Assembly (NCBI GenBank): GCA_051294375.1 | Contig: CM119265.1 | Location: 8,316,772-8,380,771, forward strand | DNA from: Paraspadella gotoi | Taxonomy: Eukaryota > Animalia > Chaetognatha | Direction of reading: 5' to 3' | DNA: 64,000 nt | Shown here: in pieces, positions 1-64,000 of the stretch | Position numbering within the stretch: the stretch's first letter is position 1 | How the letters are laid out: each line of letters opens with the position of its first letter | The notes under the pieces: generated by a model | Databases searched by the model: none | What the model saw: only the letters and a program-made list of their open reading frames with translations | Told to the model about the DNA's origin: nothing | Program-made: the position numbers and the translations under genes

Positions 1-1
1 T

Positions 2-703
2 CAAGCTGAGAAGTTAATAGAAAAATCGCTTAGTCGGACTCCTTCGATTTGTTCAGATCTGCTAAAACATAACTCTCAGAGCGACAGTCCTGTCAAAAAA
101 ACAAAAGGAACTAGTAAGATTAGCCAACATTACTCGTTCTTCCTGAAAGGTTCCAGCACAACTTCACCAGGAAAAAAGCAAGGATTTATTCTCAGGAGAT
201 ACTCGTCACAAAAAAGTAAACGATCGAAAGATAATGAGTTCAAAACTGAAAACAGCGATTTACATTTGCGAACCGAAGAGAAAATGCTGCCCGCAAGATC
301 TTTCACATCATCAGTAGTTCATCAACTCACCAACAGTTGTGGCATCGAGGAACTAGACCAATCACCATCTTTACCGAACATAAGCGTCCAGAATCCGGCA
401 CAAATCAAACTCGAATACCCTCCAACTCAGGAACATATTAACCCGAAGTCTTCAAATTCTCACATTGAAACTTCCAATAGTCAAATTGAAATCGATGATT
501 TGAAACACGTAGCTATCATTCACAATCTTACGACAAGTGAAGAAGATAGTCGAAACCTAGCAAGCCATTTTCAATGTGCTGCAAGCATTAACGATCCTAG
601 CAATCTCGTGATAGGCTCTGAAAAGAGCTCGAATCTTAAGAAAGAATCTGATTCTGCAGCGGTGAACTTTTCTCAGTCGGAAAACAGTGATAATGGACAA
701 TGA
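2..703 (+). CDS. 3' end of an unidentified gene; Ser/Lys/Asn-rich, probably disordered, terminal exon
   Basis: Frame 2 is open from the window edge to TGA at 703 (about 233 codons), followed by AT-rich sequence with AATAAA; no recognisable domain. Confidence 0.5.
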   Translation, partial: QAEKLIEKSLSRTPSICSDLLKHNSQSDSPVKKTKGTSKISQHYSFFLKGSSTTSPGKKQGFILRRYSSQKSKRSKDNEFKTENSDLHLRTEEKMLPARSFTSSVVHQLTNSCGIEELDQSPSLPNISVQNPAQIKLEYPPTQEHINPKSSNSHIETSNSQIEIDDLKHVAIIHNLTTSEEDSRNLASHFQCAASINDPSNLVIGSEKSSNLKKESDSAAVNFSQSENSDNGQ

Positions 704-1767
704 AATTAAGTAAATGTTTCTCCTGATACTATGTCGACAAATGTGATGGACAACAATCAAGATCAATAAAATCTCTTCGTTTTTGCAGCTCTTGCCTATT
801 CAACTACTTTTCAAATAATGTTAACTTTTTTATAGCTCAAATCGGTGATTGGGAGCTATTTTAATGATGTTCAGATTCAAACTAAACTAGTAATATTATA
901 AATTCATTTTTTTAAAGATTTAATCGTTTATCACAGTTATACCTGCTTTGCATCAAAAATGAATAAATTGCAATAAAAAAAATCAAAAATCCATATCTCA
1001 GTATTCATATACAATTTACATACATTCATAAATCAAGGCTTCACTAGTTTCAATGCTCACTTTTTCGTTATTGTCATAGCGTTCTTTCAAAAGCATCGCA
1101 AATTGTTAAAATTTTAACTTAAGTCTTAAATAACAATAGTTTAGATAAAAAAAGATCGTACTTTCATCAAAAGTGCAATACAAAATTATTTTGATACCCT
1201 AAAGTTTACGTTTTTTATAAAAAAAAAAGATGTAGCCCTGTGTAACGAATCTAAGCCTTCTATGCATTCATTAGTAGCCTAAAAAGCTTATAAATGAAAA
1301 TAAGGACTTAGATCATACTTAATACAAGGGCTTTTATGATGGCATTTACATTATAACTAGGCTTTAATTAATATCAGTATATGGGCATTAATGTAGGCTT
1401 ACTATATTCAAGCTTTGAAACCATTCAACCTTGCATTTAGTAATGAAACTTCTAGTATTGTTGTTATTGCTTTGTATGTAATTTTTTTAATACGCTTTGC
1501 TTCAATTTTACAATTTACATAAATGGTCATTCATTAGATTTAGTCTTTGGTGCTAAAAAAAAATTAAAAAAAGCTGCTAAAGTTTTATTTTCTTATATGA
1601 ACTCCGCATGTTTAGTGTTATAGGCCTGGTCATAGTCAAGAATGAAAGAAATCTTGGCTGAACGGAATTTGAGTGGCTAATCCAACTGAATCCGCATTTA
1701 GTTAAATATACAATATATATAAGTTCAAAATTTCATTAATAGCATTATTTAAAACAAAATCTATTTA

Positions 1768-1858
1768 AAACTAGGGCAGAAAGTATCTTTTAACCTTGTG
1801 TTGTATAGATGCTTCCTGTATTTCCAGAAGACAACACTAACATCCCTCTCCCCATTAC
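1768..1858 (+). repeat. ~90-bp dispersed repeat, copy 1
   Basis: aaactagggcagaaagtat...gttgtatagatgc...ccagaagacaacac...ccctctccccatta matches the reverse complement of 13949-14036. Confidence 0.75.
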
Positions 1859-2493
1859 ATTATAAAAGAATATACTTTATATAAAAAATATAATTAATTC
1901 CAATATATATTGAAATATATTAAATTTTTAAATTTTAATAAATAAATAATTAATTTTCTACCTCAAACATTTAACGCAACGAAAACAAGAAAAAAAAATC
2001 TAATAAAGTAAAAGGAGTAATCTTGCAATTTTTCATAGAATTGGGTAGCGGTGTTTACGTTACAAGCTCGAATGAGGAAGGTAAAAAGGAAGATGAAAAA
2101 AGGAGCAGCTTTAAGGTTACCAGGAAGAAAAAAATATTTTGAACCAAGAATGAAAGAAACGCGCGATATGATTGAACGCTGGATAGGGCGTCCGAGTTGT
2201 TTCTCTCCGTATGTCTACCGAAAAGTTTAAAAAAGTTATAGCAAACTTGTTTATATTTTCTTTTTAATTATAATATCTGACGATTGGAAAATGAATATTC
2301 TTGAAATATTCGATAGATACGCTAAGATTTATAATAATATCTTCTTTTGGAGAAACCTGTCTGTCTTTCTGTGGTCGTTTTTAAAAAAAAAGTCATGAAG
2401 ATTATTATTAATTTCAAAGTTTGTAATAGAAACTTTGCCAAAAAGACCAAAACACAAACGGCAACTTTCAAAAGTTATAAAAGAACATTAAGT

Positions 2494-5400
2494 TTAGGCG
2501 TTTGCTGAGCAAGTTCCGTCCGTTTCGCTTGCTTTCAATTCAGCCAAGCGAGTCTCCCTTGCGCCAAGTATTTGATTTAAACTTTTTTGAACTTCATTCC
2601 CGTAAATCGAGCGTAAGTCATGAAACGCCCTACTCTCCTGAGAAGGTACCAGCAATTTCTGCGCCTTATGGAGAGCCTCTTCGTGTGCTGTAAGATTCAA
2701 AAGAAATGTTCTCAGCGCTTCCTCTGACGGGTCCTGCTTGAGAGACCCGAAGGCCCTTAGTAAGGCGCCGAGCGGTTCCTCGAAACTCCGATTCAAAGCG
2801 GCTTGGAACCCGTCATACTCTGTCTCGAAGTGTTCGAAGACGTCGTAAACGAAACGATCTTGAACCTGAAAGAGTTCCGTGAATCGAGAGAGTTCCTCTT
2901 CGGCGAGACGCAATCGCGTCTCGAGCGCGCCTCTTTCGACGTCGCGCGCGTTGACGAAAGCGCGCGCGATCGAGGAAACCTCCGACCAGCGGGATTTAAC
3001 GACGGCTTTTCGGGGGAGTTGAGAGAGAAAGACTTCAGCATCAAGGGAGCGAGGGATGGAGGGCGATGGCTGCGATTGTTCGGATAGGGGAACGAGAAAG
3101 GACAAAGATAGAAGCTCAGTTCCGAGATCTTTGAGAATTTTTTTCGTTGTCTCTGTATCATTCCTGAAAATTGAATTTGAAACTATGCTAATTTCGAAAT
3201 TTAATACAGTGAAAAAAATATTGGTCTTTTCACCTTAGCGACTCAAACTCATGATCAGAGGCAAGGACGGGAACGACGGTGGACGACTTTCGGTTAGAGA
3301 TGGAAGGAAAGACCGACAAACGAGTCGCCAAGGCGGTCACAGTAGAATAGCAAGCCGCTACTTGAGATTCTAATGCCGAAACTTTCTGCAAAATACACAA
3401 TTTATAAAAGTATTGTTATAAGTAGTTTACAACAATTATAATCTCTAAATAATTAAAGTAATTCGAATCAGACAAAAACAAAATCTATCCATAAATTATT
3501 AATTCACCTTTAGATTGTACATCGGCTCTTTCCCCACAAGCAAGTCCAACACCGAAAGGCCGTCTTGCGCGCAATATTCCTGTGGAACGATGATCTCTCG
3601 ACGGTCAAGCTCCAAGTCTCTTTCGAGATGACGGAACAGAGAGGATCGCGCTTTTTCAACTCCTTCCGTCAATCGAAAAAGTTGGGCGCGAGGAACCGAG
3701 ACGTGGGAAGAAGGAGCGTCGGTCGTCGCCAAAGTTTGACACTGTGACTTGAGTGCCTGAAACCAAACAACATTCAGCTACTATTATTTTGGTGCTAGTT
3801 TGGAGTATAGTTTATTACTCAAGGGAGTGGTCCTTTTATGCAATCTATGGTGGACTAAAATCCACCAACCGTTCATCAGCGGCCATTGGTGCCGGAGGCA
3901 AGTCATTCGCCTCCCAACCCAAAGGTCCGGGGTTCTAACCCGGTGGCCGCCTAGCAGTTAAGAGGGAAGGGGCGCTTAACCCGCCTGTAACACGGTGTTA
4001 CAGCCTGATCCGAAGCTCAGGGACTGCTTATATTGAACGGTTCTGTCACTAACATATAACAATATTAACAATAATTACTGTCTCTTCAAATTTAAACAAC
4101 TCACATGCTCTGGAAGATAAAAAACTAGACTGATAAGATCCTGCTACTATGTTAATAAAATGCAGGCCGTAACCCACCATAGTCTATGACATAGACTGCC
4201 GAAGTCAGGAGGCAAGATAGCTTATATAATATCATCAACGGAATAGACCTATCGACGGACTTGGTTGGCCTAATGATGTGATTGCTCGTCTTCTTCACGA
4301 ATCATCAGAAAGCCGACGAATCACAGACCTGACGTCAACCTTAGATTGACCAATGATGGACGGATGGATCGACAGTCGGGATTGCTAAGAGAACTGAGCA
4401 TTCTCCTCCATATCAAATCTCAAGAAAGAACTCTACAAATAATTATTTTTTTAATTATTGAACCGTTTAATATTGTCATCATCTTTGTCATCGTTACCTT
4501 TGTCAACACCTTAATCATTGTCCGTCGTTACCTTCACTTAATAATTAGTTATTATTTACCCTCTTTATTTGACTAAACGTCAACGATATACAGAAGGCGT
4601 CATATTATAAAATTTTGATGTTTTTTATGGCGACATCCACATACTATGTATAAATATGGGCTATGCGAAAATTGACAAATAAAAAAAATTTTTGTTATTT
4701 AAAAATGTTCACAGGTACAAGCGTGTTCATGATCTACTATTCGAATTTTGATTCTCCTTGATTTTAATATTTTTGCTAAGCTTTCAAATATTTATATATA
4801 TATATATATACAGTGGAGATCCTGATTATTATTATTAGTAAGAAAGTAAATAAAATCGCCGGCCGAATTCTTTAAAAATTCCAATGCCCGCTAAGAAATA
4901 TTTTGCTCCCTCTGTTCAAACGCCGGTCGCAAAACGTTACCTTATTTGGAAGTATTTTTAGAATTGTTTACTTTACAAATGTAAACCAAATTTTCTCTCT
5001 CTCGCCGTATAAAAATGAATGCCACTTTGTACAATTAGCCAATTCGATTCCATTCGCTTTTCTGATTTCAATAAATCGATTCATCTCATTTTGTTCGCCA
5101 TTTTTATCTCGACCACCTCCACTATACACATATATATATATGATTAATTCTTTCATTGGTTGTACCAATTTCATAATAACTCGCCACGTATCAAGAGAAT
5201 TCTTGCTTCTCCGCAATACACACATTCAAAGTATTTTCCGCTTCCCACAGAGTCGCCGATCTCTTGGTCATTCCGCGTTGAAGCAGCAGCAACTGGCGCT
5301 CCGTTTGAAACAGTTGAGCCTTGAGTAGGTTAACCCGTCTGTGAATTTTTTATTTTTCAGCGATGGATTTCGAAAGATATTCATTCTAAAAGAATTCAGA

Positions 5401-5698
5401 TAGTACCCGACCTTCCTTCGTAGCTCTCACGCTGTTGCTCAGTCAACAACTGCTTCAACAACGTCTTTGTTTCTTTCAATTCTTGCCGCAAACTTTGATT
5501 TTCGCGACGCAAATCTTCGATAGAGATTAGGGGTGGCAGAGAGTTTGAAGAAAGTGGCTGAAAATAAGAGGAAAGTTGGGTGAGGATAACTTTTACACCA
5601 GCAAATGATGACATTGATGATACCTCTCGACCACGATCGCCAGGGGCACTGTTGATTCGCGAACCAGAGCGAAGAGGTAACGGTAGTTTGGAATTCAT
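2494..5698 (-). CDS. Multi-exon uncharacterised coiled-coil protein
   Basis: Exons join in frame at GT-AG sites: MNSKLP...RESYEG|RRVNLLKAQLFQTERQ...AENTLN|ALKSQCQTLATT...YNLK|KVSALESQ...ESL|RNDTETTK...TCSANA*. The acceptor ttttttatcacag lies 4 nt before the ATG. Confidence 0.7.
3879..4080 (+). mobile_element. tRNA-Gly(CCC)-derived SINE or tRNA pseudogene in an intron
   Basis: 72-nt head at 3879-3950 with acceptor stem GCGGCCA/TGGCCGC, T-arm CCGGG-GTTCTAA-CCCGG, CTCCCAA anticodon loop and a broken anticodon stem; it continues into a GC-rich body and an AT-rich tail. Confidence 0.6.
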
Positions 5699-6182
5699 AA
5701 TTCTGTGATAAAAAAATAAAATAATTAATGATTATGTTTAATTAAACAAATTTAGATATAATATAGCGTCCGGCACAAAAATTTAGTGTTTTCTTTATGG
5801 CTTCCATGAATGGATTTAAACCTTTATCAGACCCCTACAAACGTTAATTGATCATTGATTGCCAATTTGATTGGTAATTTTTGTTTCTGCTCTTCTTTTC
5901 TGAGCCACATTTTTGAACAAAAATTTTAAGGCTGCATCTTCTTTTTGACAATTTTAAGCAATACATGGCCTTGGTGGCGTAAAAACTATGTCATAACCAT
6001 TTTTTCCCTCAAAGATGAAATAATAATGACTTTTTTCTTAATTATAATTTAAAATGCTTTTATAAATAAAAATCTAAAATAATTTCAGCTTTTTACTTAA
6101 AAGTGTGGCGCAAAAAGTCCTAAAATGGCGCTACGCCACGCCACGTTTGGTCTCCGTAAGAAACATACCAGTTTTAGGAATG

Positions 6183-6664
6183 CTAGGATACGAGAATGAC
6201 GGGAAGCATGTCTTTGTCGTCGAATGTCCCTTGAATCTTTTCTTGATTTGGGTTGAATACAGAATAGGCGCTTAGTTCTCCTGAAGCGAAAGAGATATCA
6301 TAGAGAGAAAAAGAACACAATTTTTACTTAAAAGTATAAACGTAAAATATACCTGGAAGTTTGATTTTGTTTCGCGTGTTTTTAAAAATAGCAATTATTC
6401 CTGAAATGGTCAAGTAAACGAGCCCAAACTCAAGTAGAATAAATATAATTAAGCCAACGGTCCAAAAGATAAAGATAAGTATCTGTAAACATCACATATT
6501 TAATTAAAATCCTTATCCATTTAAAAAATTCATTTTTAAGAATTGGCACGCACCTTGTGTAACCACGGATCGTTGAACAAGGAGTGCGCTTCCTGCGAAT
6601 CGCGCTCAAAATCCAAATAAAAAGGAGATTTATTTGGGACGATCTTATTTAAATCCTGACTCAT
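6183..6664 (-). CDS. SAYSD1: SAYSvFN domain protein, paralogue B (3 exons: 6554-6664, 6353-6482, 6183-6280; 112 aa); absent from the ORF track
   Basis: MSQDLNK...WLHK|ILIFIFWTVGLIIFILLEFGLVYLTISGIIAIFKNT...|GELSAYSVFNPNQEKIQGTF...*; exon lengths 111+130+98 = 339 nt, with canonical GT-AG introns. Confidence 0.88.
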
Positions 6665-6783
6665 ATTTCAGTCAAGTTTTATTGTTCATCACTTAGAAAA
6701 GAGGGTTGGATGTAGAGATGAATATCACAGAGGTTACTGACTAGTTTTGCTATTCTTAATTCTAGTTTTTTTTTCGAAGTTTC

Positions 6784-7056
6784 TTAGCTGACTCCAAAAC
6801 GCATACTCTGTATCATGTTATCGGCATTTGAAGTTCCATCAATCTCTTCGAAGTTGGGGTTAAAAACCGAATAGGCGCTCAGTGGGCGCGGTTCTGAGGA
6901 ATCGGCGCGGGAAGAGGCGCGGGTGCTGTAGAATATGGCGACGATGGCCGAGACGATGAGGAAGACGACGCCAAAACCTAGCTCGACAAAGATGGCGAGG
7001 ACGCAGCACCAGAGGCCGACGCGGACGAACAGGCGGATCCCATCAACAGTCAGCAT
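6784..7056 (-). CDS. SAYSD1: SAYSvFN domain protein, paralogue A (intronless; start uncertain)
   Basis: LGFGVVFLIVS hydrophobic hairpin followed by LSAYSVFNPNFEEIDGT. Confidence 0.85.
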   Translation of the reverse strand: MLTVDGIRLFVRVGLWCCVLAIFVELGFGVVFLIVSAIVAIFYSTRASSRADSSEPRPLSAYSVFNPNFEEIDGTSNADNMIQSMRFGVS

Positions 7057-7449
7057 CGTTCGAAAATAGAACTTGGGGGATGCGGTTGGCGCGTCTCTGG
7101 TTAAAGTTTTCTTTTTTTAAACGGCTTTGCCAAGTCCAAGCTTCTTTTTTTTTCAACTCTTGAAAAACGTCATGATAAAATTCAAATTAAACAAATTTCA
7201 ACAATTTTCTTATTTAACTCTTGCCCAAATTTTGCTAAGATCTAAAAAATTTTCATCCTGCGATGAAAAAAAAATCAACATTTTTCTTTTCTTTCACAAC
7301 GAGGCTCTCTTCTCTTCGTTTCAGCAGCAAACAACCCAAAACAAAAGTGACACGCAGAGAAAAAATAATGGGAAAAAGAGAGAAAAAAAGCCGAAGACGA
7401 CGACGATGATGATTGCTGGGATCGGAGAGGGTCGCCGGATACGGAATTA

Positions 7450-8395
<946 letters not shown>

Positions 8396-8591
8396 TTTGC
8401 TTCTTTCCTCCCGTTAGCTGCTAAACGACCAGAGAGCTTCAGAGAAAAATCTGCACAATAATAAAAATAAAAAGACAATACGAGAGTAGAATAATAAATA
8501 AGTAACGAAACATGACGAACAGAAGCGAATAGTGGTATCAAAATATGAATAGATGGAAAGACGATGGAAGACTCTTGGAATCGCGCGGACG

Positions 8592-9176
8592 TCAAACAAA
8601 CAAGTTGGCCATTCGCTTAGACATCAATGCGTTGTAGTCTTTCTCCCTCTTATAAACTCTTGCCAGTTCGGTCTTTAGCGCCTTGTTTTCCGGCTCGCAT
8701 TCCAGGCCTCGCGCTAAGTCCGACCTCGATCGCGCCCACTCTCCCAACTCGGCCCATGCGCGAGCGCGTCGATAGAGGGCCTTCACGTTGACGGGGTCCA
8801 TTTCCAACGCCTTGGAGCAACAGTCAACGATGCGTTTCTCCCGCTTCGAGTCGGCGACGTTCTTTTGGAGGCAGGCGGCGATGTTCAAGTAAAGCGCGAC
8901 CTTGAGAAACTTGATCCGCGCGGAGAGCGATTCGTCGTGGGAAGGGGCGTCATCGTCGCCGGATGGTGGGCGGTCGGCGAGATCAATGTCTCCCGCTGCG
9001 GAAACTGTGAACTTGAGACTTTGGTGAAAAGATTTATGGGCTGCCCGGAAACGGTCGCACTGAAATAGATCAGCGCCATCGTTCTTGAGTCGAGACGCCG
9101 TTTCAAGTTTTTGTTCGGCGCTCATTTCGTTAATGAGAAGATACTCGAGATCGCCTTCGTTTTGTTCGCCCGCCAT
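8592..9176 (-). CDS. Single-exon TPR protein resembling the FKBP4/5-type or TTC9 TPR module, with no PPIase domain
   Basis: LYLNIAACLQK...ALEMDPVNVKALYRRARA...EPENKALKTEL; C-terminus RMANLF. Confidence 0.8.
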   Translation of the reverse strand: MAGEQNEGDLEYLLINEMSAEQKLETASRLKNDGADLFQCDRFRAAHKSFHQSLKFTVSAAGDIDLADRPPSGDDDAPSHDESLSARIKFLKVALYLNIAACLQKNVADSKREKRIVDCCSKALEMDPVNVKALYRRARAWAELGEWARSRSDLARGLECEPENKALKTELARVYKREKDYNALMSKRMANLFV

Positions 9177-10008
9177 TTCAAGGGTTAAACAATTTTAAAA
9201 AGTTAATCTGAAAAAAGGAAAACAATTTTTAAAAGAGGGGCGACGATTGTTCGAAACTGCAACTGGAAGATGGCAACTTAAGCGATTTTGGCACGCGCTA
9301 TCTTTTTTTGAAAATAATTTATGCGAATACGAACAAACGGCATTTATGAATAAGGGAGGGTTGATATGGCAGCACCAAAAAAAAAAAAAAAAAAATGTAG
9401 GATAAAAAATGAGAAAATTTGAATCAAATAACTAAAAAAGCAACAAAGCTAAGAAAATAATAACAGCCAGAAATTATCCCAGGTCATTACTAGAATTATC
9501 AGGATAGAGTCGGGTCACAGCTTCACGATTAAATCTCGTTAATCACTCATAATAAGTGAAACTATCAAAGAACCTTGTCTTGTTGTGATTTGATTATATC
9601 AGTTATATCAGTTTGTTTCCCCGATTAGCCCATTCGAATTATTTTGTACGGATGCGTGCAGCAAAGGTGCGATGGAACAAAAAAAAAAAAAAAAAAAAAA
9701 GAAAACTGGGTACGCTGAGAATTTCAGGGAGTTTAAAAGGGTCAACGGAGATAGGCAATTGTTAACATAATTTGGTTTTTCCAAAAACCAAAAAATAAAA
9801 ACAAAAAATCGTCGCGACCAAACGTACTTCCACGAAATATTTGTACAAGGTACATTAGTGTTTTCTTTTTTACAATCTGCGTATGAAAAATATTCATGTT
9901 CAAAAAAATACTGTGAAAAAAATTCAATGTCTATAACAACTACGAAACAATATATGTATATTAACTTCCCCGAAAAGCCCTTATCTTTAACAACCTAAAC
10001 ATGGTCCG

Positions 10009-10921
10009 TCAGTTTTTCTTTTTGTCGCCGACGGCTTCATCTTCGGTGTCACTGGCGTCGGAGTAATTGGCAGGCGACTCTCCCGGCGCTAACAAGCGGC
10101 CAACGATGGAGTACTTTTCGTGAAACTGTTTCTCCCATTCGCGCAACGAGTCCCATTCCGAAGGCGTGAGGTCGCTAAAACGAATCCGACGAACATGAAC
10201 CAAGGTGAATTCAAAACTTAATCGTGACTTTCTCAACGAACCCGAGATCGTCGTAGTCGTCACGAATGACCGAGTCCTCGACAGAGAACTTGGCTAGTCC
10301 CCTAGAAGCGTCCCTGCCGGCAAAGACGCCGTAAGGCCCGCCAGGACCGTAAAAGCTACGTCCGGTGGTGACGTCGAAAACGTTGCGATTCACCGCCATC
10401 AAGATCCTACCCTGTGTGTCGCCGGCTGAGAAAAAAACAAAAGAAAATTAGAAAAGGAAGAAATCCCAATTCAAAACAGCGTATTCCGGCTGCAGATTCT
10501 TAATTGGTTCGCCTCGACACGGTATCTTACAAATCTAAGATTCTAACAAATCCTGTTGCGCGACCCAAGCATTTCGATCCGCCTCCTCACCTCCATTCCC
10601 GTCGTAAGGCTTCAACTCCTCGATTCTGTAGTCGCGCTTCTTCATTGGAGGCAGCGAGGGTTGGCGCGGCTCCGGCGGCGTCGACGACTCCATCGAAGTG
10701 CGGATGATTTTGTAGAGGAGGATGAGACAAAACACGAGGAGGAAGATGTTCAGGTACGAACCGAAGAGCTCGTCGAGGAAATACGTTTCGGGCTTCTTAG
10801 TGAGTTCCTAGTGAGAAAGGCGAAGTTGAATCATCAGAGCCTACAACCCCCATTTCCCCCCCCCCCCGACTGTGCGAACTCGACCCACTTCGGGTACTCG
10901 AACTTCCTTTTCCGGTTCCAT
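10009..10921 (-). CDS. PGRMC1: Membrane-associated progesterone receptor component (cytochrome b5-like MAPR)
   Basis: N-terminal TM helix, [58 protein letters not shown]; 4 exons. Confidence 0.92.
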
Positions 10922-11181
10922 GTCGTGTCGATGTCAATCAGAAGAGGAAAAAAGGAAATAAAAACAAGTGCGGATCGAGGACGCGCTATTAGTCCGTTTC
11001 ATAGATAAAAAGAATAAAAAATCAGAAAGGCTAACTCATCCTGGCAACTTAACCCTGAAAACAAAACAATAAAAAGCCACAGCGGCAATGAAGGGCTCGA
11101 AAACGAGAAGGCCCTAATACAAAATTTCCAATTCGTAGCGACAGAAGGATTCTCCGTAATCGAGTTATTCTCCGTCAGTGA

Positions 11182-12564
11182 TCACGAGTCCTTGAGGTTG
11201 ACGACTTTCCCGACGATTGAGGCGCCCATGATTTTTTCCATTTTTTCGGCGACGACTGGTATTTTTTCCGCTTGGATGATCATTACAACTCGCCATGGTT
11301 CGTATGATGCGTTATCATCGCTTTTGTCCGACAGATCCTGCCCGAGATAGGGAAGATCCAGACAGGATCGAAATATTTTAAAAAATGAACGGATATAAAT
11401 TGTTTGAAGCAAAAAAAAAAAATAAGTTCCAATTACCTCGGCATCGGGCATTTCATCGACCACGGCATACTTAAAGTTGAAACAGCTTTCCTCGTAAAAA
11501 AGTTCTTCCTAATTTGAAAAAGAAAAACTCAGATCGAAAGTCCAGTTGGACAAAAATTATCCTTTTGCCTACCTCGCCATTTGCAAATATCATGGGCTCG
11601 TTTTTAGAATCCTTGGGCACGAGCACTTTGCTTATAATGAGAAAATGGCTAAAATCGAAGCTCTGCCCCTTGGCGCAGGCAGAATGGAGTTCGTCCCTCA
11701 AAGAGTCGTGGAGCGGAATCGAAATATGAGGAGGAATGTTGACGAAACGCTCGTTGATTAGCCAACCTTGTTATTTTATATCTCGTGTTAATAGTAATTA
11801 CAATTGTCGGGTTAACGAAACAAAAACGAAACTTTCCAACTCACCGGTTCGCAAGGATGGGTCGTTTGGATCGCAGAAGTAAGCTCTCAGCGTTTCCGCT
11901 AAGCTTGGTTCGCTGATCCGCTGGCAATGGTTAATCAGATAGTCTTGTACCTGCTTAATGGCAGCGGCACCTTCCGAGATTGGTTTATCTTTACTGTCGT
12001 CTCGCCGCGAAAGGCGTTGAGTGACGTTGATGACAGTCGTTATTCCGAATACCTTGAAGGAAATGAACAACAGTCAAAATACAATTTTTCCTTGCCTCCA
12101 GACTAAGTTTTCTCCACTAGATTCTCACATCTTCCTCGCTGTCCTTTTCTTCTTCGTCTCCCTCTTCGTCCATTTCGTCGTCGTCGAAATGTTTGATGAC
12201 GCTCCCGACGTGATTTTGACCCAATATGATGTTGGCGATAGCGCCTAGATCTACGCTGGCTTTGAGGAAGAGCTGCTGCAGAAGGCGCTTGATGCCGTGA
12301 AAGTCAGCGTCCGTGGCCGTGCGGGCGTCAAAGTCGAGGGGTATTTCGAGGTCGATGATATTGTCCGAATCCATGTCGGCTTCATCGGCTACGTCGGCTT
12401 CGTCCTCGTCATCTATATCGTCAGCGTCTACGATGAAAAATTATCATTAAGTTACGAAGAGGGGAGGAGGGACGGGGGGTGGAGAACCTGACCTCACCTT
12501 CTTCGTCGTCGGGAGGAGGTGGCTTGTCTACCTCAAATTCGCGCCGCTTCTTTGGAGCCGCCAT
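11182..12564 (-). CDS. BCCIP: BCCIP/Bcp1 homologue (multi-exon)
   Basis: MAAPKKR, an acidic N-terminus, DFHGIKRLLQQLF, VFGITTVIN, INERFVNIPP, IFANGE. Confidence 0.9.
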
Positions 12565-13466
12565 AGTTTGTTTTTTTAATTTGTTAAAACAGAGAAAAAA
12601 AAACAAGGCTCAACCTGTTTTCTTCTCCTTTCTGAGCCCAACCAAATAAAAAAAAGGAACTTCGTTATAACAAGATGCATTCAGTTTGAAAATAATTTAA
12701 ATATGTTTTTACAATCGATGCTACTAGACAGTAGTGAGATTTGAAGAGTGCAGGAAGTTTAGTTTATTCGGAATAAGGTGGAAGAAAAGAAAAAGGATTA
12801 TAAAAGGAGAAAATGATTAAAAGCCAGAAAGTAGATAAGTAAACCGCAATGCAATACATTTACGTGGCAAATATCAAAGTGAACGATGCGTTATGTCAAA
12901 AATCCTAATAAAGGAGCATGAGAAGCTGAGGTTAGGTACGAGTGCCGAATAAGGTTTTTTTAATCCTCTTGGTGCGACGCCGTGGTATCTCCAAACAAAG
13001 AAGAAAAAAAATAAAAGGTTGAAATAAAGAAAATCGGGAGGCATCGGCCCATTTGAAACTACAGATGTCACACAGCCATACGTCTATGATTCACAAACAT
13101 TACAAATTTACAAAACAAACATTTGGCGAGGATTTGTTCTTATCGTTAACAAATATTTTGATGGGAAAATAAATCAAAGACGTGAAAGTCATTGGATCAA
13201 AAAGTGATCATTAAAACAAATTTATATTTTTTAAATTCATTGCATATTACATATTAGGTATTATTGTTCAAGCAAGCGATAAATTCCTTTTTCCTCGCAA
13301 AAACGACTGAAGATATTTTTCACAAACAATATCCTTCGCGCAGATTGCTTTTTTTTACAATTAGTTTTTTTAATAGAGTACTTCACTAGGTCGGTAAGTT
13401 ACGACTGCCACTGTCAAACCAGAAACAAAACGTTATCCGTGTCACACGCTACGAGAAACGAATGGC

Positions 13467-16199
13467 TCAGGTTGTGTTGGGAAGGTTCATGCCTTGGAGG
13501 AGTCGGTCGCCCCACCAGGCCTCAAGATCGAGCGGCTCAAAGTTTTGCAAAAGAGGAGAATTTTGTGAATCCTAGAAAAGAACAAACAAGAAATTACAGC
13601 ATTAATGGGGTTAAATGGATGGGCCATTATCATAGATAAGGGTTTTTACCTTGTGATAGACCAACTTTTTCCTACTTCGGCTAGAGTCGTAAGACTCGAA
13701 TTCCTAAACACAATTAGTAATATCTTTGTTAAGTATACATACAGGGTTGGGATTCAAAACTTAGAATATGATTTACTATTAGATTTCAATATCAAATAAT
13801 TATGAAAATTGCAAAATTATTTGTTTCACTATTTTAAGTCTTAGATTTTATAATATTCATTAAAATTATATATTAAAAATTCTTTATTATATTTATTATT
13901 ATTTTTATTAATTTGGTTTTTGATAATCTAAATCTGAAAATATATTATTAATGGGAGAGGGTTGTTGGTATTGTCTTCTGGAGATAGAGGGAGCATCTAT
14001 ACAACATAAGGTTATATTACTTCCTGCCTTAGTTTATTATTTTATTTTATAATATATGAAAATAATCATTAATTTTTGCTTTTTCTGATGTAGGTTTTAT
14101 TTTTTTTTATCTTCGCCACAGAGAAGAGAACATTGGTTGAATATGCACTGCGCCGGTTTTTAGCTTAAAACCACTACTAAAATATGTTAACGTTCACTAT
14201 CTGTGTTATATTCTTAAAAAGGCCATTATGAACCGGAATAACTATTTTAAGTCGGAAAACCTTCCATTAAGCCAAGTCGATTAGAGCCATATATAAGCGT
14301 GCTGCATGCTGCAGCCGTTTGTAGTAGACTACAAACAAACAATATGCTTGCTGGTATCTCATTTCCGTGCTAAAAGGAAAATTCTAAAGAGCAAATAAAG
14401 AACTGAATTTAGAAATATTCCCTGGTTCTTCTTATCTTTACTATCCTATAGCCAATAAACCTGCAGCACTTTGAGAAGACCTATTTTATCCTGATTATTA
14501 AAATCAATTTTATTTTAAGATACTGTAAAAAATTTTTTTTTCTTAAGTTTATACTGTAGTGGCTTCATAATATCCACATCTAATTCAGCAGATGTGATTC
14601 TTTTGGGTGCTGTGACCGGAGCGTTTTTTGCAGAAGTTCTTATCTCAATGCATGCGATGCGTCACAAAATAGCAAAACGTTAGCTCCATTAAAATATATC
14701 CACTTACCTGTTGTACTTTCTGCCATTGGTCGGATATAAATCGTACCATTTCTTCGTGCTGAGGGGCAAGGGGTTCGGAATTCTGTCGGGGCAAGCCGGA
14801 GGATTTCCTGAAAAAAACAAAAGCTTAAGTGCAAAGGCATATAGTGCATTTTCTCTGTAAGCCTCAATTTACCCATTCGATTTCACCACATCACAGTAAT
14901 TTTCGAGCAAACTATCGAACCGATTACCTGTGGTGCTGTTGAAAAACCGGTCGCGGAGCACTCATGGCAGCGGCGTCGACGTCAGTAGACGAGGACGGCG
15001 AGTGAGCCGCCGCCGCAGCTCCAGGCGGACTTCCCGCGGGCGAATGTTTGTCTTTTCTCGTACGACTTGTTTCGAGTTAAATTCAAATGAGTTTTTTTAC
15101 GCAAGGTTCAAAAAATTTTAAAATTAGTATGAAATTGGTACAATCAATATAACAAGAACAGTAATTCAAATGTGTTGCGCCGCAGTGACTGCTTTATCAC
15201 GAGTATTTCTCATGATATTACATGACATGACGCTACTTGACATGATATGCGCTAGCAGACATTTAGATCTGTCTTAACAAATGAGGAATCATCAACTATA
15301 AGCAAATTATATGCATTTTTAACATAAGTGGGATAGACCGACGGACAGACATACCGACGGACCGAAAAGTGACTTAAATAGAGTTGCTCCGCGAGTACTC
15401 GCTTCGCAACTAAAAATTATCCATTCATTTAATAAATAAGCTGTCTTGCCCGTGACTTTGGGCAGGCTTTGGTGATTTAAGGCCTCCATCACACTTAGAA
15501 GCTTTCAATCAAGACTCCCAGAGTACCTGGCTTCTCTATCAATGAAGTGGTATAATATTTAAAAGAATGTTTCAATTGTATGAAAAGACCACTCCCTTAC
15601 TTAATCATTATTTACTATCACTTTTTTAACTAGTGAAGCACAGTATAACATTGAAGCATTTAAATATTTATAAATGCATAGGCAATGAAAACATTTTTTT
15701 TGTAAAAATTTTCTTTTTTAAGAATGGATTCAGATATCGCATAAAAAGTTGTCTACACAAAGTATAATGCGTTAATAATGGAAAAACTCTTTAAAATCAT
15801 CATCAGTGTACCATAATTTTTATAGTTTTTGCTAATTTTAATCATTAAAACATAAAAATTTGGGAATCTTGTAGTAATATTTTTTAATTTATTTTTTCAA
15901 GCTCTACCTTCATCCGTTAAAAATTCGAAATTTAATAAAAAATCTAATGATTTATAGTAATACGATAAACTTTAAATGCTTCTATGTTATTAACTATGTA
16001 TAAAATCTAAAACTTTTATAAATTTTGTTATCCCACAGGGATGCACTAACGTTATTTATACTACAGTTTTATAGTTTTTACTTTGTTCCGCCTTATTATT
16101 TACGATGCACCTGTTATCTTGCAGTACTTCCAATTGCTGATTGTAAGGTCGTCGGGTCTTCGCCGCTATCTTGCTTGGGCCGCGGGCAACTGTATACAT
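13467..16199 (-). CDS. MCRIP2: MCRIP/FAM195 family protein (multi-exon; not evident in the ORF track)
   Basis: Exon 16111-16199 MYTVARGPSKIAAKTRR; APRPVF near 14950; HEEMVRFISDQWQKV near 14710-14760; last exon PLLQNFEPLDLEAWWGDRLL...* ending at 13467. Internal exon boundaries are uncertain. Confidence 0.85.
13949..14036 (-). repeat. ~90-bp dispersed repeat, copy 2 (inverted relative to 1768-1858)
   Basis: Aligned by eye with 1768-1858. Confidence 0.75.
15151..15416 (+). mobile_element. HINE/DINE-1-like non-autonomous Helentron-type element, copy 1
   Basis: Starts AACAAG, has an internal GACG/GACA/GACC microsatellite and a 3' hairpin agttgc-(gcgagtactcgc)-gcaact followed by aaaaa; homologous to 34969-35290 and 36866-37163. 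Confidence 0.65.
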
Positions 16200-16763
16200 C
16201 GCTTCTGCTGAAAAATAAACCAACAAACATGTCGTTATATACGACTTTTTTAAATGTTAAATTTATCGCATTCGAAAAAAAAATGAAAGAGGTAGCGAAA
16301 AATATGACAGCAAAATACATAAGCCCCGTAAAAAAAGTAAAAATACTAAGACTAGTAAAATACATCGTAGCATCATCACTGGAAAGTCCCAAAGGAAATA
16401 GCACTTCGTGTTGTATAGATTATACGTAGTAGATTCCGGTACAAACATTAAATAAAAACAAGCATAGATCGCAATAACAGAGTTGGAATAGATTAAAAGG
16501 ATTATTATTAATACTCTTAACCAAACTATCGAAAAATCCATTACTGAACGGCAATGTAAAAAGAATAGAAACAGAATCAGCATCAAGCTGAGTGGAATAA
16601 TGATTGCGGACAGGGCGATTGAGACCATAGAAACAGAGATACATCGGCGATATCTTTAGAAGGGAGGACTCGGTAAATTTGAATTTAGTGGGCTTAAAAC
16701 GAACCGTCAATTTTCGAGAGGGTCGGCTCAAAGAGTATCGGGGGGGAAAGGGTTGGAATGTGA

Positions 16764-19700
16764 CTAGAAATTTAGCGTCGCTGAGGTGAGGAAAACCACG
16801 GAGCCGATCAAAGAGAAAAGTCCAATTCGCCACGTAACGTCGATCCGCGACGCCGCAGAGCATTCGGTCGTCACTGGTCGGACGCCGTCCACGCTGCACT
16901 CGCCGTCGTAGGGGCGGAGACGGAACAACTTGTTCAAGGGAACGTTTACTTTGCGAGTAACTCCGTCGACGACGCGGGTTTCCTCGCGACACACTGATCG
17001 ACGATCGACATTATCTTGGATGGGCAGTCTCGGAACCTTGCGAACGGGGCACTCCGAATGACACGAATCCGACTGAGACACGATGAGCAATAAGTTGGTG
17101 TCCTTGAGACGCGAGGCGCCGTACGATCGGGTACATGTGCAAGTGGAGACGTCTCCTACAAACGGAACGTTAAGGGGATAAAATCAAAAGTCGAGACCAT
17201 ACCAAAAGTTGCCCAGCCAAGCACTTACCTGTAAACAGCTGTTGTTCTTCAACAGCGGAACCGAATGTGTAAAAGGTCATATTTTTTACGCAGGGAACGA
17301 ATTCCGGCGGATCATCAGTAACTGTGGCGAAAGATTCCGACGCCCAAAACGTGGAAGAGGCGAAAAGAGATGTCGTCCACGACACAATGTTAACCTATAG
17401 AAGAGTATATAAACTATATAATATATATACAATATTTTCAAAGAAATAGTAAATAAACGTGCACACCAAGGAAGTGCAAACTAATTACCGGTGCCCATAG
17501 CGCAGAAGCCTTGGCCATCCACCAGGGTAGTGACAACAGGTCAAAAAATTTGAGCCACGGAATCCTCAACGACGACGGGGCATCACTAAAGTACTTCGTC
17601 TCGACCTTGCACTGCGCGCGAAAGTCGTACTGGACCAATCCCCTGAAGACGTTCTGCGCGATGAGAGACTGCATTAACACGGCATCCGTGTCGCCGTAAA
17701 ATTTGCCCACGTCAGCGGGCGCCTGATAGGATAATTAGATACTTTTATAAATCATTCTAGTTCTTTATTATAATGAATAACCCGACAAAACAACTGCCTG
17801 ACAAACCTGATTGGAATAAACCACAAATCCTCCTTCGTCCAATAAGAAGCACATAGTCAGGTCCTTTTCCTTGCAGTCGGTGTCGACGCTGCGGAGCTGA
17901 TCGTGGATGATTTGTTCAAGGAAAGAAGATTCAATGCCGACGCCAACGATGGCCGGGACAGATCCCGACTGAATCGAAAGGGGCCTCAGCGCCACCACAG
18001 AACCGCTAGAGGGCGTGAATGTCCAAGCAGAGGGTCGGGTGATGGTCAGCTTGAGAACTTCTTCTGTGAGGACGATTTTTCTACCTAAAATTAAGGAATT
18101 CGAAAAATTAAAACAAGAAATAATGCAATAGGGTATTGTATGGCACCTTTCGGAAAAATCCTTTGCACTCCTGCGACACCTCGTACGAACATAAAATCGG
18201 CGACTGAGTTATTTTCGCTCCACGAATTATCAGCTAATGAAGAGCTCAGAGCGTCAAGGACAGTCAGGCGTTTCCTGTCCGCGTCACAGACGTCCACAAT
18301 CCCCGTCACGTTTTGGCATTGGGGAAAGACTGGGCATGGCGTGATCAGTTCGGTGAGGTCGCATTTTACTTCGGAGGCTTTATTTGACACGTCGAACTGG
18401 CTCACGACTTTTTTCTCCAGATTTGTGCCAACTGGCAAAGCGAACCCAAGCACGTAGGGCGTTTCCGGATCGCCGATTTGGGTGGAAAAGAAATCGCGGT
18501 TGAAACATTGGACGTAGCTGGAACGTCGCTGGCACAAGTTGTAATCAACCGTGGAGCCCACGTTGTTTTGCACGTTTTGAATCAAGTTTTTTCGCAACGC
18601 CTGCGGATAATTAAATGAGGATCATGGTCAAAAATTTTTGGTATTTGGATAATATAAAATAGCTTCCATGCGTTTAACTATAAGATAAATCTTCGTAAAG
18701 CTTCCTTTCTTTTCGTTGCTAGAGTTTAATCTTCACATTCTTTTTTTCACATTCTTTTCACAATCTCACTCACTCTATTCTTATCTGAACCTGTCCTCAC
18801 CTCCTTTCTTCTTCTTCTTCTTCTTTTTCTTTTTCTTCCTTCTCACTGTCCTTTTTTCTCAAATCATTGTTGGCAACTTTTAACCTAACCTCTCTCTCTC
18901 TCTCATTTTTTCCTTAAAAAATTTTCACAATTTGTCAAACGCGCTGAAGGTTTGAAAATTAAACCGAAACAAGTCCGATAATAAATGTTAACTCGTTGTT
19001 GAAATGAAAATAAAATCTCTACAAGACAAATCTTATTTTTTTTTAATTTTCACGATCTTTAAACACATTAACAGCATTTATACCGGACTTCTCTTAGTTT
19101 GTAACCTGTTCCGCCTTAATATCTCTAACAGAGGGATATCTCTGTTGTGATGATGGTTACCCTGATTATACATGACATCGGTTACTATAGGTTCATATAG
19201 GTTACTATAGGTTCATACTATAATTAAAGGAATAAACTAGCAATTATGACAATTAAATCATTAATTATTTAACCATTAATCGAACCACAAATAAACATGA
19301 TCATTTACTAATGTAAAATAATAATATTAAACCTTTAAGGTAATAGAATAAAAATTTATCAAAGCTTAATCAGAATACGACAATATGCAAATGAGATTGA
19401 GGAACTCAATTCACAAATTAATCTGCTACATATCCACCTTAATGAGGTCTTCGTCCGCTTTAGTGTTCTCACGCGGCCACAGGTCCATGAAGTCGACTTC
19501 GGGCATCGATTGAAGGTATTCATTAGCGTCGCCAGGAAGATCGCCAAAGTAGATGGCGTGCCCGTTTCGGTTAATGATAAACGCTAGTCCTATTGGACCC
19601 CAGACAGCAACCGGAAACAGCGCTGTTAATTCGCGAATGGCTACGTCTACGCCAGCCACACCCTGGAAGCTTAACTTTCCTTCCGAATCATCTCGAAAGA

Positions 19701-22230
19701 CTGGAAGGGTGGCGGAAATAGTTTGAAGGCCAGTGACGGCGTGAGGGTAAGCGGCTGTCCAGCGGAGAGAATTCTTGTGCTTGTCGCCCAACGGCTGGCT
19801 CAGGGTATCGAAATACTGCTGCGTCTTGCTCCTGACCGCCCCCATAGCGGGAATGTAGGCGAAATCCCCACCATTTTCGCAAGCCATCAACTGACGAATT
19901 GATAAACAAGAAAACAAAATCTAAAAAAAAGATTAACAAATGTATAAACAACGCAGATACTCAACCTTCATCAAGGCAGTTTCCCTAGCGGTAAGGCCCA
20001 TGGCGTAAGTAAAGATTTTGACATAATTGTCGCGGTTTTTCTTCAAGAATAGCTCGTCGGGATAGTCAGTGACGGCGTCGGTGAGCACCATGATAACTCG
20101 ATTACACTTAGCGCTTTGATAGCCCAAGTCAGCCGATGCACTAGTCCCGTTGTCAAAATGGTCGTAAAGATCGAAAGCGTACTCAAAGACCTACAAACCA
20201 TTAAAAGGATGTTAAAAAAGGAGAAAAAACCGATAGGACAAAAAAACAATATTTGAAAACGAAATCTTATATTTAGCAACACCAATTTCACTCGCCTCTT
20301 GAAAATTGGCCATCCCTTCCGGGGAAAGATCGTCGAGCGCGTGGACGAACTTTTTCTTGTTCGGCGCCGTCGCTTGAACGAATTGGGGGAAGCAGTCGAC
20401 AATGTGAAATGTTGCTCCTTCGTCTGAACTTGTTGGAAAACGGGCCACCTAGTATCAGTATGGAAGTGTTAACTTTCATTGCGATAAATCAGCTATTTTT
20501 GTTCAAACGATGACGGACCTGTAGGAAGTCGTTGTCGTCGAGCGTGTCGATCAACGACTTGACGGCGAAAATCAGAAGCTCCAGCGTCTGTCCTTTGACG
20601 CTGCCGCTGGTGTCAACAAGAATGAGCATATTCTTCGGCAAGCTAGACCCCTGATGAAAAGGAAATATTGCTAGAGAGCTGGCCGGCTGGATCTAGCTTT
20701 TAAAACGAGACAGGACAACTTTATATGTTCCAAGTAATTTCCGCCACCCTGAAAAACTTACAACGGTGAAGGGAGGACGTCTCCGGATGTCGAAAGTATC
20801 AATGACGTCGGGATCCGGCCATCTACTTCCCGGAAAAAACCGCAAGACCCCAGAAGTACTGCCAAAATACTGCCATCCCACGCTAGAGTCCTCTATTACG
20901 TTACGGCGCCAGACATCGTCGAGACCAATAGTCCAATTGACCACGTGAAGCACTTCTTGCGAATGTTCCCAGACGTCGACCGGCGTATGGATAACGGATC
21001 GATTTATCGATGGTCGTTTTAGATTGGGTTCAATTCTGATGTAAAGCAAGAAATGAAAAGCAATGAAAAGAAAAAGCTCCCCCGTGTCCGTTCGCGAGTG
21101 ATACCAAAAAAATCTTTACTATAGTTTAAATATTTAATAAATATAATTCATAAGTATATCATTAGTTGGAGAAATACTGGACGTTTTTTATGTATAAGTT
21201 TTATTTCGTGTTTAATTCATTTACTATTCTATGTTTAATTTTTTATCTAACACTGTAAAATTGGCGAAAAAAGACCATTTTAGCCTAAAATTTAGGAATG
21301 TTCTTGATTGAATTTAAAAAAAAAATTACATCATAAGAAATCCATATTAATGGTCTAATCAATGGCGTATCTGAATTATCGTAATGTTGATTAATTTCTG
21401 AATAATGATTTTTTATTTTTGTTTTGAATATATATTTTATATCGTAAGGATTCCCAGATAATTTTTAATTTAATGGTAATAATCAATTTTAATAATTTTA
21501 AGTAATTAATGAATAATTAATTTATAATGATTTTCTTTTTTTAAAAGATTCAGTTTTTTACTGAAGATGAAATTGGATGACCATTAAAGAAAGGTTATTT
21601 TACATAAGTAAATATCAAACTAATCTTATGAAATTAAACTATAATAAACGTCAAGTACTTTGCTATAGAATGAGGAGAGAAAATTTAAAAAATATTTATC
21701 CAATGAGAAATGGTACTCATTTTTTGGGTGTCACTCGCGAACGGACACGGGGTAGCAAGAGAGAAAAAGGAAGATACAAGTGACAGAAGAGCATCGTCAG
21801 TAACGACTGTAACTCACTGAGCGTCTTTAAAGGCGACGCTCATCTTGGCGTCTAGTTGGTCGAGATTGACATCGGGGACATCGTCGGCAAAAGAATGGTC
21901 AGTAGCGAGGCTTTTGGCTTGGGCCACGACGGCCTGGAGTTGGTTACGGCGTCGTTTCAAAAGTTCTTGGACGGCTTCGCGAGTTTCAGTAACGAGAGAG
22001 AGAGATTCAACGGATTCGTGGACGACGAATTTTGCGTCGTTGGCGCCGTACGAATTGTCGATCTCTTGGAACCGCGAGACGGCGTCCAGTTGGCGAGTTA
22101 ATTCCACGACCAAGGATTTGCTCCAGTCGCCCACAAGCTCGAATTGACTCGAATCGGCGGAAGGAGAGAAGGCGATGCAAAAGAGAAGAAAGGCGAAAAG
22201 GCACGACGGTGATTGCGAGGCGAAAACCAT
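16764..22230 (-). CDS. CACNA2D: Voltage-gated calcium channel alpha2/delta subunit
   Basis: Signal peptide, VGWQYFGSTSGVLRFFPG, VWA MIDAS ILVDTSGSV, Cache domains (WTAAY...GVAGVDV; CFLLDEGGFVV) and C-terminal CSAAS plus hydrophobic tail (GPI-like). Confidence 0.9.
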
Positions 22231-22621
22231 TTTGATTTTTTTTGTTTTTTTCAAAGCAGCACTGGATGATTACGAAGCAAAAGCATCGCCAAAGAAACGT
22301 TTCGTTTTTTGTTTTTTAAGGCAAGGCGTGGTGATCCGTCAGATCATTATTATGGGCAGATACAATATACACAACTGTTTCGACATTGGCGAAAAACAAA
22401 TTTAAAAATGAAAACGACTAAAGAAGATGAGGAACAAGCATCCTTAATTATGGCGGAGTAATGAAAAGATGGGCGAAAAAAAAAGTAATGAAATGAACGA
22501 CGATAGTCCACTCCACACACGTTAAAGTTTATCACAAATCTTTGCTTTATTTCGTCGCTGTTCGTCGGAAAGAGCTGGCTTGTTAGTCAAAAAACTAAAT
22601 TTAACCTAAAAAATCCTTTCC

Positions 22622-25600
22622 TCACGTTCTGGAGTCCATCCCATCGGCGGGAGATCTTTTATCTAATCTATCCCGTTGCTTAGGGACCATTACACGCTCC
22701 TTATCACTTACTGTGACTTCGTGCAAGATGTTGCGAAACCTGTATTAATAACGTGATTTTCATTTGTGATGTTCGAACGTTCTTCATAACTTTCCTCTTA
22801 TATTATACCTGTATTTTATATAAAGTGACTTTTCTTCTCCGATGCAAGGATCATAAAATCCGGGCAAGGAACTTTTGCTGCCTTCCGTGAGGATTTGCAG
22901 CTTCGAATCTTTAACCTTTACAAATGAGCAAAACAGTTAGAGATACGTATATTTGAAAAAAAAAGTATAATGATCTCGACAGATGTTACCATCAAAGAAA
23001 ATTAATGAAAAAATCTTAAAAGCACAAAGATCCATCTGTAAAGATCTTACTTGATAAAATTTTTGGTAAAATATATCGAAACTAGTTTTATGCATAAAAG
23101 GCATGAAAAACTTTTATACTCCAACAAAAACATTTATTTGATACAGGAAAACTAATTTTTATAAATAACAAACATTGCTTAATATATATAAAATAAAATT
23201 AGTTTAGAAGTATAAAAACAAAACGAATATCCAATGACAGAAGGATAAACAGACACAAAATTCGAGAAATAAATCGAGAGAGGAAAAAAAAGAGAAAAAC
23301 CAGTTTTGCAATGTAAAATAATAACAAACGCGACTGCGAATTCCATGCTGATTTAAAAATTTTTTTTAATAAAAAACAAAGAGAATAAAGAAATAGAGAG
23401 ATATAGAGAGAGAGATAGGGAGACATGTAACTTTCAGTTTGGCCCCTGCAAAGATCCACTCATCACACATAAATCATAATTTATAGTAGTTTTTTATATA
23501 AAAATAGATGATTGTTTTGTAAATCAAACAAACAAATATGAAACATTATAGCAACAGCCGGGTTGCCTATGATGTTCATTGGGATGGGGCATCTCACTGT
23601 TGGCTTTGGGGTCTTGCGACCCTCAGTGACGCCTCCTGTCACTGGAGCGGTTACACTAGGACGGTCTCGCTTTGCCAACGCAGAGGGAAATCGTGAGGGC
23701 TGTTGATGGAACAACGCTTGGGATGGTGTGTTCCCCCTCTGAGCCAAAGGGATTGGCTGAACGATGGTGGATGATAGGCGGTGTGTATATACCGCCACAA
23801 CATGTTATTTTAAAAGAACTTAATGATGAGAAACCATATCTTAATTTTTAGCTTCCTACAATCAAACTTTGATAATATTCAATTGTAAAAAAGCGTGACA
23901 ACGACGACCACCACGTCGTCACTAAATCACTAAATCTCGCCCAAAACAGGTCGAGGCCTGTCTGACGAGATAAAAAACAAAAAATTAAATATAGTCAGAC
24001 CTGATACTGAACAGGAACTGTCACATCTATGCATTTGCCGTCTTCGAATTCGTCGGAAACGAATTTTCCGTAAATTGCTCGTAAAATAATGACGCCTGAG
24101 AACGAGCAAAATTTAGATTTTTTTTTTTTTGGTAAGTAGAAGAGAAAAACGAAGTGTAGAAAGCCAAGCGTCACGCCCACCTCGTTTCGACTCCTCCTCC
24201 CTGACGACCTTTGCCACCGTCTCGGTCATGAGCTCCACCGCCATTTGCGCCTCCTTCCGAATTCGCGTCATTCGCTCGCTCTGGTTCTCCTGCTTCTTTT
24301 TCAGCTCCTTGTCCTTTTGTCTCTTGAGGTAGGGATTCACTATGAGGACTCGCACAATGTTGTAGGCGGCGATGGGGACGATGGTTCCGTAAAAAATGGC
24401 GGAAGGACTTACGAAATCCGCTAGAATTACCTGGCGGGTAAGTTCGTCTTTTCAGACGCATGCGACGAAAACGTCGTGGTGGTCAACGAAGCTTGAAAAG
24501 ATCACCCACCTGAAATATGTAATTTTGATTGGCTCTGGCCAAACGGATCTTCAACGACACCCCTTGCGGGAAGGCGACGTTGACGGCAAAGTCGATGGCA
24601 GAGTTGGCGGAGATCTGCTTTTCGGCGCCGCAAGCGACGACTCCGCCCATAGTGCCGTACTTGAGAAGTGTCTTCAGCTTTAGTCCATGGTCGGGGATTT
24701 TGTGAACGGCGTTGAGGGACAAGAAAGAGGTGGGAACGCCGAGCTGCGCCGAGGCCGTCAAGTGGTTACGGTCTGTCTCGTAGACTATCTGCGCGGACAT
24801 GGAACTCTGAAAAAAGCGAAAAATAAGCTGAAAACTTCTGTAAATCGTGAGGAATAATATAATTTATGCAAATATTCCCCCCGCTTTCAAACCTGGGTGC
24901 CTGCTCGCCACGATATCGTTCCGTGGACGTTCTTATCTAGCTGCCGCATTAACGAGACGTTTAAGCCCGCTCTAACTCCGACGGGAGTCATCTGAAAGTT
25001 AATTGATAGAAATGTTTAAAGATATGTTTAGTTTTGGCCAACTCAACTCAGTAAATTCCACGAAAGAGACCAACTTGCAAAGTCCCCGACATTTGAAGGT
25101 GCATCCGTTGACCTAGATTGTGAAAATATCGGACGGTGCCGACGCCGCCGTCGCCCGCGGACATTTCCATCTCTGCCCACGACTTTTCGTCCAATATTCG
25201 ACGGACGTTAACACCCACGCTGCCACCGCCCGTGCCGTTCTGCGTCGTCAGGCTGCCCATCAGAGTCGCCGTGTCCGACGTCGTTAAAGGACAATCCACA
25301 GACTGAGAAATGCTGGAAAAATAAAAAAAGGAAAGAATGCCGATGACGGCTTTGCCTGGATTCAGGTTCGGTAAAGGCTAATCTCTTTCATACCTCAACG
25401 AGGAAAGCTCGATATTGGGAAAGGAATAGTCGGAGTGATCGTAGTGGTAGTGACTGTCGTAAGGGCTGAAGAGTTCAGTGGCGTCAATTCCTACGCTCAT
25501 CGACCCTTTCGGATTCGTCCTTTGATTCAAGCGTCTTTCCTCACGTTCCTGCGGCAATATTTATAGATTTATATTATGGATTATGTATAGTTAAAATCTG

Positions 25601-26108
25601 TTAATTTTTTACTAATTCAAAGCATCCGTTATACTTGAGCCAGCCTCTCGTACTCCTCCCGAATTTCTTGTGGGGTTTTTGTTCGTTGAACGATTTCCCA
25701 CCCGTCGGTCTCGAGGCCTTTGACGCCCATGGTGTCGTAGATGGCGCGGCGGTGGGCGTCGCAGAGAACCTCGTGCGCTTTTTTCGCTTTGTCGAAAAGC
25801 ATCTCGGCCTGAAGAAATTAATTCGGGAAAGCGAATATTATATTATATTTCGTTATGATTGGTCATTATCGATTCACTTTTTTCTTTTGTTTCGCGTCCG
25901 TATGTCTATCCGGGTGATAGAGTCGACTAAGCTGACGGAAGGCTGCGTTAATTTCTTCTTTCGTCGCATCCTGATCAAAAGGAACAGATTTCTTTAGTCC
26001 AGTAATTAGCTAATTTTCACTAAACTTTACCTTCCGAACGTTGAGAATAGAGTAGTAATTTTCCTCTATCGTTTCCTCCTCGTGGTCCGATGATTCGCCC
26101 TCTGACAT
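22622..26108 (-). CDS. DNAJC11: DnaJ homologue subfamily C member 11
   Basis: [10 protein letters not shown]...YHPD J-domain, [48 protein letters not shown]. Confidence 0.92.
23426..23802. mobile_element. Possible solo LTR or GC-rich insertion in a DNAJC11 intron
   Basis: Begins TGTAAC and ends ...CCACA(ACA); GC-rich core in an AT-rich intron; no clean TSD. Confidence 0.3.
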
Positions 26109-26551
26109 TTTCGTCGCGCCAGATCTTTTGTTTTATTAAATTTTAGAGGGCTAAGTTTTTATACCACCGCGTTTTATTAATACAAAGCGTTAACAACGGC
26201 ATCGCGAAAATCCGTTTCTGGGGATGCCCATCAAAACAAATAAACAAAAAAGCTGTAAACAAATAAAATAACATGCGGTAGAAGATAGTAACAAATAACG
26301 CGAGCGAGTTACAACCGTAATGTGAGACTAACTTTCCTTACAGTAAAATACGTGAAATTACGTTAAATATTGCAATTCATTTTGGGTCTTAAACCATTCT
26401 TCTTACTGATTAATAAAAATGTACGAGATAAGCAGATCCAACTAGTCACTTAGTGACGTTTCATAGAAAAACTAAAGAGTAAAGAAAGATAAAATGTAAC
26501 ACTTATCACAGAGGTCGCCAATGGCGGAATGAATGCGTAAATAATAAAAAT

Positions 26552-29500
26552 TCAGTGAGAATCGGCTTGAATGTTTCTCAAAACCCTCGCGCGCTTCTCG
26601 TTATTTTCAAAGAGGGCGCGAATAACGTTCTTGACTTCGAAGGCGGAGAAAACCGCGGCTAGCTGACCTTTCCCATCCGCCCACCGCTCGTTTATTTCCA
26701 CGAGGCTGGCGTTGAGGACGATTCGGAGTTCCGTGAAGCGTTGCCACTTGGGCAAAAGTTTGAAAAGATTGTCAACGGGTGAATTATCGTCATCGGGCGG
26801 GGGCGAGGCTTTGAGCAGCCGGGGGAGCCGAGTCTCCAGGGTTCCCAAAAGTTGGTAAAGCTGAAAGGCGAAGTCGGCGCCGACGTCCTCCAGCAGGAGG
26901 ATGGAAGACGTGATGTCATTGACGACGAAGTTGACAAGTACTGACATGGCCTGTAGGGTGGAGTGATGAAAAGATTAAGCGAGTTAACAATTTTTTTTGC
27001 TGCCTCCGTAGATGCAATTAAAGAAAAATATGCCTTTTAAATTTTTTTTTTTTTTGCATAACAGTATAGCAAATTGTATTTTCTTTGTAATAATATCCTT
27101 ATAAATTTGTTTTTAAATTTTAATAACAGATTCGGATTCGTCAGAAAAAAATAAAAAACTTTTATAAGATATGTTATATGATTTTTTTAATGTTAAAGCT
27201 GCGAAAAACGACAAATGGTTTATCATATAATAATTTTTACTACAGAAAGTTAAAAAGTTGAGAATTTTGACCTTTTTTCAAATTTTGACACTGAAGACAA
27301 ATAAATTCATAGTAACATGTTCTAGAAGAAGAAAATAGTAATAATAATAAGGAGAGAATGAAGAATTGTGATGTTATAATAGAAGTAGAAAAGAAGTTAG
27401 ACTAGCTCTCTCCTGATCTACTTTTATCAATGCCCGGACCAACTTGACCTTACCGGTCCTGTTGCTATGTTCGGTCAGTCTAGTCTAGTCTAGTCTAGTC
27501 AGAGAGGAAGGTTTAGAGAGAGAGAGAGACCGATCGTAAGTCCCCTCAATGTTCTATATTTTTGGTCTAACTTTTTATGAGAAATCTAAATCATAATAAA
27601 AATTTGAAAAAAATTATTTTAAAAATTTCTTATTTTATAAGGATAATACTATAAATATATTGTATTTGGCTTTTCTGTTCCCGAAATAATATTAAAAAGG
27701 CGATCTATAATTTGGAACGCCGCCGACGACGACGACGCCACTTATGTGCAAAACCACAGCAATATCGTCGCAATCGCTTTGTATTCAATAATAATACTAT
27801 CTCGCATAAAATTATTATTGTTAATTGACTCAAAACAAATTTTTGTTCTCAAGTGCTCCACTCTAATGGCCTCTCGGTTTAGGTATTGAATTGCCCGATG
27901 TTGAAATCATAAATTTAAATTTTAAACGACAACCTTGATGTAAATAGAGTTGGGCATGACGCCTCTCCAGGTCTTCGCCAACTGGTTTAAGAGAAACAAG
28001 ATCTGACGGAGGCTTTTTTCCACGTCTTGGATGGTGGGATTGATTGGGTCGTAGACGAAACCTTTGGCACCTGATGAGAAACAGGAAAACTGAACATTTG
28101 AACACCGAAACGGGCGATGAGTTTGACCTCACCTTTCAGCGTTTCCATCAATTGCGTGCGCAAACTGTTCATCATCGACAAGAAATGAGTCCCGGCCATT
28201 TTTCTTAACGGATGAACCAAATCTATTAAAGACGCCGCCGCAGATGCGCCCTTTGTCGTCTGCTCGGAAAAAAGGTAGATATAACGTCGCACAAAAAGGC
28301 TTCCCCTTGGGCCAACATAAGGGGCTGCCTCCTGGAGCAGTTTACCTTTTAGGGAACAATTTTTTATTCATTTAATGGTATTTTTAATAAAATATATTAA
28401 GAAGCTACCCCAAAGGGCTACCCCTGGGTAAATTCAGAGTTGGAACCATATATCCGGATTAAATTTAAAAAACCATTACTCTAAAATGGTCAGTAGTTTT
28501 AAAAATGTAATTGAAAATTCTTCACGCTTTTTACTTTCAGTTGAGGCATTGATTGTTTTAAAATATATATTAATATTATTCTCATTTGGATGTAGCAAAG
28601 GCAACTACCATTTTCTCCGCGCGCTTTTGAAGAAAAATATTTGAATACTTTTTCTTTAATTCTATTCTCAAATATACTACCTGTTAGAATTATAAAAAAA
28701 ATATTTATAATATAAAAATACTTTTGGCAGGGTATATAATGCATGTTTATTAAAAAGTTTATAAGTAAAAAGGTATAGTTAGGGTAAATTATTGTTACAA
28801 TCAATTTTTTTAATAAACTTACACATTTATTCTTAAAAATTATTAATTATGTTAAAGGAATAATTTTATCAATTTATAATTCTGAAAGCATAATAAACAA
28901 ATTAGGTTAATAATAAGATAACGATTTAAGCCTATTCTTTAAAATCTTTTTCAAAATTTAGTAATTTTACTTTACAGAAATTGAAATAAGTTTAATTTGG
29001 ATGGCTTTATTAAGGTGTAAGTATATGAAATTTAAGATATGGCTCCCAGCAAATGTAATATATTGGATGTGCTTAAAAATATGCAAATCAAAGCACTATA
29101 AAATAAAACTTTACCTTCAAAGGCGCAGGGTGTCGACCCCGAAATATAATTCCAAAAGTGGTGATATGATGAGCTAGAAACCTGAGAAAAGATTCAAAGA
29201 GATAATTGGAAGTAATTGTAAGAAAAATGAGCCACTCTTCCTACATGGTATTGTTATGGTGGATTGCGGCGGCCAGGGGCAGTTCCTCCAGCAACTTTGC
29301 GTGGTAAGTCGGAACCACGTCAAGGAAAAGCTCAAACATTTTGCGTACGGAGAAAACCAATTGTACTCCGGTTGAATCGCTTGGAGACGTGCATCCAGCT
29401 GTGGATTGTGAAGAGTCAAGTCGAAAAAAACTTTCAGGAAAGTCTTCGCGTTTATGTACTTACCGTGGTAAGTCTGTAAAGCGAGATCCATCAGTTCGTA

Positions 29501-31494
29501 AATGCATTTACTGACGGAACACCTCGGCATGTTAAAGGGCGACGATAAGACGGGTCTGAGGTTATTGGAATCCAAAGCCTCTAAAACGCCGGACTCGGTC
29601 TCCGACAGAGTCGTGGAAGCTTGTGAACGGAAAACTAGGTGAGTCATACTTAAATTTGAAAACGACGGATATGTGGCCTTACCCGTCACGTCCAGTTTCA
29701 TTCCTTCCAGAAATGTGGGAGAATCTTTTCCTTCGACAACGATCGTGTCTAAAATGTTTGTCGTCATCAAAGCCCGAGCTTTCGTTAAAGCATCCTGTCA
29801 AGAAAAATATTGTTTTTCATCGTTCTACATAACTCGCCAAAATAACACCAAGCATTTTAGATGACAACCTGACATTGTTTGGCGGCGCAGAGTTTCGGAA
29901 GATTCGATACGTACGACTCGACACGAGCGTGATCTTGCTCCTCCACCAGTGACATCTGCAACAACGCTTCAGAAAATGTCGCAACGTGGGCCGAGTAAGC
30001 TTCAGGTGTGAGGGAAAACTTTTCCTGAGAATATATTTATATGCTTATGATAGTATAAAAAAGAACCTCGATAATAAGAATTAGATAAAGAAAATCATTA
30101 TTGGCTAAGGAACTAACCTCGCGAACCATCTGCGCATCCGTCTGAGGGAGAGTTTTATCTAGCGCTCCCAAAACGATGTCAAGAAGGGATGACGTGAGGT
30201 GTTTACGAACAAGAGAGGCCACCGTTGCTCCCCCACACCGCGGCTCAGTGGGCTTCAAACACAATAAAGAGATATCGAGCGCGCGTAAAAAAGTGACGAC
30301 GCTTTCCAGGCGATCGAAGACAGAGACGGGTGCGCAATCGTGACGAAGATTTACAGTCAGAAGGGCTGTCGATAAATCCAATGATTAAAGCATTATAACA
30401 TATATACCTGGATTAGAGATAAAATAAGCAAAATATGCCGCTGCCTTACCTTCATCCGAGTCGACAATCAAGTGGGCGTTAGTATCGGCTTTAAACAGAG
30501 GTTTGAGCAGCGCGCCAACCAGCTTATCACTGGTGCGCTTTAATTCGTGTCCCAACTCATTATAAGTAGACAGGGCGTCCATGACGTCGATCATTCGGCT
30601 TTGTGATTCCCCATCGTGAAAAATCTACGAGATAAATTTAGCTAAAATTAAATTTTGATTCTCGTTCAAGGATTATTAAAGAAATATAAGGGGGTATGTT
30701 GCCTGAGATAAGATAGGCATATAACTAGGTACCAAAAGGTTCAGTGTTCATTAATATCACCTTGAGTTCCGTTTCATTGGAAGTCTGACGGAACTGAACC
30801 GAACTGCGCCACTGAATTTGAGCCTCGTAGATGATTAGTTCGCGTAAAACAGTCAATTCTGTTTTGACGACGTTGAGCGCTTTGAGCTCTTCCGCGTCTC
30901 CCGCCGACTGCTAAAGAGGAGGTAGTGACGATCAGTGATAAAGTCCTTTTTTTCCAATCATAACGCGAAAGTGGCACCTGCATTATCTTTTCGGTCTGCG
31001 CAAGCGTTTCGGCGGCGGAGCGAAAGTTTCGAGCCTTCAAATAACTTCGCGTCTGTTTGAGATTATCGTTCAGACGCGCTAATGAGTTGAGGAGAGAAAG
31101 TATTTCTTTGGTAATATCTAAGTGCGACTTAAGCGTCGAATACTCTTGGGTGGACAAGTGCAACTGAGCAGTCGCGTTTTCCACTTTTTCCTTGAGGTCT
31201 TTCATCTCGTTCATGCGATCTTCCATCTGAGGAAAGAATAACGGATTGAAATTAGGCGGAAATCCCATTAAACCCCCCGCTTTCCTCTTTTTTCTTGACC
31301 TGAACCAATAGATCCAGCGAAGGTTCGTGCAAAGTGTCGTATTCGACATATTCTTTCTTCAAGTCGCAATAAAGTCCTCGCTTGAGCTCCTCCGACTTAA
31401 CCGACAATTTATCGCTGCATTCGTTTAGTTCTTTCAACTGATTCATTCCTCCCCGACGGGCGGAAGTCAAAATCTCGGAAACGAGCGAACTCAT
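26552..31494 (-). CDS. ZW10: Centromere/kinetochore protein ZW10
   Basis: MSSLVSEIL, FNMPRCSVS, HNNTM, WQRFTELRIVLNASLVEINERWADGKGQLA...EVKNVIRALFENNEKRA. Confidence 0.92.
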
Positions 31495-31833
31495 TGTTAA
31501 TTCTATGTTCTAAAGAAAAAAGTGAAAACGAGAAATAGATTTCATAAATCATGACTAAAGACAACACCACCGACCGTAAAACTAAAAGATTAAACCTACA
31601 AAAACAAATTTGACGAGAACCTGGGCGTTACTTCGAATCTCTACTAGTAATTCAAATATCTTTCCCGCCGCGGGAAAAAAGACAAGCCTCAAAATTTTGT
31701 CCAAATTCAGTCTTTTGCCCGAGGACGAATCGACAGTCGTTCCACTATTGTGAACTGCCGAGGGGAAAATAAATAGGCGTGAGAGCAGAGGGTGAAGTAC
31801 AAGTGAAATGCCTACGCGTCGGAGAGAAGGAGA

Positions 31834-34800
31834 TCATTGATCTTTGAACGCCTTGCGCTTTCGTCGCGGCGGTTCGTCGGCGAAGGACGCCGAAGCAGCC
31901 GTCGCTCCCGCCGCAGATTGGCGGATGAAGATCGAGACCCAGGCCATTAGGGCCTGGCCATAGGAGAGGAGGGAAGCGTGATAGTAGGCGGCGAGGATTA
32001 GGAGAAGGATGACGGGAAACGTGAAGAGTCCGTTGCCTTGCATAGAAAGCTCCGCGTCGAGGGGTTTAAAAGTGGGGGAGAAGGTGAAGGAGAAGTGAGC
32101 GAAGGGGCGGTTGGCGACGAAGTGGAGTTTCATCGAGTCTGTATAAGCGGGTCGAAAGAAATAAACGTTAAAATAAAAAGAACGTAAGTGATAAATTCTT
32201 CAGTGGGACGGGATTGGTATTGACTTACCTGGATACTCATATCGGTGTCGTGGCAAATTGCTCTCGAGGACGATGACGTATTTCCGATCGTCGATGGGGA
32301 TTGAGGGAAAGAAGAAGAAGGGGACTTGCCCGAGAAGTACCGTGTGAACGGGGGAATCCTCGTTCTCTTCGTGACAAAGTTTCGCCTTCAGACTCGTCAC
32401 GAATTCCAGGGATGTTTGAACGTTACCGGAAACGTCCATATCTTTCATCTTAACAAAAAAATTATTTGTAAGAAATACTTGTGGCACAAATTTAACGACG
32501 GACGGACTCGATTCAATTTCTCAAACCTTTCTCAGCGCGATGAATGTGAAGTTGTAGAGATCTCTAGAGGGCATGGAGACCTTGATTTCTTCCGGGGTCG
32601 TCCGTTCAAGAAGCCCGTTTCCGGGACATATCGCGGCGGATTTCACGCGAATCTGGAGAGTTTAGGATCATTTTAATAGATTTCAATAAAGAATAAAAAC
32701 GGCTTTTTTTCTCACTAACATTGTAATGACACCCGGGGCTTAGGCCTCTGACACGGAAGACGCCCAAAGAATCTGTCTTGGCTTCCTCTTGAGACACGCG
32801 GCACCCTTCCACATTGTTAGATCCCAAAGCTTCGACCGCGATTGCGGATTCGCCTGAGCGAAGAGAAAACCAATGAAAATGATATTTGACAGTCAAATCT
32901 CTTCCATGAAGCTAAACAACTTACCTTCGCCGTTCAAGGATTTGACGACTCCGTAGATACTGAAAGCAACACGACGACCGACCATCTTTAGGTTAACAGT
33001 GGTTCCCTCGGCAACATCGATCATCTGTCAATGAATGAAGTAGTGTTCAGTTGGTTAAGAAAAGACGTCGACAAAACCACGGCGTAATTTCTCTACCTGA
33101 TTAGGCGGCTCGAACTCGTATTCCTTCTTCATGGGCCGGAGGAAATACTGTCCCGGACTTAAGCGTGTAAACACCAAAGCCCCTTGATCGTTGGTCATAT
33201 TGTTGCTGCGGTATCCCTGTCCTCCGGAAAGCGACAATAAAACCCCTGGTAATTCTTTGTCTTCCTCTTGACTGTCCAATACTTGAACCTGATGGATAAT
33301 CAATTTAAAAACTTTAATAAACCATAAACAGGGGAGTGAAAGATACGTTAGATTGTTCGTTTGAAAACACACCATGATTTCTCCTAATTTGAAAGCTTTG
33401 AAGTTGTATGGGTTGTCGGAGTCAGGAGTAAGGACAAAGTTTTCTTTCTTCGCTATCACGGAATACGTCGTGGAACCGTCCAGAGGACCCACGCTGATAA
33501 AAGTTAAGATACAGATCTGAGGTCTAAACATCATTTACAAATTTAAACGTTCTTTCCATCAACCTGTATCGCCCATTTTCGTCAGTCTCTACTGCAATTT
33601 TGTTTTCAGTTTTTTTGGTGTCAACATCAGCATTCTGCAACAGAAAATTAATTTGTTGAGCGACAATCAGAATAAAAATATTAAACTCATCTCGATGCAT
33701 TTTTTTAGAAATGGCACCTCATCGGTAGAGGCCTGATCGGGCCCGGGTTCAGTTGAACTAGGAATAATGACGACTTTGACTCCGGCAGACGGGGGCGTGA
33801 CCAGGCCTGAAATGAAAACGCCTTCGGTTCCCATGATGACGGCCGGCATCGCTTGGCAACCGTCGTCCGCTTTTATGGTCGTCGTCACCGACTCCGGTTT
33901 GAAAAGTAACTTTCCCGCCGTCGGCGTTATCTTAAACGAATCGCCATGACGTCCCCAGTGACGCAGTTTGTATACGTATCGGTCTCCCGAGCGTGATTCC
34001 AGGATCAAAGGTCCAAGAGTCACGGAAGAGTCGTCGTTGAGTGACGTCACAGTGGCGCTCAAATCCGGCGTCTGTGAAAGTGATGAAAAAAGAAAAGGAT
34101 ATTTCTAAATTCATAATCTTCAAAATCGCATTCTGTAGGGATAGGCCTACCTCGACGTCCGTGTGAATCTCGGCGTCGAGGGCGTGCGTGACGGCGGCGA
34201 TGTTGAGTGGCGCCGCAGCGGACGAGGCCGACGTATCGAATCGGTAAACGTTCTGCTCAAATCGATGACAATCGGACTTTGGCATCAGACTGTAAACGCC
34301 GGGGTCAGAGAGGCAGAAACGGTTCAAGCCTTTAACCAGGTGAAAGGAGCCCACTTTTTCCTCGGCAGCAGTCGGCGCGGGTAAAGGCTGGGTAGAGAAT
34401 AGAGTTTTTAACTAAAGATACAAAAACAAAGTTGTCAAAATTTAGAACTTAGTACCTTTACTTCCCCTTTCGTCTTTTTCGCCGTCTCCTTCTCCCGCTC
34501 CAGCTCGAAATCGAGACTGGTGTCGTGAGAGATGTCACAGGAGAGACGAAAGCCAGATTGAGTAAAGACGGCGAGCGACTTGGCGGCGTCGCCTGGCAAC
34601 GATGCAGAGACCAAGGTCCACTCCTCAGTCCAACAAAGACTGCCTTTAACGACAGATACGTTGTAATTACCGGGAAGGATGTCCGTCGCCTAAATATTGG
34701 TTAATGGTTATACGACGATATACGTAATTACGTCAGTATATATATTGTATATATATATATATTGTACATTTACCCTGAAAACGGCTTCTTCGTTTGTTAC

Positions 34801-37602
34801 GCCTTTTTGCACAGAGGCTTCGACGATTACTTCCGGGGTCGCAACGGGCGATATCGTAACGCGCATACCCTCGTTCTGCCCATCGGGAGCAATTTGGCAC
34901 GCTCCGAGGCATTTTATGACGCCGTCGATAGAACCCATGGCCTTTTCAGGAAAATTGGACATTAAGAGAACAAGAACGGTAATTCAAATGTGTTGCACCG
35001 AATTGGCTTCCTTATCACATGTATTTCTCGTGACATAACATGACATGGCATGAATACATGATTACAATTATTTTATTCGCCCGAGTATTTATAACATACA
35101 CTGCATCAAAATACCGTCTTTTATTCTTTTATAGTTTTATGATTTCCTAGAGGCGGTTTTTTTTGTCTAACAAATGAGCAACCAACTATAAGCAAATTAT
35201 ATGCATTTTTAACGTAAGTGGAAAAGATCGACGGACAGACATACCGACCGACCGACTAACAAGTGACTTTTAGTTGCTCCACGAGTAAAAGTGAAAAAAA
35301 AAAAAAAAAATAGCTGCGTTACCTGATTAAATTGAACATTTCGAACAGGTTCGTGGTCGACCACGACTTTGAGAGTTGTAGGATTCAGAATAAACCCGTG
35401 ACCTGCAAAGGAAAGTAAGAAGATCAGTTATTGTCGATTTGTTTGCACTTCGAAGGAAACCCCCCCCCCAAAAAAAAAAATTAAAAGAATCTCCTTACCA
35501 TTTTCTTCATCAGTCACATCTGGCGTGACCGAATATCGCCCAGGCGCCAACTTGGTGCAAAATTCAGAGACGGTTCGATCGAAAGTCACGTCCAAAGAAG
35601 TGACGAAATTGTCCTCCCGCGTAAAGGTCACGCGTCGTGGTTGGGTAGCGAATGCCCTCGTCAAGGCGACGGGGATTTCGCGGAGAGAAATTTGACCGCA
35701 GACGTCGAATTCGTTCGGCAGGATTTCCGGAAGGAGTGGAGTGTTGGGCGTGATCTTTGTCTTCGTGGGAGAAAAGTAGTATCCTAAGTAAGAAATTTTA
35801 TTTTTATTTTTAAGCTTTTTAGTCTATTTTTATATTTCTATATTAAAAAAAAAAAAACACCACATACCTGAACCTTCGGGGGCCCTGACTGCAATAGTAT
35901 AGGTTCCTGTCTTAATGTTTTCCAGTTTATAAACTCCCTCGTCGTTGGTGGAAGTGACGATGGAACCGTCGAGGGAGATGGAAGCGCCGGCGACCGGCGT
36001 CCCGGACGGCGTCACGCGGACGATACCTGGGAGAGATTTTAAGAGGATGATACGAAAGCTTTAGAACGACAAACGAAATGGAATTCCCAAATCCCCAGCC
36101 TCAAACCTTGAACGGTAAAGCCTTCCACGCGAAACACCTCTTCAATGTCCCGGTGGGCGTGGCGGATCTCTAACGAGACGGAGGGCGGCAGAACATCGAA
36201 CCGAATGCTCTGCCCCACGTAGTGCGGGACGACAGCGTAACGACCGTTGGGGAGGCGCGAGAAGACAAACGTGCCATCGACACCGCTGGAGACGAAGCAG
36301 AGCGGCTTCAGGTCGGAAGCTGCGAGGTCGTGAGAAGCGGTTGGGGGAATGGTGTTAGTCATGCAGTCTTCGGGAGGGAAGACGCCGTGAGCAGAGTGGA
36401 GGACGAACTTTACGTCCTTAATAGGTTCGCCCTCGCTGACGACGCGGCCCTTGACGTCGTAGCCGGCAACAACGAGCTTTTCATCGATGGAGCGCAGGCC
36501 GGTGGTGATGGTGACGGGAAAAGAGGGGCGCGAGAAGACGAGACCTTCTCGCGACGCTGAGATCACGTAGTCGCCAGGAAGGAGAGAAGCGAAGGAGTAG
36601 CGACCTGTTGCGTCAGTGACGGCGGAAGCCACCAGCTCGTCACCGTGGCGAATAGAGACGACGACACCTTCTGGCCCTTCCTCGTCGCCGGCGCTGATGA
36701 CACCGCCATCTACGGCGATTCCCTCGAACCGAAAGTTAATGTCCTCGCCCAGGCTGCAAGGATCAGTCGATCCGTCGACAGTCACCTCGAGCTCCCGCGG
36801 GGTGAAGCTCCATCCACTCTGCGATTCTACCTAAAAATGAAAAAGAATAAGATAGGTTCATCTAATGTGTTGAGACGTAGTGACTTTATTTTCACGTTTA
36901 TTTCCCTATGATCACATAACATGATATAAAATGATTACAATAACTTTCTTAGCCCGCGTATTTATGACACGCACTGCATCGGAATTCCGTCTTTTATTCC
37001 TAATAGTTTTAGGATTTCCTGAAGGCTAACAGTCACTTAGACTTAAGGTTTTTTCTTAACAAATGATCAACCAACTTGAAGCGAATTATAAGCATTTTTA
37101 ACGACAGACCGACCGACCGACAAGGGACTTATAGATTTGCTTAGCGAGCGGCGCAACTAAAAATGATTATCTAAATACATCAAAGATCCTTGCCCCCTGC
37201 CTCTCGAGATTGCTCTCTCACCCTGCAGCAATTACTTTAGCAGCTGCAGGATATAGAGGATGTTATTATGTTATTATGGTACATTCCAATGATTATTTAA
37301 CACTATCTAAATAACACCTTGATAACGTAGCTGCCCTTGTCGTAGACTGGAATGAGATAGTAGCCGTTGTTGGGCGCGCAGTCGGTGGAATACTTGAGCG
37401 CGCCCTGTTGCGTGTAGAGTTTGACCTCGACCAAAGAAAAGTTGATGATGGCGTCGCTCTTGACGAAACCCCCACACCCGAAAAAGTCTTGAGCATGGGC
37501 GAAAGAGTTTAATAAAACGGAAGCCAGTAATAATCCGACAAGCCGTAACGGAGAGGGAGACAGCGTAAGAAGCTTAGTTCTGGATTGGAGAGCCGTCGAC
37601 AT
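31834..37602 (-). CDS. NOMO1: Nodal modulator (BOS complex subunit)
   Basis: Signal peptide, GCGGFVKS...LKYSTDCAPNNGYYLIPVYDKG, repeated beta-sandwich domains, GVLLSLSGG, YFLRPMKKEY, C-terminal TM and basic tail. Confidence 0.93.
34969..35290 (+). mobile_element. HINE-like element, copy 2 (NOMO intron)
   Basis: aacaagaacggtaattcaaatgtgttgc...gacggacagacataccgacc...agttgctcc, shared with copy 1. Confidence 0.65.
36866..37163 (+). mobile_element. HINE-like element, copy 3 (NOMO intron)
   Basis: Shares actgcatc...ccgtcttttattc, taacaaatga, gacagaccgacc and the gcaactaaaaa end. Confidence 0.6.
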
Positions 37603-38364
37603 GGCGACGGTGAATTGGATCGGAGTCTGGACTATTTAGTCATTAATGCTGGTTTTACGATAATATAAAATAAACAAAAATTTACATTTGCGTCTACGAC
37701 AAATGTGAAACAGGAAAAATAACAAAAATAGGATGTGAGAATAGAATTGCCATGAACGAGGATAATCAAAGTTTAAAACTCAGACCACCAACATTAGTTT
37801 TTTGTGCAGATAAAACTCGGAACTTTAAGATGAGTATTCAAAAGGAGAATTAAATAATATAGGAACAACTAAAAACACCGAAGCTATGAAAAAAAATTAC
37901 AGAGCATGAAAAAAAAGGGCAAACCAGCTTCTAATCTACTACAAATGTGGTTAAAATGTACGGGGTAATCTGTAAGGTAATAAGCCTTAATTCATGTGTC
38001 ATGTGGCTAATAACGAGCGAATCGAAAGTATTGCCTGAGAACATAAGTCTAACTTCGTGATAATGATTCGCGGAGATCGGAATTGTGATAAGGAACAACT
38101 CTTTAACTACAACCGAATTTACAAATTTGAAAACGCTCTTTTCAAAAAAGCTTGGATCCGGAGAAGCCGAAAAATAAATCCCGAGCACGAAATTTTAATT
38201 TCACGGAATGAGTAAACTTTTGTCAAAAGTAGCACGACGCGAGGCTGGGGGGGGGGGGAGGATCGAGTCGAGTAGGATCGCCGCAAGAAAAAGAAAAGAA
38301 CCGCGCACCCACCGTCCGCTCCTACTACCTCCCCCCCGCCCCCTTTCCTCCGTATTTTCGCCGT

Positions 38365-39891
38365 TTAGGATTCGTCTTTGGCAGAGAGGAGCGTCTTGAC
38401 TCGGTCGAGGTCGTCGTTCCCGTCGGCGGGAGACTTTCGCGAAGAGTCCACCTCCGACGCTGGAGAAGATGACGTCGTCGTTTCCCCCACCACCCCCGTC
38501 ACGTCGAGAGGTTGAGCGGAGATGATCAGGGGTGGAGCTTTTTCTCGTGGTTTCATTGGGACTGGGGTCGTGGCGGGACTGGAGGACGTTTGGGTAGGGA
38601 TTCCCTTTACTTCGTTTTTCCTGTTACACCGAGAGAAAAAAAACGGTGGTTCTTGCGACCATCTACAAACCTAAAGGAAAAGGATGCCGCGAACCTGGAT
38701 GACTTCTGAACTAATTCGACGAGGTGAAAAAGGCTGTCGACCCTTCCTTTCAGCGCCTGAACTTGGCCATTGATTCCGCCGATTTCGTCGTCTCCATAAA
38801 AGGCGCTGAATCCAATATAGATACATGATAAATACAATAAAAAAAATCGAGAAGTAGGTTGGGAAGTAACATAAATTACCGGTACAGACTGACGGATTGG
38901 GCCCTCAAATCGCTCAACGACGCGTTGAATGCTCGCAAGACATTGGCACCGGCCGTGCGCTCCACCATCTGGCGCATGATCTCGTTGCGTTTTTGCGCGT
39001 CGTTGGTCTTGATCTCGAGTTCCTTGGCTTTGGCCTGAATAGAGGCCAAGTTGCCCCCCATAGTTGCCACCTGATGCTTCAACTCGTCCATTCGTCGGGG
39101 GAGATCGACGAGTTCGGAGGTGGTGGCCAGTGTGGCCTTCATCGACTCAAGACCGTCCTTAACTCCTCGAAGTTCTTGGGTCGATTTGGTCGCAGCGTCG
39201 CCGAGGCGTTCAACTGCGCCGGCGCCGCTAGCCACCTTGACGTCGAGAGTGTCGAGTCGCTGGCGCAGTTTGACAAGGTCGCCTGCGACCCCGCCGTCTG
39301 ACTCTGTGACGCGATGCACGGTGTCACGGAGCAGCGCCATCTCACGTTTCATCTCCATTTGCATCCAGGCCACGGCTGACAATTATAGTCAAATGTTTTC
39401 AAATCAAAAATCAACTCGGAGAGGGGGGGGGAGACCATCCAAATTAGCGAACAAACCTGCAACGCCGACGATGCTGACGACGCAGAGGATGAATGAACAG
39501 ATTCCGAGGCAAGTAAAGCAAGTGCGACCACAAGACTCGCAACCATCGCAGCACGAGCCGCGCTGGCGCCGTCTGAACCGCCGATCCGTCACCTTATGAG
39601 GAATAACTTTCGGTTTAAATCTGTGAAGGACAATGGACATGAACTTATCTTAAAAAGCAAATAAGAAACCTGGGCAAATAGGTCGGCTTCACCGCTGAGT
39701 TCCTGTTGAATGTCGTTCTCGGAATTGGAGCCGCTCTCCTCAAGAAGCTGATGCGTCCTTGACGACTTCCTGACGACACCCCCGCCGCTCCCGCCACTTC
39801 CGAATTTGGCGATCTTGTCCGCCGAGACGAGAGCATCCAGCTCTTTCCGCTTCTTCATCTTTTTGTTCGTTGGCTTAAAGTCGAGACTCAT
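38365..39891 (-). CDS. EFCAB14: EFCAB14-like type II membrane coiled-coil protein
   Basis: MKKRKELDAL...HQLL, Cys-rich pre-TM segment, TM ending AWMQMEMKRE, then a coiled coil. Confidence 0.7.
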
Positions 39892-40406
39892 TATGGTTTT
39901 TAGTTTCTTTACGAAAGACAGTTGTGAGGTGGGGCTGATTGATACTACGCTGATCCACGATGGATTTCAATCAATTTGTAACTCGTCCCTAGCTTTCCAT
40001 TGAATGTTCACCAATGTGTTTTGGATAAGAGTTTAAAACAACATCGCGACGGGGACACAACTAAAAAATTTAACATGTTTTTACATTGCGAAATATGTAT
40101 ACTATACTACGTCAGCATAATAAAAAAAACCCAAAACTCTTAAAATGTTGAGTATGGATTGCCCGATTCACGTTGAGCATGAGAAACGGAATGGAATGAA
40201 TGAAACTCTGGAGATCCTCCACGAGTGGAGCGATTTAATTAATTTAAAGATTGTGAAAATAGGAAAAAATAAAAAGTAAGATCGCCTGGATATGAAGCAA
40301 ACGATCTCGATCTGATTCTATAATGGTAGGACTAGCGGTACGATTGTCAGCCCACTTTCAAAAAAAGACATGAAAGTAAAAGGAGGCGTTTGTGCAAAGG
40401 AGCGAT

Positions 40407-42754
40407 TTAAGGGGCGACTCGTCGTTGATGCTGCTGCGACTCACAGTCGCAATCTCCCAATCGAGATTTGAAATCCTCCATTTTGAGAAAGGCCGAGATA
40501 GACTTGGGCATATTCAAAAAATCGACGATAGACGATCGACGGCGCCTCCTGTCGTGAAAAAATTTAAGATGCCATTCACATTACAGGCAATGGTTCATAA
40601 TTTTTATCGAGTTCAAAGATCTACCAGAATGACTTTCTCGCCAAATGCTGCAGAGAAAGCATCTTTACGGTGGGTTGACGAAAAAGCTTGACGGTTCCGT
40701 CGGCTAGACCGACGGCGATCGATGAAAATCCGCCCCCGCCGAGAAAAGCGCAGCCGACCGGGCGATCGACGAAGGCGGTGGCGATGGGGTCGTCGTCGTC
40801 GTCGAGAATGCTCCAGACGCGGACGCTGCCGTCGCCACAGACGGCTGTGATGTGGTCGGCGCCGGGAGCAAAAGCGACGTCACGTACGGCGAAGTCTTCC
40901 AGTGGTCCGCCGATCAGAGACATCTCGAATCGGGAGGAGCAAGGGTAGACGGAGCGGAAAATCCTCAGCATCGCCGCCGTGGAAGACATCGGCGACGGGG
41001 CTGCCGCATGGAAGTCGGCATCCAAAGGATAGTGCGACGACGTCGCGTCCCAAAGGATGACTAGGCAGTCGTTACCGCCGCTCAGCATAAATGTTCCGTC
41101 TTAAGTAGAGAAAGAATGCATCTCTGCATTTAATGCACTCAGGGATTAGAAACGGAGTTGTATTCTCACCATTGGAGTAGGCAATCGCGGTGACGGCATT
41201 CTGGTGGCCCTTGAACTGTCGCACGACGGGGCACTTGCGGTTGTGAACGCTGATATCAGCAACGTCCCAGGCGTAGACACAGTTGCCAAGGCCGGCCGCG
41301 AACTGGCTTGCATCGGGGGCCCAAGCAATCACGGGCGCCATTCGCTGCAAACACTGGTGCCGACAAAGGTCTCTTACTCATAGGAAAGATTTCAAAAATA
41401 GATAAATGAAACCAAACCTCCACCTGATCTGGTTGGATCGTTTTGAGAAGATTGCCGTCGTCCTGGCAATCCCATATTTTAATGGATTCGTCCTTCGAGG
41501 AGGAAAGAAGCAAAAGACTCCCGTTCGGGGCAAACTGCAAGTTACGAACGTCATCTGTAGTACAAAATGGGGAAGCGCGTTTTAATTAAGTAAGGTGACG
41601 AGGCTTCTAACGGTATGGTTTTGATTGTATAAGAATGTATATGGATAGCAATAATTTTAATTGAAGACTGTTAAAAAACTGAGAATATAAACCATATTGT
41701 AATTTTCATTAATATTTTTTTAGTATTTGCTTGCCTTTGTGATCCACGAGCGATATGAGCCGGGTGCGCGTGTCGACCTGCCAAAGATCGATCTCGCCGC
41801 GCTCATAGCCGGTGGCAACGATGTGACCTATTGTGTGATAAGAAATTTAAAATTACCATGAACCCAAAAAATTTTCAACCACTGAATTTTTTAAATTTTA
41901 TGGGCCATTGGATTTCTTAAAAAAAAATTTCAATGTTGCATCAATACATATTTGTATTTTACTTTGTCTAGAGACTATCAAAGGAAAAAGGATTCGTGCA
42001 TGGACTCTCCCAACAGCCCAAGTTATCTTTCTTGGTATTACAAAAAATAATACTTTCTACAAACTATAAAATTCAGAAAATATATTAATAACAAACTAGC
42101 AAAAGTAGGATGCAATTTGTACAACTCAGGTTGAAAGCATTACTGTAGTCCTAAAATTACCAGATTCGGATGGAAAATTGAGAACTTTATGAAATCCAAT
42201 ACTGATTGGTCTAGCGCACTTTCGGATACTTTCGCCCCGTAGCTTTCCAAAGGCGACCGATAAAACCAGCTTCTTGCATAAAATCGTAGTCGTCTTTATG
42301 AAAAAAATATCCAAATAAAAACATTGTTTCAAAACCGATGACGGTTTTAAATGAGAGAAACCTGAGGACTCAGTTCTTGGATTCCATTTTCGTCAAACTC
42401 TCCATCGCTGCCAAGCCTAGAATGGGCGAGGACTGGCTGATGACGAGCCTTACAGTCGAGGATCTTCAGCTCTCTTCCCAGCAATATCCAAGCCAAATAT
42501 CGTGCGTCGTCGGAAACCACGATTGAGCTTCGAGTCAATTCTGGGAAGGATGGGGATCCGATCCTGGGTAGAAACAAAAAGGGCTCTCTAACAAATCAAA
42601 ATAGTCATAAGAAATGTAAAGAAAAACTAATGTAGTGAAAGATTTACCAGGGGTCGCCGGTGGGCGGCAGCGGAATGGGATTCGTCAAATCTTTGACATG
42701 AAGAAGCGGAGGCACGTCGCTCGAATTGTGGGTTTTGAAAGACCTCTTTGCCAT
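40407..42754 (-). CDS. WSB1: WD repeat and SOCS box protein
   Basis: WD40 repeats (LSSSKDESIKIWDCQDDGNL, FKGHQNAV, VRDVAF) and SOCS box LSLQHLAR...MPKSISAFL. Confidence 0.85.
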
Positions 42755-43120
42755 TTAATAAATCGATGGGCGGTACGGTAAACAGTTACAACAGGAAGAA
42801 AGTTTCAATTCGTCGGTCGAAAGAAAAAATCTTGGGAGAAATTCAAATATAAAGACAAGGTGTTAACGTTGCAATAAGAATATCTTTGAACCAATGAAAC
42901 TAATAAAACGAACCAAAATACGCAATTGGATTAAATGGTCAAACAAAAGAGTATTCCATAGACATAGTATGATGGAAAGAAAATAGATCTCGTTACATAA
43001 TTCAATAAAAATTCAACACAGGCGAGAGAGAAGGATATGGCGGAATGAAATGGTTTATTAAGTAGGGTCGCTGGGACAAAGGGTCTAGAACTTCCACACA
43101 GCTCTTCTAAAAATAAGTAT

Positions 43121-45332
<2,212 letters not shown>

Positions 45333-46044
45333 CTGAGGAATTGGATACAGTAATCAATGTCAGCGGAAAGGAAAATTCGGAAAATTACGTACAAACTTAT
45401 ATGTACTATCATTAATCAGGTTGGGCGAAAGCGTATAGTATTAAAAATAAGGATTAAGAAGCTATTTTTTGTGGAACATTTTAACATAGCCTTTGATAAT
45501 ATTCGCAGCACTGAGCAGGGTCATCTAACAGAACAGAAAATCATTTAAACTGCCCAGTGCCTATCGCAGACCATTATGGAACATTTTTTAACGACGGCAT
45601 ATTCGGTGTGAATATTTAACACTATTTTTGCATTGATTATAATCATAATTATTTTCTTTTACAATCGTCTCTCTTACAGTTTTTCTTAGCATTAAAATTA
45701 TAAATATCCGCTTAATTGGATCCTCCTACAAAACATAAAATAAGAAAGAATAAACAGTCGAATTAATCAAGGTAATACAAACATTTTCTCAGAAAATGTA
45801 TATTTGACAAAGGCACAAAGTTAATCAGGGATAAAATTTATGAGAACCAGGCTTCCCGATACAACCACAAATATTAAAGAAACGAATGGAACGAATAACA
45901 TCTAATTGTTAATTTTAACTTCCTTCGATACAACCTGAGAAAGTTAATTTTCACAACAGTATCTGTGCCGTCATCGCGTGATGACTGATGCATCGTTTAT
46001 ACTTCAAAGCGACTTATATACATCGATCTAAAAAAGAAAATTTC

Positions 46045-48402
46045 TCATCGCGTGTACGTCCACGGATTGAGAAGAAACTCGGCGGCGATAGGAAAATGGT
46101 CGGAACCGTCCGTGGAGTTGGGAATCAAGCCGATCTCGCTCATCTCACTCATGACGGGGATGCGATGTCGGGCGATGATGCGCATGGGACCCTCCAACAC
46201 GTCCTGAGGAAGGATACGTCCTGTTTGCAAGTTGTGATTGACGCGAAATCCGTCGACCGTATAGAACATGTAGTCGGTGCAGGTAGAGAAGCCCTTGATC
46301 TGCGTGGAGATTTCCCTGTTGTCGACGGCTTTGATCTCTATTTCCCCCTCGTCGTTGGGGTCGCGCTCGCGGGCAGCGATTTCGTGCTTGTAGACGGTTA
46401 CGAATTTGAAGTTGTGACTGAGCTCTCCGAGCGGCTCCGTTGGCGGCGTCTCGGTATACTGACAATTCTCGTCGACGCCTACTTCGGCCGGGAAAAGCGG
46501 CTTCTTCAAAAAGACCTTTTTCTCCTTCTGAAACACGTTGGTCTGACCGCTGATCTCGTCGGCTTGTAGGCCGGCGTACTTAAGCCTCTTGGCCTGAACG
46601 AAGCGGTAAAGGTGAGAGTAGGGAAGTGCGTTGAGGTCGCCGCAAAAGATGGTCGGGTAGTAAGAAACGTCGTTGGTCGAAGAAGGTCGACGGCAGAAAC
46701 GATCCATTTCCGCGAAGAGAAGACCCAGCTGGGCCAACTTTGTGTCGCCTCTTTGCGCTGAAAAAAGCAACTGGGTGGTGATAATACAAAGATGAATGTC
46801 GGGCTCCTTCCACTTTTCCGGGGCCACATTCTTGGGGCGCTGGACGATGGGCTTGACCTTAACCATGAGCCCGACGTTGTCTCTGTCGAGAATGGGGCAA
46901 TCCTTCTTCATGGAGAAAGGGTGGGCGTCGATAAAACGAAATTTATCCAAACGCACGAAGATGGCGCAACCCTCGGCCACGCCAGACTGGCGGCAGCGGA
47001 ACATTCCCAGGTAACCCCGCATCTCCAGCAAGGGAACGAAGAAAGATGCGTAAACGTCACTGGCCACTTCCTGCAGGCAGATGATTTCTGGATCTCCGAT
47101 GTAGTCGATTTCATCCTCGATGCGTTTGGATCGATATTCCCACTGCAAGTGCTCCGGCTTGTGTTGAGTGAAGTTATAAGATTGCTCCGTCATCATGGCC
47201 TGCGCCAACACGTTGTAATTGACGATCTTGAAGCGAAATGGCTCCGCGCCTTTCACGGGCAACACCTTCTTCATCTCCTTTTCCTTTTGCTGCTCCTTGA
47301 AAGTGGAGACCCAATATCTGAAATTTCTGCTGGTCGTTTTCGTTTTCTCTTCGACGACGGCGGCCGAGGCGCGGATAGACGAGACCAGCTTTGCCAGCTG
47401 AGCGTCCTCCCTCTCTGGCTCCGCCGCCGTTCGGGACCGGACAGAGGCAAGGAACTCCGGGGCGGGGACGAGGTCCGGAGGGATTTGAAGGCTTCGGCAG
47501 AACGAGTAGAAATCGGAGAACTCGACGTCATCCGCACCGGATCTCTCGGGGACGGCGGCCGCGTCTCCGACCCGTCGGTACTCTTTACCGGAACTTCCAT
47601 CTTTGGTCGGACCCGAAACGCCGACCAAGACACCCTTGGGCTCCACGTAAGCCCGAACGCCTTTCTGACACAAGTTCTTGTGCTTGGGGGAAACAATGTG
47701 ATAATAAATGCCTGGTCCCTGACAAGTAAAATTACAAACATCACAATGATATAAAAAGTGCTTGGTACTCTTTTTATATTCCTCATCAGAGGAAAACGGA
47801 GGGTTGACAACGTCATCGGGTTTACGTTTGACACCAGGATGCAACAGCGTCGGAGGCAAAGTTCGATCACTCTTGGCGTTTTCGACGTAACCAGAACCGT
47901 TGGAAACGTTGTTGTTGGAGTACGAGACCGGAGGAGTGTTTGGATTGCTGAGTGTGATCAGCTGTCTCTGGTTCGGACGAGGATTCGGCGGAACGATGGG
48001 ACCGGGCGGAACTGGACCCGCCTGACCCACAGCATATCCGGAACCGTAGTGAAGAGGATGCGATGTTAACGGCGCTTGACCGTACAGGACGCCCTGCTGG
48101 GGATGCTGATATTGCGGCGCCATCTGAGTCGGAGACCCGGGATTCCCGCCGCCGTCGCCGCCGCCGAGGATGTCGGCGAGAAGATTTCGTATCGATGCAT
48201 CCGGATCGGGGTTGGGAGCAGGGACGGGATTGGCGTTGGATATTACTTGGGGAGGTAGGGTCGTGGGATAAGCAGTCCCGCCGTTTGTCACGACTGGGTT
48301 ATAAGTTTTATACTGGAAGTTACCCATGTTGCTCGGAAAGGTGGGCGGATTGGAATTGTCAAGCGGGCGCGTGAAAGACGCCCAACTCGGTTGCCTCGAC
48401 AT
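46045..48402 (-). CDS. ANGEL: Angel-family EEP (CCR4-like) protein with N-terminal low-complexity region and zinc finger; single exon, 785 aa
   Basis: NYNVLAQ, ICLQEV, LDRDNVG, RGDTKLAQL, CGDLN, DYMFY, GSDHF; CDVC-x11-H-x5-H upstream. Confidence 0.88.
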   Translation of the reverse strand: MSRQPSWASFTRPLDNSNPPTFPSNMGNFQYKTYNPVVTNGGTAYPTTLPPQVISNANPVPAPNPDPDASIRNLLADILGGGDGGGNPGSPTQMAPQYQHPQQGVLYGQAPLTSHPLHYGSGYAVGQAGPVPPGPIVPPNPRPNQRQLITLSNPNTPPVSYSNNNVSNGSGYVENAKSDRTLPPTLLHPGVKRKPDDVVNPPFSSDEEYKKSTKHFLYHCDVCNFTCQGPGIYYHIVSPKHKNLCQKGVRAYVEPKGVLVGVSGPTKDGSSGKEYRRVGDAAAVPERSGADDVEFSDFYSFCRSLQIPPDLVPAPEFLASVRSRTAAEPEREDAQLAKLVSSIRASAAVVEEKTKTTSRNFRYWVSTFKEQQKEKEMKKVLPVKGAEPFRFKIVNYNVLAQAMMTEQSYNFTQHKPEHLQWEYRSKRIEDEIDYIGDPEIICLQEVASDVYASFFVPLLEMRGYLGMFRCRQSGVAEGCAIFVRLDKFRFIDAHPFSMKKDCPILDRDNVGLMVKVKPIVQRPKNVAPEKWKEPDIHLCIITTQLLFSAQRGDTKLAQLGLLFAEMDRFCRRPSSTNDVSYYPTIFCGDLNALPYSHLYRFVQAKRLKYAGLQADEISGQTNVFQKEKKVFLKKPLFPAEVGVDENCQYTETPPTEPLGELSHNFKFVTVYKHEIAARERDPNDEGEIEIKAVDNREISTQIKGFSTCTDYMFYTVDGFRVNHNLQTGRILPQDVLEGPMRIIARHRIPVMSEMSEIGLIPNSTDGSDHFPIAAEFLLNPWTYTR

Positions 48403-48844
48403 TTTGACAAAATTAGCTTGCGTCTTTAATCCACGTTCGTCTAGTTAAGAGTTTATTTCTCTTTTTATGTTCCAACTCGAAAGTTACACCAACGGCGTGA
48501 GCACAAAACTAGAAACTAACACAAATTTAATTCAAACGCCGTCTGTCACCAATGTTTCATAAAGAAATATCAGTAGTAATGCAATTAAAGAAGTTTGGAC
48601 CAGCGAGGGAGCGAGCGAGCGAGCGAGCGAGGGAGCAATCCTTTCCTTGTTCTCGGGAGCAGACATTTAATCCTGGCGGAAGGATGAGGAAGAGGAGAAG
48701 ACAAAAGAGCATAGCAACGCCGGCCCGCCGCAAATCCCCGACGTCAACAAAAACTACTTTGCTCGTTGAAGTTGACGACGAATTCAAATTTCTCGCTCGA
48801 TTCCTCCATTTTCTCCCCACTCTCATCTTCAGCATCGCAGCAAT
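48403..48844. promoter_or_regulatory. Inferred bidirectional promoter region between ANGEL and ODAD3
   Basis: Head-to-head ATGs 442 bp apart; (GAGC)n tract at about 48604-48635. Confidence 0.5.
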
Positions 48845-50295
48845 ATGCCCCAGATCCCAGCTAGTACGATTAGTAAACCGCCAATTACGGAGCAAATACA
48901 AGAGCTTCAAAAAAAGCTGTCATTACTTGAAGGTGAGGGACAATATTGAAGGCTTTTTTACCGAAACGTGGGACGTTATATTTATAAATACTTACTTAAT
49001 AGGTGACAGAAAAGCCTACTATGAAAGTTCACAATGGACTATGAAAAAAAATCGGGAGCAGATACAACGACTGCGAAAAGAAACAAGGTAATTTTAATTC
49101 CCTCTTAGAATTTTATCATTTCCCAGACTCTAGAACTTATCATTTAGATTGCTTTATAAAAAACTTGTTTGTTTTAATCCAGAGATCTTCGAAACAATCT
49201 TCACCAGTGCATGATTGGGGATGAAGAAGTGCTTGATAAAGCTTTCGATGGACATCAGATAGAAAGAGCGGCCTTCAGGTAAGCTAATCGTACATAAGTA
49301 CGTCTATTCTATAATTTTATAATTTTTGAAAAACAGGGCAAAGCCATGCGACGATGTCCGTAATTCTATGGACTACAAAGTATCGGACAACAACAAGAAG
49401 ATCAACGCGATCCGCCATCAGCGGGCGGAGCGACTGAAAAAGCTGGAGTTGCTGCAGACGCAATACGACGCGATGGTGCGGGAGGCTGCTGAAGCTTTGG
49501 CGAGCGACGCTGGCGAGTCGTCCGACGCTCAAGTAAGCATTAGGTCAACGAAGCAATCATTTTGTGCAGAAATAACAACTTTGACGGCTTTGTTTAATGT
49601 TGACTGTTTAGTCTTTGCGGCAACTGGAGAATCGACTGGACAAAGCGGAGATGAAGACGGAAGAAGCGATACACATCAACCTGCAGTACAAACAGATTAC
49701 CGAGATCCTCAAAGAAGATGCGTTGCATTACAACAACAACCTTGGCGCCCTCGAGCAAGAAATAGAAAATCAGCGAAAAGAATTGCAGGTTCGGCCATAC
49801 TCATTTCTTTCAACATTGACCTCAGCGTATCATTATTTTATGACTACAATATTTTTTTTGTTGTCGTTGTTAAATGTTTTCCCCTAAAATCAGGATCTCC
49901 GCATGATGTGTAACGACGCGCACGTCTCGCGCGACGCGGCGAAGGAAGAGCTGCAGAAGCAGGAGGAGCTCATCGTGCAGCAGCGAAAAGAGTTGGAGAG
50001 CAGCCTGCAGGAGAAGAAGAAGGCCGCGGAAGAACGGAAGATGCACGCCGAGCGAGTCGAGAAGCGCATGGTGAGAACTGCTCCACTTTACGTTAAATTA
50101 CATATTGTATTTTTGAATTGATATTTTAGAAAATGGAATTTTTTTTTTTAGATTCAACGCGCGAGTTCTCTACCTGGCGAAGACTTTACTCCTCCTGGAC
50201 GCGGGGAGATTAGTAATGAGGAGCAGCAGCAAAAGATACTTACTTACGAGGATGCATTTAGGAAGATTAAGGAAGCGACAGGTAAAACAGAGAAA

Positions 50296-50331
<36 letters not shown>

Positions 50332-50342
50332 ATACAATAATC

Positions 50343-50381
<39 letters not shown>

Positions 50382-53300
50382 ATACAATAATCAGAATTAA
50401 AGGAAGAAAGAAATAAAGAAAGAAAGATAGAAAGAAAGAAAGAAAGAAAGAAAAAAGAATACAATAATCAGAATTAAAGGAAAAGTTTTTTTATTTTTGT
50501 TTCAACAACGAATGTAATTAACATTAAAAAACATGTTTCGGCTATATTGTGAGCCTTCATCAGCGCAAAATTTGCGCATTTTTTTCAAATTCCCCCCCCA
50601 AAAAAAACTAAAAAAAACTTATCCTTTAATGCTACCTACGCAACAAAACGAAAGTAATAAAACAAAGATAAAAATAATCAAGAATAAAACATCGCAGAGG
50701 AATCAAACTCAAGAAATGAAATCGGATCGGCGACTCGTGCAAAATCCACCGGAATCGGAATAGAAGTCTCTCATTGGTGGAGAGACAAATGGCACCAGCC
50801 AATGAGCAGATGGGCTTCCTTCCGCCTGTAATTTCTAGCCTTATCTCCGATCCGATGGGACTGTATAAATTGACACCAACTTTGTATTTGATTCACTCTG
50901 CCTGGAAATTGACACCGTCTTTACTGTATATTTTTGAGAATAAAATTCCACTTTGGTTTCATATTGAAATCCTTAAATGTGGTGGCAGAAGTGGATTCGA
51001 ACCCACACCTCTGAAGAGACAAAATAAAATTAATTAATTGATTGACAAATTGATTGATTCATACTTATCTTATCAAATTTTTTGTCCAACAGGGGTCTCC
51101 AATATTCAGGAAGTCGTCGACAGGTTCGAATCACAAGATGAAACCCAGCGCCATCTTATGGAGCTTCAAACGTCTCACGAGGATCACATCAAAGAGTTAA
51201 AAGTAAAAAAAAGTTGACGAATTTTTCCATTGTTTCTTTGGTCTAGACTTTCTTCTTTACTTAATCCATATCGTCTGGAACGAGTAGGCCTTCTTTCGCA
51301 AAATTGTATTTCAGTCTGGCGCCGAATCAAAACATCCGACTTCTAAACTCACGATTAATAATTTGGATTTAGTTTCAGATTTCAGATTTGAGTGCCTGCC
51401 AGAAGGTTAATTTCTCTAATGATTAATTGATTACACCATAATGCTTATTGGTGAATCTAACTTTAAGGCCTAAATTTGATTCTCTATGATTCGAGGTAAA
51501 ATTCTAATATACATAAGTAATGCAGTATTGCAGTTTTGCAGTCTCTATTTCAAACGCAACAAAAGAAAGTAAAAACACATATGATAACGCTTACTGTATT
51601 GATTGGTATAAACGAAACTAGTAAAGCGTTTCCTAACGCCAGGCGCAAAGGGCGAAACTTCAACGCGAATACGAAGAGATGAAATATTCCGGTGAAGAGT
51701 CGATTCGAGAGGCGCAAAAAGGTTTGGAGGCGTTGCGAGCCAAATTGGAGGACGGGCAGACAGAGAAGGTCAACGCTGAGGACAAGCTCGATAGGTAACG
51801 CTGAAAACTGAAGGAGAGAGAAAAAGAGATATGCTTAACCGTCTCTGTCTTCAGGTCGACGGCGCTGATCACCAAAGTCCGCGCGGGCGTCGAACATCTG
51901 TACGACAAACTCACCAATCTGCCGGAGCGCGAGCCGAAGGAACTCGATCCGTCGTCGCAAAGGTGAGACGAAATTGTGAACATGTGAACGTCTGGCTCGA
52001 TCAGTGAAACTTGAATTTCTTCTGTATTTATAATAGTTAACAAGATTTGAACATTTTAACTGCTAATTTATAACACTTGATGACTTTCTCTTCGTTCCAT
52101 AATATTATTTTTCAAAGTCGGAAAGAGGAAGACGGTGAAGATAATGTAGCATTTTCTAGGTGAAGTATCACGACCGGATCGTTGTTCCTCAATGTATTTA
52201 TTTCGAGTTAAATTTTAATGTTTCTCCTTTGTTCATAGGTTATTTTCTTTAATTTTTAAAATAAAACAAGATACAGTCCTGTGCAAAAAAAACGCCCCTC
52301 TTTATAACTTTAAATTCTAATGAACAAAATCTAAAGTCCATATATCACATAATTTAGCTAATCATTTTGTTTCACTCCCTTTTGAAATTCGTGTAAAAGC
52401 TTCAAAATCATAGACCTGTCTTTCATCATATGTTTTAATAACCTTAAAATTATTATTTAAGGATCTGGGGTAATCCAATTATCCAGTTATCCCTCCAGAT
52501 GTCTACTATATTTTTTTAAATTTTTAATCTATTTTAAATATTACAAAATATTTAAAAAAAAGATTATTCTTAAATCTATTCAATTTTTTTACATTGAACT
52601 TTGATGGCCTAATTTTGATAAAATTTATGCCAAATTTATCATCCTTTGATAACATTAATTATTTTTTTAAATTTTTTTAAAAATTCAAGTATTTAGGGTA
52701 ATTTTTAAAGTCTGAAATAAAGTGGCTCGTTTTTTTTTGGAACAGGATTGTAAATTGTGTTTCGTGTAATTATTTTTTTTTTAATGTTATTGAGTTGGTC
52801 ATCACTATATTGTGAAGCTACCATCAACTTCACGAACTTCGTCCTTTACATCAGGTACCCAATCGAATTGTTGGGGAAAGCGGAGGCCAAGTTGGTCGAT
52901 CTTTTGGAGACTCTCGACAAAACTTGCGACTTGGGAGAAATCACACAAAACATGGAGGAGGAAGAGTTTCAACACAACATCGAGGGTAGGTTGATGTCGC
53001 ATTGACGAGAATTTTTTACATTTGTTTTCCACTATTTTCTTTTTATTTTATTATTTGTATTCATCGTTGGGCCTTCACTTCCTTCATGTTTGTATGATGT
53101 TACAAACAGCAAACAGTAAGTCCGCCGTTAAATTCGGCAAACGGATTGCGGAAACTAATCTATCGGCGCTTAATTCCAGTTTTTTGGCAAAATTTTTTGT
53201 TTTTGTTCATTTGTTTTATCGCGAATGAAAAATGAATGAAAATTTTGCACAAGCCAAGTCATGAGCATGAAAGAAAGCACTGTTTTTTGGGAATGTTTTA

Positions 53301-53874
53301 GCCAAATTTATCCTTGCCTAATGATCGAAAATGTTTTCCCTTATTCCGCCACAAAAATTATCAAAAAGATTTAATTCATAGACGGTGCTTGGATAACCAG
53401 ATTCGCTCATGACAGTTTTTAAACATACCAAAAATATATTTACAAACCAGAACCAGAAGCCTTTGGTGTTTCTTTGAATTTAACTTTTTTCAGAACGAAG
53501 ACTTATAAAAAAGTTAAATACAATGTTTTAAACTACCTTAACCCCTTTGGGCAACGCAACTACAGCATAGGGACCTGTATGTTTTTAATTTTTTGACTTC
53601 AGGCAAAATTCCAGCGTACAACACGCGGGTGACGCTTCCGACAACGACGTCGCGGGACAACGTCTACGAGGAGGAAGAGGAGTCGGGCGACGACGACGAC
53701 GTCCTTACGCGTCATCAGGTCCGTCTAGTTGCCGACAGCGTCATGCTTACAAAAACAACTCCAGACATACATGTATACGTTAAATATTAATTCGGACAGA
53801 TAAAGCATCAATCGCAGCAGATGGTGGATTCCAGGACGAAGCGCAAACAGAAGAGGAAGAAGAAGACGAAATGA
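48845..53874 (+). CDS. ODAD3: Outer dynein arm docking complex subunit 3 (CCDC151)
   Basis: ELQKKLSLLE|GDRKAYYESSQWTMKKNRE, LRQLENRLDKA, KIPAYNTRVTLP, final exon SRTKRKQKRKKKTK*. Confidence 0.9.
50291..50482 (+). repeat. Compound (GAAA)n satellite punctuated three times by aatacaataatcagaa
   Basis: Directly visible. Confidence 0.9.
50531..50563 (-). ncRNA. Minimal Penelope-type hammerhead ribozyme core (probably degenerate)
   Basis: Minus strand reads CTGATGA-A-GGCT-cacaatat-AGCC-GAAA-CATGT: both catalytic boxes, stem II and a palindromic stem III; stem I does not pair. Confidence 0.6.
50980..51020 (-). pseudogene. 3' fragment of tRNA-Leu including CCA
   Basis: Minus strand GTCTCTTCAGAGGTGTGGGTTCGAATCCACTTCTGCCA-CCA = variable arm, T arm, acceptor strand and CCA. 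Confidence 0.75.
52274..52750. mobile_element. Tc1/mariner-type MITE
   Basis: TA|CAGTCCTGTGCAAAAAAAACG ... CGTTTTTTTTTGGAACAGGATTG|TA: imperfect TIRs with TA target duplication and an AT-rich non-coding interior. Confidence 0.7.
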
Positions 53875-54387
53875 TCGAGACAAAGGAAAGGGGGCGTGGC
53901 GCGAGGCCAGCTCGTCAACCGGCGCCAGTTTTTTTTTACTTCGTATTCAATCGAGTTTAAAATTTCGTTGCTTCGTTTTTTTGGTTTTGACGTATTTAAT
54001 TTCGGCGCTCCGGATTACGTTCGTTGTATCGAGACACAAACAAAGTTTTTTTCTGCCTTTTCTGCTTGTATCAATGTATGACTTATGAAGCTTCGTCGTG
54101 TTCTTGTTCGTGAAAATTTTAGCTTCCCAACGAGTATCTATGTACGAAACATCAATATGCTTCAGTTAACTGCAAAATTTTTTACAACTGGGAGAATTGT
54201 CCTTCTAATTACTCTGTAATTACACTGTGTAAAATTCAGTAGAAGAGTAAGTCTGGATTAATAAAAAGTTAACCCATTTTTGGAGCAATGACTTCAAATA
54301 TTGGACCTATACAAATTGTAATCCTTGTACAATACGTGAGCTTAGTGACAATGTAGTCACGTGACGTCAACAAAAAGGCTGACATTT

Positions 54388-55414
54388 TCACGTGCTCATC
54401 AAATTGATGAATTCTTCGTAGTTGATTTGGCCGTCGCCGTCCACGTCGGCGCAGGTAATCATCTGTAAAAGAATCAATCGAAGTAATGATTGACCAAGCA
54501 TTCATAAAGCCACTCGGCCAATCACCTCATCTATTTCATCGTCCGATAACTTTTCTCCAAGATTCATCATGATGAGTCGAAGTTCTTTCTCCGTGACGTA
54601 ACCGTTTCCGTCTCTGTCAAAGACTCGGAACGCCTCCTGCGGTCATTCGAGGAAAACATATGAACAAAAGACAATCGTTTAGCTTTAGGCTCAAATCGAC
54701 TCCGAGAGTGAAAAAAAGAAAAGAAAAAAGAATACTACGTAGATATTATACGAAGAACTGTTGACCTGCATCTCTTCCTCGGAATTGGCGTCATCAGTAG
54801 ACTTTCGCATCATCGCTAAGAATTCGGGAAAGTCCAACATTCCTGCGGGAAGGAAAAAGATCAATTTACATAATCTTGAAATGGGACGTTTCTCTGTCGC
54901 AACTTTGAAACAAAAACAAAAAAAACCCTCGTAATCTTTTTATGAAATTGGTTCTACCAATATAATATATATATGAGTATAGTTTGACCAAGCAATACTG
55001 ATGATATTCTAATATATATATTCTAATATAACTGTCATCAACATTTTCACGACCTGTGCCGTCTTTGTCGACGTAGTTGACCAATTCGACTAGTTCCGCT
55101 TCGCTCGGATTCTTTCCGAGAGCTCGAAGGATTTGTCCCACTTCCTTCGTGTTAACTGAACCGTCACGATCTGACAGGTAATCCGCGTTGAAAAGTAATC
55201 AGTAATTAGTCAATAATGATAATAATTACGGATACGTAATTCCGTCTTTCAATAAATCAAATAATTATTTCAAAAACTATAAAGGTATTAATTTTTATTT
55301 CTTAATTTTTTTTTTTAAAATTCAACTTCATCCGTCCTCAGACTTACCCGTGTCGTAAACATCAAAGGTGTCTTTAAAAAGTCCTATCTGCTCTTCGCTC
55401 AAAATGTCGTTCAT
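54388..55414 (-). CDS. Calmodulin-like four-EF-hand protein (5 exons)
   Basis: [21 protein letters not shown]|..[19 protein letters not shown]|[12 protein letters not shown]..|[24 protein letters not shown]|[18 protein letters not shown]; too divergent for canonical CaM. Confidence 0.9.
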
Positions 55415-56018
55415 GTTGATGACTCAAAAGATTGAGACAGCTAGTATTTCAAGAAAACAAAATTATATTTAACCAACGTGCGTTAATTATAACTCGAAAT
55501 TAAGATTATCGCAGAGTTGTCTGCCAACGACGAGCTGTTTTGTTTTCACCGCGTTCGCTGTTCATCTCACGAAACGAAGTGATTCGATGAATATTCACAG
55601 GTAAAACGCATTTTTCTTCCGAGCGAAGCGTCGGTTCGAAAAAAAACAACTCTATTCGATATTATTTCAAACGCTCACCGCTCAAATTTCGAAAATACAT
55701 ATTCATTAAATAAATACGCGAAGCTCCAGATTTAAATAAAACCGAAATCGTTTGAACTAATAGTTACATAGTGACAACGTAAATTTGAGATTATCCATGA
55801 GCGATTTTAAGAAAAAGTATCCTTCGTATCCTACGCGCGTGAGAAAAGAACGGTGAGCGTGAAGAGGGCGAACGAGGATTTTCATGGCGAGATGAAGACA
55901 AACGAATTTATTTTGAAAGAAGTGAAAAAGAAATCTCTGATGGTGGACTGTGAACCAAATTTATTCAAAATTGAAAACTAAAAGCTTTTAAACCCGAGAG
56001 GAGTTGAGGAAGAAGAAG

Positions 56019-56022
<4 letters not shown>

Positions 56023-56074
<52 letters not shown>

Positions 56075-56092
56075 AAGAGAGAGAGAGAGAGA
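56023..56092 (+). repeat. (GA)n microsatellite
   Basis: Directly visible. Confidence 0.95.
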
Positions 56093-56228
56093 TTGTTTTT
56101 ATACCATCTCTAGCCAATTAAAGTGAAAAATAGCTCTCATTGAACCCATTTGTTTATATTATTTTATGAGTTGTTTACATCTTTTTATCAAACTCGTTTT
56201 CTTCTCACAATAAGGCGCCGTTTCGACT

Positions 56229-57832
56229 TCACTTCGGCTTAACTGGCTCTTGGTCCGGAAGAGTAACAATGTAGTGTTGGTGAGATCCCCACTTGTTGAA
56301 AGAATCAGAATTGTAAAAATCTGGAAAGGTAAAAATGGGATTCACCGTTCATTTGGCTAAAATTAGTGTGATTAGAGAAGCAAGTGTATTAACGTTATAT
56401 TATTGCTAAAGACTGTTGCGACATCAGCACTGAACTGGTATAGTGAACTAACAGGTTCTAACCCCGGTTGGAACAGGCGTAACAAAAGCGTGACGGAACC
56501 GTCCAACCAATGCAATGGTAGCAATGGTAGCAAGCCTACCGTCTAAGTTCCGAAATGCAACACAACTGGCTAAAAAATCTCCGGCAACTCCAAATGTACT
56601 GTGTCGGTGGTCCGTGGTCACCCTCCTTTCATGAACTTATAAATCAACAAGTATTTTTTTCTTATTCTATTTTATTTTATTCTATTTCTTATTCTATGTT
56701 TTGATAAAAGCATTTTAATCATATATCACACTTCGAAACAAAAATAATATTATTTAGATTTATAAAATGATGTTAGTGTCACAGTAACAGTTCAGTTTAA
56801 GCCCTTGAAAGTGATTTACATGAATTGGCGCAGCCAATGCTTTTTTTTTTGCTCACTTCTGTAATCCGGAAATTCCTCCCTACAGAGAATCAACGTGTGG
56901 GGAGTCTTATTGGTCGCTCTCGCGGCCACGTTGATCTTGAGAGCAAAGTCTCGCGTTTCCTTTAACTTGGACGGCCGGGTTGGCGCTTTCGAAGGACGAT
57001 CGGCCTTTCTGGAAGCCCTACCACGTTGTTTAGAGGATCGGTCGGGTTGTTTGGAGGCCCTATCGGGCTGTTTTGAGGATGCGTCGCGCTGTTTGGAGGG
57101 CCTGTCCTGTTTGGGCAGTGGTTCCTGAAGCGGAGGCTGTTCTTCTTCTTCGACATAGCCATCGCCGTCGTCTTCGGCTTCGTCATCGCCGTCAGCCCAC
57201 TCTTCGTAAGAGTCCCTCCTCTTACGCTCGTGGACGCACGAGTCGGAATGCGACCGTCGGTAATCCGAGACGGTGATTGTCGAAGAAAACGAGGACCGGA
57301 CGGTCGACGGATGCTCGTTCTCGCTTCGTCCCTCTGGTGGAGAGATATGTGATGTGATGGCGGCGTTTTCGGCGACTCGTTATTTTCTGGCTGAGAGAAA
57401 AAAAGCTGAGATTCTTCTCCAAACTCCATTGTGTATTCACACTAAAAACCTAATTTTTTTATAGCATGAAAAGGGATGCCCGAGCGGTAGACATGCTCAG
57501 CGCATAACATGTTCAGACTTATACCGACAAGGGACGAGAAAGAGGAAAGAGAGGAAAGCTAAAAATAGAAAGTACTATTGCGACGAAGTCGACAAAGAAA
57601 AAAAAAATACATGTATACAAAGTGAAAACTACGGCTTCACGGGAAATGAACATCAGAGGGATCAGGGATAAGCAGCAGCCTTGTCTCATCTATGAAAAAA
57701 CTTTCTCTCAAAATCTATGAAAAAAAAATAACTTCCTTTCGATTCTATATCGGTTCCGGTGTCGTTGGAAGTCCAGCGGTTGTGAGCCTTGTTTGTCAAC
57801 GCGGCCTTTGGCGAGATATTACGGCTTCCCAT
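56229..57832 (-). CDS. Orphan 222-aa protein with acidic stretch and 7-aa repeats (exons 57733-57832, 56857-57333, 56229-56320)
   Basis: Three exons join in phase at GT-AG sites (100+477+92 = 669 nt); KQDRPS/KQRDASS/KQPDRAS/KQPDRSS repeats; this frame is not in the ORF track. Confidence 0.6.
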
Positions 57833-58197
57833 CGAGCCTGAGGTTGGTCAAATTGGTTTTATATATGGCGATACATTCGAAATAGTTTAAAATCATACTG
57901 TACCTGTTCTAAAATCCACTATTTGTCTTCAAAAAACTAAAAAAAAATCCCCTTTTAAAAAATTTTTAGATATATAAAGACTAAAAGACAATTTTATGAC
58001 GAACCCTCATGCTATATTATTTTAAATGTAAAGTTTTTTTTTCACATCTGACGAGATTATACCTGACTCAAGAAATAAAAAAAATCGATCTGATCAATAG
58101 TTGACTTTTTATTATTCCGGTACCAATATCTTTATTTACAAGAACATTACAAAAAAATAATCGTGACTAGATGATGCACAATAAACAGTTGGGCCTC

Positions 58198-60401
58198 TCA
58201 ATCGCTGTGAGAGCTCCTACTCCCGCTCCGACTCCTGCTTCTGCTCCTACTTCGACTCCTACTTCTTCTTCCCTCCCCCTCCTTGAGCGCCTCTTTGGCC
58301 TCCTCCTCATCTCCCTCGACCACCGTGGTTGTGGTCACTGTGGTTGTGGTGATTGTGGTCGTATCGTCGTCGTCTTTTAGTTCATCCTTGAGTTCGGCTA
58401 CGCGGGTGCTGAGATCGACGATCGCGTCGTCCTTCAGATCGATGGCGTCTTCGGCGACGCCAAGCTGCTTGTTGGCTTCGGACAGTTTCGCCTTGAGTTC
58501 CGCGATCTGCTTTTCGTGCTTGGCGCGTTGGGTCTCGTGGGCTTCGCGGAGGTTGGCGAGTTCCAGTTCTATCTCGGCTGCAAGAATTTCCAAGGGAAAA
58601 AATAATCGTTTGAAATCCATTATTGTTTTCTTTTATTACTTCACCAAAACCCTTCAGTGACTCACCCAAAGATTTAGTTTTCCCCTCCAAACTCTGCCGT
58701 ATGGCCGCTTTCTCCACCTGCGCCGCCTCCAGCTCCGCTGACATGGATTCGTTCGTCGCCGCCAACTCCTTCGTCGACGTCTCCAACTCTTCGCGACTCG
58801 CGTTGGACTTTGTCAACTCCGCCTCGAGACGCGAAGCCTCTCGTTCGACGGCCTCGACCTTCTTGGCCTTGGCCGCCGTCTCCTCCGCGGCCTCTGCCAA
58901 CTCTTTCGTCAGCTTCTCTAACTTTTGCCTCAATTCCTGCTCCTCGTCCTTCTGCGTCCGCAGATCCTCTTCCTGTTTGGCGAGGAGCGATTCCAGGTTG
59001 GCCGATTGACTCTCCAGTTTGGCCAAAGTCTTTTTCTGAGCGGCGATCGTCTCGTCCGCTTCTTCCTTCACCGCCGCCAGTGACGATAACTCCTTCTCCA
59101 CCTCCAACTTCTCTCGATAAATCTCGCCGATCTTTTCCTTCAACTCTTTGGCTTCGATCTCTTTGGCCGCTTTCACGTTGTCCACCGCGATCCTCATCTC
59201 CTCCAACTTCTTCCCGCGCGAATCGTTCTCCGCGCCCAACTCTTCGTGTATCTTGGCGAGATCTTGCAATTCCTTCTTCTCGCGCTCGAGTTCAGACTTG
59301 GCTTCGTCGGCTTCGCGTTTCGCGTTGTCTACGAGCTGTTTCAGGTTTTCGTTTTCGGTGGCGAGACCGTTGAGCTGATTGCGCTTTTGCTCCATCTCGC
59401 GGGCGAGCTCTTCGGCTTTTTGCTCCACCGAGTAGAGCTCCTCCTCGGCCTGGACCTGCTCCTTCTTGAGATGCTTGTTCTCGTCCTGGAGTCCGTCGAT
59501 CTTGTGATCGGCGGATGTCTTTAGGTTTTCCATGTCGACCTTGAGTTTCCGGTTGGTTCGTTGCATGTCTTCATCGTCTGGAACAAAATGACAATGTTTG
59601 TTTAACAAAGCTTTTGTAAAGATGCAAGGCCAACAACAACAACAATGACGACGATGAATATCCTCCTCACCCCTGTACTCACCTTCTTCCTCAAGAATGA
59701 GCTTCTGATTCAAATCGGAGACTTTGGTCTCCAACTCTCTCATCTTCATATTCTGCTCTTCCTTTTCTTTTTTGACGGAGTCGTGGTTTTGCCGCAGATC
59801 GTCCAATTCCTTTCTCAAGTCGCTCGTCGAGGCGCGCTCTGTCTCCAGAGTCGCGATGCGCCTTCGAAGGGTCTCCATTTCCCTGAGGGCTTTTTCGTTC
59901 TCCTCCTGATAATGGGATTAATAATTAATTTAATAATTCCTTGATGAGTAAATTATTGATTGATTCGTTGATTTTTTTAATTCTTTGACCATTGACCATT
60001 CATTGACCAGTGTGACCATATAGACAAACCTTTATCTTTCTCCTCTTTTCCCTCTTCTTCGCTCTCTTCTTTCGCCTTCTCACGGAGGGGTCCCGCTCCT
60101 GTTTGTAGGAGCCGCTGCTGCAAGTACTGGAGCTTGGAGATCGAGGAAAACTCCGCTGTCGAGGTCTTCCTCGACTTCGGTCCAAACTTCGGCTCCTGTT
60201 TCTGCTGCGATCCCGGCTTCTGTTTCGACTCCGACTCCTAGATCTGCTCCTACCGCGACTCCTACTCCTCGATCTACTTCTGGAGCGACTCCAGCTCCGC
60301 GTCCGGCTTCGGCTCCTACTGGGGGATCTGGAGCCGCTTCGGCTACGGTTCCGACCCCGACTGTCTCCACGCTGAGACGCCATGGAGGCTGAGTTTCCCA
60401 T
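58198..60401 (-). CDS. Long coiled-coil protein with RS repeats at both ends and an MGNSAS N-terminus
   Basis: Exon 1 RS-rich, ending KIK|gt at about 60030; E/K/A-rich heptad exons; final exon ending RSRSRSRSRSRSGSRSSHSD*. Confidence 0.75.
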
Positions 60402-61220
60402 GGCAACCTCTTTAGTTTTAGTTTTTTGTTTTTATCGAGAACGTCGACTTTGTTTGTTTATTGTTATAATCGCAGTGAAAGTCTATTTGTTTCACTCTTC
60501 CATCTTCTCGTAGAATCGCTTCCCGATCCTCGGGTCCCAACGGTTCGTCGAAGCGGCTCGTCGGAGGACGTCGATGAGGACGAAGACGACGACGACGAGG
60601 TTGCCACGAATCTTAGAGCGGATCTTCGCTTGACGAGAGTCTTCTTCCTTGGGGACGAGTCGAAGTCGTTGCTCCTCGTTGAAGGATTTTCCTTTCGAGT
60701 GGAGAGACGATGAAGAGAAAAGTCGCGATGGAAACGATGGCATCTCCGAGGTGTGGGCGTTTAGAGATGAGTATTTGGTTTATACACACACACACGCACG
60801 CAAACACGCAGGTCCGCACGCAAAGAGCGAAAATTAAAAGGAGTTGATTTTTTTTTTCTGGTCGTTGAGGAGATAAATTTTTTTAAGTATCGATGGAAGT
60901 TTTAAATCGGGAACACGAATTTCGATCTCGAGAATGGAACTTTTATCCTCTCGAGCGAGATGGAATCGTTTTTATATCTCGGAATCTCTTCTCGACGAAG
61001 AACCTCGAAACGCGATCGTGACGACGATGACGACGAGGAGAAAAAAAAAACACGGAAAAGTGTTTTGTTTTGACGGCGGGGGATCGTTCAAGAGATGGAG
61101 GGAAGAAATTCGCGCCGATCGTAACGAGAAAGAAAAGGAGATTGGATGAGCTAATTATGACGAGAGGGGAAATGAAAAGATCGAAAATCGATCGGAGCGA
61201 CCATCATAACATCCTATTCT

Positions 61221-61328
<108 letters not shown>

Positions 61329-62043
61329 GGAAGGAGCTCGATTTGAATTATTTATTCTAATTTGTTGACCATGACGATGACAACGGGGTCGTCGAGCTAA
61401 AATTAACCGAATTTTTTTTATGGCGCGATTTCTAAAATCGGCTGATAATTTAATGACGAAAAGCCATTTCTCAATTAATTCGTCATTCAATCAAGAAAAA
61501 AATTAAATACACATCTACAATTATCGCACCGAATTTTAACAAAATTTAATATGATACACGTTATGCCGTTTTTAAAAGAAACTAATATTTCTATTAGGTT
61601 AATTGTTAAAAAAATATTGGTTTTCAACAGGAAAACCTCATCGAGTGACGCATCTATACATAATTACATATGTGTGCACACTGAGCAGCTATTGCAGCTA
61701 TTCCAGGTTTTAGAATTACCTATTTTTATTGTTATATTTATATTATAGTTAAAAGGGTAAATTTTATCGACTTTTAATGAATTTTCCGCGAGCCTTTTGT
61801 TTTTTTCTATTTAAACATAGGGGGGCAGGACCAATCCAGTCAAGAGATTTCTGAAACTGAATGGAAAACAGAAGCCAATAATTTTCTATTTCAAATTTTA
61901 TTTTGTGTATAACATGAAAAGACAAGAAAAGACAAGACAAGACTGATTAATTGACTTATCACCAGATTTACGTATATATTGCCTAACGTCAGAATTCTAA
62001 AAAGTTGTAGCGAGTTACTTTTGTATAAGTTTAAGTTAGATGG

Positions 62044-62161
<118 letters not shown>

Positions 62162-64000
62162 TCTGCGACAGCAAAATAAATAAAGTTAATATCGAAGGAT
62201 TTAGACCTGGATTTCGTCTCCCTCTAGTTAGTGACTTTTATTTCAATTTATGCCTCTTCGTCGATCCTTTTCTCGATAATCCAGCCAACCCCCACTCCCT
62301 CAGTCTCTAAAACCAGATACTGCTCTTTTTAAGACATCTGTATTTCTTTACGATATCCTGACTCTACAAGTCGACTCCTTCCATTCAGATGACTGCCCTG
62401 CCGCTTCCCAAAACCCGGTTTAATTTGCCCGGCCTTCCACTTCGGCCCTTTCACCACCAGGTCTTTTTTTTCTGAAACCGTCCCGGTGATGAAATTTCAT
62501 ATTATAGCCCTACATTCTTCTCACCCTTTCTCAAATCGATTCACTGCAAAGTCCTCACCTTTTCTTTTACCCCCAAACTTTTCTCACCGGATCTCACAAA
62601 CCCACTTCTCCAAACGATGCGAAGATAGCGGAAGAAGTTCTTCGATTCACAATGCGGCGGCTGCGTCTGCTGCGGCGGCTGCGTCTGCTGCAGTGGATGC
62701 GGCTTCGTCGGCGTTCGCGAGACTTTTATAGCCGGACGCGCCCGTCCGCGCGTAACGTACGACTCCCTGCCGATCGTACATCGTCATCATTATCGTGATA
62801 ATCGTCGTTGACGTCTTGGTTATCGCTATCGTCGTTGTCGGCGTCATCATAGAGGCTGTCGTTGTTGTCCACGCATTGATTTAAATTAGGAACGACAAAT
62901 TGGACGGATCACCTCGAGTAATTCATTAGTCATTGAACCAAGGAACGAAGGAACCGGCGAAAGTAGAAACGAATGAACGAAAGAACGAACAAACGATCGG
63001 TTAAAAATTAATTTATTCATGATATTGTACTAGAAATAAAAGGATTATAAATAACTAGGTACTTATAAATAATCAATGACCTTAGAATGTAGTAATACAA
63101 AAGAAATAACGAAAAAGCGACTCATCTAACGAGTGGAATAGGCGAATCAACGTACGCACGAAAAAAAAGAACGAAGGACCCAAGACACTTGCGAACGACT
63201 GCCTAAACTCAAATGAGTCAAATGAAACCGCGGCATTCCACTGCAACAATAAAACTGGCACGGCGCAATATCAGATTAATAAATCATCGCAACAATGACC
63301 CGCGATTGACCCTCTCGGGCCTCTCGTGCCGACGGTGACGAACGAGAAAAACCGACAAAATGGATGACCGAAGGCTTCGACGTCTTCTATCGACGATTCT
63401 TCGTTTTCTCATTCGCTCGTTCCTGTCTCGAGAACAAAGTCAATTTTCTAGGGCGGGTTGGGGTTGAGCGGCGTGCTCGTGAAGGTCGAGGCCGGCGATG
63501 GGGCTGGGGTTTAGAAAATGAGTAAAAATTCGAAACTTTTTTTAGGGATGTTAATCATGACACGGTACACATTAACTGAGAACAAAATACATCAAGCGTA
63601 ATTAATAAACCAACATTTTATTGACTATTTTGTGGTTATGTATAGAAACTTAGTTCCTCAATACAGCATGTTTTGAAGTTGTTCCAAATTCATTTGGTTG
63701 ATCTGATAAGAGACACGTGATTGGCTGAGTTAAAAACCATTTTTTTCCTTCTGAATTTCATTCCCGAGAAGGTTCTTTTCGAAAATCCCCGGGAAAAGAA
63801 AAATTCAACGAGCCGTCTGAGTGACGAAGGAAATTAAAATACAGTACACTAAAATAATAATAACTAAACTTGATTATCAAAATGTAATATACAGCAAAAC
63901 TTTTCGTCACAATTGTCTCCCTAGGCTTTCTAAAAATTTTTCATTAAGTCTGGGAAATATCTACGACGACGACAGTTTATTCATCAACCAACTCTTTCGA

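What the first reader, a model, noticed from the sequence alone, without database searches (positions are those of the whole stretch)
2494..48402. Sixteen consecutive co-oriented, tightly packed housekeeping genes: candidate large eukaryotic operon(s)
Seen: every gene I can reconstruct from ANGEL (48402) to the coiled-coil gene (2494) is on the minus strand. Approximate stop-to-next-ATG gaps are 713, 367, 516, 763, 340, 444, 390, 565, 903, 261, 833, 197, 400, 120 and 485 bp. Sixteen in a row has probability 2^-15 if orientation is random. Established: SL trans-spliced operons of nematodes, tunicates and chaetognaths are co-oriented, closely spaced and rich in housekeeping genes. Inference: one or several polycistronic units, possibly driven from the divergent promoter at 48403-48844; a single 16-gene unit would be unusually long for an animal.
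Basis: partly seen in the sequence, partly recalled or inferred. Interest (0 to 1): 0.85.

Follow-up and report, generated by a model that had tools for sequence, protein, structure and literature searches.

The report
Long leader-spliced operon array, unidentified animal
Sixteen unrelated genes of an unidentified animal sit head-to-tail on one strand, and assembled RNA runs across many of the gaps and often starts exactly at splice-acceptor sites, so they are likely transcribed as one or a few long RNAs that are cut into single mRNAs by adding a leader, possibly one of the longest such operons in an animal.

Summary
Observation confirmed: 16 minus-strand genes from ANGEL (48402) to a coiled-coil gene (2494), gaps 119-902 bp, no missed plus-strand gene. 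Orientation alone is weak: about 0.3 such runs are expected in 20,000 randomly oriented genes. The RNA contigs of run X1 (kind guessed, but spliced) add more. They cross 8 of 15 gaps (6 shown, 2 inferred). One GT-AG splice joins the PGRMC 3'UTR to NACA across the whole TTC9 gene. 4 of 6 contig starts fall on the first base after an AG with a 5-9 nt unaligned stub (1 shown, 3 by depth arithmetic). The TTC9 contig ends at the NACA acceptor with an 8-nt stub, as in Ciona. Best reading (0.7): spliced-leader-resolved operon(s) with short or no intercistronic DNA. RNA links 10 genes (DNAJC11 to the last gene); a single 16-gene unit is unproven (about 0.25). The leader sequence was never seen, contigs are not transcripts, and the phylum is unknown (chaetognath is a lead). 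Known kind; 16 genes would exceed the maxima I read (11 in tunicates, 9 in a chaetognath). The scan noted similar, shorter clusters in other genomes.

The parts
46045..48402 (-). ANGEL (EEP-family phosphatase), single exon; candidate first gene
   Evidence: PF03372; best named hits 'protein angel homolog'
43121..45332 (-). HDAC3, 8 exons, 496 aa
   Evidence: PF00850; named HDAC3 hit; model checked
40407..42754 (-). WD40 protein, WSB-like (name and SOCS box recalled; Pfam found no SOCS box in the last exon)
   Evidence: WD40 hits; no hit for last exon
38365..39891 (-). transmembrane/coiled-coil protein (EFCAB14-like, recalled)
   Evidence: spliced contig, record 2; weak coiled-coil Pfam hits
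31834..37602 (-). NOMO
   Evidence: NOMO Pfam domains; 12 displayed GT-AG joints
26552..31494 (-). ZW10
   Evidence: PF06248, PF22766
22622..26108 (-). DNAJC11, 11 exons, 567 aa
   Evidence: PF22774, PF00226; model checked
16764..22230 (-). calcium channel alpha-2/delta subunit (CACNA2D-like; name inferred from domains)
   Evidence: VWA_N, dCache_1
13467..16199 (-). MCRIP/FAM195
   Evidence: PF14799; model checked
11182..12564 (-). BCCIP
   Evidence: PF13862; model checked
10009..10921 (-). PGRMC-like cytochrome b5 protein
   Evidence: PF00173
8592..9176 (-). TTC9-like TPR protein, single exon
   Evidence: TPR hits; Atlas TTC9 clusters at 0.97
7447..8395 (-). NACA
   Evidence: PF01849, PF19026
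6784..7056 (-). SAYSD1 copy a
   Evidence: PF10260
6183..6664 (-). SAYSD1 copy b
   Evidence: PF10260
2494..5698 (-). uncharacterised conserved animal coiled-coil gene; last gene of the run
   Evidence: 35 homologues, named ones 'uncharacterized' in coral, molluscs, brachiopod
48441..48844 (.). head of the run: ANGEL contig starts at 48441 with no stub; divergent ODAD3/CCDC151-like gene (ATG 48845, +); candidate shared promoter
   Evidence: record 3; PDB hit ODAD3 E=0.002
9207..9209 (-). acceptor where the TTC9 contig starts, 9-nt unaligned stub (candidate trans-splice site)
   Evidence: displayed: record 2; best-scoring of 27 AG sites in the gap
8450..8452 (-). NACA acceptor: TTC9 contig ends here with an 8-nt stub; also receives the splice from 9995
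   Evidence: record 2 and joint table; best of 9 AG sites
8451..9994 (-). 1544-nt GT-AG intron from a weak donor 14 nt behind the PGRMC stop to the NACA acceptor, skipping TTC9
   Evidence: joint 8450-9995, 30 nt on the short side; donor score 0.5 against 1.5-8.1 for 27 true donors
26252..26254 (-). acceptor where the DNAJC11 contig starts, about 9-nt stub
   Evidence: depth arithmetic
37648..37650 (-). AG where the NOMO contig starts, about 5-nt stub; upstream contig ends 18 nt before
   Evidence: depth arithmetic; weak acceptor score, rank 9 of 33
40060..40062 (-). AG where the EFCAB14-like contig starts, about 6-nt stub
   Evidence: depth arithmetic; weak acceptor score, rank 9 of 21

Best explanation
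The run is likely one or a few polycistronic transcription units that are resolved into single mRNAs by spliced-leader (SL) trans-splicing at acceptors just before each gene, with short or no intercistronic DNA. Shown: same strand, short gaps, spliced RNA contigs that cross gaps, one splice across three genes, one contig from acceptor to acceptor with unaligned ends. Inferred: RNA polymerase II starts near 48441 (and perhaps again inside the run, for example before DNAJC11), reads through the upstream 3' ends, cis-introns are removed, a short leader from elsewhere is joined at each acceptor, and the upstream mRNA is polyadenylated at or just before that acceptor. Now and then an acceptor is missed or taken by a cryptic cis donor, which leaves the joined forms that let the assembler fuse neighbours.
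For: Contigs of X1 have introns removed but keep gaps: unbroken pieces 45181-48441 (ANGEL-HDAC3), 21818-22737, 16111-17154, 12498-13570 and 6554-7584 (five more gaps); BCCIP-PGRMC is inferred from seven joints in one contig of depth 660.2, and SAYSD1b-last gene from 1477 nt of record 1 lying left of the laid stretch (about 900 nt more than exon plus gap). Joint 8450-9995 needs a precursor spanning PGRMC, TTC9 and the NACA 5'UTR. 4 of 6 contig starts lie on the first base after an AG with stubs of 9, 9, 6 and 5 nt; chance 4e-5 at the AG frequency, 2.5e-3 if one base either way is allowed. TTC9 contig ends at AG+A plus 8 unaligned letters, the pattern described for Ciona operons (PMC1488885, passages). 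Contig 3' ends lie 0, 18 and 80 nt from the next start or acceptor. Best acceptor score in the last 135 nt of the gaps exceeds shuffles (1.56 against 0.15 +/- 0.62, p=0.009). Close unnamed relatives of HDAC3 and TTC9 sit on single-gene-sized contigs of 0.6-2.5 kb, as resolved mRNAs would.
Against: The stub letters were never displayed, so no leader sequence is shown, and no loose end was listed. All RNA evidence comes from assembler contigs of one run whose RNA nature is a guess; a contig across two genes shows no single transcript. Three of the four starts rest on depth arithmetic that assumes no other contig in the bin; two of them are poor acceptors by my matrix (-2.5, -1.5). ANGEL starts one base off with no stub, and the ZW10 start computes to about 31477, not an AG. 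Acceptor scores near the ATG were not higher than just behind the upstream stop (12 gaps, p=0.34). Five gaps (HDAC3-WSB to ZW10-DNAJC11) are not crossed by a displayed piece. A 9-mer found twice in the head region recurs once at 26300, 48 nt before the DNAJC11 start, a weak hint of an internal promoter.
Confidence: 0.7

Rival explanations
1. Each gene has its own promoter in the gap. Leaky termination and overlapping UTRs in a compact genome let the assembler join neighbours. The starts at AG come from SL addition to monocistronic outrons or from tiny 5'UTR exons.
For: Orientation run is not rare genome-wide; gaps of 340-900 bp could hold promoters; contig depths differ tenfold between genes (65-660); read-through chimeras between neighbours occur in animals without operons (own knowledge).
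Against: TTC9 ends at the very base where NACA begins, and the NOMO start is 18 nt behind the upstream contig end, which leaves no promoter room outside upstream transcribed DNA. The splice skips a whole gene. Cis exons here end in G in 24 of 27 cases, while the four stubs seem not to, which suits one shared leader better than four micro-exons.
Confidence: 0.2
2. The genes are made as stable, spliced polycistronic mRNAs without trans-splicing and are translated by re-initiation or leaky scanning, as in green algae.
For: Spliced contigs of 3.2-7.5 kb hold 2-4 complete or nearly complete ORFs, with no loose ends listed.
Against: Several contigs begin at acceptors with stubs; TTC9 is a single-gene contig; relatives' contigs are single-gene sized; gaps of hundreds of bases with many AUGs argue against scanning (inference). 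Short leader and poly(A) tips are what an assembler clips, which would leave exactly these fused paths (inference).
Confidence: 0.07
3. The gap-crossing is an artefact of DNA or pre-mRNA background in X1, and the starts at AG are chance or adapter remnants.
For: The tool only guesses that X1 is RNA and warns that DNA can be in it; stub letters unseen.
Against: DNA background cannot make the GT-AG joint 8450-9995, and adapter remnants would not choose acceptors (p<=2.5e-3).
Confidence: 0.03

Closest known systems
Chaetognath SL-resolved operons (Spadella cephaloptera, PMC2481426, sections 12-13 and part of supplement 2 read; Paraspadella gotoi, PMC12460157, passages read)
   Same: Co-oriented housekeeping genes; poly(A) site 3 nt from the next acceptor; coding gap RPS14 to PCNA of about 300 bp; the tabulated 36-nt leaders come in several forms that share only their last few bases and end in A, which would give short non-G stubs in an assembly; gene bodies unmethylated (window CpG o/e 0.9-1.6).
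   Different: Longest P. gotoi operon has 9 genes (ribosomal, ubiquitin, proteasome genes) under a <250 bp rule; this run has 16 other genes. That the window is from a chaetognath is not shown; the operon table (xlsx) and the SL gene alignments could not be read.
Ciona intestinalis operons without intercistronic DNA and C. elegans SL1-type operons (PMC1488885, passages; PMC7986045, passages)
   Same: Upstream mRNA ends at the AG of the downstream acceptor followed by poly(A); mostly no AATAAA near the boundary; unresolved dicistronic RNAs can be found.
   Different: Ciona operons are mostly two genes, at most 6-7; here only one boundary (TTC9-NACA) shows zero spacing, others 18-100 nt.
Oikopleura dioica operons (PMC4122922, passages)
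   Same: Compact genome, tight co-oriented clusters, up to 11 genes reported for tunicates.
   Different: Oikopleura introns peak at 47 bp with many GA-AG ends; the 27 RNA-checked introns here are GT-AG, 59-487 nt, and the proteins are conservative.
C. elegans SL2 operons
   Same: Polycistronic precursor, trans-splicing coupled to 3' end formation (PMC7986045, passages).
   Different: About 100-bp spacers and a dedicated SL2 there; the divergent ODAD3 gene of motile cilia makes a nematode unlikely (inference from own knowledge).

Membership tests
SL-resolved eukaryotic operon | Two or more unrelated genes on one strand, closely spaced | tested here: met
   16 genes, gaps 119-902 bp
SL-resolved eukaryotic operon | RNA that spans neighbouring genes | tested here: met
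   8 of 15 gaps crossed by contigs (6 displayed, 2 inferred) and one splice over three genes; contigs of one run, not single molecules
SL-resolved eukaryotic operon | Shared non-genomic leader joined at an unpaired acceptor of downstream genes | tested here: inconclusive
   4 of 6 starts at AG with 5-9 nt stubs; letters not displayed
SL-resolved eukaryotic operon | One promoter at the head, none inside | not testable with these tools
   no CAGE or chromatin data; contigs cannot show starts
SL-resolved eukaryotic operon | SL RNA gene with donor and Sm site elsewhere in the genome | not testable with these tools
   no genome held; Rfam finds 0 families in the window
Ciona/SL1-type operon without intercistronic DNA | Upstream poly(A) site at the downstream acceptor | tested here: inconclusive
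   TTC9 contig ends at 8450 with 8 unaligned letters; the three other displayed 3' ends have no stub and stop 18, 80 and 99 nt before the next start or predicted acceptor
Chaetognath operon | Genome of a chaetognath, chaetognath SL on the mRNAs | tested here: inconclusive
   no named close relative; ANGEL tree unresolved; non-G stub fits Table 3 of PMC2481426 only if the laying tool extends to the last matching base
Nematode SL2 operon | Dedicated SL2 leader and U-rich element in about 100-bp spacers | not tested
   leader unseen; organism probably not a nematode (ODAD3)

The most novel reading that the evidence does not exclude
All 16 genes (46 kb) form one transcription unit driven from the ANGEL/ODAD3 promoter and resolved by trans-splicing of a leader that does not end in G. 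That would be longer than any animal operon in the papers I read (11 and 9 genes), and it may lie in a phylum where operons have not been described.
Probability: 0.22. Interest if true: 0.75.

Novelty: new member of a known kind. Interest (0 to 1): 0.5.

Why it matters
Animal operons are known from nematodes, tunicates, flatworms and chaetognaths, and are mostly two or three genes long. A unit of 10 to 16 genes would show how far polymerase II can run through 3' ends in an animal, and boundaries with 0, 18 and 80 nt spacing in one unit would allow a direct test of whether trans-splicing itself makes the upstream 3' end, a question left open for Ciona (PMC1488885, passages). If the animal is not a chaetognath, it adds a lineage to the list of independent origins of trans-splicing. 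It also warns that transcriptome assemblies of this species fuse genes.

Tried and rejected
No whole genome is held, so genome-wide run lengths and an SL RNA gene could not be sought. No holder on record as RNA was listed; X1 is a guess. The WSB-like gene and its two gaps had depth 0 in X1 at 98% likeness: a hole proves nothing. Metagenome scan with the TTC9 alignment: 229 pattern matches, 0 relatives. Scan with a NACA exon (11 of 64 parts scanned): 41 loci, none a close relative (at most about 69% over the long matches) and 0 of 41 with another gene of the run beside NACA. The HDAC3 search used too strict a cut-off and gave 3 rows; I had hoped to see HDAC3 on the same contig as the ANGEL relative P0010 and did not. 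ANGEL tree (24 rows; 23 of the 52 hits, most fish paralogues left out; quick method): window groups with unnamed P0010 at SH-aLRT 93, no starred group, long branch; no phylum. Direct repeats in 2400-16300 are A/T runs; no shared intercistronic element. AATAAA-type hexamers occur in 10 of 15 gaps without a fixed distance. Promoter motif scans gave only the 9-mer noted above. My automatic exon models had errors; seven genes and the last WSB exon were rebuilt by hand and checked, the others were not, and the DNAJC11 stub changed from 8 to 9 nt. Literature: 'gastrotrich' with 'trans-splicing' gave 2 unrelated papers; 'longest operon' with 'trans-splicing' gave only PMC12460157; searches gave no listing that describes this gene order or an animal operon over 11 genes (listings only; subscription papers are not held). 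PMC11067885 (passages) gave no maximum size; PMC2566580 (passages) confirmed 36-nt leaders.
Full report
Observation. The window is animal DNA with GC-rich exons, AT-rich short introns and no CpG depletion (o/e 0.9-1.6 in 2-kb bins). No whole genome is held. Reading the minus strand gives 16 genes in a row: ANGEL, HDAC3, a WSB-like WD40 gene, an EFCAB14-like gene (name recalled), NOMO, ZW10, DNAJC11, an alpha-2/delta subunit, MCRIP/FAM195, BCCIP, PGRMC, TTC9-like, NACA, two SAYSD1 copies and an uncharacterised coiled-coil gene. Pfam supports 14 of 16; the last gene has 35 homologues, the named ones uncharacterised proteins of corals, molluscs and a brachiopod. A codon-score screen of 141 leftover stop-free stretches found no plus-strand gene inside the run. 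The run is bounded on the right by a divergent ODAD3-like gene (PDB hit, E=0.002) 442 bp away, and on the left by a plus-strand open stretch at 2-700 without a family.

Chance. In 20,000 randomly oriented genes 0.3 runs of 16 are expected, 0.6 if the tandem pair counts once. Orientation and spacing alone would therefore not carry the claim.

RNA evidence. One run, X1, holds 0.71 of the sampled words. Its kind is a guess, but its contigs skip GT-AG introns, so they derive from processed RNA. I laid it on 6300-26299 (with X2, X3, X5) and 29700-49699. The tables are cut (119 joints and over 1700 pieces hidden), so some ends were computed from bin depths. Three things emerge.

First, spliced contigs keep the gaps. 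Displayed unbroken pieces cross ANGEL-HDAC3 (45181-48441), DNAJC11-CACNA2D, CACNA2D-MCRIP, MCRIP-BCCIP (one 7468-nt record) and NACA-SAYSD1a-SAYSD1b (one 3223-nt record). BCCIP-PGRMC is inferred from seven joints sharing depth 660.2, and the last gap from 1477 nt of record 1 that lie left of the laid stretch. That is 8 of 15 gaps. Five gaps between HDAC3 and DNAJC11 are not crossed by any displayed piece.

Second, a joint from 9995 to 8450 removes 1544 nt with GT-AG ends, from a weak donor 14 nt behind the PGRMC stop to the NACA acceptor, skipping TTC9; 30 nt lie on the short side and the record length adds up exactly. Overlapping UTRs cannot make such a joint; it needs a precursor over three genes. 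With it, RNA links 10 genes from DNAJC11 to the last gene, about 24 kb, through contig overlaps that I infer in part.

Third, contig starts. The 775-nt TTC9 record aligns from 9207, the first base after the best acceptor of its gap, to 8450, the first base after the NACA acceptor, with 9 and 8 letters unaligned (displayed; ranks). Depth arithmetic puts the DNAJC11, NOMO and EFCAB14-like starts at 26252, 37648 and 40060, each the first base after an AG, with stubs of 9, 5 and 6 nt (neighbouring bins reproduce exon lengths to the base). ANGEL starts at 48441, on the G of an AG, with no stub, and ZW10 computes to about 31477, which is no acceptor. So 4 of 6; chance 4e-5 to 2.5e-3. Two of the four are poor acceptors by a matrix trained on 27 RNA-checked introns. 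The displayed 3' ends of the EFCAB14-like, NOMO and HDAC3 contigs stop 18, 80 and 99 nt before the next start or predicted acceptor. Sequence-only tests are mixed: acceptors before the ATGs beat shuffles (p=0.009) but not the stretch behind the upstream stops (p=0.34).

Mechanism. The simplest account is SL trans-splicing of a polycistronic precursor. An assembler clips short leader and poly(A) tips where a low-level precursor path exists, which fuses neighbours; where no such path survives, the contig starts at the acceptor with what is left of the leader (inference). The TTC9 3' end matches the Ciona pattern of acceptor AG followed directly by poly(A) (PMC1488885, passages). The stubs appear not to end in G, because the alignments exclude the G of the acceptor, whereas 24 of 27 cis exons here end in G and most leaders I recall end in G. 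The chaetognath leaders in Table 3 of PMC2481426 (section read) end in A and come in forms that share only their last bases, which would give such stubs. This rests on how the laying tool extends matches and on that table being complete at the 3' end; it is a lead only.

Organism. No named proteome is close: the best TTC9 and HDAC3 relatives are unnamed (53% and 96%), the best named ANGEL hits are molluscs and echinoderms at 30-37%, and the tree is unresolved. I put chaetognath at about 0.45; other small-genome phyla remain open. Two metagenome scans gave no conserved neighbours and no leader.

Comparison. Published maxima that I read are 11 genes for tunicates (PMC4122922, passages), 6-7 for Ciona (PMC7986045, passages) and 9 for P. 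gotoi, where about half the genes are trans-spliced and 18% lie in operons (PMC12460157, passages; its operon table was unreadable, and could bear on this). The finding works like these operons; membership lacks the leader sequence and the promoter test.

Verdict. Real cluster, probably one or a few SL-resolved operons (0.7). A unit of at least 10 genes about 0.45, all 16 in one unit about 0.25. New member of a known kind; interest 0.5, 0.75 if the single long unit holds.

Noticed in passing
window 23550-23750 and 15150-15600: Intronic repeats draw X1 contigs at summed depths of up to about 50,000 and 20,000 at 85% likeness: abundant transcribed repeat families; Rfam finds nothing.
   Followed up: partly
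window 6183-7056: Two tandem SAYSD1 copies, one intronless and one with two introns, 119 bp apart.
   Followed up: partly
window 26300-26308 and 48611-48631: The same GC-rich 9-mer occurs twice in the head region and once 48 nt upstream of the DNAJC11 contig start; possible internal promoter, weak statistics.
   Followed up: partly
window 58198-60401 (-), 60700-62730: Long coiled-coil gene with serine/arginine repeats at both ends, preceded by a TATA-like box at 62730 and a long upstream region, unlike the packed run.
   Followed up: no
window 54389-55414 (-): Calmodulin-like EF-hand gene convergent with the ODAD3-like gene.
   Followed up: no
window 46045-48402: ANGEL is intronless with a 380-aa proline-rich N-terminus holding a zinc-finger-like Cys/His stretch; long branch in the tree.
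   Followed up: no
L016:1-12: This NACA contig starts with what resembles the end of the rotifer spliced leader (recalled); unrelated to the window.
   Followed up: no
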